A DNA stretch of 61,477 nt from Candidatus Coprovivens sp. (GTDB lineage: Bacteria; Bacillota_I; Bacilli_A; RF39; UBA660). Location of the stretch: NCBI GenBank assembly GCA_045654965.1, contig JAZOOK010000082.1, positions 1-61,477 on the forward strand, in the 5' to 3' direction. The notes under the pieces were generated by a model. It was not told the origin of the DNA. It did no database searches and worked only from the letters and a program-made list of their open reading frames with translations. Of this stretch, positions 1 to 61,477 are shown piece by piece. How positions within the stretch are numbered: the first letter of the stretch is position 1; every line of letters begins with the position of its first letter. Position numbers and translations under genes: made by a program.

Positions 1-100
1 TTGAAAAATCCAAATTTTTATATATTTTTAACTATTATCAATTATTTGTTAAATTATCCTAAACCTACTTTTACACCTTTAATATATTAAATAATATGAT

Positions 101-108
101 TATCTTTG
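101..108 (+). promoter_or_regulatory. Bacteroidetes-type -7 box candidate (TATCTTTG, pattern TAnnTTTG)
   Basis: It lies 84 nt upstream of the ATG at 192, with TTTA 19 nt upstream as a weak -33 element. The extended string TATCTTTGTT also occurs at 9549. Confidence 0.35.
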
Positions 109-191
109 TTATTATACTCAATTACAGCACTAGCATTAGTAATTAAAGTATTATTAAAATTATTATTAACTTTTAATTAAACATAATTGTT

Positions 192-725
192 ATGTTGAAG
201 TTTGAAACAAATGGAAAACAGGGTAAAACTACAATAGTTCTACCTACTAAACTTGAAGAACTTACAAAAAGTTATTTAACAAGTGTTACAAGTGAAATAG
301 AAGTTTCTGATAATTATACTCTTATTGGAGTATGTTATAAAGAAAAACTGTCTAATATTATCATGACTTCTAGACAAAACAAACCTACTGCTAATATTGC
401 TGTTGTTCCTATTTTTATTAAAAGTGGTGAAACAACTAAAGGGTTTGTTAATAATCTTAATACTGGAGATAAACTAGTTATTGCTCCTACTCAAATAGCT
501 TTAGGACATCATGTAGCTGCTCCTAATAATCATATCACTATTAGTAATTTTTTATTTTATTGCGAAGGAGATAAAGAAGTTTATCAAAAAGCTCTAGCTT
601 ATTCTCAATATGTTTATTTTCTTGAATTTAAAATAATTCCTAATTGTGATATTATTGCAAGTTATACAGGTGAACTTTCTGAAAGTAATAATGAGTTTGC
701 TCCGATTAAAGGTGAGTTAAATTAA
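192..725 (+). CDS. hypothetical protein (177 aa)
   Basis: ATG ORF, first in a tightly packed co-directional gene string. A 13-bp hairpin follows within 10 nt of the stop. No motif I recognise. Confidence 0.6.
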   Translation: MLKFETNGKQGKTTIVLPTKLEELTKSYLTSVTSEIEVSDNYTLIGVCYKEKLSNIIMTSRQNKPTANIAVVPIFIKSGETTKGFVNNLNTGDKLVIAPTQIALGHHVAAPNNHITISNFLFYCEGDKEVYQKALAYSQYVYFLEFKIIPNCDIIASYTGELSESNNEFAPIKGELN

Positions 726-728
726 ATT

Positions 729-751
729 AACCCTTCTACGGGGGAGGTAGT
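729..751 (+). repeat. GC-rich motif copy 1 (AACCCTTCTACGGGGGAGGTAGT), intergenic
   Basis: Read directly from the sequence. It starts 4 nt after the stop of 192-725 and forms the left arm of hairpin 735-767. Confidence 0.95.
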
Positions 752-767
752 AAGCCTCCTTCGTAGA
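735..767 (+). terminator. 13-bp hairpin (TCTACGGGGGAGG / CCTCCTTCGTAGA, 7-nt loop)
   Basis: All 13 positions pair, two of them as G-U in RNA. The right arm is a degenerate inverted copy of the motif. AT-rich sequence follows, with no clean T-run. Confidence 0.5.
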
Positions 768-781
768 TTATTAATTATATT

Positions 782-1273
782 ATGGCTGATGTTTTTAAAT
801 TTCCTAATGGCGGTTATGATGTTGTTGTATGCAGAAAACAAGATATATTAGATTGTATTGATGATACAATTGTAGATAAAGATGTAGCTTTAGCTGTTAT
901 AGAACAATGTGAATTTGCTGCTGCAGGATATATTAAAGAAAATCGTTGGACAGGAATACCTTTTATTGGAAATATTAGAGTTCCTAAAAATACGCAACTT
1001 ATTAATACTCCAGAACAACAAAGTTTAATTAAAGATGCTAGAGAAGTTTTAGATAAAGAATCTTATATTTTATTTAGACGTAAACTAAATACTGAAAATA
1101 CTAAACATATAAAATTTGAAAGATATTACAAATATATAACTAGTATTTATGTAAATAAAAATAAAGAGCTTTATAGAAAACTTTGTAAAACAAAAGGTGA
1201 AGTTTACGCTAGACTTTATTGTTATAGTTTAGCTCATATTGTAGATGTAAATAAAGAATATATAATATTATAA
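782..1273 (+). CDS. hypothetical protein (163 aa)
   Basis: ATG ORF, 4 nt from the next gene, same strand as its neighbours. No recognisable motif. Confidence 0.6.
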   Translation: MADVFKFPNGGYDVVVCRKQDILDCIDDTIVDKDVALAVIEQCEFAAAGYIKENRWTGIPFIGNIRVPKNTQLINTPEQQSLIKDAREVLDKESYILFRRKLNTENTKHIKFERYYKYITSIYVNKNKELYRKLCKTKGEVYARLYCYSLAHIVDVNKEYIIL

Positions 1274-1277
1274 TATT

Positions 1278-1892
1278 ATGTCTAATAAATTATTAATTGA
1301 TAGCCTTATTCTATTAGATGATAGTGGTATGCCTCAAGCTCCTACTATTAGACAAATAGTAGATAGAGACGTAAAAGAACTATATAAAAGAGATAAATCT
1401 ACAGATAAAAAACAATATATTTCAGAGTGTATTGTTATTTATTATTTAGGTGATCCTAAATCTCCTGCTAGACAAGCCGGACTTAGTGAACCTGAAGCTC
1501 TTAAAATGGCTATTGACCAAGCAGGTTTAGATAAAGGTTATATTCCTGATGCCCTAGTTATTAGACTAATAAAAAGATATTATGACGAAAATATAACAGA
1601 AGCCGGAAGAGTTGTAGAAAATATTCTTAAAGGTATTCATAATATAAATTTGAGTATAGATGTTATAAATAATATTTTAAATGAAAAATTAAATACTTCT
1701 ATATCTCTAGATGATGTTCCTAATATACTTAGTTTAATAGACAGTGTTAATAAAAAAGCTGGAGAATTGCCAAGTATGCTAAAACGATTAGAAGAAGCAA
1801 AACAAAATTTGATGTATGAAAAAGAATCTGAAGTATCTCGTGGAGGTAATTTAGTTTCTTCTTCTATGAACGCAGAAGATTATATGGATTAA
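1278..1892 (+). CDS. hypothetical protein (204 aa)
   Basis: ATG ORF packed between neighbours with 3-4 nt gaps. No recognisable motif. Confidence 0.6.
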   Translation: MSNKLLIDSLILLDDSGMPQAPTIRQIVDRDVKELYKRDKSTDKKQYISECIVIYYLGDPKSPARQAGLSEPEALKMAIDQAGLDKGYIPDALVIRLIKRYYDENITEAGRVVENILKGIHNINLSIDVINNILNEKLNTSISLDDVPNILSLIDSVNKKAGELPSMLKRLEEAKQNLMYEKESEVSRGGNLVSSSMNAEDYMD

Positions 1893-1895
1893 AGT

Positions 1896-2900
1896 ATGGT
1901 AAAAGATAAAAGATATGATGAAATATTTCTTCATTTTAAAGAAGAAGGTCATAAGTATAACGATACTTTAGGTAATAGTTATACTTCTGTTACTACATTA
2001 ATTCACGATAATTATGTTCCTAAATTTAATAAAAAATATTGGTTACATAAAAAAGCTAAAGAATTAGGAATTAGTGAAAAGACTTTAGAAAAACAATGGC
2101 AAGATATAACTGATGAAGCTTGTGCTAGAGGTACTGTAACACATAATGGCTTAGAAGACGCTATTAAAGAAGTTAGTATGTTTAAACACGCTATACAATA
2201 TTTAACTAATGTAAATACTGGTAGAGTTATAACTGTTGCAGATATTCCTAATTTTTCAGCTAAACCTTTAGATATAGATGCTTTTATTTCTGCAACTAAT
2301 AATAAATATCCTGAAATTTATAGAGTTTTTAAATTTTATACAGATAGAGGATATACTATTTATTCTGAAATAGGAGCATTTTTAATAGACTATCTTTTAA
2401 GTGGTACTATAGATATTCTTTGTATAAAAGAAGATAACTTTGTTATTCTTGATTGGAAAACTAATCGTAATGGTTTACAATTTGAAAGTGGTTATTTTAA
2501 AAAAGATAAAACTACTAAACCTGCTCAACTTACAAATGAATATGTTCATAAAGAAGAATATATGCTACCTCCTTTAAATTATTTACCTAATTGCAATGGT
2601 TATCATTATACTATGCAATTGTCTATGTATGCTAAAATGGTAGAACTTATTCTTAATATTCCTTGTGTTGGATTAGGTCTATGTCATATAGGTAGTCCTT
2701 TTGTAAAAAATAATTATGGTATGCCTTATAGAGATGAAAATAATCAATATCCTATAGACCCTAATGGAGAAGAAACAGTAAAATGGCATAGAATCTCTTA
2801 TAAAAGAAAAGAAGCTGAAGCTATTCTTGCAGATAGATTAGTTCAGCTTAAAAGTAAAAATATTAATGTTGTAATTCAAAAAAAGTTATTTGATATATGA
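1896..2900 (+). CDS. PD-(D/E)XK nuclease, RecB-family-like
   Basis: Ordered motifs are HKY..SYTSVTTLI, GTVTH, GTIDIL (Asp), ILDWKT (D-x-K at nt 2451-2459) and QLSMY (QxxxY). This is the canonical RecB-type nuclease motif order. Confidence 0.65.
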   Translation: MVKDKRYDEIFLHFKEEGHKYNDTLGNSYTSVTTLIHDNYVPKFNKKYWLHKKAKELGISEKTLEKQWQDITDEACARGTVTHNGLEDAIKEVSMFKHAIQYLTNVNTGRVITVADIPNFSAKPLDIDAFISATNNKYPEIYRVFKFYTDRGYTIYSEIGAFLIDYLLSGTIDILCIKEDNFVILDWKTNRNGLQFESGYFKKDKTTKPAQLTNEYVHKEEYMLPPLNYLPNCNGYHYTMQLSMYAKMVELILNIPCVGLGLCHIGSPFVKNNYGMPYRDENNQYPIDPNGEETVKWHRISYKRKEAEAILADRLVQLKSKNINVVIQKKLFDI

Positions 2901-3520
2901 AAACAGCTCTTTATTCTAAATGTGCAACTTACGATTTTGAAAGTTTATTTAAGCGTAAAGGTTATGCTTTTTTTACAAAAGGAGTTTATAATCTAAACAT
3001 AATTGGTGTACGAAGTAACAAATTTAATCAAGTTACTAATAAATACGATGACTATTTAATTGTAGATTATAATACTAGTACTTGTCATAAAAGACAAATT
3101 TATAATATAACTACAGAACCTGGACTACATTATATGAAAAACCTTATTAATAGTAAAGGTACGGCTATTCTAGTTCCAGGTCAATATAGAGGGGCTTATG
3201 CAGTAGATTTGCATAGAGGAAAATATAAAGCATTATGCCAAAGAAACAAGCCTGTTAAAGTATATAGAGATAACAATAAAGATGAAGTATATGACTTACT
3301 TCCTGAAAAAATAGATAAAGGAATGTTTGGTATAAACATTCATAGATCTTCAGAATGGAGTACTGTATCTAACATAGATAAATATTCTGCTGGATGTCAA
3401 GTTTTTAATGACCCTCAACAATTTGTTTCATTTATGAGTATTGTTAAAAAAGCTAAAGATATTTGGGGTAACGCATTTACTTATACTTTATTGACAGAAG
3501 ATGAATTGGAAGAAATTTAA
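2897..3520 (+). CDS. putative cell-wall-active enzyme (endolysin candidate)
   Basis: ATGA overlap with the upstream gene. The C-terminal 'NIHRSSEW..(x)..YSAGCQVF' resembles the His...SxGC catalytic signature of YkuD-fold L,D-transpeptidase-like domains. It lies directly upstream of two small membrane proteins. Confidence 0.4.
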   Translation: MKTALYSKCATYDFESLFKRKGYAFFTKGVYNLNIIGVRSNKFNQVTNKYDDYLIVDYNTSTCHKRQIYNITTEPGLHYMKNLINSKGTAILVPGQYRGAYAVDLHRGKYKALCQRNKPVKVYRDNNKDEVYDLLPEKIDKGMFGINIHRSSEWSTVSNIDKYSAGCQVFNDPQQFVSFMSIVKKAKDIWGNAFTYTLLTEDELEEI

Positions 3521-3803
3521 AGAAATTATAAAAACTATAGGAGATACTTGTAGTATTGGGTGGTTAATAATATGTTTCGTTTTTGCAGTGCTTGGAGTTT
3601 TTCATATAATATTTAAAGTTAATAATAAACCTAATACTACAAGTAATCCTATTTCTACTATAGATTCTATTAAAATTAGTAATGAAATACTAATAAAAGA
3701 TATAACCAATTTAGATAGTATAAAAAATGCGAAAGTTATTGAAGTTGAAACTATGGATAATGATAGTACTCTTATGTTATTCTATCAACTTATCGGCAAC
3801 TAA
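3501..3803 (+). CDS. small type-II membrane protein (holin or i-spanin-like)
   Basis: 100 aa with a basic N-terminus, then one TM segment (IGWLIICFVFAVLGVFHIIF). It overlaps the endolysin candidate by 20 nt and the next ORF by 77 nt in another frame. Confidence 0.45.
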   Translation: MNWKKFKEIIKTIGDTCSIGWLIICFVFAVLGVFHIIFKVNNKPNTTSNPISTIDSIKISNEILIKDITNLDSIKNAKVIEVETMDNDSTLMLFYQLIGN

Positions 3804-4092
3804 TACCAACATCCCTTCTACGGGGGAGGTAACAGCTAAATCAGATTCAGTACTTATAGCTTATTCTGATTTACGTATTGCTAATAGTAAAATGATTCAA
3901 CTAGAATATGAAAAAGAAATAAATAAAAAACTTAGAACTATTGTAGCTAACGATAGTATTACTATTAGAAATTATGATACTTTAAATAAAGAACTTAATA
4001 AAGAATGTAAAAAAACTATAAAACAAAGAAATATTTGTTTTGGTTTATTTGTAGTAAGTTTCGTAGCGGCAATAGTGTTATTGGTAAAATAA
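3727..4092 (+). CDS. spanin-like protein with signal peptide plus Cys and a C-terminal TM
   Basis: The N-terminus MRKLLKLKLWIMIVLLCYS looks like a signal or lipoprotein peptide, followed by a coiled-coil-like middle and a C-terminal TM (ICFGLFVVSFVAAIVLLV). It starts in the +1 frame inside the 3' end of 3501-3803. The 54 stop-free codons before the next Met in an AT-rich genome favour the long form, but a start near 3889 cannot be excluded. Confidence 0.4.
   Translation: MRKLLKLKLWIMIVLLCYSINLSATNTNIPSTGEVTAKSDSVLIAYSDLRIANSKMIQLEYEKEINKKLRTIVANDSITIRNYDTLNKELNKECKKTIKQRNICFGLFVVSFVAAIVLLVK
3813..3829 (+). repeat. GC-rich motif copy 2 (CCCTTCTACGGGGGAGG)
   Basis: It starts 10 nt after the stop of 3501-3803 and is read as IPSTGE in ORF 3727-4092. 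The upstream flank is CCAACAT. Confidence 0.95.
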
Positions 4093-4093
4093 T

Positions 4094-6379
4094 ATGTTAA
4101 AGATTGAGTCTAGTTTAGAAGAAATTATTAGAACGTATCCTTTTTTGAATTATATTAAGGAGAATAAAAATCATTATAAAACAGCTACTGAAGCTGGATA
4201 TGATGATCCTGATAATTTATTCCTTATAGGAGATAGTGGAGGTTTTCTTTTAAATATTCAACCTGGAGATAAATTTGTAAATACTCATTTATTTACAGAA
4301 ATGGCTGATTTTTATAGAAAAGAAAAACAATATACTTTTTATAAAGAAGATAGTATTCCTCATAGACAACTTAGAAAAAGAGAAGAATATCGAAGACGAC
4401 ATGGTATTACACAGCCTTGTTTATTAAGAAATGGCAAAGTTCAAGATATTAGAATAACTGGAGACCATTATAATTTTCTAAATTATACTTTAATGGAACA
4501 GTTAGATGAAAGACATGCTAAAACTACAAGTAAAGCTAGTGTAGCTAAAAAACATTATGATTTTAGTAAATTTATAGATGCTCAATTTTGGACATTTCAT
4601 ATAATGGAATTTGCTATTCGTAATGGTTTTCATCTTATTATAGATAAAACTCGTCGTGGTGGATTTTCTTATATTATGGCTGCTAGTAGTGCTAATACTA
4701 TAAATCTTCAACCTAGAAAAGTTCAAATCCATGTAGCTGCTGATAAAAAATATCTTACTAAACAAGGAGGCTTGACTGATTTTACAATTAACAATCTTCG
4801 TTTTTATGAAAATAAAACCTTTTTTAAAAGAGGTATTTTATCTACAGACAAAGAAAACTTTACTTTAGGTTTTAAACTTCCTAATGGTATTGTTAGTCCT
4901 AAAGCATGGAATTCTGCTTTATTTAGTACATCTGCTATGAACAATCCAGATTGTGCTATCGGTAAAGATGCTGTAAATGTTAAAGTAGAAGAGCTTTCTA
5001 CTATGGAAAACTTCGACGATTTTATGACTGTAACAGAACCTGCTATGAGAACTGGTAGTTATGTTACAGGTAATCTTTTTTGTTGGGGTACAGCTACTTC
5101 TGGTAACATGCAAGTTTTTGAACAAAATTTTTATTCTCCTAAATCATTTGGTTTTATGCCTTTTGAAAATGTTTGGGATAAAGATTGTAGAAATGAAATT
5201 TGCGGTTATTTTAAACCTTATTCTTGGGGACTTCAAGGACAACTTGATGGACATCAAGCGATGGATAAAGATGGTAATTCTGATATAGAAGTAGGATTAC
5301 GAATAGCATATAAAGAACGTCAACATAAAAAATCTACATCTAAAACTTTTGCTGATTATATTAACTATTTAGGTCAATATGCTTTAATGCCAGCTGAATC
5401 TTTTAGTTCTGCTACAGAAAATTTATTTAGTAGTGAAGAATTAATGGCTTGGGAAGAAAAACTTAGAACTGATAATAGTTATAAATTTTACAATGACGGT
5501 TGGCTATTTGAAAAAGAAGGTAATGTAGAATTTAAAACTAATTCTAGAATAGAAGCAGAAGGAGGCAAAATAAATGTAGATTATTGGGATTGGATAGAAG
5601 GAGTTCCTAGAAAAGGTCATGAACATCCTCATGGATGTATAAGACGATGGTTTGCTCCTATGAAAGTTCCATATTTGACAAAAGAAGGAAAACAAATAAT
5701 GGGAACTCCTCCAGGATTATATTCTATTAGTTATGACCCTGTAGGGGTTAATAAGGAAAATAAACTTATCACAAATAGACACTCTCATAATAGTATTAAA
5801 GTTTGGATGAACCCTTGTCAATATAATGGTTTTAAAACAGCTCTTGTTGCAGCATATTATGGCAGACCTGAAAAACTTGAAGAAGCAGATAAAGTATGTT
5901 TATTACTTGCTAAATATTATAATTGTATAGGAACCACTGGAGTCGAAATTAACCGAGGTGAAACTGTAAGTAATTTTACTAAATGGAAAGCTCTTAAATA
6001 TTTAATGAAAGATCCTGTTCAAATTTGGGATACTTCTATTAAAGGTAATGTTGTTTCTACTTACGGTGTTAATATGGGAGATGGAACAAAAAAGCTTGAA
6101 GGTCTTCGATTACTTAAAGAAATGCTTTATAGTGTAGTAGGTAAAAATGAACTTGGAGAAGACGTGTATTTATTTCAAACTATTTATGATTATCAGTCTA
6201 TACTAGAACTTAAAAAGTGGAATGCTTTAGGTAACTTTGACCGAGTTTCAGAAATGATTATACGAGCTTTACAATGGAGACTTTGTGATATAGAAGCATC
6301 TAAAGAACTTGCACATAGAAAAAGAATAAATAAAAATGAAGATTATTCACAACATATATTAAAAAGAGATTGGTTTTAA
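4094..6379 (+). CDS. terL: terminase large subunit
   Basis: 761 aa, immediately upstream of the portal-sized gene. ATPase-like elements are DKTRRGGFS (P-loop-like), VNVKVEE (Walker-B-like) and WGTATS (coupling motif). The C-terminal nuclease-like Asp lies in 'SISYDPVG'. Confidence 0.8.
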   Translation: MLKIESSLEEIIRTYPFLNYIKENKNHYKTATEAGYDDPDNLFLIGDSGGFLLNIQPGDKFVNTHLFTEMADFYRKEKQYTFYKEDSIPHRQLRKREEYRRRHGITQPCLLRNGKVQDIRITGDHYNFLNYTLMEQLDERHAKTTSKASVAKKHYDFSKFIDAQFWTFHIMEFAIRNGFHLIIDKTRRGGFSYIMAASSANTINLQPRKVQIHVAADKKYLTKQGGLTDFTINNLRFYENKTFFKRGILSTDKENFTLGFKLPNGIVSPKAWNSALFSTSAMNNPDCAIGKDAVNVKVEELSTMENFDDFMTVTEPAMRTGSYVTGNLFCWGTATSGNMQVFEQNFYSPKSFGFMPFENVWDKDCRNEICGYFKPYSWGLQGQLDGHQAMDKDGNSDIEVGLRIAYKERQHKKSTSKTFADYINYLGQYALMPAESFSSATENLFSSEELMAWEEKLRTDNSYKFYNDGWLFEKEGNVEFKTNSRIEAEGGKINVDYWDWIEGVPRKGHEHPHGCIRRWFAPMKVPYLTKEGKQIMGTPPGLYSISYDPVGVNKENKLITNRHSHNSIKVWMNPCQYNGFKTALVAAYYGRPEKLEEADKVCLLLAKYYNCIGTTGVEINRGETVSNFTKWKALKYLMKDPVQIWDTSIKGNVVSTYGVNMGDGTKKLEGLRLLKEMLYSVVGKNELGEDVYLFQTIYDYQSILELKKWNALGNFDRVSEMIIRALQWRLCDIEASKELAHRKRINKNEDYSQHILKRDWF

Positions 6380-6382
6380 ACT

Positions 6383-6784
6383 ATGGCTAAATACACTTAT
6401 ATACCGGTAGATATTTATAAACGAGGCATTACAGTTTTTATAGGTTCTCATAAAGAATTTAAATCTTGGGTTAGAGATTATTATAAAAACGATGAAGATT
6501 ATCAAAATTTAATAGATTATGTATATGATAATGATTATTATAATGCTCTAGGAGTTTTTTGGTATAACAGAAGTACAGGAGATGGAATAATAGAATTACC
6601 TAAATTTCCAAAAAGTGCAAAAGAAATAGCTGTAGCTGCTCATGAAGTTCTTCATGCTGTATTTCATATATTAGACTATTGTGGAATTAATTATTCTAAA
6701 GAAAGCGGAGGAGAAGCTCATACTTATCTTTTAGAATATATGTTAAGTAATTTATTAAATATAGATAATTATAAAATTGTATAA
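6383..6784 (+). CDS. small zincin-like protein (HExxH)
   Basis: 133 aa with 'AVAAHEVLHAVFH' (HExxH) and downstream Glu residues (KESGGEAH). It sits between terL and the portal gene. Confidence 0.5.
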   Translation: MAKYTYIPVDIYKRGITVFIGSHKEFKSWVRDYYKNDEDYQNLIDYVYDNDYYNALGVFWYNRSTGDGIIELPKFPKSAKEIAVAAHEVLHAVFHILDYCGINYSKESGGEAHTYLLEYMLSNLLNIDNYKIV

Positions 6785-6787
6785 AAT

Positions 6788-9202
6788 ATGACACCTAATT
6801 ATAATCTTCAATTTCCACAACAAAGAGTTAGTGGAGCTGTTAAAAGAAAAGCAGATTGGTATGCAAATTGCATTGATTATGTTATCGATGCTGGTTTGAG
6901 TTTTAATGATAGAAGTGAAGATGAAAGAAAGCTTTCTATTCTTCGTGGTGATATTCCTAATGAGTTTTACAAAAAGACTCTTAATCCTTATAATAGTAAT
7001 AATGAAAAATATACAAGATTTCCTGCTACTATGAGAAATTTTGATATTATGTCAGATATTATAAGACGTTATATTTCTGAGTATTTTAAAGGTATTCATG
7101 AATTTGTTGTAGGAGCTAATAATCCAGATATTGTCATAAATAAAAATGCTAAACTTAAAGAATATATGGGTAATTTAGCTGCTGAAGCATTTAAACAAGA
7201 ATTTGAAAAACAATATCAAGCAATGGTTCAGCAAGCTCAACAACAAGGTCAAGATCCTTCTACTATAAATCCTCAAGAAGCTATGCCTGACCCAGAACAA
7301 TTTGTTAAAGAATTTAATGAAAATTATATTGATGAAGAAAGTAAACAAGGTCAAGATATTCTTGATTATGTTAGAAGTATGACTCAAGATAATCTTATTT
7401 ATCTTTCTGCATTTTTTAATTATGTAGCTCTAGGAGAATGTTTTACTTATGCTGATGTTAGAGGAGATAAACTTTTTAAAGAAAATGTTCCTGTATTAGA
7501 AGCTTATCCTATTCCTAATTCTAATTTCTTTGTAGAAGACCATGATATGTTTGCAAGAAAGATGCTATTATCATATCAACAAATTATGGATATGTTTGAT
7601 GATAGTCTTACTGATAAAGATAGATATTTTCTTGAAACATATTATGGAAAACATAGTACAAACGGAGGTATAACTAGACTTACTTATAATCAATTATTTG
7701 AAAACTACGCTGATGTTTGTGAAAAGTTTTCTCCAACTGAAAGAGATTTGTTTAGAAAAGAACCTGTAATTATATCTCAAAATAATAATAATTTATTTGA
7801 AGTATGGCATGTAGTTTGGAGAGGAGAAGCTAAAAGAGGCATTCTTACTTATATCAATGAAGTTGGAATGGAAACTACACGAGTAGTTGATGAAGATTAT
7901 AAACTAAACAAAGAAGCTGGAGATATAAGTATAGAATGGACTTATGAACCTCAAGTTTACGAAGGCTATCGTATAGGTCATAGATACACTTCTATTTATC
8001 CTATTAAAGCTAGACCTATAGCATTTAATAGAAAAGGTAAATTACCTTATAATGGTATTATGGAAGTTCTTCCTATGATGGGTAAGTTTAGTATTATTAA
8101 ACTTATTACTCCTTATCAGATAATGAGAAACATATTTGCTTATCATAGAGAAATGGTAATAGCAAAGAATAAGATGCTGATTTTATTACTTCCTGAATCT
8201 CTAATAGCTTCTGATACAGAAGATAAAATATATAAAATGGCAGCTGATGGAGTATTGCTTATTGACGATAGTGAAGATACTAATTCTCTTAAAGCTCAGC
8301 AAATTAGATTATTAAATGCTAACATGGGAGATTATATAGTTCAACTAACTAATCTTATGGAAGCTACTAAACTAGAAGCTAGAGAAATGGTAGATATGAA
8401 TATGCAACGATATGGAGACATTGCTCAATCTGCCGGTGCTGCTACTACACAAGAAGCTATTACTAGAAGTTCTATGGGTATGGTTATTCTAGTTCAGATG
8501 TTTGATGAACTTAGAAAAGCTGATTATAACAGAGATATAGATTATTGTAAGTTAGCTTATATAGATGGTCTTGACACATCTTATTGGGATGAACTTGGCA
8601 AACGTAGATATGTTAGTCTAGATATTGATTCTTTTATTAATTCCGATTATTCTACTACTGTAAGAAACGAATCTAAAGAAATAGATAAAATTCAACAGCT
8701 TAAACAATGGGCATTTAGTGCTGCTCAAAATGGAGATTTAGACATGGCTCTTGCTGCTATTACTGGAGATAATGTTAGTCAAATTAAAGCAACAGTACAA
8801 AAATTCATGGACATAAAGCGTCAACATGAAAAAGATATGCAACAAGCTGAACAACTTATGAAACAAGAAGAACTTCAAGCTAAACTTCAAGAAATTGCAG
8901 CTAAAGGAGAACAAGATAGACTTACTGAACAACTTAAATATCAGTATGAAATGCAACTTAAATATGTAGATGTTGATATGTCTTTACTTGGTAGTACAGC
9001 AGATAGTGATGCTTCTAAACTTAGACTTCAAGAATTTGCAGAATCTAATAAACGAGATATTGAAAATCAAAAGCTAAATATAGAACGTCAAAAACTTATG
9101 GCTGATACTTATAATAAAGCTGCTGATAGACAAGTTAAACGACATGAAATTGATACTCAATTAAAAATAGCTAAAGCTAATAAAAATAAATACGATAAAT
9201 AA
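6788..9202 (+). CDS. portal protein
   Basis: 804 aa directly downstream of terL, a canonical position and a size typical of crAss-like portals. It has a long K/E/Q-rich coiled-coil C-terminal tail. Call rests on synteny and size only. Confidence 0.7.
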   Translation: MTPNYNLQFPQQRVSGAVKRKADWYANCIDYVIDAGLSFNDRSEDERKLSILRGDIPNEFYKKTLNPYNSNNEKYTRFPATMRNFDIMSDIIRRYISEYFKGIHEFVVGANNPDIVINKNAKLKEYMGNLAAEAFKQEFEKQYQAMVQQAQQQGQDPSTINPQEAMPDPEQFVKEFNENYIDEESKQGQDILDYVRSMTQDNLIYLSAFFNYVALGECFTYADVRGDKLFKENVPVLEAYPIPNSNFFVEDHDMFARKMLLSYQQIMDMFDDSLTDKDRYFLETYYGKHSTNGGITRLTYNQLFENYADVCEKFSPTERDLFRKEPVIISQNNNNLFEVWHVVWRGEAKRGILTYINEVGMETTRVVDEDYKLNKEAGDISIEWTYEPQVYEGYRIGHRYTSIYPIKARPIAFNRKGKLPYNGIMEVLPMMGKFSIIKLITPYQIMRNIFAYHREMVIAKNKMLILLLPESLIASDTEDKIYKMAADGVLLIDDSEDTNSLKAQQIRLLNANMGDYIVQLTNLMEATKLEAREMVDMNMQRYGDIAQSAGAATTQEAITRSSMGMVILVQMFDELRKADYNRDIDYCKLAYIDGLDTSYWDELGKRRYVSLDIDSFINSDYSTTVRNESKEIDKIQQLKQWAFSAAQNGDLDMALAAITGDNVSQIKATVQKFMDIKRQHEKDMQQAEQLMKQEELQAKLQEIAAKGEQDRLTEQLKYQYEMQLKYVDVDMSLLGSTADSDASKLRLQEFAESNKRDIENQKLNIERQKLMADTYNKAADRQVKRHEIDTQLKIAKANKNKYDK

Positions 9203-9548
9203 AGTATAGCAACAGTACATTCCCAAACTACTTCAAGTCCTTGTGTAGATAGTAAATATCGACATGAGGACTACTTATTTTATTTAATATATTTTAATTT
9301 GATTTTAGCCATTATTTTATCGTACATGAATGAAAGGTTTAGTTTATGTGTAAAATGTAGCACACTTAAAATTTAGGCTACCCTATGCCATATTACACCT
9401 ATAATATAATACCATAAATATAGCCTATTAATCTCGGTCATAAGTTTGGTTAAAGTAGTGATATTAATCTTAGCAGTAATATTACAACATATAATATTGA
9501 CGTTAAAATTTATTATATGTTTTACTTGGTATTAATGATTAAAATATA

Positions 9549-9556
9549 TATCTTTG
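9549..9556 (+). promoter_or_regulatory. Bacteroidetes-type -7 box candidate (TATCTTTG)
   Basis: It lies 48 nt upstream of the ATG at 9604 (the scaffold-capsid operon), with cTTG 20 nt upstream. Confidence 0.4.
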
Positions 9557-9603
9557 TTCAGTTTAGTTAAATTATATCTAATAATAATAGTAATATTAAA
9601 ATT

Positions 9604-10875
9604 ATGGCAACAGAAACTATTGATTTTGGTAATTCAGCTGGTCAAGACCATTCAGGTCAAGCTGATAACGATTCTGTAATTAACAATAAGGCTAATGATA
9701 ATCAAGTAGATATTACTAGTCTTGAAGGAGACGATGACGATGACATTACAGGTAAAGATGGTAAAGATAATAGCCAAGAAACATCAGATGATTCCAACAA
9801 CCTTTCTACGGGGGAGCTAAACCCTGGAGATAAACTAGAAGTAGATGGAATAGTTTATCAAGTAGCAGATAATGGCGATCTTGTAGATGATAAAGGTAAT
9901 GTTTTTAAAGAAGCTAAAGACGTAAATGAATGGCTTAAGTCTGTAGAAGTTGAAGATTCTAATGATGGCGGTTCTATCAATATTTCTGATATTCAAAAAG
10001 AAATCGGTATTGAAATTACAGATGAAAACGATACTCCTATTGAATTTACTAATGATGCTGCTGGAGTAAAAGCTTATGTTGATTCTGTAATTGATTTAAA
10101 ATCTAGAGAACTTCAAGAAGCAGCAGTTAATAGACTTTATGCTGATAATCCTTTGCTAAAACAATTTCAAGATTATGTTCAACTTACAGGTAGTGCTAGA
10201 GGATTTGGAGATATTCCTGATAGAAGCGGTATTATGTTGGACAAAGATAATGAAATGCAGTTAGTTGCAGTTATTAAAATGGCAGCTAATGAATTTGGTA
10301 ATAAAAGTCTTAACGATAATTATATCGCATATCTTAGAGATAGCGGAGGTCTTTATGATGAAGCAAAACAACAACTAAAGGCTTTGGTTGATAAAGATAA
10401 AGCTTATCAAAAAGAAATTGAACAAAAAGCTGCACAACAAAGAGAAGAACATGCTAAAGAACTAGCAGCTTATTGGAGTACAGTAGATAAACTTATTCAT
10501 GGTAGAGTAATTTCTGGTTATAAAATTCCAGAAAGTTTTACTAAAGAAGTTAACGGACAAAAACTAGTTATTACTCCTAAAGACTTTTTTAATTATGTAG
10601 CTAAACCTACTAAACAATCTGAAAATGGTAGAGCTATTACCGGTTATCAATATGATTTAGCAAATCTTACTGATGAAGAATATTTGAATAGAGAAATGCT
10701 TGATGCTTGGTTGATGTTTACAGGTGGGACTTATAAAGATTTGATTGATATGGCTGTTAAAGAAGATAAAGTTCGTCAGCTACGTATTAAAGCAAAAGAA
10801 CAACGTTCTAATAAAACTGTAAAAATTATTAAAAATCAATCGTCTAAATCAAGTATTGATGATATAATTCTTTAA
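9604..10875 (+). CDS. acidic coiled-coil protein (scaffolding-protein candidate)
   Basis: 423 aa with a strongly acidic N-terminus (DDDDDITGKDGKD...) and a Q/K/E-rich helical centre. It lies immediately upstream of the capsid gene and contains motif copy 3. Confidence 0.4.
   Translation: MATETIDFGNSAGQDHSGQADNDSVINNKANDNQVDITSLEGDDDDDITGKDGKDNSQETSDDSNNLSTGELNPGDKLEVDGIVYQVADNGDLVDDKGNVFKEAKDVNEWLKSVEVEDSNDGGSINISDIQKEIGIEITDENDTPIEFTNDAAGVKAYVDSVIDLKSRELQEAAVNRLYADNPLLKQFQDYVQLTGSARGFGDIPDRSGIMLDKDNEMQLVAVIKMAANEFGNKSLNDNYIAYLRDSGGLYDEAKQQLKALVDKDKAYQKEIEQKAAQQREEHAKELAAYWSTVDKLIHGRVISGYKIPESFTKEVNGQKLVITPKDFFNYVAKPTKQSENGRAITGYQYDLANLTDEEYLNREMLDAWLMFTGGTYKDLIDMAVKEDKVRQLRIKAKEQRSNKTVKIIKNQSSKSSIDDIIL
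9801..9817 (+). repeat. GC-rich motif copy 3 (CCTTTCTACGGGGGAGC)
   Basis: It lies inside 9604-10875 and is read as NLSTGE. The upstream flank is CCAACAA. Confidence 0.9.
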
Positions 10876-10911
10876 TAAATTTTAATTGTTTAATTTTTTA
10901 GAAATTTAATT

Positions 10912-12387
10912 ATGTACAAACTTAGAGAAGTATCTCGTGGTAATTATGATGACAGAGGTTATTCTAATGAAGAAACTATTGCACATCTAATGCTATCTAA
11001 ACCAGAGGAAATTAACAACATTCTTACTTATACTTATGGTATGGATGATGACCGTTTCCCTCTTACTTTCTTGACTGAAGGTCAAGGTAGTGCTGGTGTT
11101 GTTGATATTGCTACTACTCAATGGACTTGGAAAACAATGGGTCGTATGAAGTTTAACGATTATGTTCTTTACTTCAATACAGCTAATGCTACTCCAGGTA
11201 AGGGTGGTAGTATGTTTGATGTCGAATTTAAGACTCACTGGCTTATTGAACAGTATGGTCTTATTGCTCCTGATGGTGTAACTCAAGTTCGTATTATGAA
11301 AGACCTTGGTGAAGGTCCTCATGGAGGTTATCTTTATCGTCTTAAACTTACTAATCCTGATCCTAACGCTTATGTTGACCCTTCAAATCTAGAAGTTGGT
11401 AAATATTGGTCTATGACTGCTCCTACTATTAGTGAAAGCTATTCTAAGGGTAATCGTAGTAATGTTATGGGTCCTGGTAAGATGACTTCACAACTTGAAT
11501 TCCACCGTTATTCTAAAGAAATTGCAGGTAATATTTCTAATGTTGTTGTAACTTATGAATTTAAAACTAAAGGTGGTGGTACTACTAACCTTTGGATTAA
11601 TGAAGAAATGCGTCAACACGATATTACTTGTCGTATTATGGATGAAGAACGTCTTTGGCTTGCCGAATACAACCGAGATGAAAATGGTGAAATTACTCTT
11701 ATCGACCCAGATAATGGTCAGCCAATTCCTCATACAGCAGGTATGATGCAGATTTGTCGTGAAGCTAACTATGATACTTATGGTGAAGTTCTTACTCTTA
11801 ATAAGATTGAACGTACTGTAGGTGATATTCTTGACAAAGATACTGATACTGGTTCTATGGAAGTAGTGTTCTTTGGTGGTAAAGGTTTCCTTGATGATTT
11901 CGATCGTGCTATGCGTGATGATGCTCGTTCAGAAGGATTTGCTACTCCTCTTGGTGATAAGATGATTGAAGATTTCAACGGAGGTCTTTCTTATGGTAAA
12001 TATTTCCGTCGTTATCGTACAGTAGATGGTCATACAATTACAGTACAACATCTTCCATTCTTGGATAATGGTACTCTTGCAGAAAATGCTAAAGCAAATG
12101 GTATGATTCACCCTCGTTCTGGTCGTCCTATTACTTCTCACCAAGCATTCTTGATTGATATGTCTGTATATCAAGGTGTTCGTAATGTTCGTAAAGTTCG
12201 TCAAAAAGGTCAGATTTATAAAGCAGGTGTTCTTAAAGGTCTTACTGATATTCCAGCTTCTTGGGGTGCAGTACCTACTAATGCTATTTCTACTGAAATT
12301 GATATGTCACGTTACGAAATTAAGAACAGCTACGGTTTGCAAGTAAATAATTCAACAAAGATGATGCAATTGAAGTGTGTACTTTAA
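10912..12387 (+). CDS. major capsid protein
   Basis: 491 aa downstream of terL, portal and the scaffold-like gene. Codon usage differs visibly from its neighbours (Arg almost always CGT, Gly GGT, Leu CTT), as expected for the most abundant virion protein. Confidence 0.75.
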   Translation: MYKLREVSRGNYDDRGYSNEETIAHLMLSKPEEINNILTYTYGMDDDRFPLTFLTEGQGSAGVVDIATTQWTWKTMGRMKFNDYVLYFNTANATPGKGGSMFDVEFKTHWLIEQYGLIAPDGVTQVRIMKDLGEGPHGGYLYRLKLTNPDPNAYVDPSNLEVGKYWSMTAPTISESYSKGNRSNVMGPGKMTSQLEFHRYSKEIAGNISNVVVTYEFKTKGGGTTNLWINEEMRQHDITCRIMDEERLWLAEYNRDENGEITLIDPDNGQPIPHTAGMMQICREANYDTYGEVLTLNKIERTVGDILDKDTDTGSMEVVFFGGKGFLDDFDRAMRDDARSEGFATPLGDKMIEDFNGGLSYGKYFRRYRTVDGHTITVQHLPFLDNGTLAENAKANGMIHPRSGRPITSHQAFLIDMSVYQGVRNVRKVRQKGQIYKAGVLKGLTDIPASWGAVPTNAISTEIDMSRYEIKNSYGLQVNNSTKMMQLKCVL

Positions 12388-12416
12388 TTGCAAATAATTA
12401 AAAAATTAGTAGAACA

Positions 12417-13529
12417 ATGAATACACTTAAACCTAATTTAGGAAGTACAAATAAAGTTCAATCTGAGACAACCGTTGATAAACCGGCAACTACTCAATCT
12501 GAACCTTATGTAGATGAAGCTCTAAATGAAGAATATCTCGATAAAAGATATGTTACGATTAGCCTAGTACATAATTATTCTAATTATAGAAAGGCTAATC
12601 TTAAAGTTCTAGGTCAGCGTAAAGAAACTATCGGTAGCTCTATTACCTCTTGTAGAGTGCTTTCATCAAATAGAGGAGAAGTAGAAACTTATTTTCCTGC
12701 TCTTGTAGGTTTGTCTCCTAATAATCCAGAATTTATTACTAGAGTTAAGGCTTGGCTAGGAAACATACAATTTATTGTTAATGACAATGATGCTCGTTTA
12801 GATATTTCATTTCTTTATAATACTAAACAAGACTATTTGAATTTCAAAAATAAAGAAGAGCAAATTGACAACGAATATAACAAAAGTGACAGAAGCAATA
12901 CTACCAAAATTAAAGAAGCTGTAAAACGTAAAGTTGAAGCTCTTAATACTTTGGAAAGTGAAAAGTATAAAGTTGGTAGACCTGTCAATCTTGAAGAATA
13001 TTTGATGTATCGTCATTGCCTTCTTTATAAGGATGTAGCTAAAGATATTTCTCTTATTAATTCTGATTCTTCTCTTCGTTTTTATATAAAAGATGAAGCT
13101 AAAGAAGCAGAAAAACAAAAGAAGTTGATTGAGCAAAGAAAGAAAGCTATGCGTAATTTTATAGAACTTATGAGTTCTGACCAAAAATTTAATGCAGTAT
13201 ATATTGCTATGGTTGCAGCTCGTAATGAAAATGTAGCAGAAGCTATGCTTCGTGACTTTACTGAAAAAGAAGCAATTCTTATGAGTTTTGTCAATGACCA
13301 TCCAGAGAAATTTAATAGTTTAGTTAATGATAAAAACATTATAACTAAAGCATTTATTGAAACATTAATTGTTAGAGGTGAACTAGTTCGTGCTGAATAC
13401 AATCAACAAATTTCATCAGTTGACGGTAGCTTTATAGGATCTAATATGAATGAAGCTGTAGCTTATTTTAATAATCCTGATAATAAAGATATTCGTGCAA
13501 TTTATGAAAATAAATTAAAGATGTTTTAA
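12417..13529 (+). CDS. hypothetical virion-module protein (370 aa)
   Basis: ATG ORF 29 nt after the capsid gene. The K/E-rich helical protein may be a capsid accessory protein, by position only. Confidence 0.55.
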   Translation: MNTLKPNLGSTNKVQSETTVDKPATTQSEPYVDEALNEEYLDKRYVTISLVHNYSNYRKANLKVLGQRKETIGSSITSCRVLSSNRGEVETYFPALVGLSPNNPEFITRVKAWLGNIQFIVNDNDARLDISFLYNTKQDYLNFKNKEEQIDNEYNKSDRSNTTKIKEAVKRKVEALNTLESEKYKVGRPVNLEEYLMYRHCLLYKDVAKDISLINSDSSLRFYIKDEAKEAEKQKKLIEQRKKAMRNFIELMSSDQKFNAVYIAMVAARNENVAEAMLRDFTEKEAILMSFVNDHPEKFNSLVNDKNIITKAFIETLIVRGELVRAEYNQQISSVDGSFIGSNMNEAVAYFNNPDNKDIRAIYENKLKMF

Positions 13530-13531
13530 TT

Positions 13532-14416
13532 ATGGATATAGTTGATATGCACAAATGGATTCGTCAATATGCTCAGCAGATGGGTGCACAAAATAATCGT
13601 ACTCTTCTGCCAGAGCAGATTGATATACTGATTAATACAGCTATTATCGATAGTGTCAATCAACTTATTACAGAAAACATTGTTTTAACTAGTACTCAAG
13701 AAACTACAAATAACTCAAAACTTGGACAAATTAATGCTCTTAAACCTTTATATAAAGTGGCTATTATAGATATGTCTCCAAAAGTTACAAGTCGAGATAG
13801 CCTAGTATTTGTTTTTGATAAAACGGATAGTGTTAATGGTAAGATGACAACTAATTTTCCTGGTTTTGTAAATTCTTCTATTCCAGATTATTTATATCTT
13901 GTAGGTTTTTCTCTTAACTATAAACAAGTTATAGATAATTTAGGTTATACAGGATATATTAGTAAAGGACAAGGAACTGATAGTTATATCGAACCTATAT
14001 TTAAAGAAGGGACTGAAACTAAATTTTTTCCTGTTAGAATAATAGATGATACATTAGCAGTTAATACAATGAATGACTATGTACTTAAAAATAAAATTAC
14101 TAGTCCTATTATTGTAGCTCATGATAATCATTTCGACTTATATATAGATACCTTTATAGAAAAATCAATAGGAGAAACTAGTAGATTCCTTCTTAAAGGG
14201 GAGCTTATTCCGTATAAACTTAGAATGAGTTATATAGCTAAACCTGCTAAAGTTAAATATGTAGGTATTGATAGTACAGAAAATGTTAACTGTGATCTTC
14301 CTGAATATATGCATACAGATATTCTTAAACGAGCTGTAGATTTATATAGAATAACTGTTTCTGGAAGTTTACATTCTTCACAACAAATATCTAATACTGA
14401 TAACAATGTTAAATAA
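13532..14416 (+). CDS. hypothetical virion-module protein (294 aa)
   Basis: ATG ORF 2 nt after the previous stop, co-directional. No motif recognised. Confidence 0.55.
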   Translation: MDIVDMHKWIRQYAQQMGAQNNRTLLPEQIDILINTAIIDSVNQLITENIVLTSTQETTNNSKLGQINALKPLYKVAIIDMSPKVTSRDSLVFVFDKTDSVNGKMTTNFPGFVNSSIPDYLYLVGFSLNYKQVIDNLGYTGYISKGQGTDSYIEPIFKEGTETKFFPVRIIDDTLAVNTMNDYVLKNKITSPIIVAHDNHFDLYIDTFIEKSIGETSRFLLKGELIPYKLRMSYIAKPAKVKYVGIDSTENVNCDLPEYMHTDILKRAVDLYRITVSGSLHSSQQISNTDNNVK

Positions 14417-14434
14417 TATTTAAATACTTTTAAA

Positions 14435-15301
14435 ATGAAACAACTATTTATTTGTGATAGCGGAACTTATACTACTAATAGCAAATTTGCAGATATTGAT
14501 AAAATTAGTAAAGGTTACTTAGGTCTTTATGATTTAAGTACTGAAACCCTTATTACTAGTGAATCTGAAGCTGCACACGATTTTGCTATTGTACTAGGTA
14601 GAGGAGATGGTTTGAGTCCTAGACTTATTCCAGAAGTAGATATTAAAACTCTTACAGTAACTAAAGCAGACTGTAAAGAAGGTAAGAATTTTTCTGCTTC
14701 AGTAGTAGTTCCAACAGCAGTCGTTGGCACAAAATATACTATTATTTTGACAAAACTTGGAAAAGGAGTTAATGAAAGATCTAGTTGGACTTTTGATGCA
14801 GTAGCTAAAGCTACAACAGCTGCAAATGTCGCAGCAGATCTTGCTAAACAAATTAATGCTAATTCTGTTAATACTGGTTTTTCTGCTTCAGTAAGTACGG
14901 CTACTATTACTATTACAGGTTCTAATAATGAACCTTGTGCTATTACTTTGGCAGACGGTTTGAGTAATGTTACTCCTACTGTTAGTGAAAAAGGTAATAA
15001 ACCAATTCTATACGCAGAACAAGTTAAAGAACTAGCTCTTGCGTGTGCTGCAGGTAAAGGATTTAATTATCTTGCTGAAGGAGGTCAAGACCTTTATCCT
15101 GGTTTTCCAGAAACTATATCAACTAGTGGCGGTGGTTATCTTTATACCTTGCGTTTTGCAGTACCTCGTATGAGTGGAAAACAAACAGATGAAGTTGTTT
15201 ATCAAATTGTTCATTTGTTTGTTACTAAAAATGGAAACCTTTCAACTACGTTGGATAAAATTTTTGGATTGGTTAAAGCAGAAGCTCCAGAACTTGAATA
15301 A
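14435..15301 (+). CDS. hypothetical structural protein (288 aa), A/T/V/G-rich
   Basis: The composition is beta-rich and resembles surface or decoration proteins. The gene is followed by a 22-bp perfect palindrome (15315-15365). Confidence 0.55.
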   Translation: MKQLFICDSGTYTTNSKFADIDKISKGYLGLYDLSTETLITSESEAAHDFAIVLGRGDGLSPRLIPEVDIKTLTVTKADCKEGKNFSASVVVPTAVVGTKYTIILTKLGKGVNERSSWTFDAVAKATTAANVAADLAKQINANSVNTGFSASVSTATITITGSNNEPCAITLADGLSNVTPTVSEKGNKPILYAEQVKELALACAAGKGFNYLAEGGQDLYPGFPETISTSGGGYLYTLRFAVPRMSGKQTDEVVYQIVHLFVTKNGNLSTTLDKIFGLVKAEAPELE

Positions 15302-15314
15302 TAATATCTAAAAC

Positions 15315-15365
15315 AATATTTATATAGTCATTAAGTTATACCTACTTAATGACTATATAAATATT
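15315..15365 (+). terminator. 22-bp perfect palindrome with a 7-nt loop (hairpin or terminator candidate)
   Basis: AATATTTATATAGTCATTAAGT / ACTTAATGACTATATAAATATT were checked base by base. It lies 14 nt after the stop of 14435-15301 and has no clean T-run. Confidence 0.5.
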
Positions 15366-15378
15366 TAAGCTAACAAGT

Positions 15379-16002
15379 ATGAATGATTTACAAACTATTA
15401 ATAATATTATAGATGGAGCTATAAAAGATTCATCTTATATTACAGTTCTAATTTCTAGTGGAGTTTTTATATTATATACTCTAATAATTAAAGTTGTAGA
15501 ATTATTTAAGACTAAAAGCAGAAATAAACCATTGCTTGATATGGCTACTGCTATAAAAGAAGTTAGCGAAAATGTTGTAAAACTTAATCAAGTTTTAGAT
15601 AAAACCTTTCAAAATGCTGAAATAAAAGAAATAAATAAAATTAATAATGTTATAGAAATTGCATTTAATAGTTCTAAAAGTAATGTTATAGATAAATGTA
15701 TAAGCATTATAATACATAATCACATTGAATTTGACAAAGAATCTATTAAACAAACTTTATATAAAACTGTAAGTACAGAATATTATAAACTTTATTCTAT
15801 TTTTTCAGCTTACGAACACGATTCTATCAATGTTGCTACAAAAATAAAAGAAGAATGGATAGATAATGTAACAAATGCTTGTCTTACCATAATATACGAT
15901 GGAGCAGATAATATTACAAGAATACGTCAGCTTAATGATAAATTAAGTCTTATAACTGATGAGTATTCTATTTATCTTAAAAATAAAATTTTTAATCATT
16001 AA
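15379..16002 (+). CDS. membrane-anchored hypothetical protein (207 aa)
   Basis: It has an N-terminal TM segment (YITVLISSGVFILYTLIIKVV) and a helical remainder. Confidence 0.5.
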   Translation: MNDLQTINNIIDGAIKDSSYITVLISSGVFILYTLIIKVVELFKTKSRNKPLLDMATAIKEVSENVVKLNQVLDKTFQNAEIKEINKINNVIEIAFNSSKSNVIDKCISIIIHNHIEFDKESIKQTLYKTVSTEYYKLYSIFSAYEHDSINVATKIKEEWIDNVTNACLTIIYDGADNITRIRQLNDKLSLITDEYSIYLKNKIFNH

Positions 16003-16014
16003 TAAGACGTTCTT

Positions 16015-16227
16015 ATGTATAATGAGTTATTAAAAGATTTAGATAACAAATTAAGTAAAGTAACTGATGATATTATAATGTTACGAAACGTAGGTTATAT
16101 ACCTAATGCTAAAAAGTATATTCAGTTAAGTTGTGGTTTGTTTATTACAAAAGCATTTATTAATAACGATTTATTTACAGACGACCAACGTAGAAATATT
16201 AATCGTATTTATAATAAACTTTTTTGA
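16015..16227 (+). CDS. hypothetical protein (70 aa)
   Basis: Short ATG ORF whose stop lies 2 nt before the ATG of the next gene, so translational coupling is likely. Confidence 0.45.
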   Translation: MYNELLKDLDNKLSKVTDDIIMLRNVGYIPNAKKYIQLSCGLFITKAFINNDLFTDDQRRNINRIYNKLF

Positions 16228-16229
16228 CT

Positions 16230-17318
16230 ATGGATGATACTAGTTTATATAATTTAGGACTTCTATATCTTGTTATTCCTACAGAGTTTGAATGCACATA
16301 TAAAAGACTATGTGTATTAATGGCAGATTATGGTGAAGAAATGTTGAAAGATTGTAAAGCTAATTGTACGGAAAAAAACGTACAAGTAATAGAATGTTTC
16401 AATATGTTTAATTCAGCTATTGCTGCTAAAAATCAAGGTAATGATAAATTAGCATTTTTAATTATAAAATATATAAATGCTAAATTAAATAACATTTATG
16501 GATACGATAATTCAAGTGAATTATGTAATAAAGTTACTGTAATTCCTGATCCTGAACAACCAAGTCCTGAACAACCAAGTAATCCTCTTCCAGATAGTTT
16601 ACTTAATATTGGTTATACTGCTTTAGATTTAGATTGTCTAATGGGAGATTCTATAACTTATACAGCTGAAGTTTTAACTAAATGGAATAATAAAGAAATT
16701 ACAACATTTGACGGAGATACTACATTAGTATATGCGCCTGTAATAGATTTAAGTGATAAACAAACTTCTTCTAAATTATTTAATAGATGTTCTAATTTAA
16801 TTTATGTACCATCTTTAGATTGTGCACCTATTACAGATGCAACAGAAATGTTTGCTTATTGCGGTAAACTTAAACATATTAATACTTTGCGATTTCCAAA
16901 TTGTACTTCTTTAAATAGTATATGTTATCATTGTTATGAACTAGAAAGTATTAAATTTGATAATACTAGAAATGTAACTGATTTAGATTGGGCATTTTCA
17001 AATTGTAAAGCATTAAAAAGAATAGAAGGTTTAGATATAACTAAAGTTACTTCTAAAAAATATGCTTTTGACCAATGTAATTCATTGCAATATTTAGATA
17101 TTATTGGTTTAGGACATAGTAGTATAACTGATTTCAGCGATATACTTAATTGGGGTACAGGAGGAGAAGAAAATAAACAAAGTTTGTTAAATAGTTTACT
17201 TGTAAATTCTGCTCAATTAGAAGCTACTATGGTTATTAAATTATCAACTAATACTAGAGCTGTGTTAACTGAAGAAGAAATAGCATCTATTAAAAGTAGA
17301 GGTTACATTATTCAATAA
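16230..17318 (+). CDS. BspA-like / DUF285-type leucine-rich-repeat protein
   Basis: The repeat 'xF..C..L..I' recurs roughly every 22-26 aa (MFAYCGKLKHI, HCYELESI, AFSNCKALKRI, AFDQCNSLQYL). A proline-rich linker PEQPSPEQPS precedes it. I prefer the ATG at 16230 to the TTG at 16224 used in the ORF track. Confidence 0.55.
   Translation: MDDTSLYNLGLLYLVIPTEFECTYKRLCVLMADYGEEMLKDCKANCTEKNVQVIECFNMFNSAIAAKNQGNDKLAFLIIKYINAKLNNIYGYDNSSELCNKVTVIPDPEQPSPEQPSNPLPDSLLNIGYTALDLDCLMGDSITYTAEVLTKWNNKEITTFDGDTTLVYAPVIDLSDKQTSSKLFNRCSNLIYVPSLDCAPITDATEMFAYCGKLKHINTLRFPNCTSLNSICYHCYELESIKFDNTRNVTDLDWAFSNCKALKRIEGLDITKVTSKKYAFDQCNSLQYLDIIGLGHSSITDFSDILNWGTGGEENKQSLLNSLLVNSAQLEATMVIKLSTNTRAVLTEEEIASIKSRGYIIQ
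16551..16580 (+). repeat. 15-bp tandem repeat x2 (CCTGAACAACCAAGT) encoding PEQPS-PEQPS
   Basis: Two exact adjacent copies read directly from the sequence, inside the LRR protein linker. Confidence 0.9.
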
Positions 17319-17358
17319 AAACTTATCTGAATATAGACGTTATTTAAAATAAAAATGT

Positions 17359-17366
17359 TATATTTG
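17359..17366 (+). promoter_or_regulatory. -7 box candidate (TATATTTG)
   Basis: It lies 26 nt upstream of the small basic ORF ATG at 17392. No convincing -33 element is present. Confidence 0.3.
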
Positions 17367-17391
17367 CAAACAATATAATAACATATAAGTT

Positions 17392-17550
17392 ATGGCTAAA
17401 ACAAGTAGTAAATCAACAAGTAAAAGTACTAATAAAAGTACAAGTAAAGGAGTAACAAGGTCATCTTATAGACCTAATCCTTTGGTTCCAAAAGCAGGTG
17501 TTACACGTTCAGGTAGAAGAAGTTATGAATATGGAGGAAAAGTTAAATAA
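17392..17550 (+). CDS. small highly basic K/S/T-repeat protein (52 aa), absent from the ORF track
   Basis: My own translation is MAKTSSKSTSKSTNKSTSKGVTRSSYRPNPLVPKAGVTRSGRRSYEYGGKVK*. A TAnnTTTG box lies 26 nt upstream. The ORF fills an otherwise empty gap and overlaps the next gene start by 26 nt. Confidence 0.45.
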   Translation: MAKTSSKSTSKSTNKSTSKGVTRSSYRPNPLVPKAGVTRSGRRSYEYGGKVK

Positions 17551-17899
17551 AACATCAGTTAGAGTTTTAGTACTTACTACAAAAGTTCTTCCTATTTTTA
17601 TTGCGATTATTCAATTCTTAAATGTCGTTATAAGTTTCTTTCATGGTAATGATATTCCTCTTAATTATATTGGAGGAATATCATTATTGCCATTATTATA
17701 CTTATATTTAGCTAGCTATACATTTAAATTGTGCGAATATTATAGAATGTTTTTGCATTATAGTGTTGTAGTAAATCTTATAAACATTTATGATTTTTAT
17801 TTTGGAATACCTATCACTGATATGGACTATTTGCTATTAATGGTTATGTTAACAATATTAACAATGTTAGTTGTAATATATTTAAAGTTTTTCAAATGA
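17525..17899 (+). CDS. multi-pass membrane protein (about 124 aa)
   Basis: There are three to four hydrophobic segments. I prefer the ATG at 17525 or 17531 to the track start at 17498, which overlaps the small basic ORF further. Confidence 0.5.
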   Translation: MNMEEKLNKTSVRVLVLTTKVLPIFIAIIQFLNVVISFFHGNDIPLNYIGGISLLPLLYLYLASYTFKLCEYYRMFLHYSVVVNLINIYDFYFGIPITDMDYLLLMVMLTILTMLVVIYLKFFK

Positions 17900-18201
17900 A
17901 TACATTAACAAATAAAGCTATTGCTAAAATATTTAGAGAATTTGCTGATAAAATAGAAAAAGGAACTTGTGCAGTAGATGTAGAAACTCTAACAGATGTA
18001 GCAAATAAAATGATTCATATAAAACTAAATGCCGAGCAGATGTGTAGTTATCTAAATGTTTCTAGAGCTACACTTACAAGAATGATTTGCGATGGTAGAG
18101 TTCCTAGACCTCGTAAAAGTCCTGGAGAAAAAGAATATTGGTATCAAGACGAAGTAGATGAATATATTCGTAATTATAAATTAAAATATAACTTGGATTA
18201 A
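17896..18201 (+). CDS. helix-turn-helix DNA-binding protein (Xis/AlpA/MerR-type HTH)
   Basis: 'MCSYLNVSRATLTRMICDGRVPRPRK..EKEYWYQDEVDEYI' matches the excisionase/AlpA-type HTH pattern (L.vS..Tl.r....G..P...k.g....W...ev..w). There is an ATGA overlap with the upstream gene and a strong terminator follows. Confidence 0.55.
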   Translation: MNTLTNKAIAKIFREFADKIEKGTCAVDVETLTDVANKMIHIKLNAEQMCSYLNVSRATLTRMICDGRVPRPRKSPGEKEYWYQDEVDEYIRNYKLKYNLD

Positions 18202-18234
18202 CCTAATACTTTACTTATAGTCATTGATTTATTT

Positions 18235-18280
18235 GCAGACTATCTAATTTATTGATAATTAGATAGTCTGCTTTATTTTG
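18235..18280 (+). terminator. rho-independent terminator
   Basis: A perfect 15-bp stem (GCAGACTATCTAATT / AATTAGATAGTCTGC) with a 7-nt loop is followed by TTTATTTTG. Confidence 0.75.
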
Positions 18281-18311
18281 ATTAAAAATATATCATATAA
18301 CTTCTGACTTC

Positions 18312-18319
18312 TAACTTTG
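18312..18319 (+). promoter_or_regulatory. -7 box candidate (TAACTTTG)
   Basis: It lies 62 nt upstream of the codon-optimised gene 18381-19367 and just downstream of the terminator at 18235-18280. No clear -33 element is present. Confidence 0.3.
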
Positions 18320-18380
18320 CATCGTACAGATACTAGTTAAGTACAAAAACAAAAGTTTAATAATTAAATTAAAGTAATTT

Positions 18381-19367
18381 ATGTCAGAAGTTTTAATGGT
18401 TCCTGATTATAATAGGAACAATGGTAACAATTCAAATCTTGATTCTGCTCTTCTTTTGAGTATGATGAACAATGGAGGTTTTGGTAATGGTAGCTGGATG
18501 TGGATTATCTTCCTATTCTTCCTAGAGCCTCTTATGCGTAATGGTTTCTTTGGTAACGGTTTTGGTAACAATGGAGGTTTTAATGGAAATTGTGGTGGTC
18601 TTGGCTATCTTGCAAACCGCGTTGATGATAACGCTGGTAGAGAGCTATTGATGCAAGCTATTAATGGTAACGCAGATGCTATTCAAAATTTGGCTAATCG
18701 TTTTAACACAACTAACGATTTCATTCAGCAAGCTATTTGTGGAGTTCAAAATTCTATTTCTCAATTAGGAGGTCAAGTAGGTCTTAGCGGACAGCAAACA
18801 ATTAATGCTATTCAACAAGGCAATATGACTCTTGCTTCTCAACTTGCTTCTTGTTGCTGTGATTTGCGTACAGCTATTACTACAGGAAACTATGAAAATC
18901 AAATTGCAACTCTACAACAAACACAGGTTCTTTCTGGAGAAACTCGTAATGTTAAAGATGTTGTTACTCAAGGTTTCTGTGATACAGCTTATGCTTTCCG
19001 TGATCAAACTTGTACTCTTGGTGGTAAAATTCAAGAAAGTACTCAAGTTATCAAAGATGCTACTAATGCTCAAACTCAAGCAATTCTTGCTAAACTTGAT
19101 AACATGGAACGTACAGGTCTTCTTGATAAGATAGATGCACAACGTGAAACAATTAATACACTTCGTACAAATTCTAATATCAAAGACCAAAATTACTTAA
19201 CACAACAGTCTATTGCTGCTGCTGTAGCTCCAATTAACGCTGCTTTGGCAGAAATTCGTTGTGCTCAACCAAATACTGTAACAGTTCCATTTTACCCTTT
19301 TAAATTGCAACCTAATTGCGGTTGTGACAACAATAACAACAATTGTGCAAATCAATTCTGGTATTAA
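18381..19367 (+). CDS. abundant G/N/F-rich, Cys-rich protein of unknown function (328 aa)
   Basis: CGT/GGT/CTT codon bias resembles the capsid gene. The N-terminus has GFGNG-type repeats around a hydrophobic segment, the core is Q/T-rich and helical, and the C-terminus is CGCDNNNNNC. The gene lies between a strong upstream terminator and its own promoter-like box. Confidence 0.6.
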   Translation: MSEVLMVPDYNRNNGNNSNLDSALLLSMMNNGGFGNGSWMWIIFLFFLEPLMRNGFFGNGFGNNGGFNGNCGGLGYLANRVDDNAGRELLMQAINGNADAIQNLANRFNTTNDFIQQAICGVQNSISQLGGQVGLSGQQTINAIQQGNMTLASQLASCCCDLRTAITTGNYENQIATLQQTQVLSGETRNVKDVVTQGFCDTAYAFRDQTCTLGGKIQESTQVIKDATNAQTQAILAKLDNMERTGLLDKIDAQRETINTLRTNSNIKDQNYLTQQSIAAAVAPINAALAEIRCAQPNTVTVPFYPFKLQPNCGCDNNNNNCANQFWY

Positions 19368-19386
19368 TACATAAACTTGAAGTAGT

Positions 19387-19704
19387 ATGGAATGTTTAAA
19401 TGGATACGTTGGCAATAGAGGAGGTATTCCTATTGTTGAAGCAAATCAATCAAATGCCGGTAGTGCTACTACTAATGCTATTTATATTCTTCCAGCTCAT
19501 GTGTTTGGTAAAGGTTGTAAAGGTATTATAGTTGCTAATTTCTTAGGAGATACTGCTGCTACTGTAACTGGAGTTACTATATCAGTAAATGGTTCTACTA
19601 GAGAACTTTTTTCAAGTACTGACGAACCTTTAACTACACTAACTACAGGATACCATATAATTGTATTTGATAAACCTAATAATAAACTTAATTTAGTAGT
19701 ATAA
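19387..19704 (+). CDS. hypothetical protein (105 aa)
   Basis: ATG ORF 19 nt after the previous stop, with a beta-rich composition. The antisense ORF 19497-19718 was rejected. Confidence 0.5.
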   Translation: MECLNGYVGNRGGIPIVEANQSNAGSATTNAIYILPAHVFGKGCKGIIVANFLGDTAATVTGVTISVNGSTRELFSSTDEPLTTLTTGYHIIVFDKPNNKLNLVV

Positions 19705-19705
19705 T

Positions 19706-20206
19706 ATGTTTTCAGCATTAAGTCAAGGAAGTCTTATTCATATTTTAGATAAGACAAATGGATTGCAATATAAAGTTGGAGAAGTAATAGGAGTTACCCA
19801 ACCTAATGGACTTGGAGGAATGTTTTCTAATAATTTCAACAATCCTGCAGCTCCTATAACTCTTAAAGTAAAAATAGAAGGAGAAGTTCGTGATTATCCT
19901 GATATTCCTAGTTCAAATAGTACCATGAGTTATAATAATGGAAAAATTATTATATGCGAAACTAAACAAGGAGTTCAATTAGAAGTAGAAAATATTCTGC
20001 AAAATAGAAAACATATTATTGCAAATATTTCTACATACGAACAAGAAGTTACAGATTGTGAAAACATTCTAAAAGATCTCAATCCTCAATTTGCAGTAGA
20101 TAAAGAACGTGATGCTAAAATTGAAGGTCTTAATCAAAAAGTAGTTAATATGGAAGATAAACTTGATAAAATACTAAATGCTTTATCTGCTAAAACTAAT
20201 GTTTAA
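19706..20206 (+). CDS. hypothetical protein with C-terminal coiled coil (166 aa)
   Basis: ATG ORF 1 nt after the previous stop, with a heptad-like C-terminal segment. Confidence 0.5.
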   Translation: MFSALSQGSLIHILDKTNGLQYKVGEVIGVTQPNGLGGMFSNNFNNPAAPITLKVKIEGEVRDYPDIPSSNSTMSYNNGKIIICETKQGVQLEVENILQNRKHIIANISTYEQEVTDCENILKDLNPQFAVDKERDAKIEGLNQKVVNMEDKLDKILNALSAKTNV

Positions 20207-20225
20207 TATTTAAAAAGTTAAAATT

Positions 20226-20447
20226 ATGATGTTAATTATTAAAGATAGAAAATCAAAAGAGCTTAAAAGTAATCTATATGCCATGAAAAATCTTATTTGT
20301 GACATTATGGAATGTATCGAAGAAGCTCATGGAGAAGATTACGAAGAATACGGCAGACATCATACTCGTCATGATGTAGACATGAAAGATCGTGACTACG
20401 ATTATGAAAGAGATATGGCTCGTGGTAGAGGAAGAGGTCGTTATTAA
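20226..20447 (+). CDS. small charged protein ending RGRGRGRY (73 aa)
   Basis: ATG ORF followed 19 nt later by a GC-rich hairpin and a T5 run. Confidence 0.45.
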   Translation: MMLIIKDRKSKELKSNLYAMKNLICDIMECIEEAHGEDYEEYGRHHTRHDVDMKDRDYDYERDMARGRGRGRY

Positions 20448-20465
20448 TTAAGTGATTAATATTAG

Positions 20466-20492
20466 TGGAGGAGATAATTCTCCTCCATTTTT
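20466..20492 (+). terminator. rho-independent terminator (GC-rich)
   Basis: The stem is (T)GGAGGAGA / TCTCCTCC(A) with loop TAAT, followed by TTTTT. It lies 19 nt after the stop of 20226-20447. Confidence 0.75.
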
Positions 20493-20505
20493 AATTATAA
20501 GATAT

Positions 20506-20928
20506 ATGAAAAGAGATAGTTTAGACTTATATGATGAATTACCTGAAGATATGGAACTTTATCTTCGTCATAATGGTAGACATTTTAATAAAAAACTATG
20601 TAGTTTTGCAATTAGCAAAATGAAAGTCAGAAACCCTTCTACGGGGGAGGTGACAAAACTAGACATAATGACAAAAGAAGTTATCGATAATCTACTTAAA
20701 GCAAATAAAGTAGTTTTAAAAGAAAATGAACTTTATGATTATGTTTATGTAGCTAATATGTGTAAAGCTGATTTTCTAGGTAGCAGTATTCCAGATGAAA
20801 GACATTTGTGTTTGTACGTTAAAGATGTTATAGATGATGTAGATGCTTATGACGGAATTGTATTTAATAGATGGTATGCTGATATGTGTAGAAAAGGAGT
20901 TCCTATAAGTTGGATTGATATGCTTTGA
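20506..20928 (+). CDS. hypothetical protein (140 aa)
   Basis: I prefer the ATG at 20506 because the GTG start at 20452 in the track would run through the terminator hairpin at 20467-20486. The gene contains motif copy 4. Confidence 0.5.
   Translation: MKRDSLDLYDELPEDMELYLRHNGRHFNKKLCSFAISKMKVRNPSTGEVTKLDIMTKEVIDNLLKANKVVLKENELYDYVYVANMCKADFLGSSIPDERHLCLYVKDVIDDVDAYDGIVFNRWYADMCRKGVPISWIDML
20634..20650 (+). repeat. GC-rich motif copy 4 (CCCTTCTACGGGGGAGG)
   Basis: It lies inside 20506-20928 and is read as NPSTGE. Confidence 0.95.
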
Positions 20929-20964
20929 TTATATAAAAGTTATTATTTTAAAAGGTTAGTAGAT

Positions 20965-21008
20965 AATAGTAATAGTAGAAATTATACTATTACTATTATT
21001 TGTTTTAT
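20965..21008 (+). terminator. rho-independent terminator candidate
   Basis: A perfect 13-bp stem (AATAGTAATAGTA / TACTATTACTATT) with a 7-nt loop is followed by ATTTGTTTTAT. Confidence 0.6.
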
Positions 21009-21078
21009 AACAAATATTGTAATTATAACAAATAAGTTAAAATTTGAAAATTATTTTTTTGGATTATTGACTTTTATT

Positions 21079-21444
21079 ATGTTTGTTATAAGTAAACTAG
21101 ATAATAATAATAATAATATTAATCTTATGGATGCAATATTTAACAATACAATTAGTCAAATAATATCTAATTTTGATTTATCATTTTGTATTATAGTTAA
21201 TATAGGAACTTATATTATAATACAACTTCTTAAAAGTAAACCTTTTAATATTATTTGTAGTACTTGGGGTAAAAGACTTATATTTTTGGTAATAGCTATT
21301 ATATGTTCTGTTGTTTATTATTTTAATAATATAGACATGAAGATTATTTTTAATAGTGTTATTTTAGCTCCTGTAAGTTGGTCTTGGATATTTAAACCTG
21401 TATGTAATAAATTTAATATTGGTTATAAAACTAAACAAAACTAA
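21079..21444 (+). CDS. membrane protein (about 121 aa)
   Basis: There are three hydrophobic segments. I prefer the ATG at 21079 to the TTG at 21067. Confidence 0.45.
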   Translation: MFVISKLDNNNNNINLMDAIFNNTISQIISNFDLSFCIIVNIGTYIIIQLLKSKPFNIICSTWGKRLIFLVIAIICSVVYYFNNIDMKIIFNSVILAPVSWSWIFKPVCNKFNIGYKTKQN

Positions 21445-21573
21445 AAATATTTAATATTTTAATTTCGTTTATTACATTACTTAAAAGTTAAGTCGATTAA
21501 TAAGTAAGGTCGCTATTATAAATAGAAATATGGACAGCTGAGATAGGTCAATCAAGGACTATACATTATTTCA

Positions 21574-21589
21574 GCACCCCCGTAGGAAG
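21574..21589 (-). repeat. GC-rich motif copy 5, reverse orientation and diverged left half (CTTCCTACGGGGGTGC on the minus strand)
   Basis: It is intergenic, 52 nt upstream of the ATG at 21641. It shares CTACGGGGGTGCT with copy 10. Confidence 0.8.
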
Positions 21590-21640
21590 AATTTATACTA
21601 ACAATAACATAATAAACAATATAATAAATGTAATAATAAA

Positions 21641-22330
21641 ATGGCTAGTATATCAATGCTTGTTTCAGAGTTTGCTCACAGTCTTGGACAACCTAATAAT
21701 CAAGCTCTTAAAGAAAATATAAAACTTCTTATAGTTCATACTAGAAATGAAGTTATAAGAAATAATTATAAAGAGCTAGGTTATGTAGATAGAGGGCTAA
21801 CTCAAAGATTTAAAGTTACACTAATAGAAGTGTTAGATGGAGAAATAGAATTACCTGAAGGATATGAAAACGTAGGAGTTCCTAAAATTAAAAGAAGTTT
21901 ACAAAAAGTTCCAAAACCGGTGTCTTTAACTAATAATCTACCTTTTGATAGAGTTAGTTCTGTAGGATATAAAACTTCTAAAGATTTTCCTCATATTAAA
22001 GAAACTTCTGCTCGTTTTAGAAGTGCCGTTCCTGGTTTATGTAATACTCCTTGTTACGATTATATTAACGGATATATTTATATTTTTCCTTCAGATAATA
22101 AAACTTTTGATTTAAATAATATAATAATTCAATCAGCTTTTGAACAACCTAATGAAATAGATTTAGCTAATAAAGACGTTACTGAACTAGATGTTATGTT
22201 AGATGAAAATGAGTGGTTATTATCAGAAGATATGATTGGGCAAATTAAAGATATTATTTATAAACGAGATTTATTAACTACTATTAGAGAAACTAACGAA
22301 ATACCTAATACAATTAAATTTAACGGATAA
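21641..22330 (+). CDS. hypothetical tail/neck-module protein (229 aa)
   Basis: First gene of a tightly coupled string (21641-33233) that leads into the giant cargo genes. Assignment is by position only. Confidence 0.5.
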   Translation: MASISMLVSEFAHSLGQPNNQALKENIKLLIVHTRNEVIRNNYKELGYVDRGLTQRFKVTLIEVLDGEIELPEGYENVGVPKIKRSLQKVPKPVSLTNNLPFDRVSSVGYKTSKDFPHIKETSARFRSAVPGLCNTPCYDYINGYIYIFPSDNKTFDLNNIIIQSAFEQPNEIDLANKDVTELDVMLDENEWLLSEDMIGQIKDIIYKRDLLTTIRETNEIPNTIKFNG

Positions 22331-23274
22331 TGGCTATAAAAGAAACTCCTACTAGTGCAAAAACATATTACAAGTTAATGCAACAAACTAGTAAAGACAA
22401 TAAAAATAAAGCTATTGAATTGAAAGAAAAACTTATTGATAAAGTATCAATTCAACACAAAGATATAATGGCTAATAAAGACCTATATTTGACAAAATAT
22501 AGTATAGATTTGGATAAATATAAAGAATTTAAAACTAATACATATAGTACAGGAACTTTTTTAAAAGTAGCTAAAGGAGCTTTTATTAATAGAGCTAATG
22601 ATTATAGTTCTACTAGTGATTTATATGATTTGTATGAATTAGCTAAATGTCAAAAAGAACTATTTGATACTATTAAAACTATAGAACTTAATGATAAACT
22701 TTTAAAATTATCTCTAAAAGAATATACTAACATTCTTAGAATTTATTATACAGAAGTACACAAACAACTTATACTTGAAGGTAATGGTTATGTATTTGGT
22801 AATAATATTGGTTGGATTTGTGTAAATAGATGTTTTAATAGATATAAAAAGAAAATGCTAGATTATTCTGCTACTAAGAAAAAAGAAAAAGAATTAAAAG
22901 AAGCTGGAAAAAAGATTTATAATAAAGAAGAAGAAGAATGGTGTTTAAAACATGGTATTGATTATAAAGCTGAAGATAAAAGAGTTTTTCGTGTAGACGA
23001 ATATTGTTATGAAATACCACTATTAGGATGTACTTTACCAAACGGTAGTGTTTTAAAACTAGAAATAAGTGATTATAGACATTCTTCTTGTAGAGGAATC
23101 ACAAATGACGAACTTATTAGTAAATGTAATAATGATACTAGAGAAATTTGTGAACTACCTGTAGATCTTAGAACTAAGTTAACATTATGTAATAAAGCTG
23201 ATACAATTTTATATACTAAATTTATTAGAAATGAAAATCAAAAATCACATAACTATGCAAAGACTAGTAGGTAA
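22330..23274 (+). CDS. hypothetical tail/neck-module protein (314 aa)
   Basis: TAATG stop-start overlap with the upstream gene. The protein is K/E-rich. Confidence 0.5.
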   Translation: MAIKETPTSAKTYYKLMQQTSKDNKNKAIELKEKLIDKVSIQHKDIMANKDLYLTKYSIDLDKYKEFKTNTYSTGTFLKVAKGAFINRANDYSSTSDLYDLYELAKCQKELFDTIKTIELNDKLLKLSLKEYTNILRIYYTEVHKQLILEGNGYVFGNNIGWICVNRCFNRYKKKMLDYSATKKKEKELKEAGKKIYNKEEEEWCLKHGIDYKAEDKRVFRVDEYCYEIPLLGCTLPNGSVLKLEISDYRHSSCRGITNDELISKCNNDTREICELPVDLRTKLTLCNKADTILYTKFIRNENQKSHNYAKTSR

Positions 23275-23977
23275 AATCGATAACGATTTTAATATTAGTG
23301 AAGCAGATTGGATTCCTAGAGTTGCAGCTTGGGCTATAGATGGACTATCCCAAATGAATGTTTTACCTATGGAATTAAAAAGAAGAACATTAGAAGTTGC
23401 AGATAGAATTGCTACATTTCCTTGTGTAATGAATAGTAAAGAAATAAAAGTATATGATAAACATGGTATAGAAATTCCAGAATATAATAAAGAAGTTTCT
23501 TGTGGTTGTAATAAAAGTAAAAATTATAACTCACAAGAAATTGCTGTTATAGATAATACCAACAAATCTGGAGTTAATTTTATGAATGTAGGAACTGTAG
23601 TTAATCGTAGTAATAGATATTTTGTTTTAGACGGTAATAGCATTGAGCTTAGTTTTAATACAGATGAAATTACTGTAGAAAGTTATGAAATAGCTACTTA
23701 TTATGATGATTATTACGATTGTGAAGTACCTTATATATACGATAATGGTCTTTTACTTGAAGCTTTATCTTGGTATGTAATGTTTAAATATCTTAGTAGA
23801 GGAAGCAAACATCCAGTTTATAGTTTAACTAGTAATAATCCTGTAATAAATCCTTATACTCAATGGCTTGCTTTAAAGCCAAAAGCTGAAATTTCAGTTA
23901 AACTTTCTATTAATAAAAACAGAGATGAGGGTTGGAACAATTTCTTTTATAATAGTACATTTCTACCAAGAAGTTAA
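23231..23977 (+). CDS. hypothetical tail/neck-module protein (248 aa)
   Basis: It overlaps the previous gene by 44 nt. An alternative ATG at 23255 would reduce the overlap to 20 nt. Confidence 0.5.
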   Translation: MKIKNHITMQRLVGKIDNDFNISEADWIPRVAAWAIDGLSQMNVLPMELKRRTLEVADRIATFPCVMNSKEIKVYDKHGIEIPEYNKEVSCGCNKSKNYNSQEIAVIDNTNKSGVNFMNVGTVVNRSNRYFVLDGNSIELSFNTDEITVESYEIATYYDDYYDCEVPYIYDNGLLLEALSWYVMFKYLSRGSKHPVYSLTSNNPVINPYTQWLALKPKAEISVKLSINKNRDEGWNNFFYNSTFLPRS

Positions 23978-23980
23978 ATT

Positions 23981-26900
23981 ATGGCTAATATAATACCAAA
24001 ACTTAATTTAAATAAAACTCCTAATTTAGTAGAAACCAATAGTCTTGTTTTTGCTAAAAATATAAGATTAGATAATGATGGGAGTATTCATAGAGATTAT
24101 GGAATTTTTCCGTTAAGTATAACTCATGGAACTATAGATGACACAACTAAAGTTAATTATACTAATATTCTTAATAGAATAAGACAAGATATAATTTCAG
24201 TAGAAAATAGTCCAAGTTATTATTCTAGTATATATAATAAACTGAGATTTTTTAGTGGAGAAATAACTTATCCAGAAATCGGACAAAAAGTATATGACGG
24301 AGGTTATAATATTGTAGGACATATAGAAGATAGTAATAGTTTTTATATTTTTATACAAGGATTTTATAAAATAGATACTACTTCAACCGATGGTACAGTA
24401 ACAACTACAAAAAAGAATGATGCTGTAATTATTAAATATGATGAGAAGTCAAAACAATTTAGTCCTTGTAATTGTAATTGGACCTATTCTGGAGGAACTA
24501 TTAGTGGGCAAGTTATAAACAATCTATTAGGTGAAATTATATTAATTATTGCAGAAACTAATGCTAAAACAGATGTTCCATTAAAATGTATAAATTTAAT
24601 GACATCTAGTATTACAGATGATGAAAGTTTATATACTCAAACACCTAATATACCTATTACAAATTTAAATTATAAAAATCCTTTTTCTTATGTCATCCCT
24701 AATGGAGTATATCAGTTTTTTATAAGATATAAAATAAGAAAAGATTTTTATACTGATTGGTTTCCTGCAAGTAAAGAATTATTTGCCGGAAATACAAATA
24801 ATATAATGACTAGTTTTGGATCTGTAAAATATATGAATACTAATCGTTCTTCAGATAATAGTTTTACTTTTGCTGTAGAACATTTAACTCAAGATTCAAT
24901 AAAGTATTATCAGAGTTTTCAAATAGGATTTATATGTTCTAGCGATGATACTGTTGTAGCCAGAGCTTGGAAACATTTTAATTTTGATGTTACAACTATT
25001 AATTTCGATTATAAAGATTCTGATAGTTATGACATAGAAGTATCAGATTTGACAAAACCTACTTATCAACTATATAATGTAGGAAATGTAACTAGTTTTA
25101 AAAACAAACTTTATATAAGTAATTATAAAGAAACAAATTTTAATTATTCTAGTTTACAAAATATAGCCAATAAGATACAAATAAATATTGACCAAGTTGA
25201 AGCTCCTTCAGGATATGCAGGTAATGAAAAAATAACTTCTACTATAAACGGAAAAGATGTAATTTCTGGTATAAAAGTACCAGGTATAATTCCAGGAGTA
25301 GGAGGTAGTACTCAAACTACTGTAGCTCTATATATAAATGGAGAAAATGGAATTATTAATCAGTTACTAAATCCTGAAAAAGAAACATCTTCAGTTTATA
25401 CAGAAAATACAGCTTATGGTATTATAGCAGATGCTTTAAAAGAACCTAGTACCTTTAAAACTATATCATTAAACAATGATAAACACGGCTTTTATATAAA
25501 TGTTATAAGTAATGGTATTGATGCGGCTAAAGAAAAGTTTAAAAATGACAATCCATATCCTAGATTTAATCACATCTTTGATGATGAAATTTCTGAGGTT
25601 AAAATCAATGGTATAACGTTTGATAATCCAACAGTTGATAAAATTATAAAACACATATATGATAAAGGACTTTATTTAAATGACAAAGCTGAACTTGTAG
25701 ATGCATATAATACAAAAGCTAATACTTTTGAAATAGAAGTTATAAGAACTTGTAGAAGTAGTGTAAATACTACAAGTGCGATTGTAAATCCCCCAAATCC
25801 TTTAGATCCTGATAATCCAGGAACTTCAGATCCTACAAATCCCAATATTTATAATCCAGGTATAGGAGATTCTACAACTGAAACTGTAACTGTAGTTACT
25901 GTAGGTGAATATGTTCAAACTATAACTATTACATTTAGTGGAGACGCTACTAAAATGGAAGAATCTAATAATGATTTTTTCCTAAATTGTACTACACTAA
26001 TTCCTTATCAAAAATATAAGTTCTATGTTCATTATATTAAACAAAATGGTGAAATAACTAACGGTTATTATTGTGGAGGATCTAATGCTGGTATAATAGA
26101 AGTTCCGTATAGAGCAAATGCTGATGCCATTATATATCCTACTTTTAGTAATATATCTATACCTGCCGGTTATATAGGTTGTTTTTTTAGTATATTACAT
26201 ATAGAACGAGAAGTAGCTACTGTATATAATTTAAAAAATAAAGAAGATTTAGGAGAAGCTAATTGTATTGATATAAATCTTGGTTTATTTCCTGGAATAA
26301 ATAAACTTTATATAAGACAAACTAAAATTGACGAAAAGACTAATGAATCTGAAGAAATAATAGATGCTAATGGTAAATATTATTATAGTAGCGATGCTTC
26401 TATTATTAGATATTTTGGAGCAGATGGGATTGTTACTTATGATAATACTAAACCATTTGATACAGAAAGTCTAGCTTATTTAATAAATGAATATAGCATT
26501 TCGGAAGAGAAAAATCTTCAGCTTATAAAATGTACACCTTTTATAAATTCTACGAATTTGGATAGCAATATGGCTTATTCGGACTGTGTAAATATGAATT
26601 TATTAGGCTATATTTGTAAAATAACACCTTTATTAAGAGATAGAACAACTACTTATTATACAGATGGGGCTAGTGTTTTTATAAAGTCTCTAGAGCAAAG
26701 TAATACAAGTGATGAACAATTTATTGCTATAAAAGAATTACATAATCATTTAGGAGATGGAAAACTTGATGAAAGTGTATTAGCTCTTCGTTTAGCTCCT
26801 AGTAATAATATAAATATTTATTCTAATTATAATTTAAATTATCTAGCATTAAATGAAGAACCTGTAGAAAAGTTTCAAAGTTATTATACTGGTACATCTA

Positions 26901-28366
26901 ATGCTACTGATGAAAAAGCTAAAAGTATAATATTAAGACTTCTTAAAAGTGCTATTATGAGTAATGTTTATAAATTACCAAATATGTACAAAACATATAC
27001 TCGTAAACTTTATACTAATTATAATACAGAAGATATATTACAATTTGATAATACTATACGAAGTAGTGAATTACAAGGTGACGAAAATGGCATAAACATT
27101 TTTAAATTTAATGCTAACGATTATTATAATATTCCTACTAATAGAGGTATAATAGTAAATTTGGAAGCTATAGGCGATGCTATTTTAGTACATACTAAAA
27201 ACAGTATGTTTAAATTTACTGGAAGTAATACGTTAACATCTTCTGATGGAGAAATTATACCAACAGAAAGTCAACCATTTGATACAGGTGTTTCAGAAAT
27301 GTTTGGTTCTGATTTTGGTTTTGGAGGTTTACAATATAAAACTGATTCTATTACAACAGAAAATGGTTATATATTTTTTGATAGAGACAGTGGAATAATT
27401 TATATGTATAGCGGACAAAATAATCTTGTTAAAATAAGCGATGGTATTGAAAAATTGTTTAGATATAAAGATACTAAAAGTATTCATTTTGCTAACGATT
27501 ATTATAACAATAGATTTTTTATAAGTATTATATTTAAAGATAGTAAAAAAGTACTGTTACCTCCTAGTACTCCTGGTTCTGGACAACCTACTTATGTTAC
27601 AAAAGACTATCTAATTCCTGTAACTCTATCATTTAATTTTTCAGAGACTAATAAAGCATTTGTTAGTTTACATGATTTTGTTTTTGATGAAGCATTTAAT
27701 ACAAAAACAAAATGTTATTTTATAACAGGAGACAAACAAGATATTTGTTATATAAATAAAAAAGAAAATTTAAGTAGTTATACTAAATTAGAAATAGCAA
27801 ATGACACCTTGTATCCTAGTAAAAAAGATAGCAAACGACTAGTATTATATACAGCAAATAAAACTACAGGAAATATTGAAGATAAAGATATTTATAATAT
27901 TAATTCTTTTTATTCTATTGTAGATGTTATAGTAAATAATAATTACGAAACTATTAAAACTTTAAATTCTGTAAATTGGTATAGTTCTATAATTGATTCA
28001 GAATTTACTCAAATAACTGATTCAGACGAAGCTACTTTAAGAACAGCAGAAGATAATTTGCGTAATATTCCTTGTAATTATATTAGAATATATAGCGATA
28101 CTTGTTTATCTCCTTTATTAAAAACAGATAGTCTTAGTAATAATTATAATTTATCAGATAATGAAAGTTATATATATCCTAGATATAATAAAGGAATTTG
28201 GACTTTAAATTATTTTAGAAATATATTAAATTCTAATGGAAATAAAACTCCTTATATTAATGACGAGAATAGTTTAATAGAAGGAAAATATTTTGTAATT
28301 AGATTTATGTTTAATGAAGAATTTAAATTAGAAACATTATTTTTAAATTATAGTAATAAAGTATGA
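23981..28366 (+). CDS. large tail structural protein (1461 aa), ring/muzzle-class candidate
   Basis: This is the third-largest ORF, beta-rich and N/Y/T-rich. It lies just upstream of the putative cargo genes, as large tail proteins do in crAss-like phages. Call rests on position and size only. Confidence 0.4.
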   Translation: MANIIPKLNLNKTPNLVETNSLVFAKNIRLDNDGSIHRDYGIFPLSITHGTIDDTTKVNYTNILNRIRQDIISVENSPSYYSSIYNKLRFFSGEITYPEIGQKVYDGGYNIVGHIEDSNSFYIFIQGFYKIDTTSTDGTVTTTKKNDAVIIKYDEKSKQFSPCNCNWTYSGGTISGQVINNLLGEIILIIAETNAKTDVPLKCINLMTSSITDDESLYTQTPNIPITNLNYKNPFSYVIPNGVYQFFIRYKIRKDFYTDWFPASKELFAGNTNNIMTSFGSVKYMNTNRSSDNSFTFAVEHLTQDSIKYYQSFQIGFICSSDDTVVARAWKHFNFDVTTINFDYKDSDSYDIEVSDLTKPTYQLYNVGNVTSFKNKLYISNYKETNFNYSSLQNIANKIQINIDQVEAPSGYAGNEKITSTINGKDVISGIKVPGIIPGVGGSTQTTVALYINGENGIINQLLNPEKETSSVYTENTAYGIIADALKEPSTFKTISLNNDKHGFYINVISNGIDAAKEKFKNDNPYPRFNHIFDDEISEVKINGITFDNPTVDKIIKHIYDKGLYLNDKAELVDAYNTKANTFEIEVIRTCRSSVNTTSAIVNPPNPLDPDNPGTSDPTNPNIYNPGIGDSTTETVTVVTVGEYVQTITITFSGDATKMEESNNDFFLNCTTLIPYQKYKFYVHYIKQNGEITNGYYCGGSNAGIIEVPYRANADAIIYPTFSNISIPAGYIGCFFSILHIEREVATVYNLKNKEDLGEANCIDINLGLFPGINKLYIRQTKIDEKTNESEEIIDANGKYYYSSDASIIRYFGADGIVTYDNTKPFDTESLAYLINEYSISEEKNLQLIKCTPFINSTNLDSNMAYSDCVNMNLLGYICKITPLLRDRTTTYYTDGASVFIKSLEQSNTSDEQFIAIKELHNHLGDGKLDESVLALRLAPSNNINIYSNYNLNYLALNEEPVEKFQSYYTGTSNATDEKAKSIILRLLKSAIMSNVYKLPNMYKTYTRKLYTNYNTEDILQFDNTIRSSELQGDENGINIFKFNANDYYNIPTNRGIIVNLEAIGDAILVHTKNSMFKFTGSNTLTSSDGEIIPTESQPFDTGVSEMFGSDFGFGGLQYKTDSITTENGYIFFDRDSGIIYMYSGQNNLVKISDGIEKLFRYKDTKSIHFANDYYNNRFFISIIFKDSKKVLLPPSTPGSGQPTYVTKDYLIPVTLSFNFSETNKAFVSLHDFVFDEAFNTKTKCYFITGDKQDICYINKKENLSSYTKLEIANDTLYPSKKDSKRLVLYTANKTTGNIEDKDIYNINSFYSIVDVIVNNNYETIKTLNSVNWYSSIIDSEFTQITDSDEATLRTAEDNLRNIPCNYIRIYSDTCLSPLLKTDSLSNNYNLSDNESYIYPRYNKGIWTLNYFRNILNSNGNKTPYINDENSLIEGKYFVIRFMFNEEFKLETLFLNYSNKV

Positions 28367-30210
28367 GAAGATATAAATTAAAAAAAGGCGGAAGATGTAG
28401 AGATAGAGCTATTTTTGGAGCTGCTATAGGTGCAGGAGCAACTTTAGCTGCTGCAGGTATACAAGCTGCTGCAACTGCTAGTGCTGCAGAAAAACAAGCT
28501 AAAGCTGCTATAGAAAACGCTAAAACTCAAGCTCAAACTATTAGAGAACAAACTCAAAATAGTAACAGACTTCAACAAGAAGCATTAGCTTTTACTCGTC
28601 AGCAAAATCAAGAAAATAGACAACAACAACAAGATATGCAAATGACTCTTCAAATGATGGCTGGTAAAGATGCTATGAATGATATTATGTCTAGTCAAAA
28701 AGCAGTTCTTAAACTAGGAGGTCAACCTAGAATGTCTATAGCTGGTAGTGTTCCCTTCTACGGGGGAGCTAGTACACCATTTACTGTAACTGATGGAGGA
28801 GGTGCGTTACCTATTGTTACCGATATTGCAGGAAATGGACTATATGAACTTATAGGTAACGATCATGAGCATTATCATAAAGCTCCTGGCGGTAAACATA
28901 AAACTGGAGTTGGTATTAAATTTAACGATGGTACTGTTGTAGAAGGAGAAGGTAATCAGAATACAAATCAAGGAGAACTACTTTATGTAACTCCCGATGA
29001 TGCAATGTTTATTTCTAAACATACTATAGCTGGATTTAATCCAGCTCTTGCTGTTAAAAATGGAGTTCATCCTGAAAAAGCTTTTGCTATTCAAGAAATG
29101 ATTAAAGCAAGTAAAGGTTTGAATGATGATGGCACTAAAAAAAGAAAAAGTATTAAAAAAAGTTTAGGAGGATATAGTGTTTTAAATAATACTGCTAATT
29201 TGACTCAAAATCCTTTTAATAGTAATATAGCTTTAGCAGCCGGAGGTTTTTATCCTACAAATAATAAAGCTAAACTAGGTAAACGGATTAAACTTAAATC
29301 AGGTGGTTTTTGGAATAATTACGGTGGGGCATTTGTAAGTGGTGTAGGTAATTTAATTGGAGGAGGTATTAATTGGCTAGGAACTGGTCTTGCCGGCAAT
29401 ACTTTAAGTAAAGCTTATAATACAGCAGGCGAAACTCTTGCAAATGCCTATAGACAAATGAAAGGAATTGATATGTCAGAACTTAAAATGGAAGATTATC
29501 AAGCTCCTAAAAGTATAGCAGTTATTCGTTCTGCAAATACTAATATAAACCCTCAATTAGAAAGACTTCGTAGAAATGCTAAAGCTGAACAACGAGAAAT
29601 TAATAGAGGTACGATGAGTTCTGCAGCTAGACAACAAAGACTTGCAGCAGTTAATGATAGAATGATGCAAAGAATGAGTGAACAATATTCTTATAAAGAT
29701 CAACTAGATGAACAAATTCGTCAAGGAAATGCTGAAAGAATTACACAAACTGCTCAAGCTAACGCAGATAGAGAAGCTGAAGCTCGTCAAAATTATGCAA
29801 CACAAAGACTTAGTTTGCTTCAATATAATAATAATATTGAAAATTCTAAACTTGCAGGAATTGCTCAAGCTCAAGCTGATGCTCTTACTCAAGGAGCTAC
29901 AGCTAAAGCAACTGCTTTACAAAGCGGTGTAGCTTCTTTAAGTACAGGATTAACTGCTACTGGAGCAGGTTTTGCATCTACTGCTGATGGTATTAGACAA
30001 GAACAGGCTAATTTAGATGCTATAATGTATAGAGCTGATACTGAAAATCAAATAAATTATTTGATTCAAAATCCTGGTATTAGAGGAAATTATGATAGAG
30101 CTCGTAATTTATATAATGTTTATAAAAATAGCGATAACGCTACATTAAAAGGTTACGCTATTCAACTTAACGATGTTTATAAATTTGATAATAATATAGT
30201 TTCTGATTGA
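28363..30210 (+). CDS. Ala/Gln-rich internal (ejection/cargo) protein candidate (615 aa)
   Basis: ATGA overlap with the upstream gene. There are glycine-zipper-like hydrophobic stretches (AIFGAAIGAGATLAAAGIQAAATASAA) and long Q/A/R-rich helices. The gene contains motif copy 6. Confidence 0.4.
   Translation: MRRYKLKKGGRCRDRAIFGAAIGAGATLAAAGIQAAATASAAEKQAKAAIENAKTQAQTIREQTQNSNRLQQEALAFTRQQNQENRQQQQDMQMTLQMMAGKDAMNDIMSSQKAVLKLGGQPRMSIAGSVPFYGGASTPFTVTDGGGALPIVTDIAGNGLYELIGNDHEHYHKAPGGKHKTGVGIKFNDGTVVEGEGNQNTNQGELLYVTPDDAMFISKHTIAGFNPALAVKNGVHPEKAFAIQEMIKASKGLNDDGTKKRKSIKKSLGGYSVLNNTANLTQNPFNSNIALAAGGFYPTNNKAKLGKRIKLKSGGFWNNYGGAFVSGVGNLIGGGINWLGTGLAGNTLSKAYNTAGETLANAYRQMKGIDMSELKMEDYQAPKSIAVIRSANTNINPQLERLRRNAKAEQREINRGTMSSAARQQRLAAVNDRMMQRMSEQYSYKDQLDEQIRQGNAERITQTAQANADREAEARQNYATQRLSLLQYNNNIENSKLAGIAQAQADALTQGATAKATALQSGVASLSTGLTATGAGFASTADGIRQEQANLDAIMYRADTENQINYLIQNPGIRGNYDRARNLYNVYKNSDNATLKGYAIQLNDVYKFDNNIVSD
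28753..28769 (+). repeat. GC-rich motif copy 6 (CCCTTCTACGGGGGAGC)
   Basis: It lies inside 28363-30210 and is read in a different frame, as PFYGGA. Confidence 0.95.
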
Positions 30211-30299
30211 GAAACTTTAATATCTTAAATGGAAGTTCCTATACCCAAGCATAAAACTAAAAAAGATTATAAACCATATTTTAATATAAAGCTAAAGTT

Positions 30300-31436
30300 A
30301 TGGCAGAATTACCTAATATGAGTTTAAAAGCACTACAGTTTAATCCTGTAGCTTTTACTCCTTTTCAATACGAATATAAACCTAATGACTTTTCTATATT
30401 AGAGAGGTCATTAGCACAAAGAGAACAAAGAATGAATGAAGCAGCTGAAGCTAAAGGAGCTATAGATGTAGCTTTAGCTGAAACAGAATTAAAATTACAT
30501 GAAAACGATAAAGAATGGTTTAGAAATTATAAAGAAAATATAAATAATAAAATACAATCTAATATAGATGCGGGTAATTTTGGTGTTGCATTTAGAACTG
30601 CTAAAACTACAGCAGGGGAAGTAGCTAAAGATTCTGCAATTCTTAGTAGAATAGAGGCTAATACCAAATATTTAGAAGATGAAAAAGCTCTTAATGAAAG
30701 AGTTAAATCTGGAGAAATAAGTCAAGATACTAGAGAATGGTGGTTAGCTACACAAGGTTCTTATGAAAATAGAATCACTTATGACGATAAAGGTGTTGCA
30801 ACTTTGAAAGATACAGGACCTTTATATAACGAGATTACTGATTCTGAAATTTGGGCTGCTATTGCAAAACTTATTCCTGCAGAAAAAGGGTCTAGTAGTG
30901 GTCAAGGAAGTACTACTAATGTTGATGGTACAGGTAGCGGTTGGCAATCAGGTAAATCTTATGAAAAATTATCTAAAGAAAGACTTCAAGCAGCTGTACT
31001 AGCATATATGAGTGATTCTACTAATCAAGCTAAATTTAAACAAAAGTATGATGTTGAAAAATTCAAAGCTGAAAAATTACAACAAGAATATAATTCTACT
31101 TCAGATGAAAATAGACGTAAAGAAATAGAAGTAGAATTACAAAATTCTGGTATGTTAGGAGCTAATAAACAAATTATAAGTTATGAGGAATATCTAAATA
31201 ATAAATTAAAAAATAGTCCTTGGGGTGATTTGTTATCTTATAATTATGTTACTACAACTAGTGGAAGTGTCACTGATAATCAAAGTACTAAAACTGGTAA
31301 TAGAACACCTTCTACGTTTGAGACTATATTTAGATCAATTACAGAAAGGGAGGTTACAACAAATGAAGGTCCTGATACAGAAATGAAAGTAACCGATGGA
31401 TTAAATACTCCTACAGCTACTGTAACTCCTAATTAA
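30300..31436 (+). CDS. hypothetical virion protein (378 aa)
   Basis: ATG ORF, co-directional, helical and K/E-rich. Confidence 0.5.
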   Translation: MAELPNMSLKALQFNPVAFTPFQYEYKPNDFSILERSLAQREQRMNEAAEAKGAIDVALAETELKLHENDKEWFRNYKENINNKIQSNIDAGNFGVAFRTAKTTAGEVAKDSAILSRIEANTKYLEDEKALNERVKSGEISQDTREWWLATQGSYENRITYDDKGVATLKDTGPLYNEITDSEIWAAIAKLIPAEKGSSSGQGSTTNVDGTGSGWQSGKSYEKLSKERLQAAVLAYMSDSTNQAKFKQKYDVEKFKAEKLQQEYNSTSDENRRKEIEVELQNSGMLGANKQIISYEEYLNNKLKNSPWGDLLSYNYVTTTSGSVTDNQSTKTGNRTPSTFETIFRSITEREVTTNEGPDTEMKVTDGLNTPTATVTPN

Positions 31437-31457
31437 ATAACAATTAAATAAAAAACT

Positions 31458-33233
31458 ATGAAATACGATTTTGGCAATTATATATATTATAATCCTAACA
31501 ATATTAATGGTGAACCTGAACCATTTAATAAACAAAAAAGAGATAGTCTTATAGCTAATAATAAATACGCTGAAGCTGTAAATTATTCAAGACTATTTCA
31601 TCCTAAAGATCCTAAAAAAGCAGCTAAATATGATTTAGATATAGCTAATCTAGAACGTACTGCTAAAATATATGAAGCTAAATTTCAACGTTTAGGTAAA
31701 GATAAAGATTTAGTACAATTTGTAGATTTACTATATCAAGGAAATTTATCTAATTATGCTAAAGGTAATTCTTATATAGATAATTATAATAATAAAATTA
31801 AAGATTTAAGCTCTGATAAAAACAATAATGTACATATAACTTTTAAACCTAAAAAACAATATGCTTTTGGTGCTGAATGGTTAGATTGGCTAGCTGCGGA
31901 TAATGAAGAATATAATATAGATGTTTTTTATAAAAATACTGGTTTAAGTAGAGCTCAACTTGAATCATCAGGAGTTAAGTTTATTGATGAAGAAGATGGA
32001 AGTACTACTATAAAAGTTAATAAAGGGCATGAGTTGTTTAATAAAATTATAATGGGAGTACCTATGGATAAACCAGTAGTACCTACTATAGGAGGTATTC
32101 CTTTCTATGGAGACTTTTCTAGTGATACACCTGAGATAAATTTATTTCGTAAGAAATGGATGGATGGTGATAAAGATAGAGAACTTGTTTATAATTTACA
32201 GAAAACGGTAAAAGATGCTCAAGAAAAAAGAGATAACATCTTTAAAAAGTATGAACCTGAAGTTGTGCAAAAAAGAGGTTTTACTATGCGTCTAGTTACT
32301 CCAGAATTATTACAAGCAGAACAAGCCGCAATTAATGGAGAACTAACACAATTTCAATATAATACACTTAAAAATCTTATTTTTGATGAAGTAAATAGAG
32401 AACTTGTTACAAGACCTTTTGGTAAGTACGATAAAGTTTATACTAATAGGTTTAATGAAAGAGGTGACGAAACATTTAGAGAAGCTCCTGTAGATGAACT
32501 AGTTAAACTTCAAAATAAATTAAGAACTAATATTGATGATTTAGAATATAGCGTATATAATAATGGAGTAGAAGAAGGATTAATGATTACTTATAAAGGA
32601 AAAGAAAAAGATAAAAGTAAATTACCTACAAACTTTGATGCTGATTTAGAAAATCATATAGCTGATGTTTCTTTTTCTGTATTTATTCCAGGTATGGCAG
32701 CTAATTTTATAAATTCTGCTGTAGGTCTAGATCCTAATTATAGAGCTAGTAAAGAATTATTAGATATGGCTAATTATGGAATTACTCATGAATTAGAAGA
32801 TGGTACAGTTTTACATGCCGATAATAATGGAAGAATTTTTGCAAAAGGTGTAGAAATTGATAGAAATGAAGCTTTAAGACTTATAAATAAAAACTTTGTA
32901 GTTGAAGATGCAAAACGTCAATTTCTTTATGATTCTGTAAATAAAGATAGTAATATTATTGATGAAGAAGCTTATGACCTTAAAGCTAAAAAACAAGCAA
33001 TTGCTTATGCTGCAGAAACTTATCCTGAAGTAAACTTGTTTTATGATTATGATAATACTTCTGAATATGACAATATTGAAGATTATGTTTTTTCTAAACA
33101 AATAGCTGGTGAAATACAAGAACCTGTAGCAGATAAAATGCCTTATGATGTATATAACGTATATACTGAACTATTTGATGTATATAGAAGAATAATGACT
33201 GGATTAACAAACCATAAAAAAATATATAACTAA
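31458..33233 (+). CDS. hypothetical virion protein (591 aa)
   Basis: ATG ORF whose stop overlaps the start of the 2781-aa gene (TAATG). Confidence 0.5.
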   Translation: MKYDFGNYIYYNPNNINGEPEPFNKQKRDSLIANNKYAEAVNYSRLFHPKDPKKAAKYDLDIANLERTAKIYEAKFQRLGKDKDLVQFVDLLYQGNLSNYAKGNSYIDNYNNKIKDLSSDKNNNVHITFKPKKQYAFGAEWLDWLAADNEEYNIDVFYKNTGLSRAQLESSGVKFIDEEDGSTTIKVNKGHELFNKIIMGVPMDKPVVPTIGGIPFYGDFSSDTPEINLFRKKWMDGDKDRELVYNLQKTVKDAQEKRDNIFKKYEPEVVQKRGFTMRLVTPELLQAEQAAINGELTQFQYNTLKNLIFDEVNRELVTRPFGKYDKVYTNRFNERGDETFREAPVDELVKLQNKLRTNIDDLEYSVYNNGVEEGLMITYKGKEKDKSKLPTNFDADLENHIADVSFSVFIPGMAANFINSAVGLDPNYRASKELLDMANYGITHELEDGTVLHADNNGRIFAKGVEIDRNEALRLINKNFVVEDAKRQFLYDSVNKDSNIIDEEAYDLKAKKQAIAYAAETYPEVNLFYDYDNTSEYDNIEDYVFSKQIAGEIQEPVADKMPYDVYNVYTELFDVYRRIMTGLTNHKKIYN

Positions 33234-36200
33234 TGACTACTAACGATATTTCAAAACAAGGTAATACAAAAACTCCTATTAATCTGAATACTATATCTCA
33301 ACTATATAATAGGAGAAAAAATCCTTATGATGAATTAGCTACTAGAGCTCTTGTTGAAGGATGGACTATTGACGCTAAAGAAGCTGCAAAATATAATAAA
33401 GCTGGACTTAATTATAATCCAAATATTCTTCCTAAACTAGATAAAGCTTTAGCTGAATCACAAGGAGCTGGAGAAAAATTATGGAATTCTCTTAAACAAA
33501 CTCTTTATAGTGAAATAGCTCTTGGTACAGTTAAAGGTTTTGCAGATTTATTTGATGTTATAACAGGAGAAGTATTTAAACCTAATAATGATTACTCTAA
33601 TCCAGTTAGTAGATATTTAGAAGAAGCTCAAGAAAATTTCAGACTTAATAATCCAATTCATGTTGACCCTAATATAAATATAAGTAATGGAGGTTTAGTG
33701 GATGTAGGTTGGTGGGCTAGCAACTTTCCAAGTGTTGCTAGTTCATTAACTTTACTTATTCCTTCTACCGGTGTAACAAAAGGTCTATCTTTATTAGGAA
33801 AAGGTCTTAAAACAGGTAAAGCAGTAAGTTACACTAGAAAAGCTTTAACTGGAGCTACAAAGGTACGTAATATAGAACAAGCTAATAGACTTAATAAATT
33901 TGCTAAATGGGCTAATAAAGAATCTACTATTATTGGAGCTAATAGACTATTTGAATCAGGTCTTACAGCAACAGCTATGCGTACTCTAGAAAATTATCAA
34001 GAATCTCGTCAAGTTTATAACGATATGTATAAAGAAGCTAGTAATTCTTTATATAATATGACAAATGAAGAATATCAAGATTTTTTAGAAAGAAATAAAG
34101 ATGAATTAGCTACTTATAATATAGATCTTAATGATAGAGAATCTGTAGCTAGAGCTATAGCTAATCATGCAGCAAATAAAACATTTATGATAGACTATAG
34201 TAATATCTTATTCGATGTTGCTCAAGTTTATGCTTTAGGTAATCCTTTAAAACTTACTAAAAATTTAAGACAAACTGCTAAAATTAGAAAAGCAGAAAGA
34301 TTGGCTCGTAGAAATAGAGGTAAAACTGCTGAAGAAATAGCTAAATTAGATGCTGCTGAAACTTTTGGAAAAAAAATTAAAAATTGGACTAGTGACCATA
34401 TTGCAGATGGTAGAATTTTAGCAGCTAATGCTACAGAAGGTATAGAAGAAGGCGTGAACTATATAGCTCAACAAGAAGGTATGAATTATGGTAGAGTCAT
34501 GCTTGACCCTAAAATGAATCCTGAAACAGCTTTTAGTAGTAGACTTCAATCTTATTTAAGTTCTCCTGAACTTTACGATGCTGCTTTTTGGGGAGTAATG
34601 GGAGGTGTAGTATTTCAAGGATTAGGTAGTCAATTTAATAGACTTTCCAATGCAATACAAGGTAAATGGAAAGAGTCAAAAGCTAAAAAGAAAGGTGAAA
34701 AAACAAAAGAAGACGTAGCTACTAATTGGAGAGAAAAATTTGAACTTCCTGAAAATAAACGACGTATAGCCGAAATAAATGCTAGAATTGCAGATGAAGA
34801 TAAATTATATGAACGTCTTTCTCAAATAGAAGAAGGTAAAGATCCATTTAATAGAGACGCTACTGATCCTAGTAAACAAGCAAATATTACTTCTGATATA
34901 GAAAAACAAGTAGCTAGAGATAGAGCTATAGATGAGTATATTGTAAATACTACTTTTAGAGCTTTAGAAACAGGTAATTATGATATGCTAAAATCATATC
35001 TACAAGATGAAAATGTTCGTAAAGTTTTAGCAAAAAAAGGAGTAATAGACACTTCTTCTATAACTAGTGTAGATAAATTAATAAATCGAATGGAAGAAGT
35101 AGAACAAATTTATAACGATAATCTTATTGCTATAGATGGCATATCTCAATCTTTTGAAAATGTTCCTTTTGAATATATACAAATTATTGCTAGAGATAAC
35201 GCTTTAGCTCAAATTCAACAACAAAGACTAAATGAGCAATTAGGAGCTTATGAAGAATCTGCTGAAAATAACGCTAGACGATTTGGAGCAAATCTAACTC
35301 AAGGTATCGATTATAAATCTGCTGTAGAATTAGTTGTAGCTGCTAGAAGATTAGGAACTCTAAGAGCTAGCAAAAAAGCTATAGAAGAAGATAAAGAATA
35401 TGCTAAATCTTTAGATGGACAAAATAGATTAAAAGACATAGATAATGAAATTAAATTAATAAATGAAAATTTAATTAATGAAAGTTGGAGTAGCAATAGT
35501 GAGTATAATTCTTTTAGCAATAGATTTGCTAGACTTATATGGGCTAATGCTATTTCAACAAAAGCATATTATGATGAACGTAATCAATATAAACATGATG
35601 ATGCTGCTTCTGAATATTTAGATTATTTAGATGCTCTTAGTAGAAGAGATTTTAATTATATACAGAGTGTGGCTAATGTTAATTTTGATATTACAGATGA
35701 AGAAATAGTTGAACTTTTCGGAGATGAAATATCATCAACAGGAATGTATGATAAACTTTCTCAAGATTTAAATACAGCTTTTGATATAGAAACAGGTCTA
35801 GATAAAAAAGCTGCACCTTTAAATGAAGATTATCAAAATATAGCAGCTTTGAAATTAGCTAAACTTACACAACAAGCTAGAATAGCAAATACAGATGAAA
35901 GTATTCTAACTAAAATTAATGAACTTCATAATTACATGAATGAAGCTAGAAGAAAAGCTATAGAAGAATCTGAATCTATTATTTTCGATATTGGTAAAAA
36001 ATATGGAAGAGTTGGTGTAATAGGTTATATTTTTAATAATGAATCTATGCCTAATATAACTTCTGAAGATAAAACTAAATTAGATTCTGCATTAGAAGTA
36101 TTAAATCTTACTACTGATTCTAATAGAATACTTGGAGAAAATCTTAAACATGCTCTTATATTAGGAGAACTTTATGGTGAAGCTCAAACACAAGAAGAAA

Positions 36201-39200
36201 AAGAATTAAATTCTGCACTTGAAAATTCGATTTCAGCAGATAATTCTGAACAGACAACCAATAATCCACAAGAAACACAATCATCAAACACAGGGCAAAT
36301 ATCAAGTCCACAAGGTCAAACATCATCGCAATCGCCCACAATTTCAACACAATCTCAAAAAGTTGATATAAGTACAAATATTGACGGAACTATATATTTT
36401 GATACTAATGTAGGAGAAAATGAAGTAGCTTATGACTATATAGAACAAGATAACGGAGATATAGTATTAAGTTTTCCTAAAGAAGTAGTATTTCCTAGTA
36501 ATTGGTTAAAAAATCAAGCATTATACGAAAATTATAATGAAAGTTATGATTCTGCAAAAGATACTATAGAATATCCTATATTACACAAAGATGAAAATGG
36601 TAATATAACTGTTAAACAAAAAGGGCGTATTATATATAATAATACCAACAACCCTTCTACGGGGGAGCAAGTTAAACCTGATACATCTAATTCTCAACCA
36701 ACTCCTATTCTTGCACCAAAGTCTACTCCAGTTCAAGAATCTACTAAAGAACGAGAAGATGTTCCGCCAGTATCGAATTTAGATGAAATTATTTTACAAA
36801 TAGAAGATAATATACAAAATGAAGCTAAAGCTATATTTGCTACTAGAGATGAAAGTAAAAATGTAGAAGAAGTAATACAAGAAATTGAAAATACATTAAA
36901 AGAAAATCATAAAAATGATGATAATCAAAAATATGTTCAAAATGCTATAAATAGATCTATTAGAATTCTTAAAGCTAGAGCTTTAAGAAAAGGTTTGATT
37001 AAAGCTGCTGCAGAAGTATTACATAGTGATGTTACAGAAATGCCTAATGGTAAATATGATTTTTCTGAAGAATACAAAAAACATGTAGTAGAAATGATCG
37101 AACAGTATTGCAGAGAAAGTGGACTTCGTAAAATAAATGGTAAATATTATATTAATTTAGAAGATGTTCTTCGTCGAATAAATAATTTATTTAATGAAGA
37201 CATGGCTAAATTAATGTTTGGAACAATAAATGCTTATCTTAATATATCAGAATCTAAAGAACATTTTGTAGTTATGGATAATACTACAAATCCTCAAGAA
37301 TTTTTAGATAATGTTAGAAAAACAGAAGAACAAAGATTAAAAGAACGTATAGGAAATAGAGAAGATAAAAATCATAGAGTTTCTATTGACCATTTATTTG
37401 AAAATCCTAGTGAATCTTTTTTAAAAACTTTTGATAGTATAAATAAAGGCGATAAACTTTCTATTAAATTAGAAGCTGGTGAAGTAAAATTACTTAAAAA
37501 TGGAGTAATTGTAGGAACATTACCTAAACCTTTGATTAACTCTAAAACTGGAGCATTTTATAAATATAATAATGGTTGGAGAACTGAAGTTTGGAAAGAA
37601 GGAGATAAAGTCGTAAGTAATTTAAGTTCTATATTTGAAACTATTCTTACAGAAGATAGCGAAGTTTGTAATTTTATAAATGATGCTATTACTGAACTTA
37701 ATTATGGTAATCCAAATAAAAAAAGAAAAGAAGAATTAATCGAAGCTATTTATGAAAAATTAAATACTGCTTTCGGAATTATAGATAATAACATAGTAAG
37801 TGAAAATAAAAGTAAAGAAGAAGTAATAAGTTATTTAGCTAAATTATGGAAATATATAAATGGAGCGCAATATAGTAAAGATGAAAGAAATGCTTGGATT
37901 TCAGATAGTTTAGAAACTTGGTTTGAAAAAGTATATGATTCGTATAGTTCTATAAATAATCTTATCGATGAATTATCTAACAATCCTACTAGTATAGAAG
38001 TTATAGTAGAAAATATAACTAGTGGAGAGCTAATTAGAATTGTAGATGATGAAACTAGAGGTGTAGGAGATAATTATAATAATTTTACTCAAGTAAATGA
38101 AGCTCTAGCCAATCCTAATGAAGCTATTTTGGGAATAGTAGATCCTTCTACTTCTAATGAACTTATAACTACAAATGGAAAAACTATAGTGCATAATCAA
38201 CTTGGACAATCAGGCACTCCTCATGTAGTAATTCCTAATAAAAATGGAATAGATAATTATGTAATAGGAACAGCTGTAAGATTTAATGATAAAAATTTAA
38301 CAGGAGATGTAAATATTATAATCGATTCTATAAAAAAAGAATTAATTTATAGAATAGAAAAACATATAGTTAATAATAACGGAAATTATCAAGAACTTTA
38401 TGATTTTTTACATGATTTATTAGATTCTAGTGCTAAAGGAAATAATACCGGATTATTGTACGGTGTAGCATTTACAAAACAAGCTAAAGATAGTTTAGGA
38501 TTTTTAATAAGTGTTGCTAGTAAAAATAGAGATGGGGCTTCTCTAAACGTTAAAAATGTAGTAGGTAAAAAATTATTTAGTTATAAACGTACTGGAAGTA
38601 CTGAATTTATTCAAGGAGATTTAAATAAACTAGAAGATCAAGTTATCTTTAAAGAGCTATTACTAGAAATACTAAATCAAACTAAATTTAATATTTCTAA
38701 AAACTATATACTTCCTGGTTATAAACCTAATGGTTTTGCAATTAAAGATGATACTGGTAAATTTTATATTAGTATTCCTAATTCTGCAGAACCTAGTAAT
38801 CCTACTAATTTTACTTATGATAATTTTCAAGATTTTGTATTTAAAGCCGGTATTATAAGGGTTAATACTAAAATAGAAAATAATAGTAATTATAAAAGAA
38901 AAGGCTTAAATCAAGCAGCTAATCAAATATTAGAAGTTAGTTTAAATAGAACAACCACCTCCCCCGTAGAAGAACGTTCTACAACTAATACTTCTTCTAA
39001 TTCAGAAGTAGAAAGTATTCTTAAAGATAATAGTGTTAAAGATAAAGCTACAACTATTATTGAAACTTTAGCAGAAAAAGAAATGCCTAAAGAAACGTTA
39101 ACAAAACTAAACTCTTTGCATTTATTACCTGAGAATATTATATTTGATGAAAACTTTAATACAAGAAATGATAAAGGTTATTGGGTTGGAAATAATGCAG

Positions 39201-41578
39201 CTTATAGACCTAATACAAAAGAAATAATTCTTGGGCATCGTTGGATAGATATGTTTAACGAAGAAGGAGAATTTAGTGGAGCAGAACCTGGAGTTTATAG
39301 AAAACAAGCTATTCGTAAACTGATTCACGAACAATTACATCATAAACTAGCTGAAAAAAATAAGGCATCTTATCTTGCTAAAATGGAAGCTATATATGAT
39401 GAATTTGTAAAATCTTTAGAAACTCAAGATGATGCTATTAAACAATCTATAAGTAAATATATTTTTAGTAAATATGTTGAAAACGGTAGAAAAGATATTG
39501 CAATAGAAGAATTTTTTGTTGAAAGTTTAACTAGTGAAGAACTTGTAAATTATCTTAATAGTGTTGAAGCTACATTTGAAAAGAAAAAACTTAGTAATAA
39601 TCTTTGGCAAAAGATTCTTAAACTACTTAGTGATATATTTGGTTGGGAAGTAAAAACTGGTTCTCTTCGTGAAAAACAATTATATGCTTTACAAGGTAGT
39701 TTAAGTAATATTAGAAAAGCCTTAAATACTAAAGCTGAAACATCAACTGATTCTAAAGTTCAATTAACTTTATTTGATGATGAATTTGAAAAAACAAATG
39801 ATTTATTAAACAATATAGATAAAGAAGTTTCTGAAAAAGATGGAATTAAAACAACTAAATTAAAAGGAATAAAAGTATCTACAAAAAGCGGTAGACAACA
39901 ATATAATCCTGTAGTTATACCTTTTGATACTATTGATATTGCTTCTTTATCAGAAACATATATAGAATCTCAAGAAGATATAGATAAAATTATATTAAAT
40001 GAAGTAAAAGAATCATATAATAAAATTACAGGAGAAATAACTATTGTTGAAAAAGACGGTACTAGCATTCCTCAAACTGTTATATTTAAACGTAACCCTT
40101 TAAATGAAATTTCTTTATATAAGAATACAGAAACTAATAATACTAATGTAGAAATTATTGAAGAAACTTCAAATGTTCAATCAGCAGAAATTAATGATTC
40201 TATTATAGATATAGATATAGATAATTTTTTAAATGATACGTTTAATGATATTAACTCTGATGCAATTAGAGGTAGTGAAATTACAGAATCTTCAAATTCT
40301 TATACTCCAGAAATGCAAGAAATAAAAGCTAAAGCTATAGCTAATGGAACTTTTATGAAAGCTCCTAATGGTAATCCTACTAATCTTAATGAAAGACAAT
40401 GGTTAATTGTTAGAACTAAACCTTTTATCGATTGGTTTGGTAATTGGGAAACTATTGCTAAATTAAAATCTATTGAAAATGATTATGAAATAAAAGAAAA
40501 TAATGAAACTCCACCTCATGATGATTCTAAAGGGTATGATATATTCTATAAAGGAGAAAAAATAGGTACAGTAGCATTATCTAATTTTAATAATAATCTA
40601 ACTATAAGAGGTATAAATTTAGATATTAAATTTAAAGGAAAAGGTATTGGAAAAAATTTTTATAAATGGTTAGCTTATACAGCTTATAAAGATAATGGAA
40701 CGTTATACAGCGATAACGTATATGATTCTACTATTAGTACTGATGCTCAAAATGTTTGGAATTCTTTAATAAAAGAAGGAATAGCGACAATTGATGAATA
40801 TTCTGGAGGTTATCATACCAGTCTTCCTGAAACTAGTAAAGTACTTGATGAAAATGGCGAACCTTTAGTTGTTTATCATGGTGGTAGAAAGCCAACTATT
40901 TTTGATACTTCTGGTAAACAAAGTGGAGGTGCTGGTATTAAAAAAGGTATAAAAGGTTCTTATTTTATTACTACAAAAGAACAAGCATGGTATTATGCAA
41001 ATATAGCAGAATATAAACAAGGAGATGCTTTATTTGAATTGTCTCAAGAACTTCAACTTGAAGTAGAAAATGGTGAAATAACTGAAGAACAAGCAAATAC
41101 TATTTTGAATAAAAATCAAATAGGTGTTACTTCATATTTTCTTAATATTAGAAATCCTAAAATCAATGAATATAAATACAATGTTGTGGATTCAAAAATT
41201 GATAAAGATGGACATATATTTAGAAAAGAAAGTCGAGAAGTAGAAGAATTAAGTTCTATAACTCCTATAGATTTTGATGGTCAAAATATAAGAATATATC
41301 ATCCTGAATATAAGTCATTTGCATATACAATAAATGATTACAAAACATATAAGCAAAAAGATGAAATAGAATGGGTTGCAACTAATCCTAATCAAATTAA
41401 ATCTGCTACTTCTAATACAGAATTTGGTGCTACTGATAATATTTATCATAGTAGTGTAACTGAAGCTCCAACTAAACATCCGTCTATTTATGATTTTGTG
41501 CAAACATTACCGACCGATATTCAAGCCAAATTCCTAAATTCGGTAAACTCTGGTGAAGTTTCGATAGCTTGTAAATAG
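33233..41578 (+). CDS. giant polyvalent cargo protein (2781 aa) with HExxH, GNAT-like and ART-like modules
   Basis: Uninterrupted 8.3-kb ORF. The recognisable modules are listed as separate features below. It lies directly upstream of the RNAP-like giant gene. Confidence 0.7.
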   Translation: MTTNDISKQGNTKTPINLNTISQLYNRRKNPYDELATRALVEGWTIDAKEAAKYNKAGLNYNPNILPKLDKALAESQGAGEKLWNSLKQTLYSEIALGTVKGFADLFDVITGEVFKPNNDYSNPVSRYLEEAQENFRLNNPIHVDPNINISNGGLVDVGWWASNFPSVASSLTLLIPSTGVTKGLSLLGKGLKTGKAVSYTRKALTGATKVRNIEQANRLNKFAKWANKESTIIGANRLFESGLTATAMRTLENYQESRQVYNDMYKEASNSLYNMTNEEYQDFLERNKDELATYNIDLNDRESVARAIANHAANKTFMIDYSNILFDVAQVYALGNPLKLTKNLRQTAKIRKAERLARRNRGKTAEEIAKLDAAETFGKKIKNWTSDHIADGRILAANATEGIEEGVNYIAQQEGMNYGRVMLDPKMNPETAFSSRLQSYLSSPELYDAAFWGVMGGVVFQGLGSQFNRLSNAIQGKWKESKAKKKGEKTKEDVATNWREKFELPENKRRIAEINARIADEDKLYERLSQIEEGKDPFNRDATDPSKQANITSDIEKQVARDRAIDEYIVNTTFRALETGNYDMLKSYLQDENVRKVLAKKGVIDTSSITSVDKLINRMEEVEQIYNDNLIAIDGISQSFENVPFEYIQIIARDNALAQIQQQRLNEQLGAYEESAENNARRFGANLTQGIDYKSAVELVVAARRLGTLRASKKAIEEDKEYAKSLDGQNRLKDIDNEIKLINENLINESWSSNSEYNSFSNRFARLIWANAISTKAYYDERNQYKHDDAASEYLDYLDALSRRDFNYIQSVANVNFDITDEEIVELFGDEISSTGMYDKLSQDLNTAFDIETGLDKKAAPLNEDYQNIAALKLAKLTQQARIANTDESILTKINELHNYMNEARRKAIEESESIIFDIGKKYGRVGVIGYIFNNESMPNITSEDKTKLDSALEVLNLTTDSNRILGENLKHALILGELYGEAQTQEEKELNSALENSISADNSEQTTNNPQETQSSNTGQISSPQGQTSSQSPTISTQSQKVDISTNIDGTIYFDTNVGENEVAYDYIEQDNGDIVLSFPKEVVFPSNWLKNQALYENYNESYDSAKDTIEYPILHKDENGNITVKQKGRIIYNNTNNPSTGEQVKPDTSNSQPTPILAPKSTPVQESTKEREDVPPVSNLDEIILQIEDNIQNEAKAIFATRDESKNVEEVIQEIENTLKENHKNDDNQKYVQNAINRSIRILKARALRKGLIKAAAEVLHSDVTEMPNGKYDFSEEYKKHVVEMIEQYCRESGLRKINGKYYINLEDVLRRINNLFNEDMAKLMFGTINAYLNISESKEHFVVMDNTTNPQEFLDNVRKTEEQRLKERIGNREDKNHRVSIDHLFENPSESFLKTFDSINKGDKLSIKLEAGEVKLLKNGVIVGTLPKPLINSKTGAFYKYNNGWRTEVWKEGDKVVSNLSSIFETILTEDSEVCNFINDAITELNYGNPNKKRKEELIEAIYEKLNTAFGIIDNNIVSENKSKEEVISYLAKLWKYINGAQYSKDERNAWISDSLETWFEKVYDSYSSINNLIDELSNNPTSIEVIVENITSGELIRIVDDETRGVGDNYNNFTQVNEALANPNEAILGIVDPSTSNELITTNGKTIVHNQLGQSGTPHVVIPNKNGIDNYVIGTAVRFNDKNLTGDVNIIIDSIKKELIYRIEKHIVNNNGNYQELYDFLHDLLDSSAKGNNTGLLYGVAFTKQAKDSLGFLISVASKNRDGASLNVKNVVGKKLFSYKRTGSTEFIQGDLNKLEDQVIFKELLLEILNQTKFNISKNYILPGYKPNGFAIKDDTGKFYISIPNSAEPSNPTNFTYDNFQDFVFKAGIIRVNTKIENNSNYKRKGLNQAANQILEVSLNRTTTSPVEERSTTNTSSNSEVESILKDNSVKDKATTIIETLAEKEMPKETLTKLNSLHLLPENIIFDENFNTRNDKGYWVGNNAAYRPNTKEIILGHRWIDMFNEEGEFSGAEPGVYRKQAIRKLIHEQLHHKLAEKNKASYLAKMEAIYDEFVKSLETQDDAIKQSISKYIFSKYVENGRKDIAIEEFFVESLTSEELVNYLNSVEATFEKKKLSNNLWQKILKLLSDIFGWEVKTGSLREKQLYALQGSLSNIRKALNTKAETSTDSKVQLTLFDDEFEKTNDLLNNIDKEVSEKDGIKTTKLKGIKVSTKSGRQQYNPVVIPFDTIDIASLSETYIESQEDIDKIILNEVKESYNKITGEITIVEKDGTSIPQTVIFKRNPLNEISLYKNTETNNTNVEIIEETSNVQSAEINDSIIDIDIDNFLNDTFNDINSDAIRGSEITESSNSYTPEMQEIKAKAIANGTFMKAPNGNPTNLNERQWLIVRTKPFIDWFGNWETIAKLKSIENDYEIKENNETPPHDDSKGYDIFYKGEKIGTVALSNFNNNLTIRGINLDIKFKGKGIGKNFYKWLAYTAYKDNGTLYSDNVYDSTISTDAQNVWNSLIKEGIATIDEYSGGYHTSLPETSKVLDENGEPLVVYHGGRKPTIFDTSGKQSGGAGIKKGIKGSYFITTKEQAWYYANIAEYKQGDALFELSQELQLEVENGEITEEQANTILNKNQIGVTSYFLNIRNPKINEYKYNVVDSKIDKDGHIFRKESREVEELSSITPIDFDGQNIRIYHPEYKSFAYTINDYKTYKQKDEIEWVATNPNQIKSATSNTEFGATDNIYHSSVTEAPTKHPSIYDFVQTLPTDIQAKFLNSVNSGEVSIACK
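36230..36365 (+). other. Q/S/T-rich low-complexity linker inside the 2781-aa protein
   Basis: The translation is ...SADNSEQTTNNPQETQSSNTGQISSPQGQTSSQSPTISTQSQK..., and the DNA is locally richer in C/A than its flanks. Confidence 0.7.
36652..36668 (+). repeat. GC-rich motif copy 7 (CCCTTCTACGGGGGAGC)
   Basis: It lies inside the 2781-aa gene and is read as NPSTGE. The upstream flank is CCAACAA. Confidence 0.95.
38958..38974 (-). repeat. GC-rich motif copy 8, reverse orientation (TTCTTCTACGGGGGAGG on the minus strand)
   Basis: It lies inside the 2781-aa gene and is read antisense to the motif, as TSPVEE. Confidence 0.9.
39326..39340 (+). other. HExxH zinc-metallopeptidase signature (HEQLH, aa 2032-2036)
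   Basis: The codons cac gaa caa tta cat are in frame, in the context RKLIHEQLHHKLAEK. Confidence 0.6.
40532..40800 (+). other. GNAT-like acetyltransferase module
   Basis: 'IGTVALSNF..LTIRGINLDIKFKGKGIGKNFYKWLAYTAYKDNG' fits GNAT motif A (beta4, then R/Q/K-x-x-G-x-G/A, then alpha3). Confidence 0.5.
40841..41452 (+). other. ART-like (H-Y-E type) module of the kind found in phage/ICE polyvalent proteins
   Basis: The elements are 'VLDENGEPLVVYHGG..IFD', 'GSYFITTKEQAWYYA', 'SYFLNIRNP' and 'EIEWVATNPNQIKSATSNTEFG..NIYHS'. They match my recollection of the recurrent ...DENGEPLVVYHGT...GxYF(T/S)...QIKSA... module. Confidence 0.5.
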
Positions 41579-41649
41579 TAAGTACACCTTACAAATAAAC
41601 ATGGCTAAAATCAATAAAAATAATTTTATAAAACTAAACATATTATATT

Positions 41650-44600
41650 ATGAGTAAAAATTGTATTTTAACTGTTAATGACAGTGAAGTTTTTAAGGCT
41701 CTTAAAAAAAGATTTGGTACTAATGAAACAGAAGCCTTTGCAAAATGGGTTGCTGTAGTTGAGAATGGAGAATTTACTCCTGCTTTTCAAGAATGGCAAA
41801 AAGCAAAACGTAAAACAGAAGAAATTGTTACATTAGATACTGCTAATACAAGAACTATTGTAAATGATATAATAGCTTATTATAACACTTTATATCCTGA
41901 TGGTAATACTACTATATTACATAAAAAAAATAATAAAAGTGTTAAATATAATAGTACAGCAGATAGAAGTTTTTGTCAAAAAATAGTAGCTGTTGAAATA
42001 CTTGATATATTTAGAAATGAGCATTACACAAAAAATAATGCTAAATCTTTTACAAAACAAGATTATATAAATGAAGTTAGAAGTCGTTTTTTTAAGCGAC
42101 TTCTAAACCGTTTTAATATAACTAATGCAGACATAAAACCTTATATTTCAAAAAATGTTAATAGATTTACTAATCTTGTTAAATTTTATATAGAACAAGG
42201 TGTAGATAAACAATCTGCTATGAACTTAGCTATGTCTGTTGAAGCAGTTAATTTTGTTAGAGAAAAATTAGGTAAAAATATAAATATACAAGATACCAAT
42301 TTTTTAGCTGTAATAGAAGAAATGCACGATTTTAATATTAATGAAAATGGTGTTAAAATTGCAAATGCTTTTTTTGAAGAAATATTTTATAATAAAAAAC
42401 TTGAAGAAATTCGTAGAGAAAATAAAGATGAATTTAATACAGCTGAAGAAGATAAAGCTCAAGAAAATGAAAATGTTAATTTAGGAGAATCTACTACAGA
42501 AAGTGACGATATTACAAATGACGAATTTGATATGTCGTTTAGAGTATTCGATAGCCATGACGGACAATATGCCACTTTTACAACTCATATAGGAGGTAAT
42601 ATTAGAAGTTATTTAAATTGTTTAAGAAAACTTAAAGGAACAGGTCTTGTAAATGGACAGCGTTATTATGATACCGATAACGCTATTGGTATAGCTGAAG
42701 CTATGGATGCTACGACTTGTGCTAAAGTTTTATATACTCAAGCTGATTTTACAAACGTTTCTTCTATGATTACTTCTATTAGAAGAATTGCAGAAACTGT
42801 TTCAGGATTTGAAGGATTTATTCAATTTGCAGAAGATTTAGAAAATAATTATGATTTTGCATATGAAGTTTATACAACTTTTGGTAAAATGGTTATTTCT
42901 AAAACAGAAACTTATATAGAAAATGGAGAACGAAAAGTAAGAATAAGTAATACTACAGCAGATCCTGTAAGTGCTTTAAGATTTGAATATATAAATCAAT
43001 TTAGAACTTCTGTAACAAATGATATTCATGATTTTGTTGCTAATGAAGTTAATCAGCTAACTACAGAATTGAAGAAAATAAAAGATGCTGTAGCTAAAGG
43101 AAAAATATATGATGCTAAAACTAAAAAATTAAAGAATTATAATAGAGAAACTAATTATAAAGAAGATAAAGCTAAATTAGTAGCAAGTCTTGTAAAAAGT
43201 TTTAAAAGATATTTGCCAAGTATAGAACAATCTGCTATTTTATCATATATAAACAATACTAAAATAAATGGTACAATAGACGAACTAGATAATATAAATG
43301 TTTTAATTAATCATTTGAGTAATTTAGTACAAGGAGCTAAATCTAGTTATGCAGTATATTCTAGCAGACTTATAGAAGCATCTTCTATTAATAGAGAAAA
43401 TAACCTTTTACGACAAAGACAAATAGAGGGAGAATTTATTTCAGCTTCTAAATTTAAAGACCCTAATAGCGTATGGTCAGAATCTTATATTACAAATAAT
43501 GCTACTTCTGCTGTTATACAATTGGCTAATATTTTAGTTCCTTATAGTGTAATAAAAACAGAATTAAATAGTAGAAACGCTAAAGGTAATCTATCTTCTG
43601 ATGTCATAAATAGTAATATGATAACTAATTTTATGACAATGTTAGAACATAGATTAAATTATACAAATGAAGAAAATACTCCTCTTAAAAATTATGGAGC
43701 TTATAAATTTAGAAGTAAACAATATGATTTGTCTAATATTCTAGTAGAAAAAGAAAAAAATGGAGTTATAATTAATTATGGCTTATTTAAATTAGAAAAC
43801 GGTAAATATATTCCTACTAATTATGCTACCGATTTAATTAAAATGACTCTGTTTAATGGAATTTCTGATTTTGGAAATGGTAAATCAGCAGTATATTCAG
43901 AAATGTCTAAAGGAGATTATGTTACCACTGCAATGATTAACTTTTGGAAATCTAATCATATAAGTAATAATAGCAATATAGAATTTGCTGATTATTTTAT
44001 GCGTATTCCATCAGATGCTCCAAAAAACTTTGTAATGTCTGCTCCAAAATATAGTTTAACTTATAAACATGGGGGTAAGATTATTAATTTTTGGAAAATA
44101 GATAATGAAAGTCAAATGAATTCTAGAATTAGAGATTTGATAAATAATATTCCTCATAATACCGATTATGAAGAAAGTCTTCTAGATTCTCAAAATATTT
44201 CTATTAAACAAGCTACTAGAATACTTACTGGAAGAACTTTAGATAATATAAATATTTCAAATAAAAAAGCTCTTTATAAAAATTCTAATTCTTTAATTGG
44301 TTACCTTAATGTTGCAGTAGATGGAGTTAATTTTATAATAAAAGGTACGTTAAATGATAATAAAACAGCTTTAACTAATGTTACATTACATGGTGTTATC
44401 GATAATTTTGGAAACGCCGTAGCTTATGGTTCAGAATTACATGCTGGACTTACTGATTATTATAAAAGACAGCTAATTTCAGGTAAAATTAAATTATCTG
44501 ATGGTAGTACAGTTAAAAGAAGTATTAATAAAGAACATCCTATTTTTCAACAATTTTATGCTGTATTTAAACAAGAAATGCAAAATGCAGCTACAGCAAT

Positions 44601-47600
44601 AGATAAATTATTCGACCATAATCAAGGTATAATAAAACGTGATGAAAAAGGTAATGTAATTTATAGCGAACAATTATCTCAATTAGATAATCCAGATAGA
44701 GCTACTTATACTAACTATCACCATAAAAATTCTGTTTATTATGATAAAAACGGTGTAAAACATGAAGAAAAAGGTATAATTCAAAATGTATGGAAACCTG
44801 TTTATGATGAAAACGGAAAAGTAAAATATCACGAAAAAACTAATTGGACACGATTAAGTGGTAATGTTTTTACTAGTGATAGATTTACTTTATTTGATAA
44901 AGAAAATAATGTTAAACATAATTTTCTTAATGATATTTTAAGTGAAGAAAGAGCTGAAACAGAAGATGGTATGATACATATCCTCTACGGGGGAGCTAAT
45001 ACCCACTTACATATAAATTCAAATGGTGAAATAGAATTTACTGAAGCTCAACAAAAACTTATTGAAAGTAAAATAGAAGAATTCATAAAAGCTTATATTG
45101 AAGATACTATTGAAAGAGTAAATCCTTATAAAGTATTTCTTGAAGGAGTTCCTCATAATGAAAATGATATTGCAGAATTTATATTAAACTATAGATTAGC
45201 TTATATAAATTGTAATGATCTTTTTGAAGGAGATACTAAATTTTATAAAAGTACACAAGATTTTCTTAAAAGAGCTAAAGAAGTTCAAGGTTCTGGAGTT
45301 CCTTATGGCATTGTTGATTTTACAAAACCTATGTTTGGACAAGTTCACCAACCTGTAGAACATTCTTATCTTAATAGTGCAGAAATGCAAGCTATTGTAG
45401 GTAAACTTAATAATTGTAAACAATTTACTACATTTAGAGGAGCTACTGTTATAAATACTGTTAGAACTTCAAAAGAAAGTCAAGAAATATTGGTAAAACA
45501 GCTTACTGATAACTTTAAAAAAGAAAGTATAACTGAAGAAGAAGCAGAGAATAAAGCTAAAGCTATTATGAAAGGTTATAGAAATACTAAAGTAAACGAT
45601 GCTCAATCTTATATAACCTTTGAAGAATGGATTAGACGTATATCTGCAAGAGGTCAATTACATAAGTATAAACCTTTGATTGAAGCTATACTTGACGAAA
45701 CTAAACCTTTAAATGTAGAAGATATTAATGAGTTTATACAAGTTCAAAAAAACTTTTATTATGACCAAGTATATGATACAAGAACTGGAGTTATGGCTCC
45801 TCGTCAAATTAAAAATGCAGAATTTGTACTTGTTCCTCGTTTGATAAAAGGGACCGAACTTGAAACTATTTATAATACTATGATTCGTCATGGTATCGAT
45901 CAATTGAATACAGAAGAAACATCTAAAGCAGGTAAAACAAATGTTTTAACTTTATGGGATAAGGATGGAAATCTTAAAAAAGAATGGCTTGATGATTTTA
46001 ATATTAACATTCAAGGAGCTATAGAAACTTACGATTATAATTATCTATATACTCAACAAGAAACTCCTCAACATATTAATTCTGAAAATAAAGCAGGGGT
46101 TCAAATAATGAAAAAAATCTTAGATAATATAGATGAAAATAATGAACTTTATGCTGCTAAACAAAAAATTATTGAAAACTATTCTTATAATATTTATGAA
46201 AGTTCTCAAAAATTGATGGAAGAATTAAACATATCTTTCGATGATAACGGTAATATAAAAACTGATGAATATGGAAAGATAAATGGGTTAAACTATGATG
46301 TATTCTTATCTAAACTAAAAGATGAAATGGCACGATTAGGATTAGATAGTAATATGTTTGATTTTGTTACTAGAATAGATAGTTCTATTGAAACTGCTTC
46401 TGGTCAAAATGGCATAGGACTTCAAACAAAAATGCCTCCATTTTTAAATTCTAATCGTAAAAAACTAGAAAGTATTAGTAATGCTATTTTTAATAATACG
46501 ATTACTAGACAAAAACTTCCAGGATTTCATGCTGCTCAAGTTACTCAAATAGGTTTTAAACCTTTAAATGAAACTGTAGAAAAACATTCTTACAGTAGAG
46601 AACTTAAATATCATCCAAATGGAGAAAAACATATTGAAGTTATGTTACCTGCTAGTGCTTTTGGACTTGATAGAAATGCTTCAATGTTTAATGAATTGAG
46701 AGACTTATATAGAAGTCAAGGACTTACAATAGATGAAATAGAATCTAAAATAGATAACGCTATGTTAGATTATATAAAAACTAAAGGTCTTGACACTTTT
46801 ATAGGTTATCGTATTCCTACTGAAAGTAAAGCATCAATATGTGTTATGAAAGTTGTAGGATTTGTTTCTGAAGCATATGGATCTACTATTATAGTTCCTG
46901 ATGATTGGGTTGCTCAAACAGGTTCTGACTTTGACATTGATTCAATTTATGGCATTACTTATTCTATTAATAAATTAAAAAATGGAGGAATAGAAAAAAC
47001 TCCATATACAGGAGATTTAGCTAAAGATGGAAAAAAAGGTAGAAATAATGCTATCCTTGATGCAATGATTGAAATTCTTCAACATGATAATTCTTTAGAA
47101 GAAAATTTATCACAATCTCAATTCAAAGATATTATTGATGCTAGAGAAGAAATAGTTCCTAAAAATGTAGCTCTTGCTCGTGATAGTCGTTCTACTTATG
47201 ATTTTCTAGATCAAGCTGATTATTTTGAAGATGCTATTAGTGGTGCTAAACTTAAAGCATTTAGTGTAACTTTGGATAATCAATGTTCTTTATGTAACAC
47301 AGTAAAACCTGTATTTAGTAAACCTATATCTATAATTTATGAAGGAGATGATGCTAAATTTAAAGAATTACAAAAAAGATTTAATATAAATGATAAAGAA
47401 AATGTAATAAAATTATCAAATAATAAAATTTTAGTACATCATACTACATTAGGTTATAGTACAGATAATAAAAATGTAGAAGGCAAAATTATTACTGGAT
47501 ATTCTGCTCAAACTACAGCTCACCATCTAGATGCTATTAAAGAAGGTTCTATACCTAATGTTAACGATACTACTTTTGCTGTTTATAAACTATTTCCTAA

Positions 47601-50600
47601 TATTGGTTCTAATTATGAAACTGCTATTGCTTTTATGATGCAACCTGGCATTACAGCTATAGTAAATAATAATAATAAAAATAAATCAATATATGCTAAA
47701 GGATATAAAAATCCAATTAATGAAGCTATATTAGATATAGCAAAAGCGTTGAAACTAGCTGATAATAATACTACTTATAAAAAAGCAGAAGCTATTTTAG
47801 AAAAAGAACTTATAAAATATGGATTGAAAGATCATAATGTTTTAAATAGTGAAATTCTTAAACAAAGATTAAATGTAAATGAAACTGAAAATAGTCTTTC
47901 TGTAAAAGATTTATTGTTTGATTATTTAGTGATTAAACAATATAAAGAATTATCTAATATTGCTACTAAATTAGGAAATATAGCTAGAGTTACAAATCCT
48001 GATAAATTTGGAGCTAAACAAACTATATTTGCTACAAATAAAGTATTTGAAGATATTAAAGAAATTTTATTAGATTCAAATCCTGTATTTGCTTTATATG
48101 ATGGTAAAAGTTTTTTAGATAGAATTTATCCTGGAATAGAAACTATAATTTATGATAGTATAGACAATTATTTAAATAATAATGATAACAATAGTGCTTA
48201 TCCTTCTCTTCATTATTTTTTAAAATATGCTAGTGCGGCTTCTATAAAAATAAATAGAAATCTATTTATTACTCAAAGACCTTTATTTAGAACTAAAGTT
48301 AATTTAATAAAGAAAGTTATAAGTGGGGCTAATCCTAGAATATCAGAAGATACTTATAATTTATTTGAAAGTTATATTTTAAATAGTCTTTATAAAGAAG
48401 TTAAAATTATTTCTGAACCTGTAACCTATATAAAAGGAAAAGGAATAACTTCTGTTGAAGGTAATTCTCAAACAGAAATCAATCGTATTTTTGGATATGG
48501 ATATAAAGCAGATTTGCAAATTACAGATGATAGTGGTAATGAATCTTTTTTTGAACCAAAAGATATAAATAATTTAACTCAAAAAGAAATAGATTTATTT
48601 ACTAAATTTACTCCTGCTCAAAAAGTATATTGGATTAAACAACATTTTAGAGATGGGCTTATTTGTAATTATATAAAATCTAATACATTTAATAGTAATA
48701 CTTATAGAAAATCTATAGCAGGAGCTCAAACAATAGAATTCGCAGAAGATAATATAAATATAGAATCTGTTTATGATTTATTTAAAAATACTTATATGAA
48801 TACTAATCCTCTTTTAGCTTTAACTGCTATGGATATTATAAAATATGCTTTTATAGTAGAGGGTTATAGAATGAAAAAAGGTGCAGTAAATAAAATTATA
48901 GATAATGATATATTGATTAATCCTAAAGGATTAGAAGGTACAGGTATTGTAGATGCGTTAAATGATATTGTTAATATGTACGCAAATGATCCTAGTATAG
49001 AATCTACTGAAAAACTTACAGAAAATTTTGTTCGTAGTCATTCTAATATTTCAGAAATTGCTAATACTTGGATTAATAAAGAAAATAGAGCTAAATATTT
49101 TAAAAACATTAATAATGGCATTGAAACTATATTTATAAATGATGACACTGAACAATTTTTAAATTCTAATAATTTAGGTTATACAATAGAAGTAGAAAAC
49201 TTTGATGATGATGGAGCTAGTTTAGGAATTACAAAAGAATTCATAGCTAATCCGTATATAAAAATAACTTATAGTTCTAAATCTAATACTTTGTATAAAA
49301 TAATTAGAAGTAAAGTTAGTAATGTGTTATATTTGCTTCCTTTAAATCTACTACAAGAAAATGAAACAGGTATGTGGAGTGCAAATAACGATAATAATAA
49401 ATATATGCCTATAGAATGGTATGAAGATATAATTTCAACTTATGAACAAAGTCATGAAACTTGGGAAGTTAAAAGTTTATTGGGTCATATAAACGCTGAT
49501 ACTAAAACTGTTAAAGATTACAATAAACCTGAAAATAGAACTATATCTAAAAATACAGAAACTACTCCTTTTAATAGAGTTAAAGAAAAAGATTCTATAG
49601 ATACCTTACATGATATAATAAGCAATCATTTTAATGGAACTACTAGCGATATGCTTATTTTAAAAAATAGATTATTAGAAAATCATATTAAAAATAAAGG
49701 TATAGAAAATGGTCTATTAGAAACAGTAAATGGTAATATTTATTGTATTTATAAACTGAATACTTCACATTTATATAAATATACTACTGAAAAAGGTTTA
49801 AATAAAACTATTGAAGAAAAAGATAAAATTTTTGAAAAACAAATTGAAAAAGCTAGAAATTTAGGAATAGATACAGGACATAAAGGTCAAGCTCATGTAA
49901 ATAATTTATTTGCTGTAGTTCCTTATGTTCATAGAACTACTCCTTTATCTGAAGAAGAACTAGCTTCTTCTGTAACAGAAGATATAATTAAAATAGATAA
50001 AGCTATAAAAAAAGAAGCATATTATGAAGGAACTAAAGAATCTGAAAAATATGTAACTCAACAAAAAAACAAATCAGTAAAAGATAATTTAAATGATGTT
50101 GTTATAAGTACTTCAGAATATCTTAAAGTAAAAGTAGATAATATTCTTAATGGAGACCATGGTTTAAATATGTTTGCTAGAGATCCAGAAACAGGTAGTT
50201 ATTTGTCTATAACAGATCCTAAAGTTATAGAACTTATAAAAGCTGATCCAAGTCTTAGACGTAAATATATAAAAACTATTTTAATGGCTAACCATCTTAT
50301 AGATAAATTTAGTTCTTTTAATACTTTTAAATATACAGAAGATAATGCTCATTTAAAATATTATGTAGAAGAAATAAATAAAACTATTAAAAAACTTTCA
50401 GAATCTAATATATTAAAAGAAGCTGAAGAATTATATGTTACTGGTTATTTAGCAAGTATTTCTAATAATCCTGTCATAAAAGATAACATAATTTCTTTAT
50501 TAGACGGTTTTCATTCTACTAGTTATTTAACTTCTTATATTCATGATTTACAAGAAACTGCTAATCCTATAATTCAAATAATTACAAGTGATGTAATGAG

Positions 50601-53600
50601 TGATATTAGAGCTAAAGAATTCCAAGGAGAACAAAGAGTTAGAGAATTTAAAAAGTTTATAGCTACTACAATAGCTGAAGCTAAATCCAAAGGACTATCT
50701 GTAAATTGGGATAACTTAGTAGATAAATATGGTAAATGGATTACTGAATATAATGATAAATTTAGTGAAGATTTAGAAAATTTAGAAAACGCTAAAGATA
50801 ACGCTTATGCAGAATACAAAACAATAGAAGATGATTATGATAAATCGGTAGCTTTTGAAAAATATCTAAAAGCTAAACTTGCTTATGATGAATTTTTATT
50901 AAAACATACTAATAGAGAAATAGAAGATGAATATTATAAGCAAATGCTTGATATTGAAAAAAGCATGATTAATACAGATACTGGTAAATTTGCAGATATA
51001 TATGTTGAATATAAAATGTTAAATGACCAATTAAGAGATGTATTAAGTCATAAAGGAACTGGAGCATTAGATCCTCATTTTGAACAAAAGAAAAATGAAA
51101 TACTTAATGCTATTAAAAATTTACGTTCTGATGCTTATAAAGATGCTACAGGTAATTGGATATCAAAAAGAGATTTAGAAGAATATGAATTTTCTAATGA
51201 TGCTAAAATTAAAAGAAATCAAAATTTAAATACTCTTTCTTCTGCTAATCGTTTAACTACTTTTATTAATAAAAGAAATGAATTAAATGATAAATATTAT
51301 GAAAGAACTGAAAGATTTGGTTTTAAAGAACAACTTCAAAAATATTTAGATGTAATACAAAAATATGAACGTAGAAATTTAACTGAAGATGATTTAGCTG
51401 AAATTCCAGAATATGTAACTGCTAAAACTTGGGTAAAAGAAAATGCTTTTTATCAATATGACTTATATAAAGCAACAGGTACTACTCTTACAAAAAGAGA
51501 TGTTGAAAAATATCTTGAAGAATATTTTGATGGATTGTTTGATCCAAATGTAGATGATTTACAAATTAGAGTAAAAGCTGCTTTAGAATATTTTAAAAAT
51601 ACAAGAGGAGAACGTCATAATAAAAAAGCTGTATATAAACGAATTGCTCTTAAAGAAGATGCTAGAGATGAATTAGGTATTATAGATGCTCGTAAATTTG
51701 ATGAAGATGAAATAGCTGCTATAAAAGCTGAACAAGAAATTAAATTTAATATAGGAGAATCTGTAGCATATTCAGAAAGAAATATAATTCATAGTTCAAG
51801 TTCAGATAATACTATTTATACTTCTACTTTTTATGAAGGAATGAAAATTCATGGACTTACTAATCCTGAATATTTAAAAATAATTAATGGTTATAGTTAT
51901 GAAGAAAATGGTAGTATATACTTTGTTGATGGAATAAATACTATTCTTCGTAGATGCATCAACCCTTCTACGGGGGTGCTAGAAACTTCAAAACTTAACA
52001 TTGATGAAATTGAATATGTATTAGGACTTTTAGAAAAACTTGGATATGATAGACATGAACAAACTTTTACTACACAAGGTGGAGTTCGTAAATATAAAGG
52101 TGTAAGACGTAAAAATGTAAAAAAAGTAAATGAATTTATAAAAAAGAATGTAGAATTTGTTTTAACTGAAGAAGATAAAAGAAAATTTGATGCAGAAAAA
52201 GCTAAAGCTAGAACTATAAGTGATTCTTATTATTTATCTTGGTGTGAACTGAATCAAGAATGGAGTGAAGAAAGACAAGAATTTATTCCTAATCATTTAT
52301 TTTGGGGACATGCGCAACCTAAAACTTCTTTACCTAAAGAAGAAAGAGATAAATTTATTTCTAAACAAAAAACTGCTGCAATAAACATACTTAAAGAAGT
52401 ATTTACAGAAGTTCCTACTAAATATTATGAATTAGAACGAACTCGTATAGCAAATACTTATGGTACAAATAGTCCTGAATATGAAAAATGGATGTTAGAT
52501 AATCATGTTTATAATCCTAATACTCATAGATTAGAACCTCTTACTTGTTGGACTAAATCTGAGCCTAACTCTAATATGCCTGGAACTTGGGAACCTACTT
52601 ATCAAATGTCAGATAAATCAGTAAAAGAAGAATTTAGAAATCCAAATTATAAAAAAGGTCTAGGACTTGAAGCTAATTATAAAACTAATTCAAATAGTCT
52701 GTATAATAACAATGTAAAACTTAATGAATATGAGAAAAAAGTTAAAGATTATGTTCAAAATTTATTAGCAGCTTTAGCTACTACAAAAAAAGCTAAACAA
52801 TATATAGAAAAAGGTTATTTACCATCAAAAGCTGTAAAAGAAGATAAAAAATTCTCACAAATTTGGTTAAAAGAGTTAGCTAAAGGTTTTGGTTATGTTG
52901 AAGGTAATAGTGGTTATGAAAGATGGGATAATGATATATCTTATGATAATGATTATGTTCCAGATATGCCTATGTTATCTCAATTAATAACAAAAGATAC
53001 TCATAAAAAACCTTATAGAGAAATGTATAAAACTGATGAAGAATATAAAAAGGCTTTAGAAGATTATGAAACAAATAAAGAAAAATACGAAAAAGAAAAT
53101 GCTAAAATTCATAGTGATATTTTAGACCGTAATTGGGAAGAAGTAATATCAGAATTTATAATTAAAGCAGCTCATTATAATGCAGTTCAAGATAATAAAC
53201 TTCAATTATATTTTGGACAAAAACTTCTTAATGATATTTTAATTTATCAAAATAAAAATTATACATCATCTCAATTAGCTAAAGATAGAACACTATCAAA
53301 TGAAGAAACTACTATTTATAAAAAGAAAAAAGATGAAAATCTTCAAAAACAATATGCTAATTGGTGTCGTAGAGTTATATTTGATCAATTTAAAGAAAAT
53401 CAAGGTAGAAAAACTAGACTTATGACTATTTTACAAGGCATAACTTCTACTAATTATATGACTTTAAATATAAGAGGAGGTATAGCTAACGTATTAATTG
53501 GAGAAAGTAATATATTTGGTGAAGTTTTTGCTAAAGAATATTTTGGAGCTAAAGATTGGGCAATAGGTAAACAAATATGGATTAGCAATATTGCTAGTTT

Positions 53601-55107
53601 TATGGCTAATATGTATGACGATACTTCTACTAGTTTAGGTGATGCTATAGTAAAAGCCATGTCTATATTGGATTATGATGGAATTACAGGTCGTGCACCC
53701 CAAGCAGGTCTTGAAGAATGGTCAAAAAGACTAAGAGATGTTGCTTTTTCTCCACAAACTGTTACAGAACATTTTATGCAAAATGCAGCAATGTTTAGTA
53801 TGATGAATAGTCATAGAGTTGTAACTAATCCTAATTATGGTAAACCTGGACAACCAGAATATATTTTTATGAATAAAGAAGAATATATGTCAGAAAGTAT
53901 GAAATTAGCTTTATATGAAATAATGTCCGAAGAAGAAAAACAACAATTTGAATCTCATATTAAAGATATAAAAGAAGATCCAAATAAAGCAAAAGATTAC
54001 GCTAGATTTCATAAAAATGCTATTAGTACATTTGTAGTAACAAAACTTTCTAAAGAAAAACAAAATCTTTATTCTGAAACTGTAAAAAAATATAGAAAAG
54101 AAAAAGCTAAAGACTTTGAAAATCATCCTACTTTATATAGTCAATTTAAATTAGGTTCTGATGGTAAATTAGATTTTGCAGATAATTCTATATTAGCTAA
54201 TATTAATGTTTTAAAAGATAATCAAGAAGTTAGTGATGCTTATAAACTATTAGGTAAATTTAAAGAGCGTGTAATATCTGTAAACAAAAAGATTCACGGT
54301 AATTATGGTAAACTTGATGCTGCTAGTATAGAGTCTCAATGGTGGGGAAGTATCGTAATGCAATATCATAAACATATTTATCCTGGAATTATGAAACGTT
54401 ATCGTCGTCATGGATATTTCAATGAAGAAAGAGGTACTATAGAAAAAGGTTCTTATGTTGCATTATATGATTTTCTTACTACTCCTATTAAACAAATAGC
54501 TGAAAGAAATAATTTATCTGAAGGACAAACAGAAACTTTAGTTGGTATTCAAAATCTATTTGGAATGATAACTGATTATTTTCATTATGTAAAACTTAAT
54601 TATAATACCATGCCTGAATATGAAAAAGCTAATATGCGAAGAGTTCTAGGAGATGTAGCTGGTATGTTAACAGCAGTAATGATGTCTATGTTATTAAGAT
54701 TAGGTTTTGACGATGATGATGAAAGTGTTGTTTATAATTTAGGTTTATATGAAGCTGATAGACTTGCTACAGAAGCCTTTATGTGGAATCCAGTAGGACT
54801 TTATGCTGAAGCTAAAAAACTTTGGTCTAGTCCGGTTGCAGCTCAAAGTATAATTGGTGATGGTTTAAATATCATGGGTACTATTAGTGGAATGATTTTT
54901 GAAGGAGAAGATTATAATCCTTATTTTACTAGTGGTAGATATGCAGGAGAACATAAATTAGGAGTATATGTAGAAAGACGTATTCCTTATTGGAGAAATT
55001 ATGTAGCTTTAAGAGATATAGCAGAAAGTAATCATTATTATAAAATGGGAGATAACATACTCACTGTACTTCCTGTTAAAGAATGGGCTAAATCTATTAA
55101 AGATTAA
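41650..55107 (+). CDS. giant virion-packaged RNA polymerase-like protein (4485 aa)
   Basis: Uninterrupted 13.5-kb ORF at the end of the virion block. It contains 'GSDFDIDS' (a DxDxD metal-binding motif of two-barrel RNAPs), as in crAss-like virion RNAPs. Confidence 0.7.
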   Translation: MSKNCILTVNDSEVFKALKKRFGTNETEAFAKWVAVVENGEFTPAFQEWQKAKRKTEEIVTLDTANTRTIVNDIIAYYNTLYPDGNTTILHKKNNKSVKYNSTADRSFCQKIVAVEILDIFRNEHYTKNNAKSFTKQDYINEVRSRFFKRLLNRFNITNADIKPYISKNVNRFTNLVKFYIEQGVDKQSAMNLAMSVEAVNFVREKLGKNINIQDTNFLAVIEEMHDFNINENGVKIANAFFEEIFYNKKLEEIRRENKDEFNTAEEDKAQENENVNLGESTTESDDITNDEFDMSFRVFDSHDGQYATFTTHIGGNIRSYLNCLRKLKGTGLVNGQRYYDTDNAIGIAEAMDATTCAKVLYTQADFTNVSSMITSIRRIAETVSGFEGFIQFAEDLENNYDFAYEVYTTFGKMVISKTETYIENGERKVRISNTTADPVSALRFEYINQFRTSVTNDIHDFVANEVNQLTTELKKIKDAVAKGKIYDAKTKKLKNYNRETNYKEDKAKLVASLVKSFKRYLPSIEQSAILSYINNTKINGTIDELDNINVLINHLSNLVQGAKSSYAVYSSRLIEASSINRENNLLRQRQIEGEFISASKFKDPNSVWSESYITNNATSAVIQLANILVPYSVIKTELNSRNAKGNLSSDVINSNMITNFMTMLEHRLNYTNEENTPLKNYGAYKFRSKQYDLSNILVEKEKNGVIINYGLFKLENGKYIPTNYATDLIKMTLFNGISDFGNGKSAVYSEMSKGDYVTTAMINFWKSNHISNNSNIEFADYFMRIPSDAPKNFVMSAPKYSLTYKHGGKIINFWKIDNESQMNSRIRDLINNIPHNTDYEESLLDSQNISIKQATRILTGRTLDNINISNKKALYKNSNSLIGYLNVAVDGVNFIIKGTLNDNKTALTNVTLHGVIDNFGNAVAYGSELHAGLTDYYKRQLISGKIKLSDGSTVKRSINKEHPIFQQFYAVFKQEMQNAATAIDKLFDHNQGIIKRDEKGNVIYSEQLSQLDNPDRATYTNYHHKNSVYYDKNGVKHEEKGIIQNVWKPVYDENGKVKYHEKTNWTRLSGNVFTSDRFTLFDKENNVKHNFLNDILSEERAETEDGMIHILYGGANTHLHINSNGEIEFTEAQQKLIESKIEEFIKAYIEDTIERVNPYKVFLEGVPHNENDIAEFILNYRLAYINCNDLFEGDTKFYKSTQDFLKRAKEVQGSGVPYGIVDFTKPMFGQVHQPVEHSYLNSAEMQAIVGKLNNCKQFTTFRGATVINTVRTSKESQEILVKQLTDNFKKESITEEEAENKAKAIMKGYRNTKVNDAQSYITFEEWIRRISARGQLHKYKPLIEAILDETKPLNVEDINEFIQVQKNFYYDQVYDTRTGVMAPRQIKNAEFVLVPRLIKGTELETIYNTMIRHGIDQLNTEETSKAGKTNVLTLWDKDGNLKKEWLDDFNINIQGAIETYDYNYLYTQQETPQHINSENKAGVQIMKKILDNIDENNELYAAKQKIIENYSYNIYESSQKLMEELNISFDDNGNIKTDEYGKINGLNYDVFLSKLKDEMARLGLDSNMFDFVTRIDSSIETASGQNGIGLQTKMPPFLNSNRKKLESISNAIFNNTITRQKLPGFHAAQVTQIGFKPLNETVEKHSYSRELKYHPNGEKHIEVMLPASAFGLDRNASMFNELRDLYRSQGLTIDEIESKIDNAMLDYIKTKGLDTFIGYRIPTESKASICVMKVVGFVSEAYGSTIIVPDDWVAQTGSDFDIDSIYGITYSINKLKNGGIEKTPYTGDLAKDGKKGRNNAILDAMIEILQHDNSLEENLSQSQFKDIIDAREEIVPKNVALARDSRSTYDFLDQADYFEDAISGAKLKAFSVTLDNQCSLCNTVKPVFSKPISIIYEGDDAKFKELQKRFNINDKENVIKLSNNKILVHHTTLGYSTDNKNVEGKIITGYSAQTTAHHLDAIKEGSIPNVNDTTFAVYKLFPNIGSNYETAIAFMMQPGITAIVNNNNKNKSIYAKGYKNPINEAILDIAKALKLADNNTTYKKAEAILEKELIKYGLKDHNVLNSEILKQRLNVNETENSLSVKDLLFDYLVIKQYKELSNIATKLGNIARVTNPDKFGAKQTIFATNKVFEDIKEILLDSNPVFALYDGKSFLDRIYPGIETIIYDSIDNYLNNNDNNSAYPSLHYFLKYASAASIKINRNLFITQRPLFRTKVNLIKKVISGANPRISEDTYNLFESYILNSLYKEVKIISEPVTYIKGKGITSVEGNSQTEINRIFGYGYKADLQITDDSGNESFFEPKDINNLTQKEIDLFTKFTPAQKVYWIKQHFRDGLICNYIKSNTFNSNTYRKSIAGAQTIEFAEDNINIESVYDLFKNTYMNTNPLLALTAMDIIKYAFIVEGYRMKKGAVNKIIDNDILINPKGLEGTGIVDALNDIVNMYANDPSIESTEKLTENFVRSHSNISEIANTWINKENRAKYFKNINNGIETIFINDDTEQFLNSNNLGYTIEVENFDDDGASLGITKEFIANPYIKITYSSKSNTLYKIIRSKVSNVLYLLPLNLLQENETGMWSANNDNNKYMPIEWYEDIISTYEQSHETWEVKSLLGHINADTKTVKDYNKPENRTISKNTETTPFNRVKEKDSIDTLHDIISNHFNGTTSDMLILKNRLLENHIKNKGIENGLLETVNGNIYCIYKLNTSHLYKYTTEKGLNKTIEEKDKIFEKQIEKARNLGIDTGHKGQAHVNNLFAVVPYVHRTTPLSEEELASSVTEDIIKIDKAIKKEAYYEGTKESEKYVTQQKNKSVKDNLNDVVISTSEYLKVKVDNILNGDHGLNMFARDPETGSYLSITDPKVIELIKADPSLRRKYIKTILMANHLIDKFSSFNTFKYTEDNAHLKYYVEEINKTIKKLSESNILKEAEELYVTGYLASISNNPVIKDNIISLLDGFHSTSYLTSYIHDLQETANPIIQIITSDVMSDIRAKEFQGEQRVREFKKFIATTIAEAKSKGLSVNWDNLVDKYGKWITEYNDKFSEDLENLENAKDNAYAEYKTIEDDYDKSVAFEKYLKAKLAYDEFLLKHTNREIEDEYYKQMLDIEKSMINTDTGKFADIYVEYKMLNDQLRDVLSHKGTGALDPHFEQKKNEILNAIKNLRSDAYKDATGNWISKRDLEEYEFSNDAKIKRNQNLNTLSSANRLTTFINKRNELNDKYYERTERFGFKEQLQKYLDVIQKYERRNLTEDDLAEIPEYVTAKTWVKENAFYQYDLYKATGTTLTKRDVEKYLEEYFDGLFDPNVDDLQIRVKAALEYFKNTRGERHNKKAVYKRIALKEDARDELGIIDARKFDEDEIAAIKAEQEIKFNIGESVAYSERNIIHSSSSDNTIYTSTFYEGMKIHGLTNPEYLKIINGYSYEENGSIYFVDGINTILRRCINPSTGVLETSKLNIDEIEYVLGLLEKLGYDRHEQTFTTQGGVRKYKGVRRKNVKKVNEFIKKNVEFVLTEEDKRKFDAEKAKARTISDSYYLSWCELNQEWSEERQEFIPNHLFWGHAQPKTSLPKEERDKFISKQKTAAINILKEVFTEVPTKYYELERTRIANTYGTNSPEYEKWMLDNHVYNPNTHRLEPLTCWTKSEPNSNMPGTWEPTYQMSDKSVKEEFRNPNYKKGLGLEANYKTNSNSLYNNNVKLNEYEKKVKDYVQNLLAALATTKKAKQYIEKGYLPSKAVKEDKKFSQIWLKELAKGFGYVEGNSGYERWDNDISYDNDYVPDMPMLSQLITKDTHKKPYREMYKTDEEYKKALEDYETNKEKYEKENAKIHSDILDRNWEEVISEFIIKAAHYNAVQDNKLQLYFGQKLLNDILIYQNKNYTSSQLAKDRTLSNEETTIYKKKKDENLQKQYANWCRRVIFDQFKENQGRKTRLMTILQGITSTNYMTLNIRGGIANVLIGESNIFGEVFAKEYFGAKDWAIGKQIWISNIASFMANMYDDTSTSLGDAIVKAMSILDYDGITGRAPQAGLEEWSKRLRDVAFSPQTVTEHFMQNAAMFSMMNSHRVVTNPNYGKPGQPEYIFMNKEEYMSESMKLALYEIMSEEEKQQFESHIKDIKEDPNKAKDYARFHKNAISTFVVTKLSKEKQNLYSETVKKYRKEKAKDFENHPTLYSQFKLGSDGKLDFADNSILANINVLKDNQEVSDAYKLLGKFKERVISVNKKIHGNYGKLDAASIESQWWGSIVMQYHKHIYPGIMKRYRRHGYFNEERGTIEKGSYVALYDFLTTPIKQIAERNNLSEGQTETLVGIQNLFGMITDYFHYVKLNYNTMPEYEKANMRRVLGDVAGMLTAVMMSMLLRLGFDDDDESVVYNLGLYEADRLATEAFMWNPVGLYAEAKKLWSSPVAAQSIIGDGLNIMGTISGMIFEGEDYNPYFTSGRYAGEHKLGVYVERRIPYWRNYVALRDIAESNHYYKMGDNILTVLPVKEWAKSIKD
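44981..44996 (+). repeat. GC-rich motif copy 9 (TCCTCTACGGGGGAGC)
   Basis: It lies inside the 4485-aa gene and is read as ILYGGA. Confidence 0.85.
46927..46941 (+). other. DFDID (DxDxD) catalytic-loop motif, aa 1760-1764
   Basis: The codons gac ttt gac att gat are in frame with the 41650 start. Confidence 0.65.
51963..51979 (+). repeat. GC-rich motif copy 10 (CCCTTCTACGGGGGTGC)
   Basis: It lies inside the 4485-aa gene and is read as NPSTGV. Confidence 0.9.
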
Positions 55108-55129
55108 CTACCTCCCCCGTAGAAGGGTT
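55107..55129 (-). repeat. GC-rich motif copy 11, reverse orientation, identical over 23 nt to copy 1
   Basis: The + strand reads ACTACCTCCCCCGTAGAAGGGTT, the exact reverse complement of 729-751. It begins at the last base of the stop codon of the 4485-aa gene. Confidence 0.95.
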
Positions 55130-55152
55130 GTATAACTCTATAACCCTTCTAC
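55119..55152 (+). terminator. 11-bp perfect hairpin (GTAGAAGGGTT / AACCCTTCTAC, 12-nt loop) after the 4485-aa gene
   Basis: Both arms derive from the dispersed motif: one inverted full copy and one forward half copy. TATTTATAATAA follows. Confidence 0.5.
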
Positions 55153-55193
55153 TATTTATAATAAACTTAATATTAATATTAATAATAAAACTT

Positions 55194-55976
55194 ATGCCAA
55201 AACATTCATTAAAAGATGCCGGTACTATAGAAGTACGAAATGGTAAAAAATATTACAAAGGTTATCGATTAGATGAAAATAATTCATTTAAAGATAATAG
55301 AGGTTACACTAAAAAACTTGTATGGAGTGGTATTCCTTATAGAAATGACTATTATAGTCCTGCTGTACAAGATGTAGATAAAAAAGGAAAACCTAATAAA
55401 CACGGTTATATAGGTGGAGGAACACAAGAAGTTAGAGATAAATATTGGGAACAAAATCCTATTATTAAACATGCCACTGATAGTATAGCAGATGCTTATG
55501 GAATTAGCGGAGAACTACTAAGATATAGATTAGATCAAGAAGGTTTTACAGACCAGTCTATTCATAGAAATAACGGAACAATTCCTGAAGATCCTACATT
55601 TAGATATACTCCTGAAGATACTCATAGTTATGATTATTTAGAAACACTAGGTTATGATGGAATTGGATTTAAAGAATTTGGTTTAGATGATGGGGCTGAT
55701 TATATAAATAGCGGTTTTGTTAAACATATGGGAGAACAGTGGGGTACATCTATTAATGAAAATGAACAAGGTAGACTTGTTAATACTAGTGATGGAGAAA
55801 CAATGGTAGATAATATAGGTTTAACCGCAGCTCATTTAAAAGCTTTTAGAGATAAAGCAGCTAAAGATTTTCCAGGTGCTAGTAGAATATTTTTAGATGA
55901 AGCTGTAAATACTTATTATAAATACGGCCCTTATGGTGGAAAAAATATAATGAAAAGAAAATATAAAAAGAAATAA
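55194..55976 (+). CDS. hypothetical protein (about 260 aa)
   Basis: I prefer the ATG at 55194. The TTG start at 55128 in the track would read through the hairpin at 55119-55152, and its I/L-rich N-terminus may be an artefact of AT-rich sequence. Confidence 0.5.
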   Translation: MPKHSLKDAGTIEVRNGKKYYKGYRLDENNSFKDNRGYTKKLVWSGIPYRNDYYSPAVQDVDKKGKPNKHGYIGGGTQEVRDKYWEQNPIIKHATDSIADAYGISGELLRYRLDQEGFTDQSIHRNNGTIPEDPTFRYTPEDTHSYDYLETLGYDGIGFKEFGLDDGADYINSGFVKHMGEQWGTSINENEQGRLVNTSDGETMVDNIGLTAAHLKAFRDKAAKDFPGASRIFLDEAVNTYYKYGPYGGKNIMKRKYKKK

Positions 55977-55978
55977 TT

Positions 55979-56737
55979 ATGGCTAAAAAACATAGAAGTC
56001 TTAAAGATATAATAATCGATTATGCAATAAATAACATGATTGAAGATATTCCTATAGATACTGTTAGAAAACGGTTATATGATAGAGTAATTCCTGTATC
56101 TTATGAAAATGCTTATTTTAGATTTAAAAATGCTATAAATAAAAAATCTCCAGTATATAATGCTGATAGAAATTTTCTAGCTTATATTAAGAGAGATGAT
56201 ATTTGGGCTAATTATTTACAAATACCTGAATCTGAAAGACGTAATGAGTATAATTCGTTAACATATAAAGTAATAAATTCACAATATAGTCCAACAATAG
56301 GTAGTAAAGGCGATTATAAAACTCTAACAAATATAAACGATTTTTATCCTCATATAATACATGAAGCTAAAAATAAATCAGTAAGAGGAATAACTAAAGA
56401 CGGAGTTAATGTAGGAGAACATGGTCCTTTAAATTTTGGACAAAGTAAAGTAAGTAAAGTTTTAGGTGATTTTTTTGGTCCACATTTAATAAGTAGAGGA
56501 TTAGACCCTAAAAGAGGAGAATATATATCTTTTTATGATAAATGGGATTTATCTCCAATAGGAAACTCTAATGCTTCAGATGAAAGTAGTGGTATAGGTA
56601 AACCTATAGAATTTTATGATAGAGTTTATTTAGATGATTACTATGGTATTCCTAAAAAATATAGAAAAAATTTAGAAAATGCATATTATGCAGGATATTT
56701 ACCAGAAGTAGATATAATAGGTGTAAGAAAAAAATAA
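55979..56737 (+). CDS. hypothetical protein (252 aa)
   Basis: Last + strand gene, 2 nt after the previous stop, followed by a 15-bp-stem hairpin. Confidence 0.55.
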   Translation: MAKKHRSLKDIIIDYAINNMIEDIPIDTVRKRLYDRVIPVSYENAYFRFKNAINKKSPVYNADRNFLAYIKRDDIWANYLQIPESERRNEYNSLTYKVINSQYSPTIGSKGDYKTLTNINDFYPHIIHEAKNKSVRGITKDGVNVGEHGPLNFGQSKVSKVLGDFFGPHLISRGLDPKRGEYISFYDKWDLSPIGNSNASDESSGIGKPIEFYDRVYLDDYYGIPKKYRKNLENAYYAGYLPEVDIIGVRKK

Positions 56738-56746
56738 TATTAAAAT

Positions 56747-56782
56747 AATCCTATTATTAGTTCAAATACTAGTAATAGGATT
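56747..56782. terminator. 15-bp stem hairpin (one mismatch) at the convergent-module boundary, possibly bidirectional
   Basis: The stem AATCCTATTATTAGT / ACTAGTAATAGGATT has a 6-nt loop. It lies 10 nt after the last + strand stop, with A/T runs on both sides. Confidence 0.55.
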
Positions 56783-56817
56783 ATTCTTATGTGTACCGTA
56801 TGTGTTCCTAAAATAAT

Positions 56818-56857
56818 AAAAAAAAGAGTAAATGAACTATTAAAGTCCACTTACTCT
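56818..56857 (-). terminator. rho-independent terminator for the minus-strand module
   Basis: On the minus strand the stem AGAGTAAGTG / CATTTACTCT (10 bp, one mismatch) is followed by a T7-8 run. It lies about 105 nt downstream of the stop of 56963-57748. Confidence 0.6.
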
Positions 56858-56962
56858 ATTTAAAATAAATTTATTCGATTTGACAGGGTATAATCAAAAA
56901 TGGATAAATTGTTAACCTAATATATTAAAAGCTAACACGAGCCACCTATTACAGCCATATTG

Positions 56963-57748
56963 TTATTTGGTGTTGTTGTTCAACTCGTCAACAAATGCAG
57001 TTGCCCATAATTTCAGACTTTCTCCATAAGCATGAGGTATATCTTTGTTTCCTATAGTACAACTACTAACATCACAACCATTATTAAGAAGTCTTTGTTG
57101 TAGATTTAATCCTTCTTTAGCAAAAGTAGGAGCTAAAGCTAAAGCCATTTGAAATATTCTATCATTTCTAAATTTACTATTTTTTATTTTATTGTATGTA
57201 TCACAAGCTTGTTCACTAGCTTTATAACTAATATCTCCAAAAGTAGTTTTACACACTTCATCAAATAAATCTTCGCTTATATCTTCTGATTTATTATTTT
57301 TATTTTCTTTCATAGTTTCTACTGTAGATTTATCTTGTATTGTAGGAATATTATCTTCAGGACTTCCAATTTTATAAAAAATATCTTCAACTTCTATTAT
57401 ATTATAATCATCAAGATAATATAGAAGACGATTACAATCAGAATGCCAACGTATATTAAGTATTGTTTGGGTTTCAAGTAAATTGTTGTATATATAAGTA
57501 ACTCTATCATTAATTTTATAAGGATATTTTTCAAGAAATTCTTCAAGAGTAAAATAAGTAAAATATATGGGTGATTTATCTAATTTATATTTAGCTTTAC
57601 CTAAAATTTTATGGTCTGTAATGCTTATTAAATAATATACATCAGATGCTCCATTTAAATTATTTAAATTCTTACCACCTAACATTTCAAGTATTTCAAT
57701 TACTTCTTTACCTCTTGTTGGATGTCCTTTAATTGCTAATTCTGCCAT
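56963..57748 (-). CDS. hypothetical protein (261 aa)
   Basis: Last gene of the convergent minus-strand string. A minus-strand hairpin with a T-run lies downstream of its stop. Confidence 0.55.
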   Translation of the reverse strand: MAELAIKGHPTRGKEVIEILEMLGGKNLNNLNGASDVYYLISITDHKILGKAKYKLDKSPIYFTYFTLEEFLEKYPYKINDRVTYIYNNLLETQTILNIRWHSDCNRLLYYLDDYNIIEVEDIFYKIGSPEDNIPTIQDKSTVETMKENKNNKSEDISEDLFDEVCKTTFGDISYKASEQACDTYNKIKNSKFRNDRIFQMALALAPTFAKEGLNLQQRLLNNGCDVSSCTIGNKDIPHAYGESLKLWATAFVDELNNNTK

Positions 57749-57754
57749 AGATAT

Positions 57755-58246
57755 TTATTTATTTGAAGTTGTTGGTATATTCTCATTTACACCTATTCTA
57801 AACAATCTATCATCTATTATTGATGTAATGCAATCCATTATCTTATCATATATTTCCTGACTATTACCAAAGTCATAATCATTTATGGCTGCTGTAACTT
57901 TTTCTCTAATAAGATTTTCTGAATCTTTTATTGCTTGTGTTAGAATCTCATATCCAACAGAAGCTTTTCTCTCCCATGCATTTGCTTTTCTAAATAACTC
58001 ATATTTTATAGTATAATCATTTTCCAATAATTCTATAACTTTATTTCTAATAAGAGTTTCAGCATCTTTATTAATACATTCAGATATTTGTTTAAATAAA
58101 AACTCATAAGATAAGTTTGAAATTAAGGTATCCATACAAGCTTCATTTTTATATGTATTATAAAGTAAATCTCTAATTGCATTTTTACATTCTTCTTTGA
58201 TTTCTTCTTTTGAAAGATAATCATTAATATTAATTTCTATAGTCAT
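57755..58246 (-). CDS. hypothetical protein (163 aa)
   Basis: ATG ORF 6 nt upstream of the next minus-strand gene. The protein is helical and acidic. Confidence 0.5.
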   Translation of the reverse strand: MTIEININDYLSKEEIKEECKNAIRDLLYNTYKNEACMDTLISNLSYEFLFKQISECINKDAETLIRNKVIELLENDYTIKYELFRKANAWERKASVGYEILTQAIKDSENLIREKVTAAINDYDFGNSQEIYDKIMDCITSIIDDRLFRIGVNENIPTTSNK

Positions 58247-58294
58247 AGTTTTATAAGTTTTATTTATTTTACTACTAATTTTATTATATTACTT

Positions 58295-58804
58295 TTATAT
58301 TCCTGCAATAAAATCCTTAATATCCATATAATCAAAACCTGCATTTTCAGCAGTCTTTTTATCACTGTCTGAAAATTGACCTTCTTTACCAGAAGCATCT
58401 CCAATCATAAGAATATTATCTGTACAAATACCATTTTCGATGATTCCTCGTTTAATCATTTCACGAATTAAAGAATCAATCATTCCTATATTTGGTTTAC
58501 GATATTTATTATCTTTATCATTTGAAGTACAATAAGAATATTCAACTTCAACACCTGTATATTCTTTAATACTTCTACAAATATATTCCATTTTATATTG
58601 AAAATTTCGTTCATTAACAAAATTTCTTTCAATACCACCTTGATTAGAAACTATTAATAAGCATTTAGGATTAATTTTTTTAATAGTATTTAAAGCACCA
58701 AAGCTAAATTTCATATCCCAAATACCTTTAGGAAATGTTTCTCCACTAATAGTATTTATTAAAGTACCATCAAGGTCTGCAAATATAACTTCATACTGTT
58801 TCAT
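58295..58804 (-). CDS. HAD-superfamily (subfamily IIIA, GmhB / polynucleotide 3'-phosphatase-like) phosphatase
   Basis: Motif I is FADLDGTL, motif II is IVSNQGGI, motif III is YRKPNIGM and motif IV is IGDASGKEGQFSDSD. Confidence 0.65.
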   Translation of the reverse strand: MKQYEVIFADLDGTLINTISGETFPKGIWDMKFSFGALNTIKKINPKCLLIVSNQGGIERNFVNERNFQYKMEYICRSIKEYTGVEVEYSYCTSNDKDNKYRKPNIGMIDSLIREMIKRGIIENGICTDNILMIGDASGKEGQFSDSDKKTAENAGFDYMDIKDFIAGI

Positions 58805-58806
58805 AT

Positions 58807-59118
58807 TTATTCCTCCATTGCTTTTTTAAATTCTTCAATATCTACTACTGCACAATCTTCCAACCACTCACAAGCCTTTTCAAGAAAAGTATCATATAAT
58901 ACAGCTTTTCTGTTTAATTCATCTAAACAAGATACTTTAACTGTATGATATTCTTTATCATTATAAAGATTTGGATGTTCATCTGCCCACTTAGCACCAC
59001 ATTCAAATCCAATCGTGAAATCATATTCATCGTTGCAAATATAATCTTCATCTACATCTTTGCCTATATTCGTGCTAATTGTGTTTGCTATCTTATGTAT
59101 TTCTTCTTCTCGTGTCAT
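58807..59118 (-). CDS. hypothetical acidic protein (103 aa)
   Basis: ATG ORF with 2-3 nt gaps to both neighbours. Confidence 0.5.
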   Translation of the reverse strand: MTREEEIHKIANTISTNIGKDVDEDYICNDEYDFTIGFECGAKWADEHPNLYNDKEYHTVKVSCLDELNRKAVLYDTFLEKACEWLEDCAVVDIEEFKKAMEE

Positions 59119-59121
59119 ATC

Positions 59122-60021
59122 TTACCAATTTTTATAATATTCGGAACAATCATCTTTTTTATTAAGAAGATGTTCGTTACCTTCGTATGGAATACAGCAT
59201 CTCCACCTTTCACCACCAACTATCCTATATAAATACGCACTATTATCATTACATATACCTCCAAAGAAACATGGAAACCAAACTTCATTGATATTATCTC
59301 TAACAAGTACTTTACTTTCAAAAGGAACTAAAGTAGTAATGTCAAATTTAGTTGGAACTAATTCCCAATCATTTTGTTTGATAAATGGAATACTACCTAT
59401 TGTTTTGGTAATTATAGATTCATATTCATAACATTCATTTTCCAGATTAACTTTAGTAATTTCTACCTCATATCCGTTGTCTTGAATTATAGCACCTACT
59501 TTAAATTTTGGTTCTATCAATTTTTCCAATATTTTTATTTCTTCATTCCATTTATAACCTTTTTTATTAATAGCATCAAATAATTTTTCCTTCTCTTTAG
59601 ATGTAGCAAGTCTACAACCTTTAATAGATGTCCAATTATCACTATTAAAAATAAGTTCTCCGTAACAATTTATAGCACAATAACATTCTGCGTTACCAAA
59701 ATTATTAAGATGTTTAAATATAAAAGGATTACCTTCACAACCCTCTAACCCACTAGTTAATATATCTCCATCCTTAAAAGGTTTTTGGAATGTACTCCAA
59801 TCTCTGTTATCTTTTGATGGAAATAATAGACATTCTGCATCTATAGCTCTTGTATAAGTGCCATCTTTAGCAAAAGAATAAACACCGGTTTTGTTAGAAA
59901 CTTTAATTATAGAATCTGCAAACTGAACATAATTAAAATTACATTTACCACAAACAGGACTATACAATTCCATTCCTCTTGGAGCATCTTTAAGAAGCTC
60001 TGCTATATTAATATTTTCCAT
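59122..60021 (-). CDS. hypothetical Cys-rich protein (299 aa)
   Basis: ATG ORF that overlaps the upstream gene by 14 nt. Confidence 0.5.
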   Translation of the reverse strand: MENINIAELLKDAPRGMELYSPVCGKCNFNYVQFADSIIKVSNKTGVYSFAKDGTYTRAIDAECLLFPSKDNRDWSTFQKPFKDGDILTSGLEGCEGNPFIFKHLNNFGNAECYCAINCYGELIFNSDNWTSIKGCRLATSKEKEKLFDAINKKGYKWNEEIKILEKLIEPKFKVGAIIQDNGYEVEITKVNLENECYEYESIITKTIGSIPFIKQNDWELVPTKFDITTLVPFESKVLVRDNINEVWFPCFFGGICNDNSAYLYRIVGGERWRCCIPYEGNEHLLNKKDDCSEYYKNW

Positions 60022-60586
60022 AATTTATAATTTCTTTTACTTTTTGAATTATATTATTTTCAACTTCTTGAATATTTGTTTGAATATTATTAACGCAATG
60101 TTGAATAGAATTAACACTATTTATATTAGATAATATTCTTGCATTAACGTATATACTACATAGTTCAGCAATAATATCTATTAAGACTTCTTTATCACAA
60201 TTCTTTAATTTATCTTTAAGAGTTTGTTTAATATCTTCTTGTTTCATTGTAGTTTCTTCATTAATTAGACTTTTAGTAATATAATTTATATTTATAATTT
60301 TTTCTAATGATTCTATTTTTGCAGGAAACCAAAAACAATCGTAATCAAGATAAACATAACGACCATTTAAATCTCCTTTACTAAATCCAAGAATTTCATG
60401 AGGACCGAATGTTACACCATAATCGTTTGTAAACATTACAGTATCCCCAATTTTTAAATCAAAAGGATTATTAGGTAAAACTTCTTCTAATGTATTAAAC
60501 ATTTCTATTTTACCATTTTTTACTCTTTCTATAAAACGCTTTTTAATATTACGTTCTAAATAAGGTTCTTTATTATATTCTGTCAT
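60008..60586 (-). CDS. hypothetical protein (about 192 aa)
   Basis: I prefer the ATG at 60586 (MTEYNKEP...) to the TTG at 60616. Confidence 0.5.
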   Translation of the reverse strand: MTEYNKEPYLERNIKKRFIERVKNGKIEMFNTLEEVLPNNPFDLKIGDTVMFTNDYGVTFGPHEILGFSKGDLNGRYVYLDYDCFWFPAKIESLEKIININYITKSLINEETTMKQEDIKQTLKDKLKNCDKEVLIDIIAELCSIYVNARILSNINSVNSIQHCVNNIQTNIQEVENNIIQKVKEIINYGKY

Positions 60587-60669
60587 AATTTTAATATTTC
60601 CAAAATAATTTAACAAACCAATTAGCTTGCATCAAGCTACAAAATCTTCCATAATTATCGTTTTAAATA

Positions 60670-60882
60670 TTATAACAATATTCTCATATATTTCCATTTA
60701 CCACTTTTAGCCATTGTACTCCAACTCAATGTACAATTATCAAAAGTATATATTGTTGTACCATTAGATACAATTGTACCTATTTTAACAACACCTTTAT
60801 GTGGAAAAAATGATGTATCATAATTAGTCCAATAGTCACCTTCATCAATGATTGGATACCATTTATATAATTCTTCTTCCAT
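60670..60882 (-). CDS. hypothetical protein (70 aa)
   Basis: Short ATG ORF co-directional with its neighbours, W/Y-rich. Confidence 0.4.
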   Translation of the reverse strand: MEEELYKWYPIIDEGDYWTNYDTSFFPHKGVVKIGTIVSNGTTIYTFDNCTLSWSTMAKSGKWKYMRILL

Positions 60883-60921
60883 AATGTAGTTAAAGTTTAT
60901 ATGTTACACTATTATATAAAT

Positions 60922-61197
60922 TTAGTCAGTGTAACCATTTTCACTTATTACTCTTGGACTATCAACATTTGCTACAAGTTCTTGAATTTCAAACCAGTTG
61001 TCACGAGGGTAATACTCACTATCTATTTTTTTAATATCTTTAGTAAATTGATTTGTTTTATAATCAAACCAATCAATCATCCATTCATATATTTCATTAG
61101 CAGCAAATGTTTCAAATGCTTCATCTAAATTATTGGCAGCTACAATGATTAGTCCTCCACTATAACTGCCACTTCTTTTACAACCAAATACTTTCAT
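60922..61197 (-). CDS. hypothetical protein (91 aa)
   Basis: ATG ORF 1 nt downstream of the preceding minus-strand gene. The overlapping + ORF 60901-61128 was rejected. Confidence 0.45.
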   Translation of the reverse strand: MKVFGCKRSGSYSGGLIIVAANNLDEAFETFAANEIYEWMIDWFDYKTNQFTKDIKKIDSEYYPRDNWFEIQELVANVDSPRVISENGYTD

Positions 61198-61198
61198 A

Positions 61199-61429
61199 CT
61201 ATTTTATATTATTGTTATACCATTCATTATTACTTTTCCAATCTGCTTGATTAATATCATCATAATCAATTGTATCGCAAATTTGATTATCTTCGATAAT
61301 AATATAAGTAGGTTGTTTTATAATTTTACTAACCTGCATACTAACCTGCATTAATGCTTTTATCGATACTATGCACATTATTATAAACAACAACTTAAAT
61401 ATTATATCTATTATATCAATTCTTCGCAT
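61199..61429 (-). CDS. small membrane protein (76 aa)
   Basis: It has an N-terminal TM segment (IIFKLLFIIMCIVSIKAL) and contains a 12-bp tandem duplication. Confidence 0.45.
   Translation of the reverse strand: MRRIDIIDIIFKLLFIIMCIVSIKALMQVSMQVSKIIKQPTYIIIEDNQICDTIDYDDINQADWKSNNEWYNNNIK
61328..61351. repeat. 12-bp tandem repeat x2 (ACTAACCTGCAT)
   Basis: Two exact adjacent copies, which encode MQVS-MQVS on the minus strand. Confidence 0.9.
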
Positions 61430-61477
61430 GTTTTATCATTATGTATTATGTTATTATTATATAATTTAAAATCAATT

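Follow-up and report, generated by a model that had tools for sequence, protein, structure and literature searches.

A dispersed GC-rich motif of Intestiviridae phage genomes, maintained as a nucleotide string and a candidate signal in phage DNA metabolism

Why does a single GC-rich string recur along a stretch of AT-rich DNA, between genes and inside them, on both strands and in several reading frames? The window (the whole stretch of 61,477 nt that was analysed) has a GC content of 24–34%, and 11 of its 13 G5/C5 runs belong to this motif. The initial annotation had listed 11 copies and estimated a chance count far below one per 61 kb. Exact search for CTACGGGGG finds the same 11 copies (8 on the + strand, 3 on the − strand), whereas none of 100 dinucleotide-preserving shuffles, the control which that annotation had proposed, contains a match. 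The degenerate 15-mer CYTTCTACGGGGGWG with up to two mismatches recovers the same 11 window sites against an expectation of 0.04. The searches show that the motif is real and enriched in the window. In full it is 18 nt long, YYCTTCTACGGGGGAGST. In the family logo the conserved block is 18–20 nt long and, counted from the C of CTAC, runs from −5 to +12/14; ~11 contiguous nucleotides are near-invariant, and the 5′ arm changes only between C and T, so that pairing with the invariant G run is kept. The copies and the elements associated with them are as follows.

731–748, + strand: motif copy CCCTTCTACGGGGGAGGT, intergenic, 6 nt past the stop of ORF 192–725
754–771, − strand: degenerate inverted copy ATAATCTACGAAGGAGGC, the pairing partner of motif copy 731–748
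3813–3830, + strand: motif copy in ORF 3727–4092, the small ORF directly upstream of terL; sense, IPSTGEV
9801–9818, + strand: motif copy in ORF 9604–10875, between the portal and major capsid genes; sense, NLSTGEL
20634–20651, + strand: motif copy in ORF 20452–20928 (DUF7841); sense, NPSTGEV
21573–21590, − strand: motif copy TCTTCCTACGGGGGTGCT, intergenic, between ORF 21067–21444 and the tail ring protein gene 21641–22330
28753–28770, + strand: motif copy in ORF 28363–30210; sense, PFYGGA
36652–36669, + strand: motif copy in giant ORF 33233–41578 (virion RNAP-associated protein); sense, NPSTGEQ
38957–38974, − strand: motif copy antisense in giant ORF 33233–41578; the gene reads TSPVEE
44980–44997, + strand: motif copy in giant ORF 41650–55107; sense, ILYGGA
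51963–51980, + strand: motif copy in giant ORF 41650–55107; sense, NPSTGVL
55110–55127, − strand: motif copy, intergenic, 3 nt past the stop of giant ORF 41650–55107
55119–55152, + strand: conserved hairpin formed by GTAGAAGGGTT, complementary to the 5′ half of the motif, and AACCCTTCTAC, a truncated + copy at 55142–55152

Three copies are thus intergenic and eight lie inside six CDSs, as first annotated, and the peptide readings given then also stand: five xPSTGE/V or xLSTGE, two FYGGA/LYGGA and one antisense SPVEE. The extra upstream CCAACAA is present as CCAACA, but in only three copies, and it is weak in the family logo. Predicted structures of ORF 3727–4092 and ORF 1278–1892 (pLDDT 59 and 52) were too poor for a fold search.

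The motif is spread family-wide. All five other Intestiviridae examined (ctcc615, cr271, crAss002, cr3_1 and p-crAssphage, the last being the most abundant human gut virus) carry 21–35 copies each, and the check in relatives suggested with the first description has thereby found it in every related genome examined. Variants are lineage-specific, and all copies within one genome share the variant: p-crAssphage has 32 copies of CATCCTCYACGGGGRGT (14 +, 18 −), and in cr3_1 the motif arms are palindromic (GTTCC...GGAAC). Both strands are used throughout, with 14 + and 9 − copies in ctcc615 and 17 + and 14 − among the 31 sites of crAss002. The Intestiviridae motif is absent from crAss001, a phage that shares its host genus with crAss002. 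crAss001 has a 9-mer of its own, CTTCTGGAG, in 27 copies (13 sense, 14 antisense) that are evenly spaced on the − strand (coefficient of variation, CV, 0.46, P = 0.0008); the two motifs can be aligned as CTT-CT(G)-GAG to CTT-CT(A)-CGGGGGAG, and no convincing hairpin is formed by the crAss001 motif. Variants that are shared genome-wide and differ between lineages are the signature of a co-evolving reader, and the absence of the motif from crAss001 despite the common host genus indicates that this reader is probably phage-encoded. A scan of bacterial and archaeal genomes (185,579 species) for the 14-mer gave scattered singletons only, bar one probable misbinned phage contig, and an identity as a host repeat or host Chi was rejected on this ground. 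Resemblances to a Cas12a-like repeat (UCUAC...GUAGA), a poxvirus topoisomerase site (CCCTT), a Shine-Dalgarno-like GGAGG and 16S helix 14 were set aside as well, since the feature concerned occurs in some lineages only. The motif string was not found in a phage context in a literature search that was incomplete, so an earlier description is possible; the phi14:2 and crAss001 papers describe only other promoters. In practical terms, the motif is a simple signature for recognising Intestiviridae DNA and for sub-typing its lineages.

What is maintained is the nucleotide string rather than a peptide, as the initial annotation had proposed, and this is strongly supported. The codons that spell the motif are the rarest ones: ACG makes up 2% of Thr codons, GGG 4% of Gly codons and CCC 1% of Pro codons. 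Plain synonymous identity of motif and flanks (76% versus 68%, P = 0.28) is uninformative because strong codon bias keeps common codons identical, and a test of shared rare codons was used in its place: the same rare codon is common to the genomes in 25.6% of motif codon pairs and 0.9% of flank pairs (P = 3e-26). Five frames are used (three sense, two antisense), and an orthologous site in the primase gene reads FYGG in three lineages and PLRGN, one base out of frame, in crAss002.

Individual sites show the same constraint. The small ORF upstream of terL has a syntenic copy in six of six genomes. Site 9801 occupies an identical codon position in ctcc615, cr271 and crAss002, and site 44980 exactly the same codon in five of five compared genomes, within poorly conserved protein sequence. 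The copy at 28753 recurs at the same position in ctcc615 and cr271, and the crAss002 copy there lies on the opposite strand. The antisense site 38957 has same-strand orthologous copies at the exact codon position in ctcc615 and cr271; the cr3_1 copy is 33–39 nt off when mapped from the window, the copies of ctcc615, cr271 and cr3_1 are mutually exact, and crAss002 50160(−) maps to the cr3_1 counterpart. Other sites are lineage-specific, and 14 of these were inspected against site-free orthologues. None is a clean insertion of 18–20 nt. Where the alignment is good (the terminase and tail sheath sites, and those at 20640 and 51969 of the window), substitution made the site and length is unchanged; at the last of these, the copy at 51963–51980, cr271 aligns with neither site nor indel. 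New sites arise by amino-acid-changing substitutions in place, which disposes of the miniature insert considered in the first annotation. Where the site is missing the peptide persists in ordinary codons; at the position of window 20634, cr271 retains S-T-G in AT-rich codons (TCT ACA GGA GTA). The comparison of homologues that had been suggested therefore shows relatives holding the nucleotides while peptide and flanks drift. A motif that prevails over codon usage, alters amino acids and stays at one and the same codon in different subfamilies despite diverged flanking protein sequence is among the strongest non-coding constraints in crAss genomes, and its positions should be flagged as not to be recoded when Intestiviridae phages are engineered.

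The copies are evenly spaced on each strand. Each DNA strand has one copy per ~5–8 kb with CVs of 0.30–0.50, most with P ≤ 0.005: 0.30 for the + copies of the window (P = 0.003), 0.32 for the + strand of ctcc615 (P = 0.0002), 0.43 for that of cr271 (P = 0.004), 0.40 and 0.45 for the two strands of crAss002 (P ≤ 0.002), and 0.31 (P = 0.0001) and 0.50 (P = 0.005) for those of p-crAssphage. Evenness of the − strand series of ctcc615 and cr271 is not significant under strict site calling. With both strands pooled, spacing is less regular than per strand. Strands alternate more than expected under random labels (P = 0.0002–0.0004), yet two independent evenly spaced strands reproduce this alternation, and paired units were rejected as the primary feature; the spacing is explained about equally well by alternation with mild overall evenness or by independent strands. 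At short range, inverted pairs within 250 bp are in excess (13 versus 4.9 expected, P = 0.002) and direct pairs are missing (0 versus 4.9 expected, P = 0.008). Two inverted pairs in p-crAssphage flank paralogous AT-rich spacers upstream of two RepL-like genes. The initial annotation did not report family-wide distribution, per-strand evenness or inverted-pair enrichment, the most informative properties of the motif.

Orientation is independent of the direction of transcription. Across the family 114 of 144 copies lie in ORFs, 67 sense and 47 antisense (59:41). This split fits a 3:2 open-frame expectation (P = 0.85), which arises because the motif puts a TAG stop into one antisense frame, and the deeply conserved sites include antisense copies. 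The 8:3 bias towards the transcribed strand noted earlier is real in the window, but it is not a family property and coding constraints alone predict it.

Taken together, the reading we tentatively favour is that the motif acts in cis as a nucleic-acid signal of the Intestiviridae, strand-specific and read in single-stranded form by a component of phage DNA metabolism, most likely in priming. Selection on the string creates and keeps the motif wherever the coding sequence tolerates it. The G-rich strand would be read single-stranded by a phage-encoded component that co-evolves with the motif, and the copies would serve as dispersed single-strand initiation (priming) sites which bound the length of discontinuously synthesised DNA for either direction of the fork. 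Where its pyrimidine run meets its G run, the motif has an invariant Y-T-A, which is reminiscent of the YTA/CTG trinucleotides at which DnaG-type primases initiate; the copied template would be the pyrimidine run, with the G run as a recognition flank. A close alternative at the same level would be a ‘self’ mark of the Chi kind, at which a helicase-nuclease stops. Intergenic copies occur as inverted pairs, which in addition form hairpins that look like terminators in the window and like origins around the AT-rich spacers in p-crAssphage. We propose with low confidence that phage machinery for replication or recombination reads single strands, and the same holds for the identity of the reader and for priming itself. 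A sawtooth of GC or AT skew between same-strand sites, as single-stranded exposure predicts, is absent (t = −1.0 and 0.3). Known primase recognition sites, of 3–5 nt, are shorter than the motif, and the single-strand initiation signals that we know of are single-copy origin elements, never 20–35 dispersed copies. The Intestiviridae primase has no Pfam or PDB match and is too divergent to be classified, PHROG 12622 ‘DNA primase’ being its only assignment. RepL was rejected as a partner of the motif as it is encoded only by p-crAssphage.

In its broadest form, which we regard as possible and rather doubtful, Crassvirales genomes, that of p-crAssphage included, would carry a lineage-private, strand-specific ‘address code’, a short word that is set every 5–8 kb per strand by selection capable of altering proteins and is read by phage machinery. 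Such a code could prime DNA synthesis or organise it, on both strands, or it could label phage DNA as self for a helicase-nuclease of the phage; in the Steigviridae (crAss001) another word would do the same job. If true, this would be a genome-wide class of cis-element without a described phage counterpart. The crAss-like phages dominate the human gut virome, and their replication, regulation and genome maintenance are little understood. Two cultured systems, crAss002 and (with its own word) crAss001, offer 20–35 precisely defined sites per genome; should the reader be a primase, a virion RNA polymerase or a nuclease, these would open the mechanism of replication or of a self-recognition system.

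Reading at the level of RNA is an unlikely explanation for the motif as a whole. Here the copies would form, or help to form, hairpins with a part in transcription termination or 3′-end stability, or hairpins to which a protein of phage or host binds or which it cuts; neighbouring copies on opposite strands could also pair over long range in polycistronic RNA. The enrichment of inverted pairs fits this reading. Two of the three intergenic window copies do lie in strong hairpins directly after stop codons. The copy at 731–748 (syntenic counterparts: ctcc615 44931, cr271 3526, cr3_1 77149) is the 5′ arm of hairpin 735–767 (dG −27.4 kcal/mol, z −4.8). Hairpin 55119–55152 (dG −20.7 kcal/mol, z −5.6) overlaps the copy at 55110–55127, whose counterparts are ctcc615 12776(−) and cr271 66216(−), and it is conserved: an 11-bp core stem within 12 predicted pairs is retained without a broken pair, and three pairs show compensatory double changes among five genomes. 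A/T-rich sequence follows, and from its sequence the hairpin looks like a terminator, the tail of both hairpins being A/U-rich rather than a U tract. That two intergenic copies resemble ordinary transcription terminators counts against priming and fits an RNA role for those copies. The G-U pairs would also make the local hairpin specific for the G-rich strand, and in cr3_1 the element folds as a clean stem of 7 bp capped by a UACG loop.

The remaining copies behave differently. Neither the eight in-ORF copies nor the copy at 21573–21590 resembles an intrinsic terminator, a stable hairpin with a U-rich tract behind it and downstream of a gene. The latter, which is syntenic with ctcc615 70680(−) and the cr271 pair 31913(−)/31986(+), has no local structure (z about 0), and the in-ORF window copies fold no better than shuffles. 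The small hairpin drawn in the first annotation is sterically possible, but without covariation: its outer pairs are non-significant, and the inner pairs are uninformative as the G run never varies. No Rfam 15 family matches anywhere in the window at the gathering threshold. An RNA element is further opposed by the ~40% of coding copies that are antisense to the mRNA, deeply conserved ones among them, a split that coding constraints alone predict; terminators or RNase sites in essential ORFs would be harmful, and even spacing per strand has no obvious RNA rationale.

Binding to duplex DNA has comparably little probability in our judgement. The sites would then serve an architectural or regulatory phage protein in silencing (stoperator-like), as a roadblock, in condensation or in pac-like packaging. 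An asymmetric 18-bp site whose variants are shared by all copies fits co-evolution with a protein, the arms are palindromic in cr3_1, the close inverted pairs could suit a dimer, and the conserved copy before terL recalls the pac sites inside terS genes. Spacing that is more regular per strand than pooled, however, argues for strand-specific reading, and ~11 nt of contiguous invariance with a pyrimidine-only 5′ arm would be unusual for a duplex-binding dimer. Candidate proteins are also lost: the HTH protein at 17896–18201, which the initial annotation had suggested as the reader and which is the only one in the window, is detectable only in the Obtuvirinae, whereas the motif is family-wide, and the gene formerly called ‘IHF-like’ encodes the tail ring protein. 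Stoperators, moreover, are mostly intergenic and oriented with transcription, and the motif is neither.

Recognition by a phage nickase is improbable; it would leave virion or replicating DNA with programmed breaks in one strand, as T5, phiKMV-like phages and tf have them. Dispersed, conserved, asymmetric in-gene sites at similar positions among relatives have been described for tf-like and phiKMV-like phages, and the motif-bearing phages encode HNH, GIY-YIG and PD-(D/E)XK nucleases, the last 55–80% identical across all motif-bearing genomes. The motif is, however, about equally frequent on both strands; opposite-strand pairs just 25–35 bp apart would risk double-strand breaks; and nick-less T5 mutants are viable, whereas selection on the motif is strong enough to prevail over codon usage and alter proteins. 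In-frame insertion of a miniature mobile element of MITE, REP or GC-cluster type, or conservation of a peptide (xPSTGE, FYGG), would account for a short GC-rich repeat in both orientations in an AT-rich genome and for five window copies in one reading frame, but both readings are effectively refuted by the indel-free origin of sites, their identical codon positions across subfamilies, the five frames used, which differ even at one orthologous site, the peptide kept in ordinary codons without the site, and the lack of flanking conservation, target duplication or an annotated transposase.

The motif matches no known class among Chi, nick sites, stoperators, promoters and REP/MITE elements, although each shares features with it. 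REP/BIME elements and the GC clusters of AT-rich organelle genomes are likewise short GC-rich imperfect palindromes, often in inverted pairs and in both orientations; they are insertions, mostly intergenic and variable in position, whereas the motif arises by substitution at conserved codon positions with no flanking signature. T7-type and N4 promoters are conserved phage-specific sequences of 17–23 nt repeated along the genome, and those of N4 are small hairpins that a virion RNAP recognises in extruded single-stranded DNA; crAss phages carry a virion RNAP that prefers single-stranded templates. Promoters, however, lie upstream of genes and are co-oriented with them, whereas the motif is mostly in ORFs (8 of 11 copies in the window) and ~40% antisense. 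The early transcripts of phi14:2 were found to have no upstream motif in common.

Stoperators are also present genome-wide in 20–35 copies as an asymmetric site (13–14 bp), lineage-specific and co-evolving with a phage protein. The L5-type stoperators of cluster A mycobacteriophages act in prophage silencing, mostly from short intergenic regions; ~80% of the motif copies are coding, their orientation is independent of transcription and motif-bearing phages are not known to be temperate. The nick sites of T5, phiKMV-like phages and Pseudomonas phage tf have dispersed asymmetric consensus sequences of 9–19 nt, in a handful to 14 copies, in genes and at similar positions among relatives, all on one strand (PMC3517423). 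The motif differs in its presence on both strands, even on each, in more copies and under stronger selection.

Chi (RecBCD/AddAB) is similarly a G-rich, asymmetric oligomer read on one strand, over-represented on both strands and in genes in any frame, and every DNA end must have one within a bounded distance. Chi is 5–8 nt long, shorter than the 16–18 nt of the Intestiviridae motif and the 9 nt of crAss001, and it is set by the host enzyme, whereas the motif tracks phage phylogeny (crAss001 and crAss002 both infect Bacteroides and have different motifs) and its 14-mer is not enriched in bacterial genomes. The motif-bearing phages also encode Gam-like inhibitors of host nucleases, and we know of no phage-private Chi. 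Single-strand initiation signals include the complementary-strand origin of phage G4, ssiA/ssiB of RSF1010 (RepB′ primase) and the mitochondrial OriL. Such signals combine a strand-specific sequence with a small hairpin, and a primase or RNA polymerase recognises them in single-stranded DNA, as would happen with the motif; in the motif, strand specificity is seen together with evenness, and the hairpin is permitted without covariation. Opposed pairs at origins are resembled by the pairs around the AT-rich spacers next to the RepL-like genes, in p-crAssphage only. Known signals of this kind measure 40–150 nt and occur once or twice per replicon in intergenic DNA, whereas the motif is 18 nt long and present in 20–35 copies, mostly within genes.

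The motif, a dispersed 18 nt GC-rich word around CTAC, occurs in the window as 11 copies of the 9-mer CTACGGGGG in 61.5 kb, eight on the + and three on the - strand, each where the initial annotation had placed it. No copy is present in 100 dinucleotide-preserving shuffles of the window, so similar counts do not arise by shuffling, and a search with a degenerate 15-mer at ≤ 2 mismatches, for which 0.04 matches are expected, finds exactly these 11 sites. G+C of the window is 24-34%, and 11 of its 13 G5/C5 runs are part of the motif. When the window copies are aligned in one orientation, conservation covers 18-20 nt, CCCTTCTACGGGGGAG(G/C)T(A/G), and is not seen outside them. Of the 11, three fall between genes; the other eight are spread over six ORFs, where they are read as x(P/L)STG(E/V) (five copies), (F/L)YGGA (two) and antisense SPVEE (one). 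The observation on the motif copies is confirmed in all these particulars; the upstream CCAACA said to be shared by several copies is present, in three only.

The window belongs to a crAss-like phage whose nearest records, Wotdevirus murinus ctcc615 (MH552500) and Hacihdavirus cr271_1 (NC_055887), are Intestiviridae of subfamily Obtuvirinae with ~78% nucleotide identity to it over part of the structural module. ctcc615 and cr271 carry ~20 copies each, on both strands. The motif is thus found in relatives, which argues against an assembly artefact, and each lineage has its own variant, common to all copies inside each genome.

Motif variants in the other subfamilies
crAss002 (cultured Bacteroides phage, Churivirinae): CTCCTYTAYGGGGGAA, 31 copies
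cr3_1 (Crudevirinae): GTTCCTYTACGGGGGARC, ~30 copies
p-crAssphage (Carjivirus communis, BK010471): CATCCTCYACGGGGRGT, 32 copies

The logo of 171 non-redundant instances reads (C)A-N-Y-Y-C-T-T-C-T-A-C-G-G-G-G-G-A-G-S-T, in which the 5' arm changes between C and T only and TAC-GGGGG is invariant. The p-crAssphage variant falls into two subtypes, ...ACGGGGGGTC and ...ACGGGGAGT, and allows C or T (CAC vs TAC) where the other subfamilies have invariant T; among its 32 copies, subtype shows no evident relation to strand or reading frame. Among the matches listed in an IMG/VR scan with the 14-mer CTTCTACGGGGGAG, the multi-copy ones are all AT-rich contigs of ~90 kb. Across the genomes of 185,579 bacterial and archaeal species, the same 14-mer gives scattered single matches, with one multi-copy exception: JAFRAK010000011.1 (93,767 bp, at least three copies), labelled as a goat-duodenum MAG of Bacilli. 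The contig's length suits a crAss-like genome, and it is probably a misbinned Intestiviridae phage, not bacterial DNA.

The codons that make up the motif are the rarest synonymous codons of the window genome.

Share of each motif codon within its amino acid, window genome
ACG: 2% of Thr
GGG: 4% of Gly
CCC: 1% of Pro
GAG: 6% of Glu
TAC: 7% of Tyr
TTC: 8% of Phe

When the window's in-gene copies are aligned, guided by protein, with four relatives, the same rare codon is shared in 25.6% of motif-overlapping codon pairs vs 0.9% of flanking pairs (Fisher P = 3e-26), the opposite of a peptide kept with free codons; a cruder synonymous-identity measure is uninformative, because codon bias alone leaves 68% of flanking codons identical. 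Several copies occupy the identical codon position in all three subfamilies, although the surrounding protein is barely alignable. Such deeply conserved copies are found in the genes for the primase and the SNF2 helicase and in both giant ORFs of virion RNAP-associated proteins; two of these copies are antisense to their gene. The orthologous primase site is TTC TAC GGG GGA (FYGG) in three lineages and CCT TTA CGG GGG AAT (PLRGN) in crAss002; the DNA string is therefore kept and the frame is not. Conversely, TCT ACG GGG GAG at 20634-20651 corresponds to TCT ACA GGA GTA in cr271, a site-free stretch that still encodes S-T-G, by ordinary codons. Rare codons, positional conservation and the frame change at the primase site bear out the earlier proposal of selection on DNA or RNA, not on peptide. 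Well-aligned lineage-specific sites and their site-free orthologues differ by no indels and often in amino acids [terminase: TAT TCC CCC ATA GGG AAG (site) vs TAT AGT GTA GTA GGT AAA (site-free)], so the sites were made by substitution, not insertion, and the miniature insert tolerated in frame, also proposed initially, is contradicted. Rare codons, position, frame change, S-T-G kept where there is no site, and substitution together exclude a peptide constraint. The same results, including substitution origin without indels, exclude a mobile mini-insert.

Coding copies over the six Intestiviridae genomes (the window, ctcc615, cr271, crAss002, cr3_1 and p-crAssphage) number 67 sense and 47 antisense. 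This fits the 3:2 ratio (P = 0.85) expected from open frames, because one antisense frame would hold a TAG stop. The 8:3 ratio of the window is real and needs no transcriptional explanation, contrary to the link with the transcribed strand drawn initially. Intergenic copies make up ~21% of the total; in the window, where 4% of the DNA is non-coding, they are 3 of 11 (P = 0.008).

With sites called by position weight matrices (~0.2 false matches per genome), the two orientations alternate strikingly: the strand order is +-+-+-+-+-++-++-++-+-+- in ctcc615 and ++-++-+-+-+-+-+-+-+--++-+-+-+-+ in crAss002. Permutation P-values for alternation are 0.0004 (ctcc615), 0.0002 (crAss002), 0.015 (cr271), 0.056 (cr3_1) and 0.04 (p-crAssphage). 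Spacing on the same strand is far more regular than random.

Same-strand spacing (coefficient of variation, CV)
Window +: CV 0.30, P = 0.003
Window - (gaps 17.4 and 16.2 kb): CV 0.04, P = 0.04
ctcc615 +: CV 0.32, P = 0.0002
crAss002 +: CV 0.40, P < 0.0001
crAss002 -: CV 0.45, P = 0.002
cr271 +: CV 0.43, P = 0.004
p-crAssphage -: CV 0.31, P = 0.0001
p-crAssphage +: CV 0.50, P = 0.005

Pooling both strands gives less regular spacing, and with strict site calling the evenness of the ctcc615 - and cr271 - series does not reach significance. Two simulated independent, evenly spaced strands reproduce the observed alternation (P = 0.12-0.25), so per-strand even spacing can account for it; a reverse model that starts from alternation and adds mild evenness overall does about as well. 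Inverted pairs within 250 bp are in excess (13 vs 4.9 expected, P = 0.002) and direct pairs are missing (0 vs 4.9, P = 0.008). Two paralogous AT-rich spacers of p-crAssphage (28083-28177 and 95751-95869; 70-90 nt), each bordered by two divergent motif copies, are located 0.3-0.6 kb upstream of the two RepL-like genes (gp43, gp88). By layout they look like candidate replication origins; no RepL homologues were found in the other five Intestiviridae genomes.

The TACGGGGG motif is absent from crAss001 (Steigviridae), which shares its host genus with crAss002. Since these two phages have different words, the motif tracks phage phylogeny, not host. crAss001 has its own 9-mer, CTTCTGGAG, in 27 exact copies on both strands (~75-fold above expectation; 13 sense, 14 antisense), spaced with CV 0.46 on the - strand (P = 0.0008) and 0.58 on the + strand (P = 0.08), and two + copies are never adjacent. 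The words of crAss001 and the Intestiviridae align as CTT-CT(G)-GAG and CTT-CT(A)-CGGGGGAG. Because this unrelated 9-mer behaves alike, evenly spaced words may be order-wide, each family having its own.

What these results show is a cis-acting signal at the nucleic-acid level, strand-specific, evenly spaced per strand, independent of transcription direction and co-evolving within lineages. A function that requires a correctly oriented site no more than a bounded distance away, whichever the strand and whatever the genes, would point to DNA metabolism over gene expression; candidates would be replication forks or resecting nucleases that can travel both ways. We favour, by inference, a role as dispersed priming (ssi-like) sites, because the pyrimidine/G-run junction is an invariant Y-T-A (C-T-G in crAss001), because both families' words align as CTT-CT(A/G)-G-rich, and because opposed pairs flank the AT-rich spacers beside initiator genes in p-crAssphage. 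DnaG-type primases begin synthesis at trinucleotides such as Y-T-A and C-T-G. Against priming, we know of no primase that recognizes 16-18 nt; the compositional sawtooth that priming predicts was not found. The spacing would be explained just as well by a self mark of the Chi kind, read by a phage helicase-nuclease.

An RNA role is likely for two composite hairpins; it is hard to square with the antisense 40% of the in-ORF copies.

735-767: copy 731-748 pairs with a degenerate inverted copy, 754-771 (-27.4 kcal/mol, z -4.8)
55119-55152: complement of copy 55110-55127 pairs with a truncated + copy, 55142-55152 (-20.7 kcal/mol, z -5.6)

Each directly follows a stop codon, is followed by A/T-rich sequence and looks like a terminator. 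The second is kept in five genomes, its 11 bp core stem unbroken and three pairs showing compensatory double changes. The third intergenic copy (21573-21590) shows no structure relative to shuffles. The small hairpin proposed initially can form on the G-rich strand (5-6 Y-G or U-A pairs, UAC/UACG loop; in cr3_1 a clean 7 bp stem, GUUCCUC-UACG-GGGGAAC), but the predicted folds of in-ORF copies are no more stable than those of shuffled sequence (z -0.4 to -1.2) and covariation does not back it: the inner pairs have none because the G run never varies, and outer pairing is not significant. That the 5' arm varies between pyrimidines only would allow it to pair with G but is no proof of pairing.

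The HTH_17 protein (17896-18201), initially suggested to bind the motif, is detectable in Obtuvirinae only, whereas the motif is family-wide. An IHF-like reader is rejected: ORF 21641-22330, named 'IHF subunit / histone-like protein' in older crAss annotations, matches Pfam CrAss_Ring_2 (tail ring protein 2, E = 4e-49) and is therefore structural, not a DNA-bending factor. Two further candidate readers, a PD-(D/E)XK nuclease (1896-2900; 55-80% identity throughout the motif-bearing genomes) and the unannotated ORF next to it on the upstream side (1278-1892; 42-77%), rank with the best-conserved proteins of the Intestiviridae subfamilies; tblastn detects neither in crAss001. Both open the late gene block, a long way from recT. 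Another candidate, the family primase, has diverged strongly and matches PHROG 12622 only and no Pfam or PDB entry. A small ORF directly upstream of the large terminase gene (3727-4092 in the window) has a sense copy near its 5' end in six of six Intestiviridae genomes; if it is the small terminase, this copy resembles pac sites inside terS genes. Single-sequence structure models of this ORF and of 1278-1892 are too poor for fold search; the former (pLDDT 59) does not identify the fold, and the motif-encoded residues fall in its low-confidence segment. The giant virion ORF 33233-41578 has at its C-terminal end (residues 2539-2729) an ART-PolyVal domain (Pfam E = 3e-8), an ADP-ribosyltransferase of polyvalent proteins; the annotation of this ORF in relatives is RNAP-associated protein with a fused zincin protease.

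The motif string was not found printed in a phage context in the literature searched, which does not fully exclude a prior description, and the motif appears to be an undescribed, strongly selected, family-wide feature. Its genomic layout is unusual and statistically robust, and it is present in p-crAssphage, the most abundant human gut phage. We class it conservatively as a dispersed strand-specific genome signal; that it is a categorically new system seems rather doubtful. Chi sites are host-determined and 5-8 nt long, and the motif is neither. Localized nick sites are on one strand only, whereas the motif is on both; stoperators and promoters are mostly intergenic and oriented with transcription, and the motif is not. 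REP/MITE elements are insertions, unlike these sites, which arise by substitution, nor does the motif behave as peptide motifs do. It is like ssi signals in logic and unlike them in copy number and location.

Follow-up and report, generated by a model that had tools for sequence, protein, structure and literature searches.

The stretch of DNA analysed here (the window, 61,477 nt in full) carries a forward-strand ORF of 2781 aa at 33233..41578. The gene is intact under code 11, it opens with an ATG that shares bases with the stop codon of the ORF before it, and it is followed directly by a gene for a virion RNA polymerase (RNAP). The features outside the C-terminal effector region were as follows:

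33233..41578, forward strand: ORF of the 2781-aa protein, assigned by homology as a gp45/gp65 orthologue of the RNAP-associated zincin virion protein family
33290..35242, forward strand: N-terminal domain (aa ~20-670), conserved among gp45 orthologues across Intestiviridae
36242..36361, forward strand: linker rich in Q/S/T/N/P (aa 1004-1043; 82% of residues)
39089..39724, forward strand: zincin-like (gluzincin / MPTase-type) domain (aa ~1953-2164)
39326-39340, forward strand: HEQLH (aa 2032-2036), on a predicted helix
39506-39511, forward strand: E2092/E2093, invariant, on a later predicted helix
41650..55107, forward strand: virion RNAP gene (4485 aa), joining the catalytic subunit to another subunit; by synteny, orthologous to crAssphage gp44
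46927-46941, forward strand: DFDID, at aa 1760 of the 4485-aa ORF

The gene order matched that of crAssphage gp50-gp44, and synteny placed the 2781-aa gene between the muzzle/cargo-position genes and the RNAP gene. The neighboring ORFs produced no matches to Pfam, so the cargo and muzzle assignments rest on crAssphage synteny. An initial annotation, made from the sequence, had called the adjacent gene a virion RNAP; this was borne out both by the synteny and by DFDID, which serves the phi14:2 virion RNAP as its catalytic motif (bioRxiv 10.1101/2020.03.07.982082). All of the motifs quoted in that annotation were recovered in the 33233-41578 ORF where it had placed them, and the Q/S/T-rich linker it described is present. 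Its two motif copies in opposite orientations could not be sustained, as the ORF contains only short imperfect inverted or direct pairs (16-37 nt, in which identity to the reference copy, or complementarity of the arms, was 66-95%), which we judged ordinary for DNA of 27% GC.

A tblastn search matched crAssphage KP06_gp45, annotated as a 'putative RNAP associated protein fused to zincin protease', along with its relatives. The N-terminal domain was 27-40% identical to the Intestiviridae gp45 orthologues (28% to crAssphage itself; tblastn), and its relatives included the cultured Bacteroides phage crAss002. With homology in the N-terminal domain, the zincin and the tail, and with a gene located directly upstream of the RNAP gene, the 2781-aa protein is, as judged by sequence, an orthologue of gp45 of crAssphage (Carjivirus communis), carried by a crAss-like gut phage. 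Its layout runs from the conserved N-terminal domain through a long variable middle to a zincin-like metallopeptidase, an effector slot and a tail of ~40 residues ending in Cys-Lys. An exact look-up of the protein sequence gave no record, and a hydropathy scan found no convincing transmembrane helices, since the maximum Kyte-Doolittle value was 1.07. Comparison of the whole protein with PDB sequences returned one antibody match, which was rejected as spurious.

The zincin reading of the initial annotation was retained based on the invariance of HExxH and a downstream Glu and on the annotation of orthologues as zincin protease. Both HExxH and EEF[LIF]V were invariant in every orthologue covering those positions, and the number of HExxH motifs expected by chance in a His-poor protein of 2781 aa is 0.027. 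In the structural model of the domain (pLDDT 78, pTM 0.80), HEQLH (model residues 98-102) was located inside a helix spanning residues 87-107 and E2092/E2093 (model residues 158-159) inside a helix spanning 153-166, with three predicted short strands (35-37, 55-58 and 63-66) preceding the HExxH helix; strands, an HExxH helix and a later Glu helix make up the MPTase core as described previously (PMC5512222). No zincin or MPTase model from Pfam matched at E<=1, the domain profile had no match among PDB sequences, and Foldseek comparison of the model to solved structures gave none at E<0.1. The best match was anthrax lethal factor (E=0.41), and the weak list, which also included selecase, abylysin, TTHA0227 and ERAP2, is at most suggestive of a zincin fold. 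Zincins in such proteins have more often been argued to be processing or regulatory domains than host-directed proteases (PMC5512222, PMC13434306). Here the domain would either clip the polyprotein, thereby freeing its modules, or regulate the RNAP complex.

GNAT and ART modules of the C-terminal region

The region downstream of the zincin contains the following features:

40316..40447, forward strand: pep motif (aa 2362-2405, ...FMKAPNGNPTNLNERQWLIVRTKPFIDWFGNW), a near-invariant helical element
40448..41363, forward strand: strain-variable cassette, with no detectable DNA similarity to the metagenomic scaffold L008 except for a 53-nt island at 40837-40889
40475..40822, forward strand: minimal GNAT-fold module (aa ~2415-2530), between pep and ART
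40628-40672, forward strand: KFKGKGIGKNFYKWL (aa 2466-2480)
40835..41422, forward strand: ART-PolyVal domain (aa 2535-2730; Pfam PF18760)
40841-40885, forward strand: VLDENGEPLVVYHGG
40877-40879, forward strand: H2549, ART triad
40955-40975, forward strand: GSYFITT
40961-40963, forward strand: Y2577, ART triad
41138-41158, forward strand: FLNIRNP
41363-41377, forward strand: EIEWV
41369-41371, forward strand: E2713, ART triad
41390-41407, forward strand: NQIKSA
41450..41575, forward strand: C-terminal tail (aa 2740-2781, ...LPTDIQAKFLNSVNSGEVSIACK), Cys in the penultimate position

Motif A of the GNAT module was sought as the R/Q-x-x-G-x-G/A pyrophosphate-binding loop and reads K-G-K-G-I-G-K, with K2468 as its first residue and glycines at G2469, G2471 and G2473. 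The first position, usually R or Q, is R in all seven aligned relatives, and the G-K-G-x-G-K pyrophosphate loop is invariant in the 8-sequence alignment of the GNAT family. The general-acid Tyr usual in GNATs is not conserved in this family, with either Y or R at the aligned position. As a single sequence, the module fell below the Pfam cut-off (15.9-18.0 bits vs 20.7), and the orthologue P0235 exceeded it with 26.1 bits. The family profile retrieved 889 representatives, 121 of them at E<=1e-10; among ten small stand-alone matches, eight also matched Pfam Acetyltransf_1, each scoring at least the 20.7-bit cut-off, and 24 of the 26 profile matches in PDB were GNATs. An AlphaFold model of the C-terminal region (aa 2355-2781, 427 residues; pLDDT 85.7, pTM 0.80) was compared to PDB using Foldseek, and the top 50 matches listed were all GNAT domains, with E from 6e-5 and with probabilities of 0.98-1.00 for 49 of them and 0.91 for VipF. 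The minimal GNATs YhhK, PanZ and 1y9k gave TM-scores (normalised to target length) of at least 0.5; the maximum was 0.54. Because the listed structural matches are exclusively GNATs and the family profile retrieves Pfam GNATs, what was initially described as a GNAT-like module can be regarded as a true GNAT with an intact G-x-G-x-G-K loop. Its sequence is 64% identical to that of P0228, which contains MuF_C and whose gene lies near a portal gene of the P22 type.

The H-Y-E ART-like module proposed in the same annotation was recognized by Pfam as ART-PolyVal above the gathering score (42.3 bits vs 31.2 for PF18760; E=1.6e-10; profile positions 1-137 of 140), with H, Y and E at the conserved positions of the family. 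Orthologues P0198 and P0235 scored 69.5 and 64.1 bits, respectively, and the cr271_1 orthologue is already auto-labelled ART-PolyVal-like in UniProt. In an alignment of 83 ART sequences, H occupied position 2549 in 79; at position 2577, 47 sequences had Y, 24 had F and 5 had W, and at position 2713, 37 had E, 8 had D and 7 had Q. The motif NPNQIKSA was near-invariant in this alignment, and the domain of the 2781-aa protein holds the near-invariant NPNQIKSAT together with a lineage-specific helical-hairpin and beta insert. In the C-terminal model, the triad residues fall within strands predicted at 193-198, 222-225 and 356-362. Matches in BFVD to proteins named PolyVal ADP-ribosyltransferase reached E values down to 2.8e-6. 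The ART family profile found no ART among PDB sequences, and the 50 listed Foldseek matches of the C-terminal model to PDB all fell on the GNAT part, masking any match to ART.

A putative effector slot and its exchange between strains

Of the 120 homologues listed, 118 have the pep motif, which no Pfam model covers, ahead of ART-PolyVal. The tail at the other end is the same in all gp45 orthologues, with or without ART, and in stand-alone ART genes beside giant genes. The effector region is a slot between the zincin and this Cys tail. The slot and its occupancy states, which range among orthologues from empty through ART or GNAT to GNAT+ART, are new here:

Empty: crAssphage gp45 and cr8_1
pep+ART: ctcc615, cr271_1 and P0122
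GNAT only: P0211
pep+GNAT+ART: P0198 and the 2781-aa protein
pep+GNAT+ART, preceded by a stretch matching the N-termini of P0006 and P0016: P0235

CrAssphage gp45 (1957 aa) shares with the 2781-aa protein the N-terminal domain, the zincin HExxH and EEF[LI]VES, the tail (...LP..QQ..FA.L...G.IS.SC[MKR]) and a location directly upstream of the RNAP gene. In crAssphage gp45 nothing but an acidic linker joins the zincin to the tail, whereas here the slot contains pep-GNAT-ART (about 370 aa) and the middle region is longer. In L006, a pep+ART fragment is preceded, in the same frame, by a PDDEXK_1 domain. Of the 151 proteins tabulated, 33 have the pep-GNAT-ART triad, and many of these measure 2000-7400 aa. 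As a supermodule, pep-GNAT-ART-PolyVal fills the slot here and recurs in polyvalent proteins of many phages.

Comparison of the window with L008 indicated that the content of the slot is replaced between closely related strains. DNA identity was 94.4% over window positions 31410-40447, up to the end of pep, which forms the left anchor of the swapped cassette, and 94.6% over 41364-41622. The L008 modules were only 22.5% (GNAT) and 33.7% (ART) identical in protein sequence to those of the 2781-aa protein, and the ART triad of L008 reads H-W-Q. This swap was observed on a single scaffold with a right flank of only 259 nt, for which an assembly chimera is a residual possibility; scans of IMG/VR and JGI metagenomes for further strain-level relatives yielded only distant pep matches. 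The GC content of the cassette (0.265) is like that of its flanks (0.261), and there is therefore no compositional sign of recent foreign origin. The slot would act as a recombination-exchangeable cassette, in which the anchors WFGNW, VVDENGEPLVVYH and NPNQIKSAT plus the tail flank independently assorting GNAT and ART alleles. Such anchored, independently assorting alleles fit diversifying selection on an arms-race effector. Given that the module has been swapped between near-identical strains, it is probably an injected effector that manipulates the host, of the kind carried by polyvalent proteins.

More broadly, and tentatively, crAss-like and other podophages with giant virion proteins might keep a dedicated, exchangeable C-terminal effector slot in their RNAP-associated cargo, anchored by pep, the VVDENGEPLVVYH island and NPNQIKSAT with the Cys tail (itself a possible signal for packaging or docking), into which ART, GNAT, PD-(D/E)xK nuclease and other warheads are shuffled even between strains of ~94% identity; we put the odds of this generalization at somewhat less than even.

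Proposed function and relation to known systems

Our preferred explanation, to which we assign a probability of roughly 0.6, is that the 2781-aa protein is a gp45/gp65 orthologue whose slot holds pep-GNAT-ART as a swappable cassette, and that it is packaged and ejected as a host-modifying effector. Packaging and injection are inferred by orthology to distant relatives, namely phi14:2 gp65 and the RNAP-associated proteins of PhicrAss001: phi14:2 gp65, gp66 and gp67, like their orthologues, have been reported as components of the virion (bioRxiv 10.1101/2020.03.07.982082), and PhicrAss001 virions contain three RNAP-associated cargo proteins (PMC10172136). The kinship to Cellulophaga phage phi14:2 gp65 was taken from the literature (bioRxiv 10.1101/2020.03.07.982082). 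The protein would be packed in the capsid together with the RNAP, ejected into the Bacteroidales host before or with the DNA, and then refolded. Once inside, ART would ADP-ribosylate host macromolecules using NAD+ and GNAT would acylate them using acyl-CoA, in the service of host take-over or counter-defence.

The two modules could instead be directed at the phage's own machinery (the virion RNAP, gp45 or the incoming DNA), where they would time or shut early transcription or protect the genome. The gene adjoins that of the RNAP and its family is annotated as RNAP-associated, the HExxH-containing C-terminal domain of the N4 virion RNAP binds and auto-inhibits the polymerase (PMC13434306), and the RNAP of phi14:2 enters the virion self-inhibited and has to be activated (bioRxiv 10.1101/2020.03.07.982082). 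There are also stand-alone genes for ART plus tail directly upstream of a giant gene placed like the RNAP gene. However, many gp45 orthologues, crAssphage included, are without both modules, which are therefore dispensable for core RNAP function; in addition, an exchange of such divergent alleles between strains would be more typical of arms-race effectors aimed at the host, and polyvalent proteins of the MuF type and others carry this triad outside any RNAP context. We consider a phage-directed role unlikely.

A second possibility concerns only the GNAT insert, which might be a CoA- or acyl-CoA-binding regulator that gates ART in the manner of PanZ, rather than an independent acetyltransferase. 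P0211 has GNAT without ART, which suggests that the module can stand alone, related small GNATs exist as free-standing genes, and the ART alleles of many relatives do without an insert; gating is for these reasons quite improbable, despite the position of GNAT at a variable insertion point between pep and the ART core, the pTM of 0.80 for the 427-residue model (suggesting one packed unit), the presence of the minimal GNATs PanZ (4crz) and YhhK among the best structural matches, and the poorly conserved general-acid position (Y or R). That the modules are catalytically dead remnants, which within a cargo or ejection protein would be mere structural filler or serve for binding, is very unlikely. 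In favour of this view, the searchable literature contains no experimental activity for any ART-PolyVal member, mentioning the family only as a Pfam entry, triad positions 2 and 3 vary (Y may be replaced by F, W or H, and E by Q, V or I; L008 has H-W-Q) and motif A starts with K rather than R or Q. Against it, the 2781-aa protein keeps the full H-Y-E triad on the expected strands, the G-K-G-x-G-K loop of GNAT is invariant, and the very strong conservation of SKVVDENGEPLVVYH, FLNI[RK]NP and NPNQIKSA across hundreds of proteins argues for purifying selection on the active site.

Among the closest known systems are the polyvalent proteins of phages and conjugative elements described by Iyer et al. 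in 2017 (PMC5512222). These include virion RNAP proteins of the N4-like kind that carry MPTase and ART in fusion (Roseovarius Plymouth podovirus 1), as well as proteins from gammaproteobacterial phages in which GNAT stands beside ART. Like these, the 2781-aa protein combines unrelated enzymatic domains (zincin, GNAT and ART) in one giant chain encoded, by synteny, among virion genes, with a zincin-like MPTase carrying HExxH plus a downstream Glu, an ART of family PF18760 (H-Y-[ED]), a GNAT adjoining ART, and a tie to virion RNA polymerase. It belongs to this already described class, and its combination of domains is not unique, GNAT beside ART in polyvalent proteins having been known since 2017. 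There are also differences: N4-like polyvalent proteins carry a T7-like RNAP in the same chain, whereas here a two-DPBB crAss-type RNAP is encoded by a separate neighboring gene; in contrast to polyvalent MPTases, the zincin here matches no Pfam zincin/MPTase model at E<=1; and the GNAT here is a minimal insert between the non-Pfam pep and the ART core. PMC5512222 describes two RimI-like GNAT families and makes no mention of Crassvirales (0 occurrences of the string 'crAss').

A second comparison, with T4 Alt, had been drawn in the initial annotation and stands as a functional analogy, in that a virion-carried ART delivered with the DNA would modify host proteins at the start of infection. It fails as family kinship, as T4 Alt is a single-domain internal head protein of the R-S-E (Alt/VIP2) clade and not of the H-Y-[EDQ] clade (PMC5512222), whereas the ART here is of the H-Y-E ART-PolyVal type within a multidomain protein. 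Membership in the T4 Alt / VIP2 family was ruled out by the H-Y-E triad and by the Pfam result, in which PF18760 was the sole match and Alt-type models gave none.

No phages are more abundant in the human gut than Crassvirales and, to our knowledge, almost nothing is known of the role of their injected cargo beyond early transcription. If delivered and active, GNAT-ART would be the first candidate pair of host-modifying effectors for Crassvirales, with H2549, Y2577, E2713 and the G2469/G2471/G2473 loop as candidate residues for mutation. The findings also connect the crAss 'transcription block' with the idea of polyvalent proteins, which arose from work on N4-like phages and conjugative elements, a link that was not found in the searchable literature, where 'Crassvirales' with 'polyvalent protein' gave nothing. 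The strain-level replacement and the range of slot states suggest a hot spot of phage-host conflict that could help explain strain-specific host range.

Polymorphic toxins resemble this arrangement in their conserved scaffold and in divergent, recombination-swapped C-terminal enzymatic cassettes that differ among close relatives between conserved flanks. They differ in using a secretion system rather than the phage ejection proposed here; moreover, the cassette of the 2781-aa protein is internal, with the conserved tail after it, and no immunity gene is apparent. If the slot reading is true, it would be a phage-ejected counterpart of polymorphic toxins and could contribute to strain-level host range and counter-defence. 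The ART core of the 2781-aa protein was 90-91% identical to those of P0001-P0003, which carry other N-termini or inserts.

A gp45 orthologue beside the virion RNA polymerase gene

ORF 33233-41578 (+ strand) is one intact frame of 2781 codons whose ATG overlaps the stop codon of the ORF before it, and all of the motifs cited in the initial annotation were found in it where they had been placed. The Q/S/T-rich linker is likewise real; the reported "two motif copies in opposite orientations" were unsupported, with the repeat search returning only short, imperfect repeats within the ORF. Codon bias was extreme (GC3 of 7.8% for the ORF vs. an overall GC of 27.7%).

Features of the predicted protein (all + strand)
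aa 1004-1043: Q/S/T-rich linker
aa 2032-2036: HEQLH, zincin motif
aa 2362-2405 (nt 40316-40447): conserved element, here called pep
aa 2466-2480: KFKGKGIGKNFYKWL, GNAT segment
from aa 2537: VLDENGEPLVVYHGG
from aa 2575: GSYFITT
from aa 2636: FLNIRNP
from aa 2711: EIEWV
from aa 2720: NQIKSA
aa 2740-2781 (nt 41450-41575): C-terminal tail

Using tblastn against GenBank phages, the protein was identified as the orthologue of crAssphage (Carjivirus communis) KP06_gp45, annotated as 'putative RNAP associated protein fused to zincin protease', with similarity spanning the N-terminus through the zincin (aa 7-2145). The closest published genomes were those of Obtuvirinae (Intestiviridae): cr271_1 from pig (34% identity, alignment reaching aa 2780), ctcc615 from mouse and cr8_1 from human. 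The N-terminal ∼650 residues were 27-40% identical in 28 records, including the cultured Bacteroides phage crAss002 and a B. cellulosilyticus phage.

Gene order is the same as crAssphage gp50 to gp44, and the adjoining 4485-aa ORF (41650-55107) carries at aa 1760 the sequence DFDID, the catalytic motif of the phi14:2 virion RNAP gp66 (bioRxiv 10.1101/2020.03.07.982082); the earlier placement of the gene next to a virion RNAP gene is thus borne out. The crAssphage equivalent of this ORF is gp44 ('RNAP catalytic subunit fused to unknown RNAP subunit'); GenBank wrongly labels the corresponding cr271_1 and cr8_1 proteins 'nuclear pore complex-like protein'. Phi14:2 gp65, gp66 and gp67 and their orthologues were found in virions, with a zincin-like domain in gp65 and its orthologues (bioRxiv 10.1101/2020.03.07.982082), and the PhicrAss001 virion cargo includes three RNAP-associated proteins (PMC10172136). 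Because these RNAP-associated proteins occur in virions, packaging of the window protein may reasonably be inferred by orthology. None of seven neighbouring ORFs (22330-33230, 55128-56734), among them those in muzzle and cargo positions by crAssphage synteny, had a Pfam match at E≤1e-3; the Pfam families crAss_CARG1 and crAss_CARGO2 do match genes of the crAss-like contig L006. Cargo proteins in this lineage have diverged widely. GC skew in the window is positive, falls from ∼56 kb and is clearly negative from 58 kb, coinciding with the + to - strand ORF switch at ∼56.9 kb.

Zincin-like, GNAT and ART modules

The ART-like module matched PF18760 (ART-PolyVal) over almost the whole profile at 42.3 bits (gathering score 31.2; E = 1.6e-10). 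A database query with aa 2340-2781 returned 549 relatives, and PF18760 was pre-annotated on nearly all of those among the matches listed. In an 83-sequence alignment, H occupied the H2549 column in 79 sequences; position 2577 was Y in 47, F in 24 and W in 5, and position 2713 was E in 37, D in 8 and Q in 7. Near-invariant across the family were SKVVDENGEPLVVYH, FLNI[RK]NP and NPNQIKSA. All three putative catalytic residues (H2549, Y2577, E2713) lie on predicted strands of the AlphaFold model of aa 2355-2781; Iyer et al. described ART-PolyVal as having H on strand 1, Y on strand 2 and D on strand 5, and as allied to Tox-ART-HYD2 (PMC5512222). No solved structure was related to the module in a PDB sequence search, and the Foldseek PDB hits of the model, a list filled by GNATs, held no direct solved-ART match. 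BFVD matches included proteins named PolyVal ADP-ribosyltransferase and proteins of cr271_1, cr116_1 and cr130_1, called 'ART-PolyVal-like domain-containing protein' in UniProt.

As a single sequence, the window GNAT fell below the Pfam cut-off (15.9-18.0 vs. 20.7 bits). Three independent lines nevertheless identify the predicted module as a GNAT: all 50 of the 50 best Foldseek PDB matches of the C-terminal model were GNAT domains, the minimal GNATs YhhK and PanZ among them (target-length-normalised TM-score ∼0.53); 24 of 26 PDB matches of an 8-member family profile were GNATs; and that profile retrieved 889 proteins, 121 at E≤1e-10, from 1.84 billion representatives, with Pfam Acetyltransf_1 matching eight of ten small stand-alone members, all eight at or above the cut-off, which the orthologue P0235 also passes. 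Across the family the pyrophosphate loop G-K-G-x-G-K does not vary; the residue just before it is K in the window and usually R or Q.

For the zincin, HE[QSGNKR][LI]H (chance expectation of HExxH in the protein, 0.027) and, ∼60 residues downstream, EEF[LIF]V[ED][ST] were invariant in all orthologues and fragments covering the site. The AlphaFold model (pLDDT 78, pTM 0.80) orders three short strands, the HExxH helix, inserted helices and a Glu-pair helix, a layout matching the MPTase core (PMC5512222). No Pfam model matched the domain, and Foldseek returned nothing with E<0.1, the weak list (E≥0.1) including anthrax lethal factor, selecase, abylysin, TTHA0227 and ERAP2. One of the lethal factor structures matched was 4dv8, with which Iyer et al. 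had linked the N4 MPTase. Given invariant motifs and a modelled core, yet no Pfam match and no Foldseek match below E = 0.1, support for a zincin-like domain is good, but not conclusive. Overall, the ART-like module, the GNAT motif-A-like segment and the HEQLH motif recognised initially were each upheld, the last with weak fold matches only.

A strain-variable slot between the zincin-like domain and the C-terminal tail

Pep, a near-invariant element of ∼45 residues (consensus FMKAPNG..NL.ERQWLQVRT..F..WFGDW), lies upstream of ART in 118 of 120 homologues among the matches listed and outside all Pfam models; it is apparently a hitherto undescribed N-terminal element conserved in one ART-PolyVal subfamily. 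The only match for its NL.ERQWLQVRT..F..WFGDW portion is PHROG 30335, a family of 2900 positions whose function is unknown. Pep-bearing proteins are annotated as DarB-like antirestriction protein (Pseudoalteromonas phage), methyltransferase (Shewanella phage) and RNA-polymerase subunit (cr85_1), and pep also occurs in Bacteroides phage BF1-TP2.

Pep in phage records
OR791114.1: 10422-10514
OQ927986.1: 20811-20903
MT774390.1: 51287-51436
PQ571263.1: 54318-54461

Insertions vary in the stretch from pep to the ART core: it is vacant in the database homologue P0002, occupied by GNAT in 10 of 120 homologues among the matches listed, and by unrelated other inserts in P0001, P0011, P0016 and P0074. 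Downstream of ART, a ∼40-residue tail ending Cys-[KRMQ] (consensus ...LP..QQ..FA.L...G.IS.SC[MKRQ]-end) terminates all gp45 orthologues, with or without ART, and was also seen in L001-L004 and P0124-P0193; Cys stood at position -2 in 54 of 65 aligned sequences. The pep-GNAT-ART triad was present in 33 of 151 proteins tabulated, many of them 2000-7400-aa giants with a different (HEAFH-type) HExxH or a MuF/portal context. Unrelated giant polyvalent proteins with the triad have other short tails with Cys 1-5 residues from the end (KCIAL, HCMY, YCIGI, HCRI, YCR). The Cys tail could be a packaging, docking or disulfide signal. The slot from the zincin to this tail therefore has several occupancy states.

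Slot states in gp45 orthologues
Vacant: crAssphage, cr8_1
Pep+ART: ctcc615, cr271_1, P0122
GNAT only: P0211
Pep+GNAT+ART: window; P0198 (53% identity, same synteny)
Pep+GNAT+ART after a stretch matching the P0006 and P0016 N-termini: P0235

The gp45-type tail also ends genuine stand-alone pep-ART genes at two loci. The next gene downstream of each is a giant (4586 aa in L005, at least 2117 aa in L014), in the place taken by the RNAP gene in the window. Non-structural genes precede these copies (Thy1 and RNA ligase; thioredoxin), and the L014 ART core is 90% identical to that of the window.

Stand-alone genes (short N-terminus, pep, ART, gp45-type tail)
L005: 8306-9427, 373 aa
L014: 1223-2491, 422 aa

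L006 encodes a PDDEXK_1 domain in frame with, and upstream of, a pep+ART fragment. This 95-kb crAss-like contig (Logan SRR17241683_7071) has gene calls at 4652-11002 forming a single frame broken only by TAG (7 in-frame codons), with more in-frame TAGs upstream to a TAA at 3032; 3035-11002 is a TAG-recoded giant gene. P0028 (333 aa, pep+ART) is the final piece of this gene, and some of the short ART-PolyVal entries in databases may likewise be pieces of giant genes that are recoded or partial.

Replacement between strains is known from one metagenomic scaffold, L008 (10,142 nt), which was 94.4% identical in DNA to window 31410-40447 and 94.6% to 41364-41622, a right flank of just 259 nt. Between the flanks no DNA similarity was detectable except a 53-nt island (40837-40889) encoding SKV.DENGEPLVVYHG; L008 9037-9883 replaces window 40448-41363. 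IMG/VR and JGI metagenome scans returned no additional strain-level relatives.

Protein identity, L008 vs. window
Backbone: 89-96%
Pep: 96%
GNAT: 22.5%
ART: 33.7%
Tail: 94%

The L008 ART allele has H-W-Q at the H2549, Y2577 and E2713 positions and may have a different activity or specificity; it lacks the helical-hairpin insert of the window ART. The gp45 gene of L008 was called as two pieces (1119 aa and 1505 aa), possibly because of a frameshift or an assembly error. The window ART core is 90-91% identical to P0001-P0003, whose N-termini or inserts differ. P0228, which contains MuF_C and whose gene lies close to a P22-type portal gene, has a GNAT with 64% identity to the window GNAT. Sequence comparison therefore indicates that GNAT and ART alleles assort independently and are swapped at conserved anchors.

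Possible function and relation to known systems

Our preferred reading, with a probability of roughly 0.6, is that this polyvalent protein is packaged in the virion and ejected into a Bacteroidales cell, where ART, with NAD+, and GNAT, with acyl-CoA, would modify host macromolecules. The zincin would clip the polyprotein or regulate the RNAP complex, and the Cys tail might act in packaging or docking. The analysis demonstrated domain identity, orthology, synteny, the slot states and the swap; packaging, delivery, catalysis, targets and processing are inferred. That the modules instead target the RNAP or DNA of the phage itself, for which the N4 C-terminal domain is a precedent (PMC13434306), seems unlikely; GNAT as a ligand-sensing regulator of ART is rather improbable. 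That both modules are pseudoenzymes we consider very doubtful.

Regarding a virion-delivered effector, the T4 Alt analogy drawn initially is apt for delivery logic alone, since Alt belongs to a different ART clade. The zincin of crAss gp45/gp65 has already been described, as have ART-PolyVal and GNAT adjacent to ART in polyvalent proteins and the MPTase-ART-virion-RNAP association of N4-like phages (PMC5512222); the ART of the cr271_1 orthologue was already flagged by UniProt auto-annotation. The literature searched contained no link of Crassvirales cargo to polyvalent proteins or mention of ART or GNAT there: Crassvirales with polyvalent protein gave nothing, crAss-like with ADP-ribosyltransferase gave, by titles and abstracts, only reviews and unrelated papers, and the main text of Yutin et al. 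2021 had no polyvalent, ART or GNAT terms. The modestly novel addition is that the crAss RNAP-associated cargo protein carries an effector slot varying between strains, and the exchange of GNAT/ART alleles at anchors resembles C-terminal toxin-domain replacement in polymorphic toxins.
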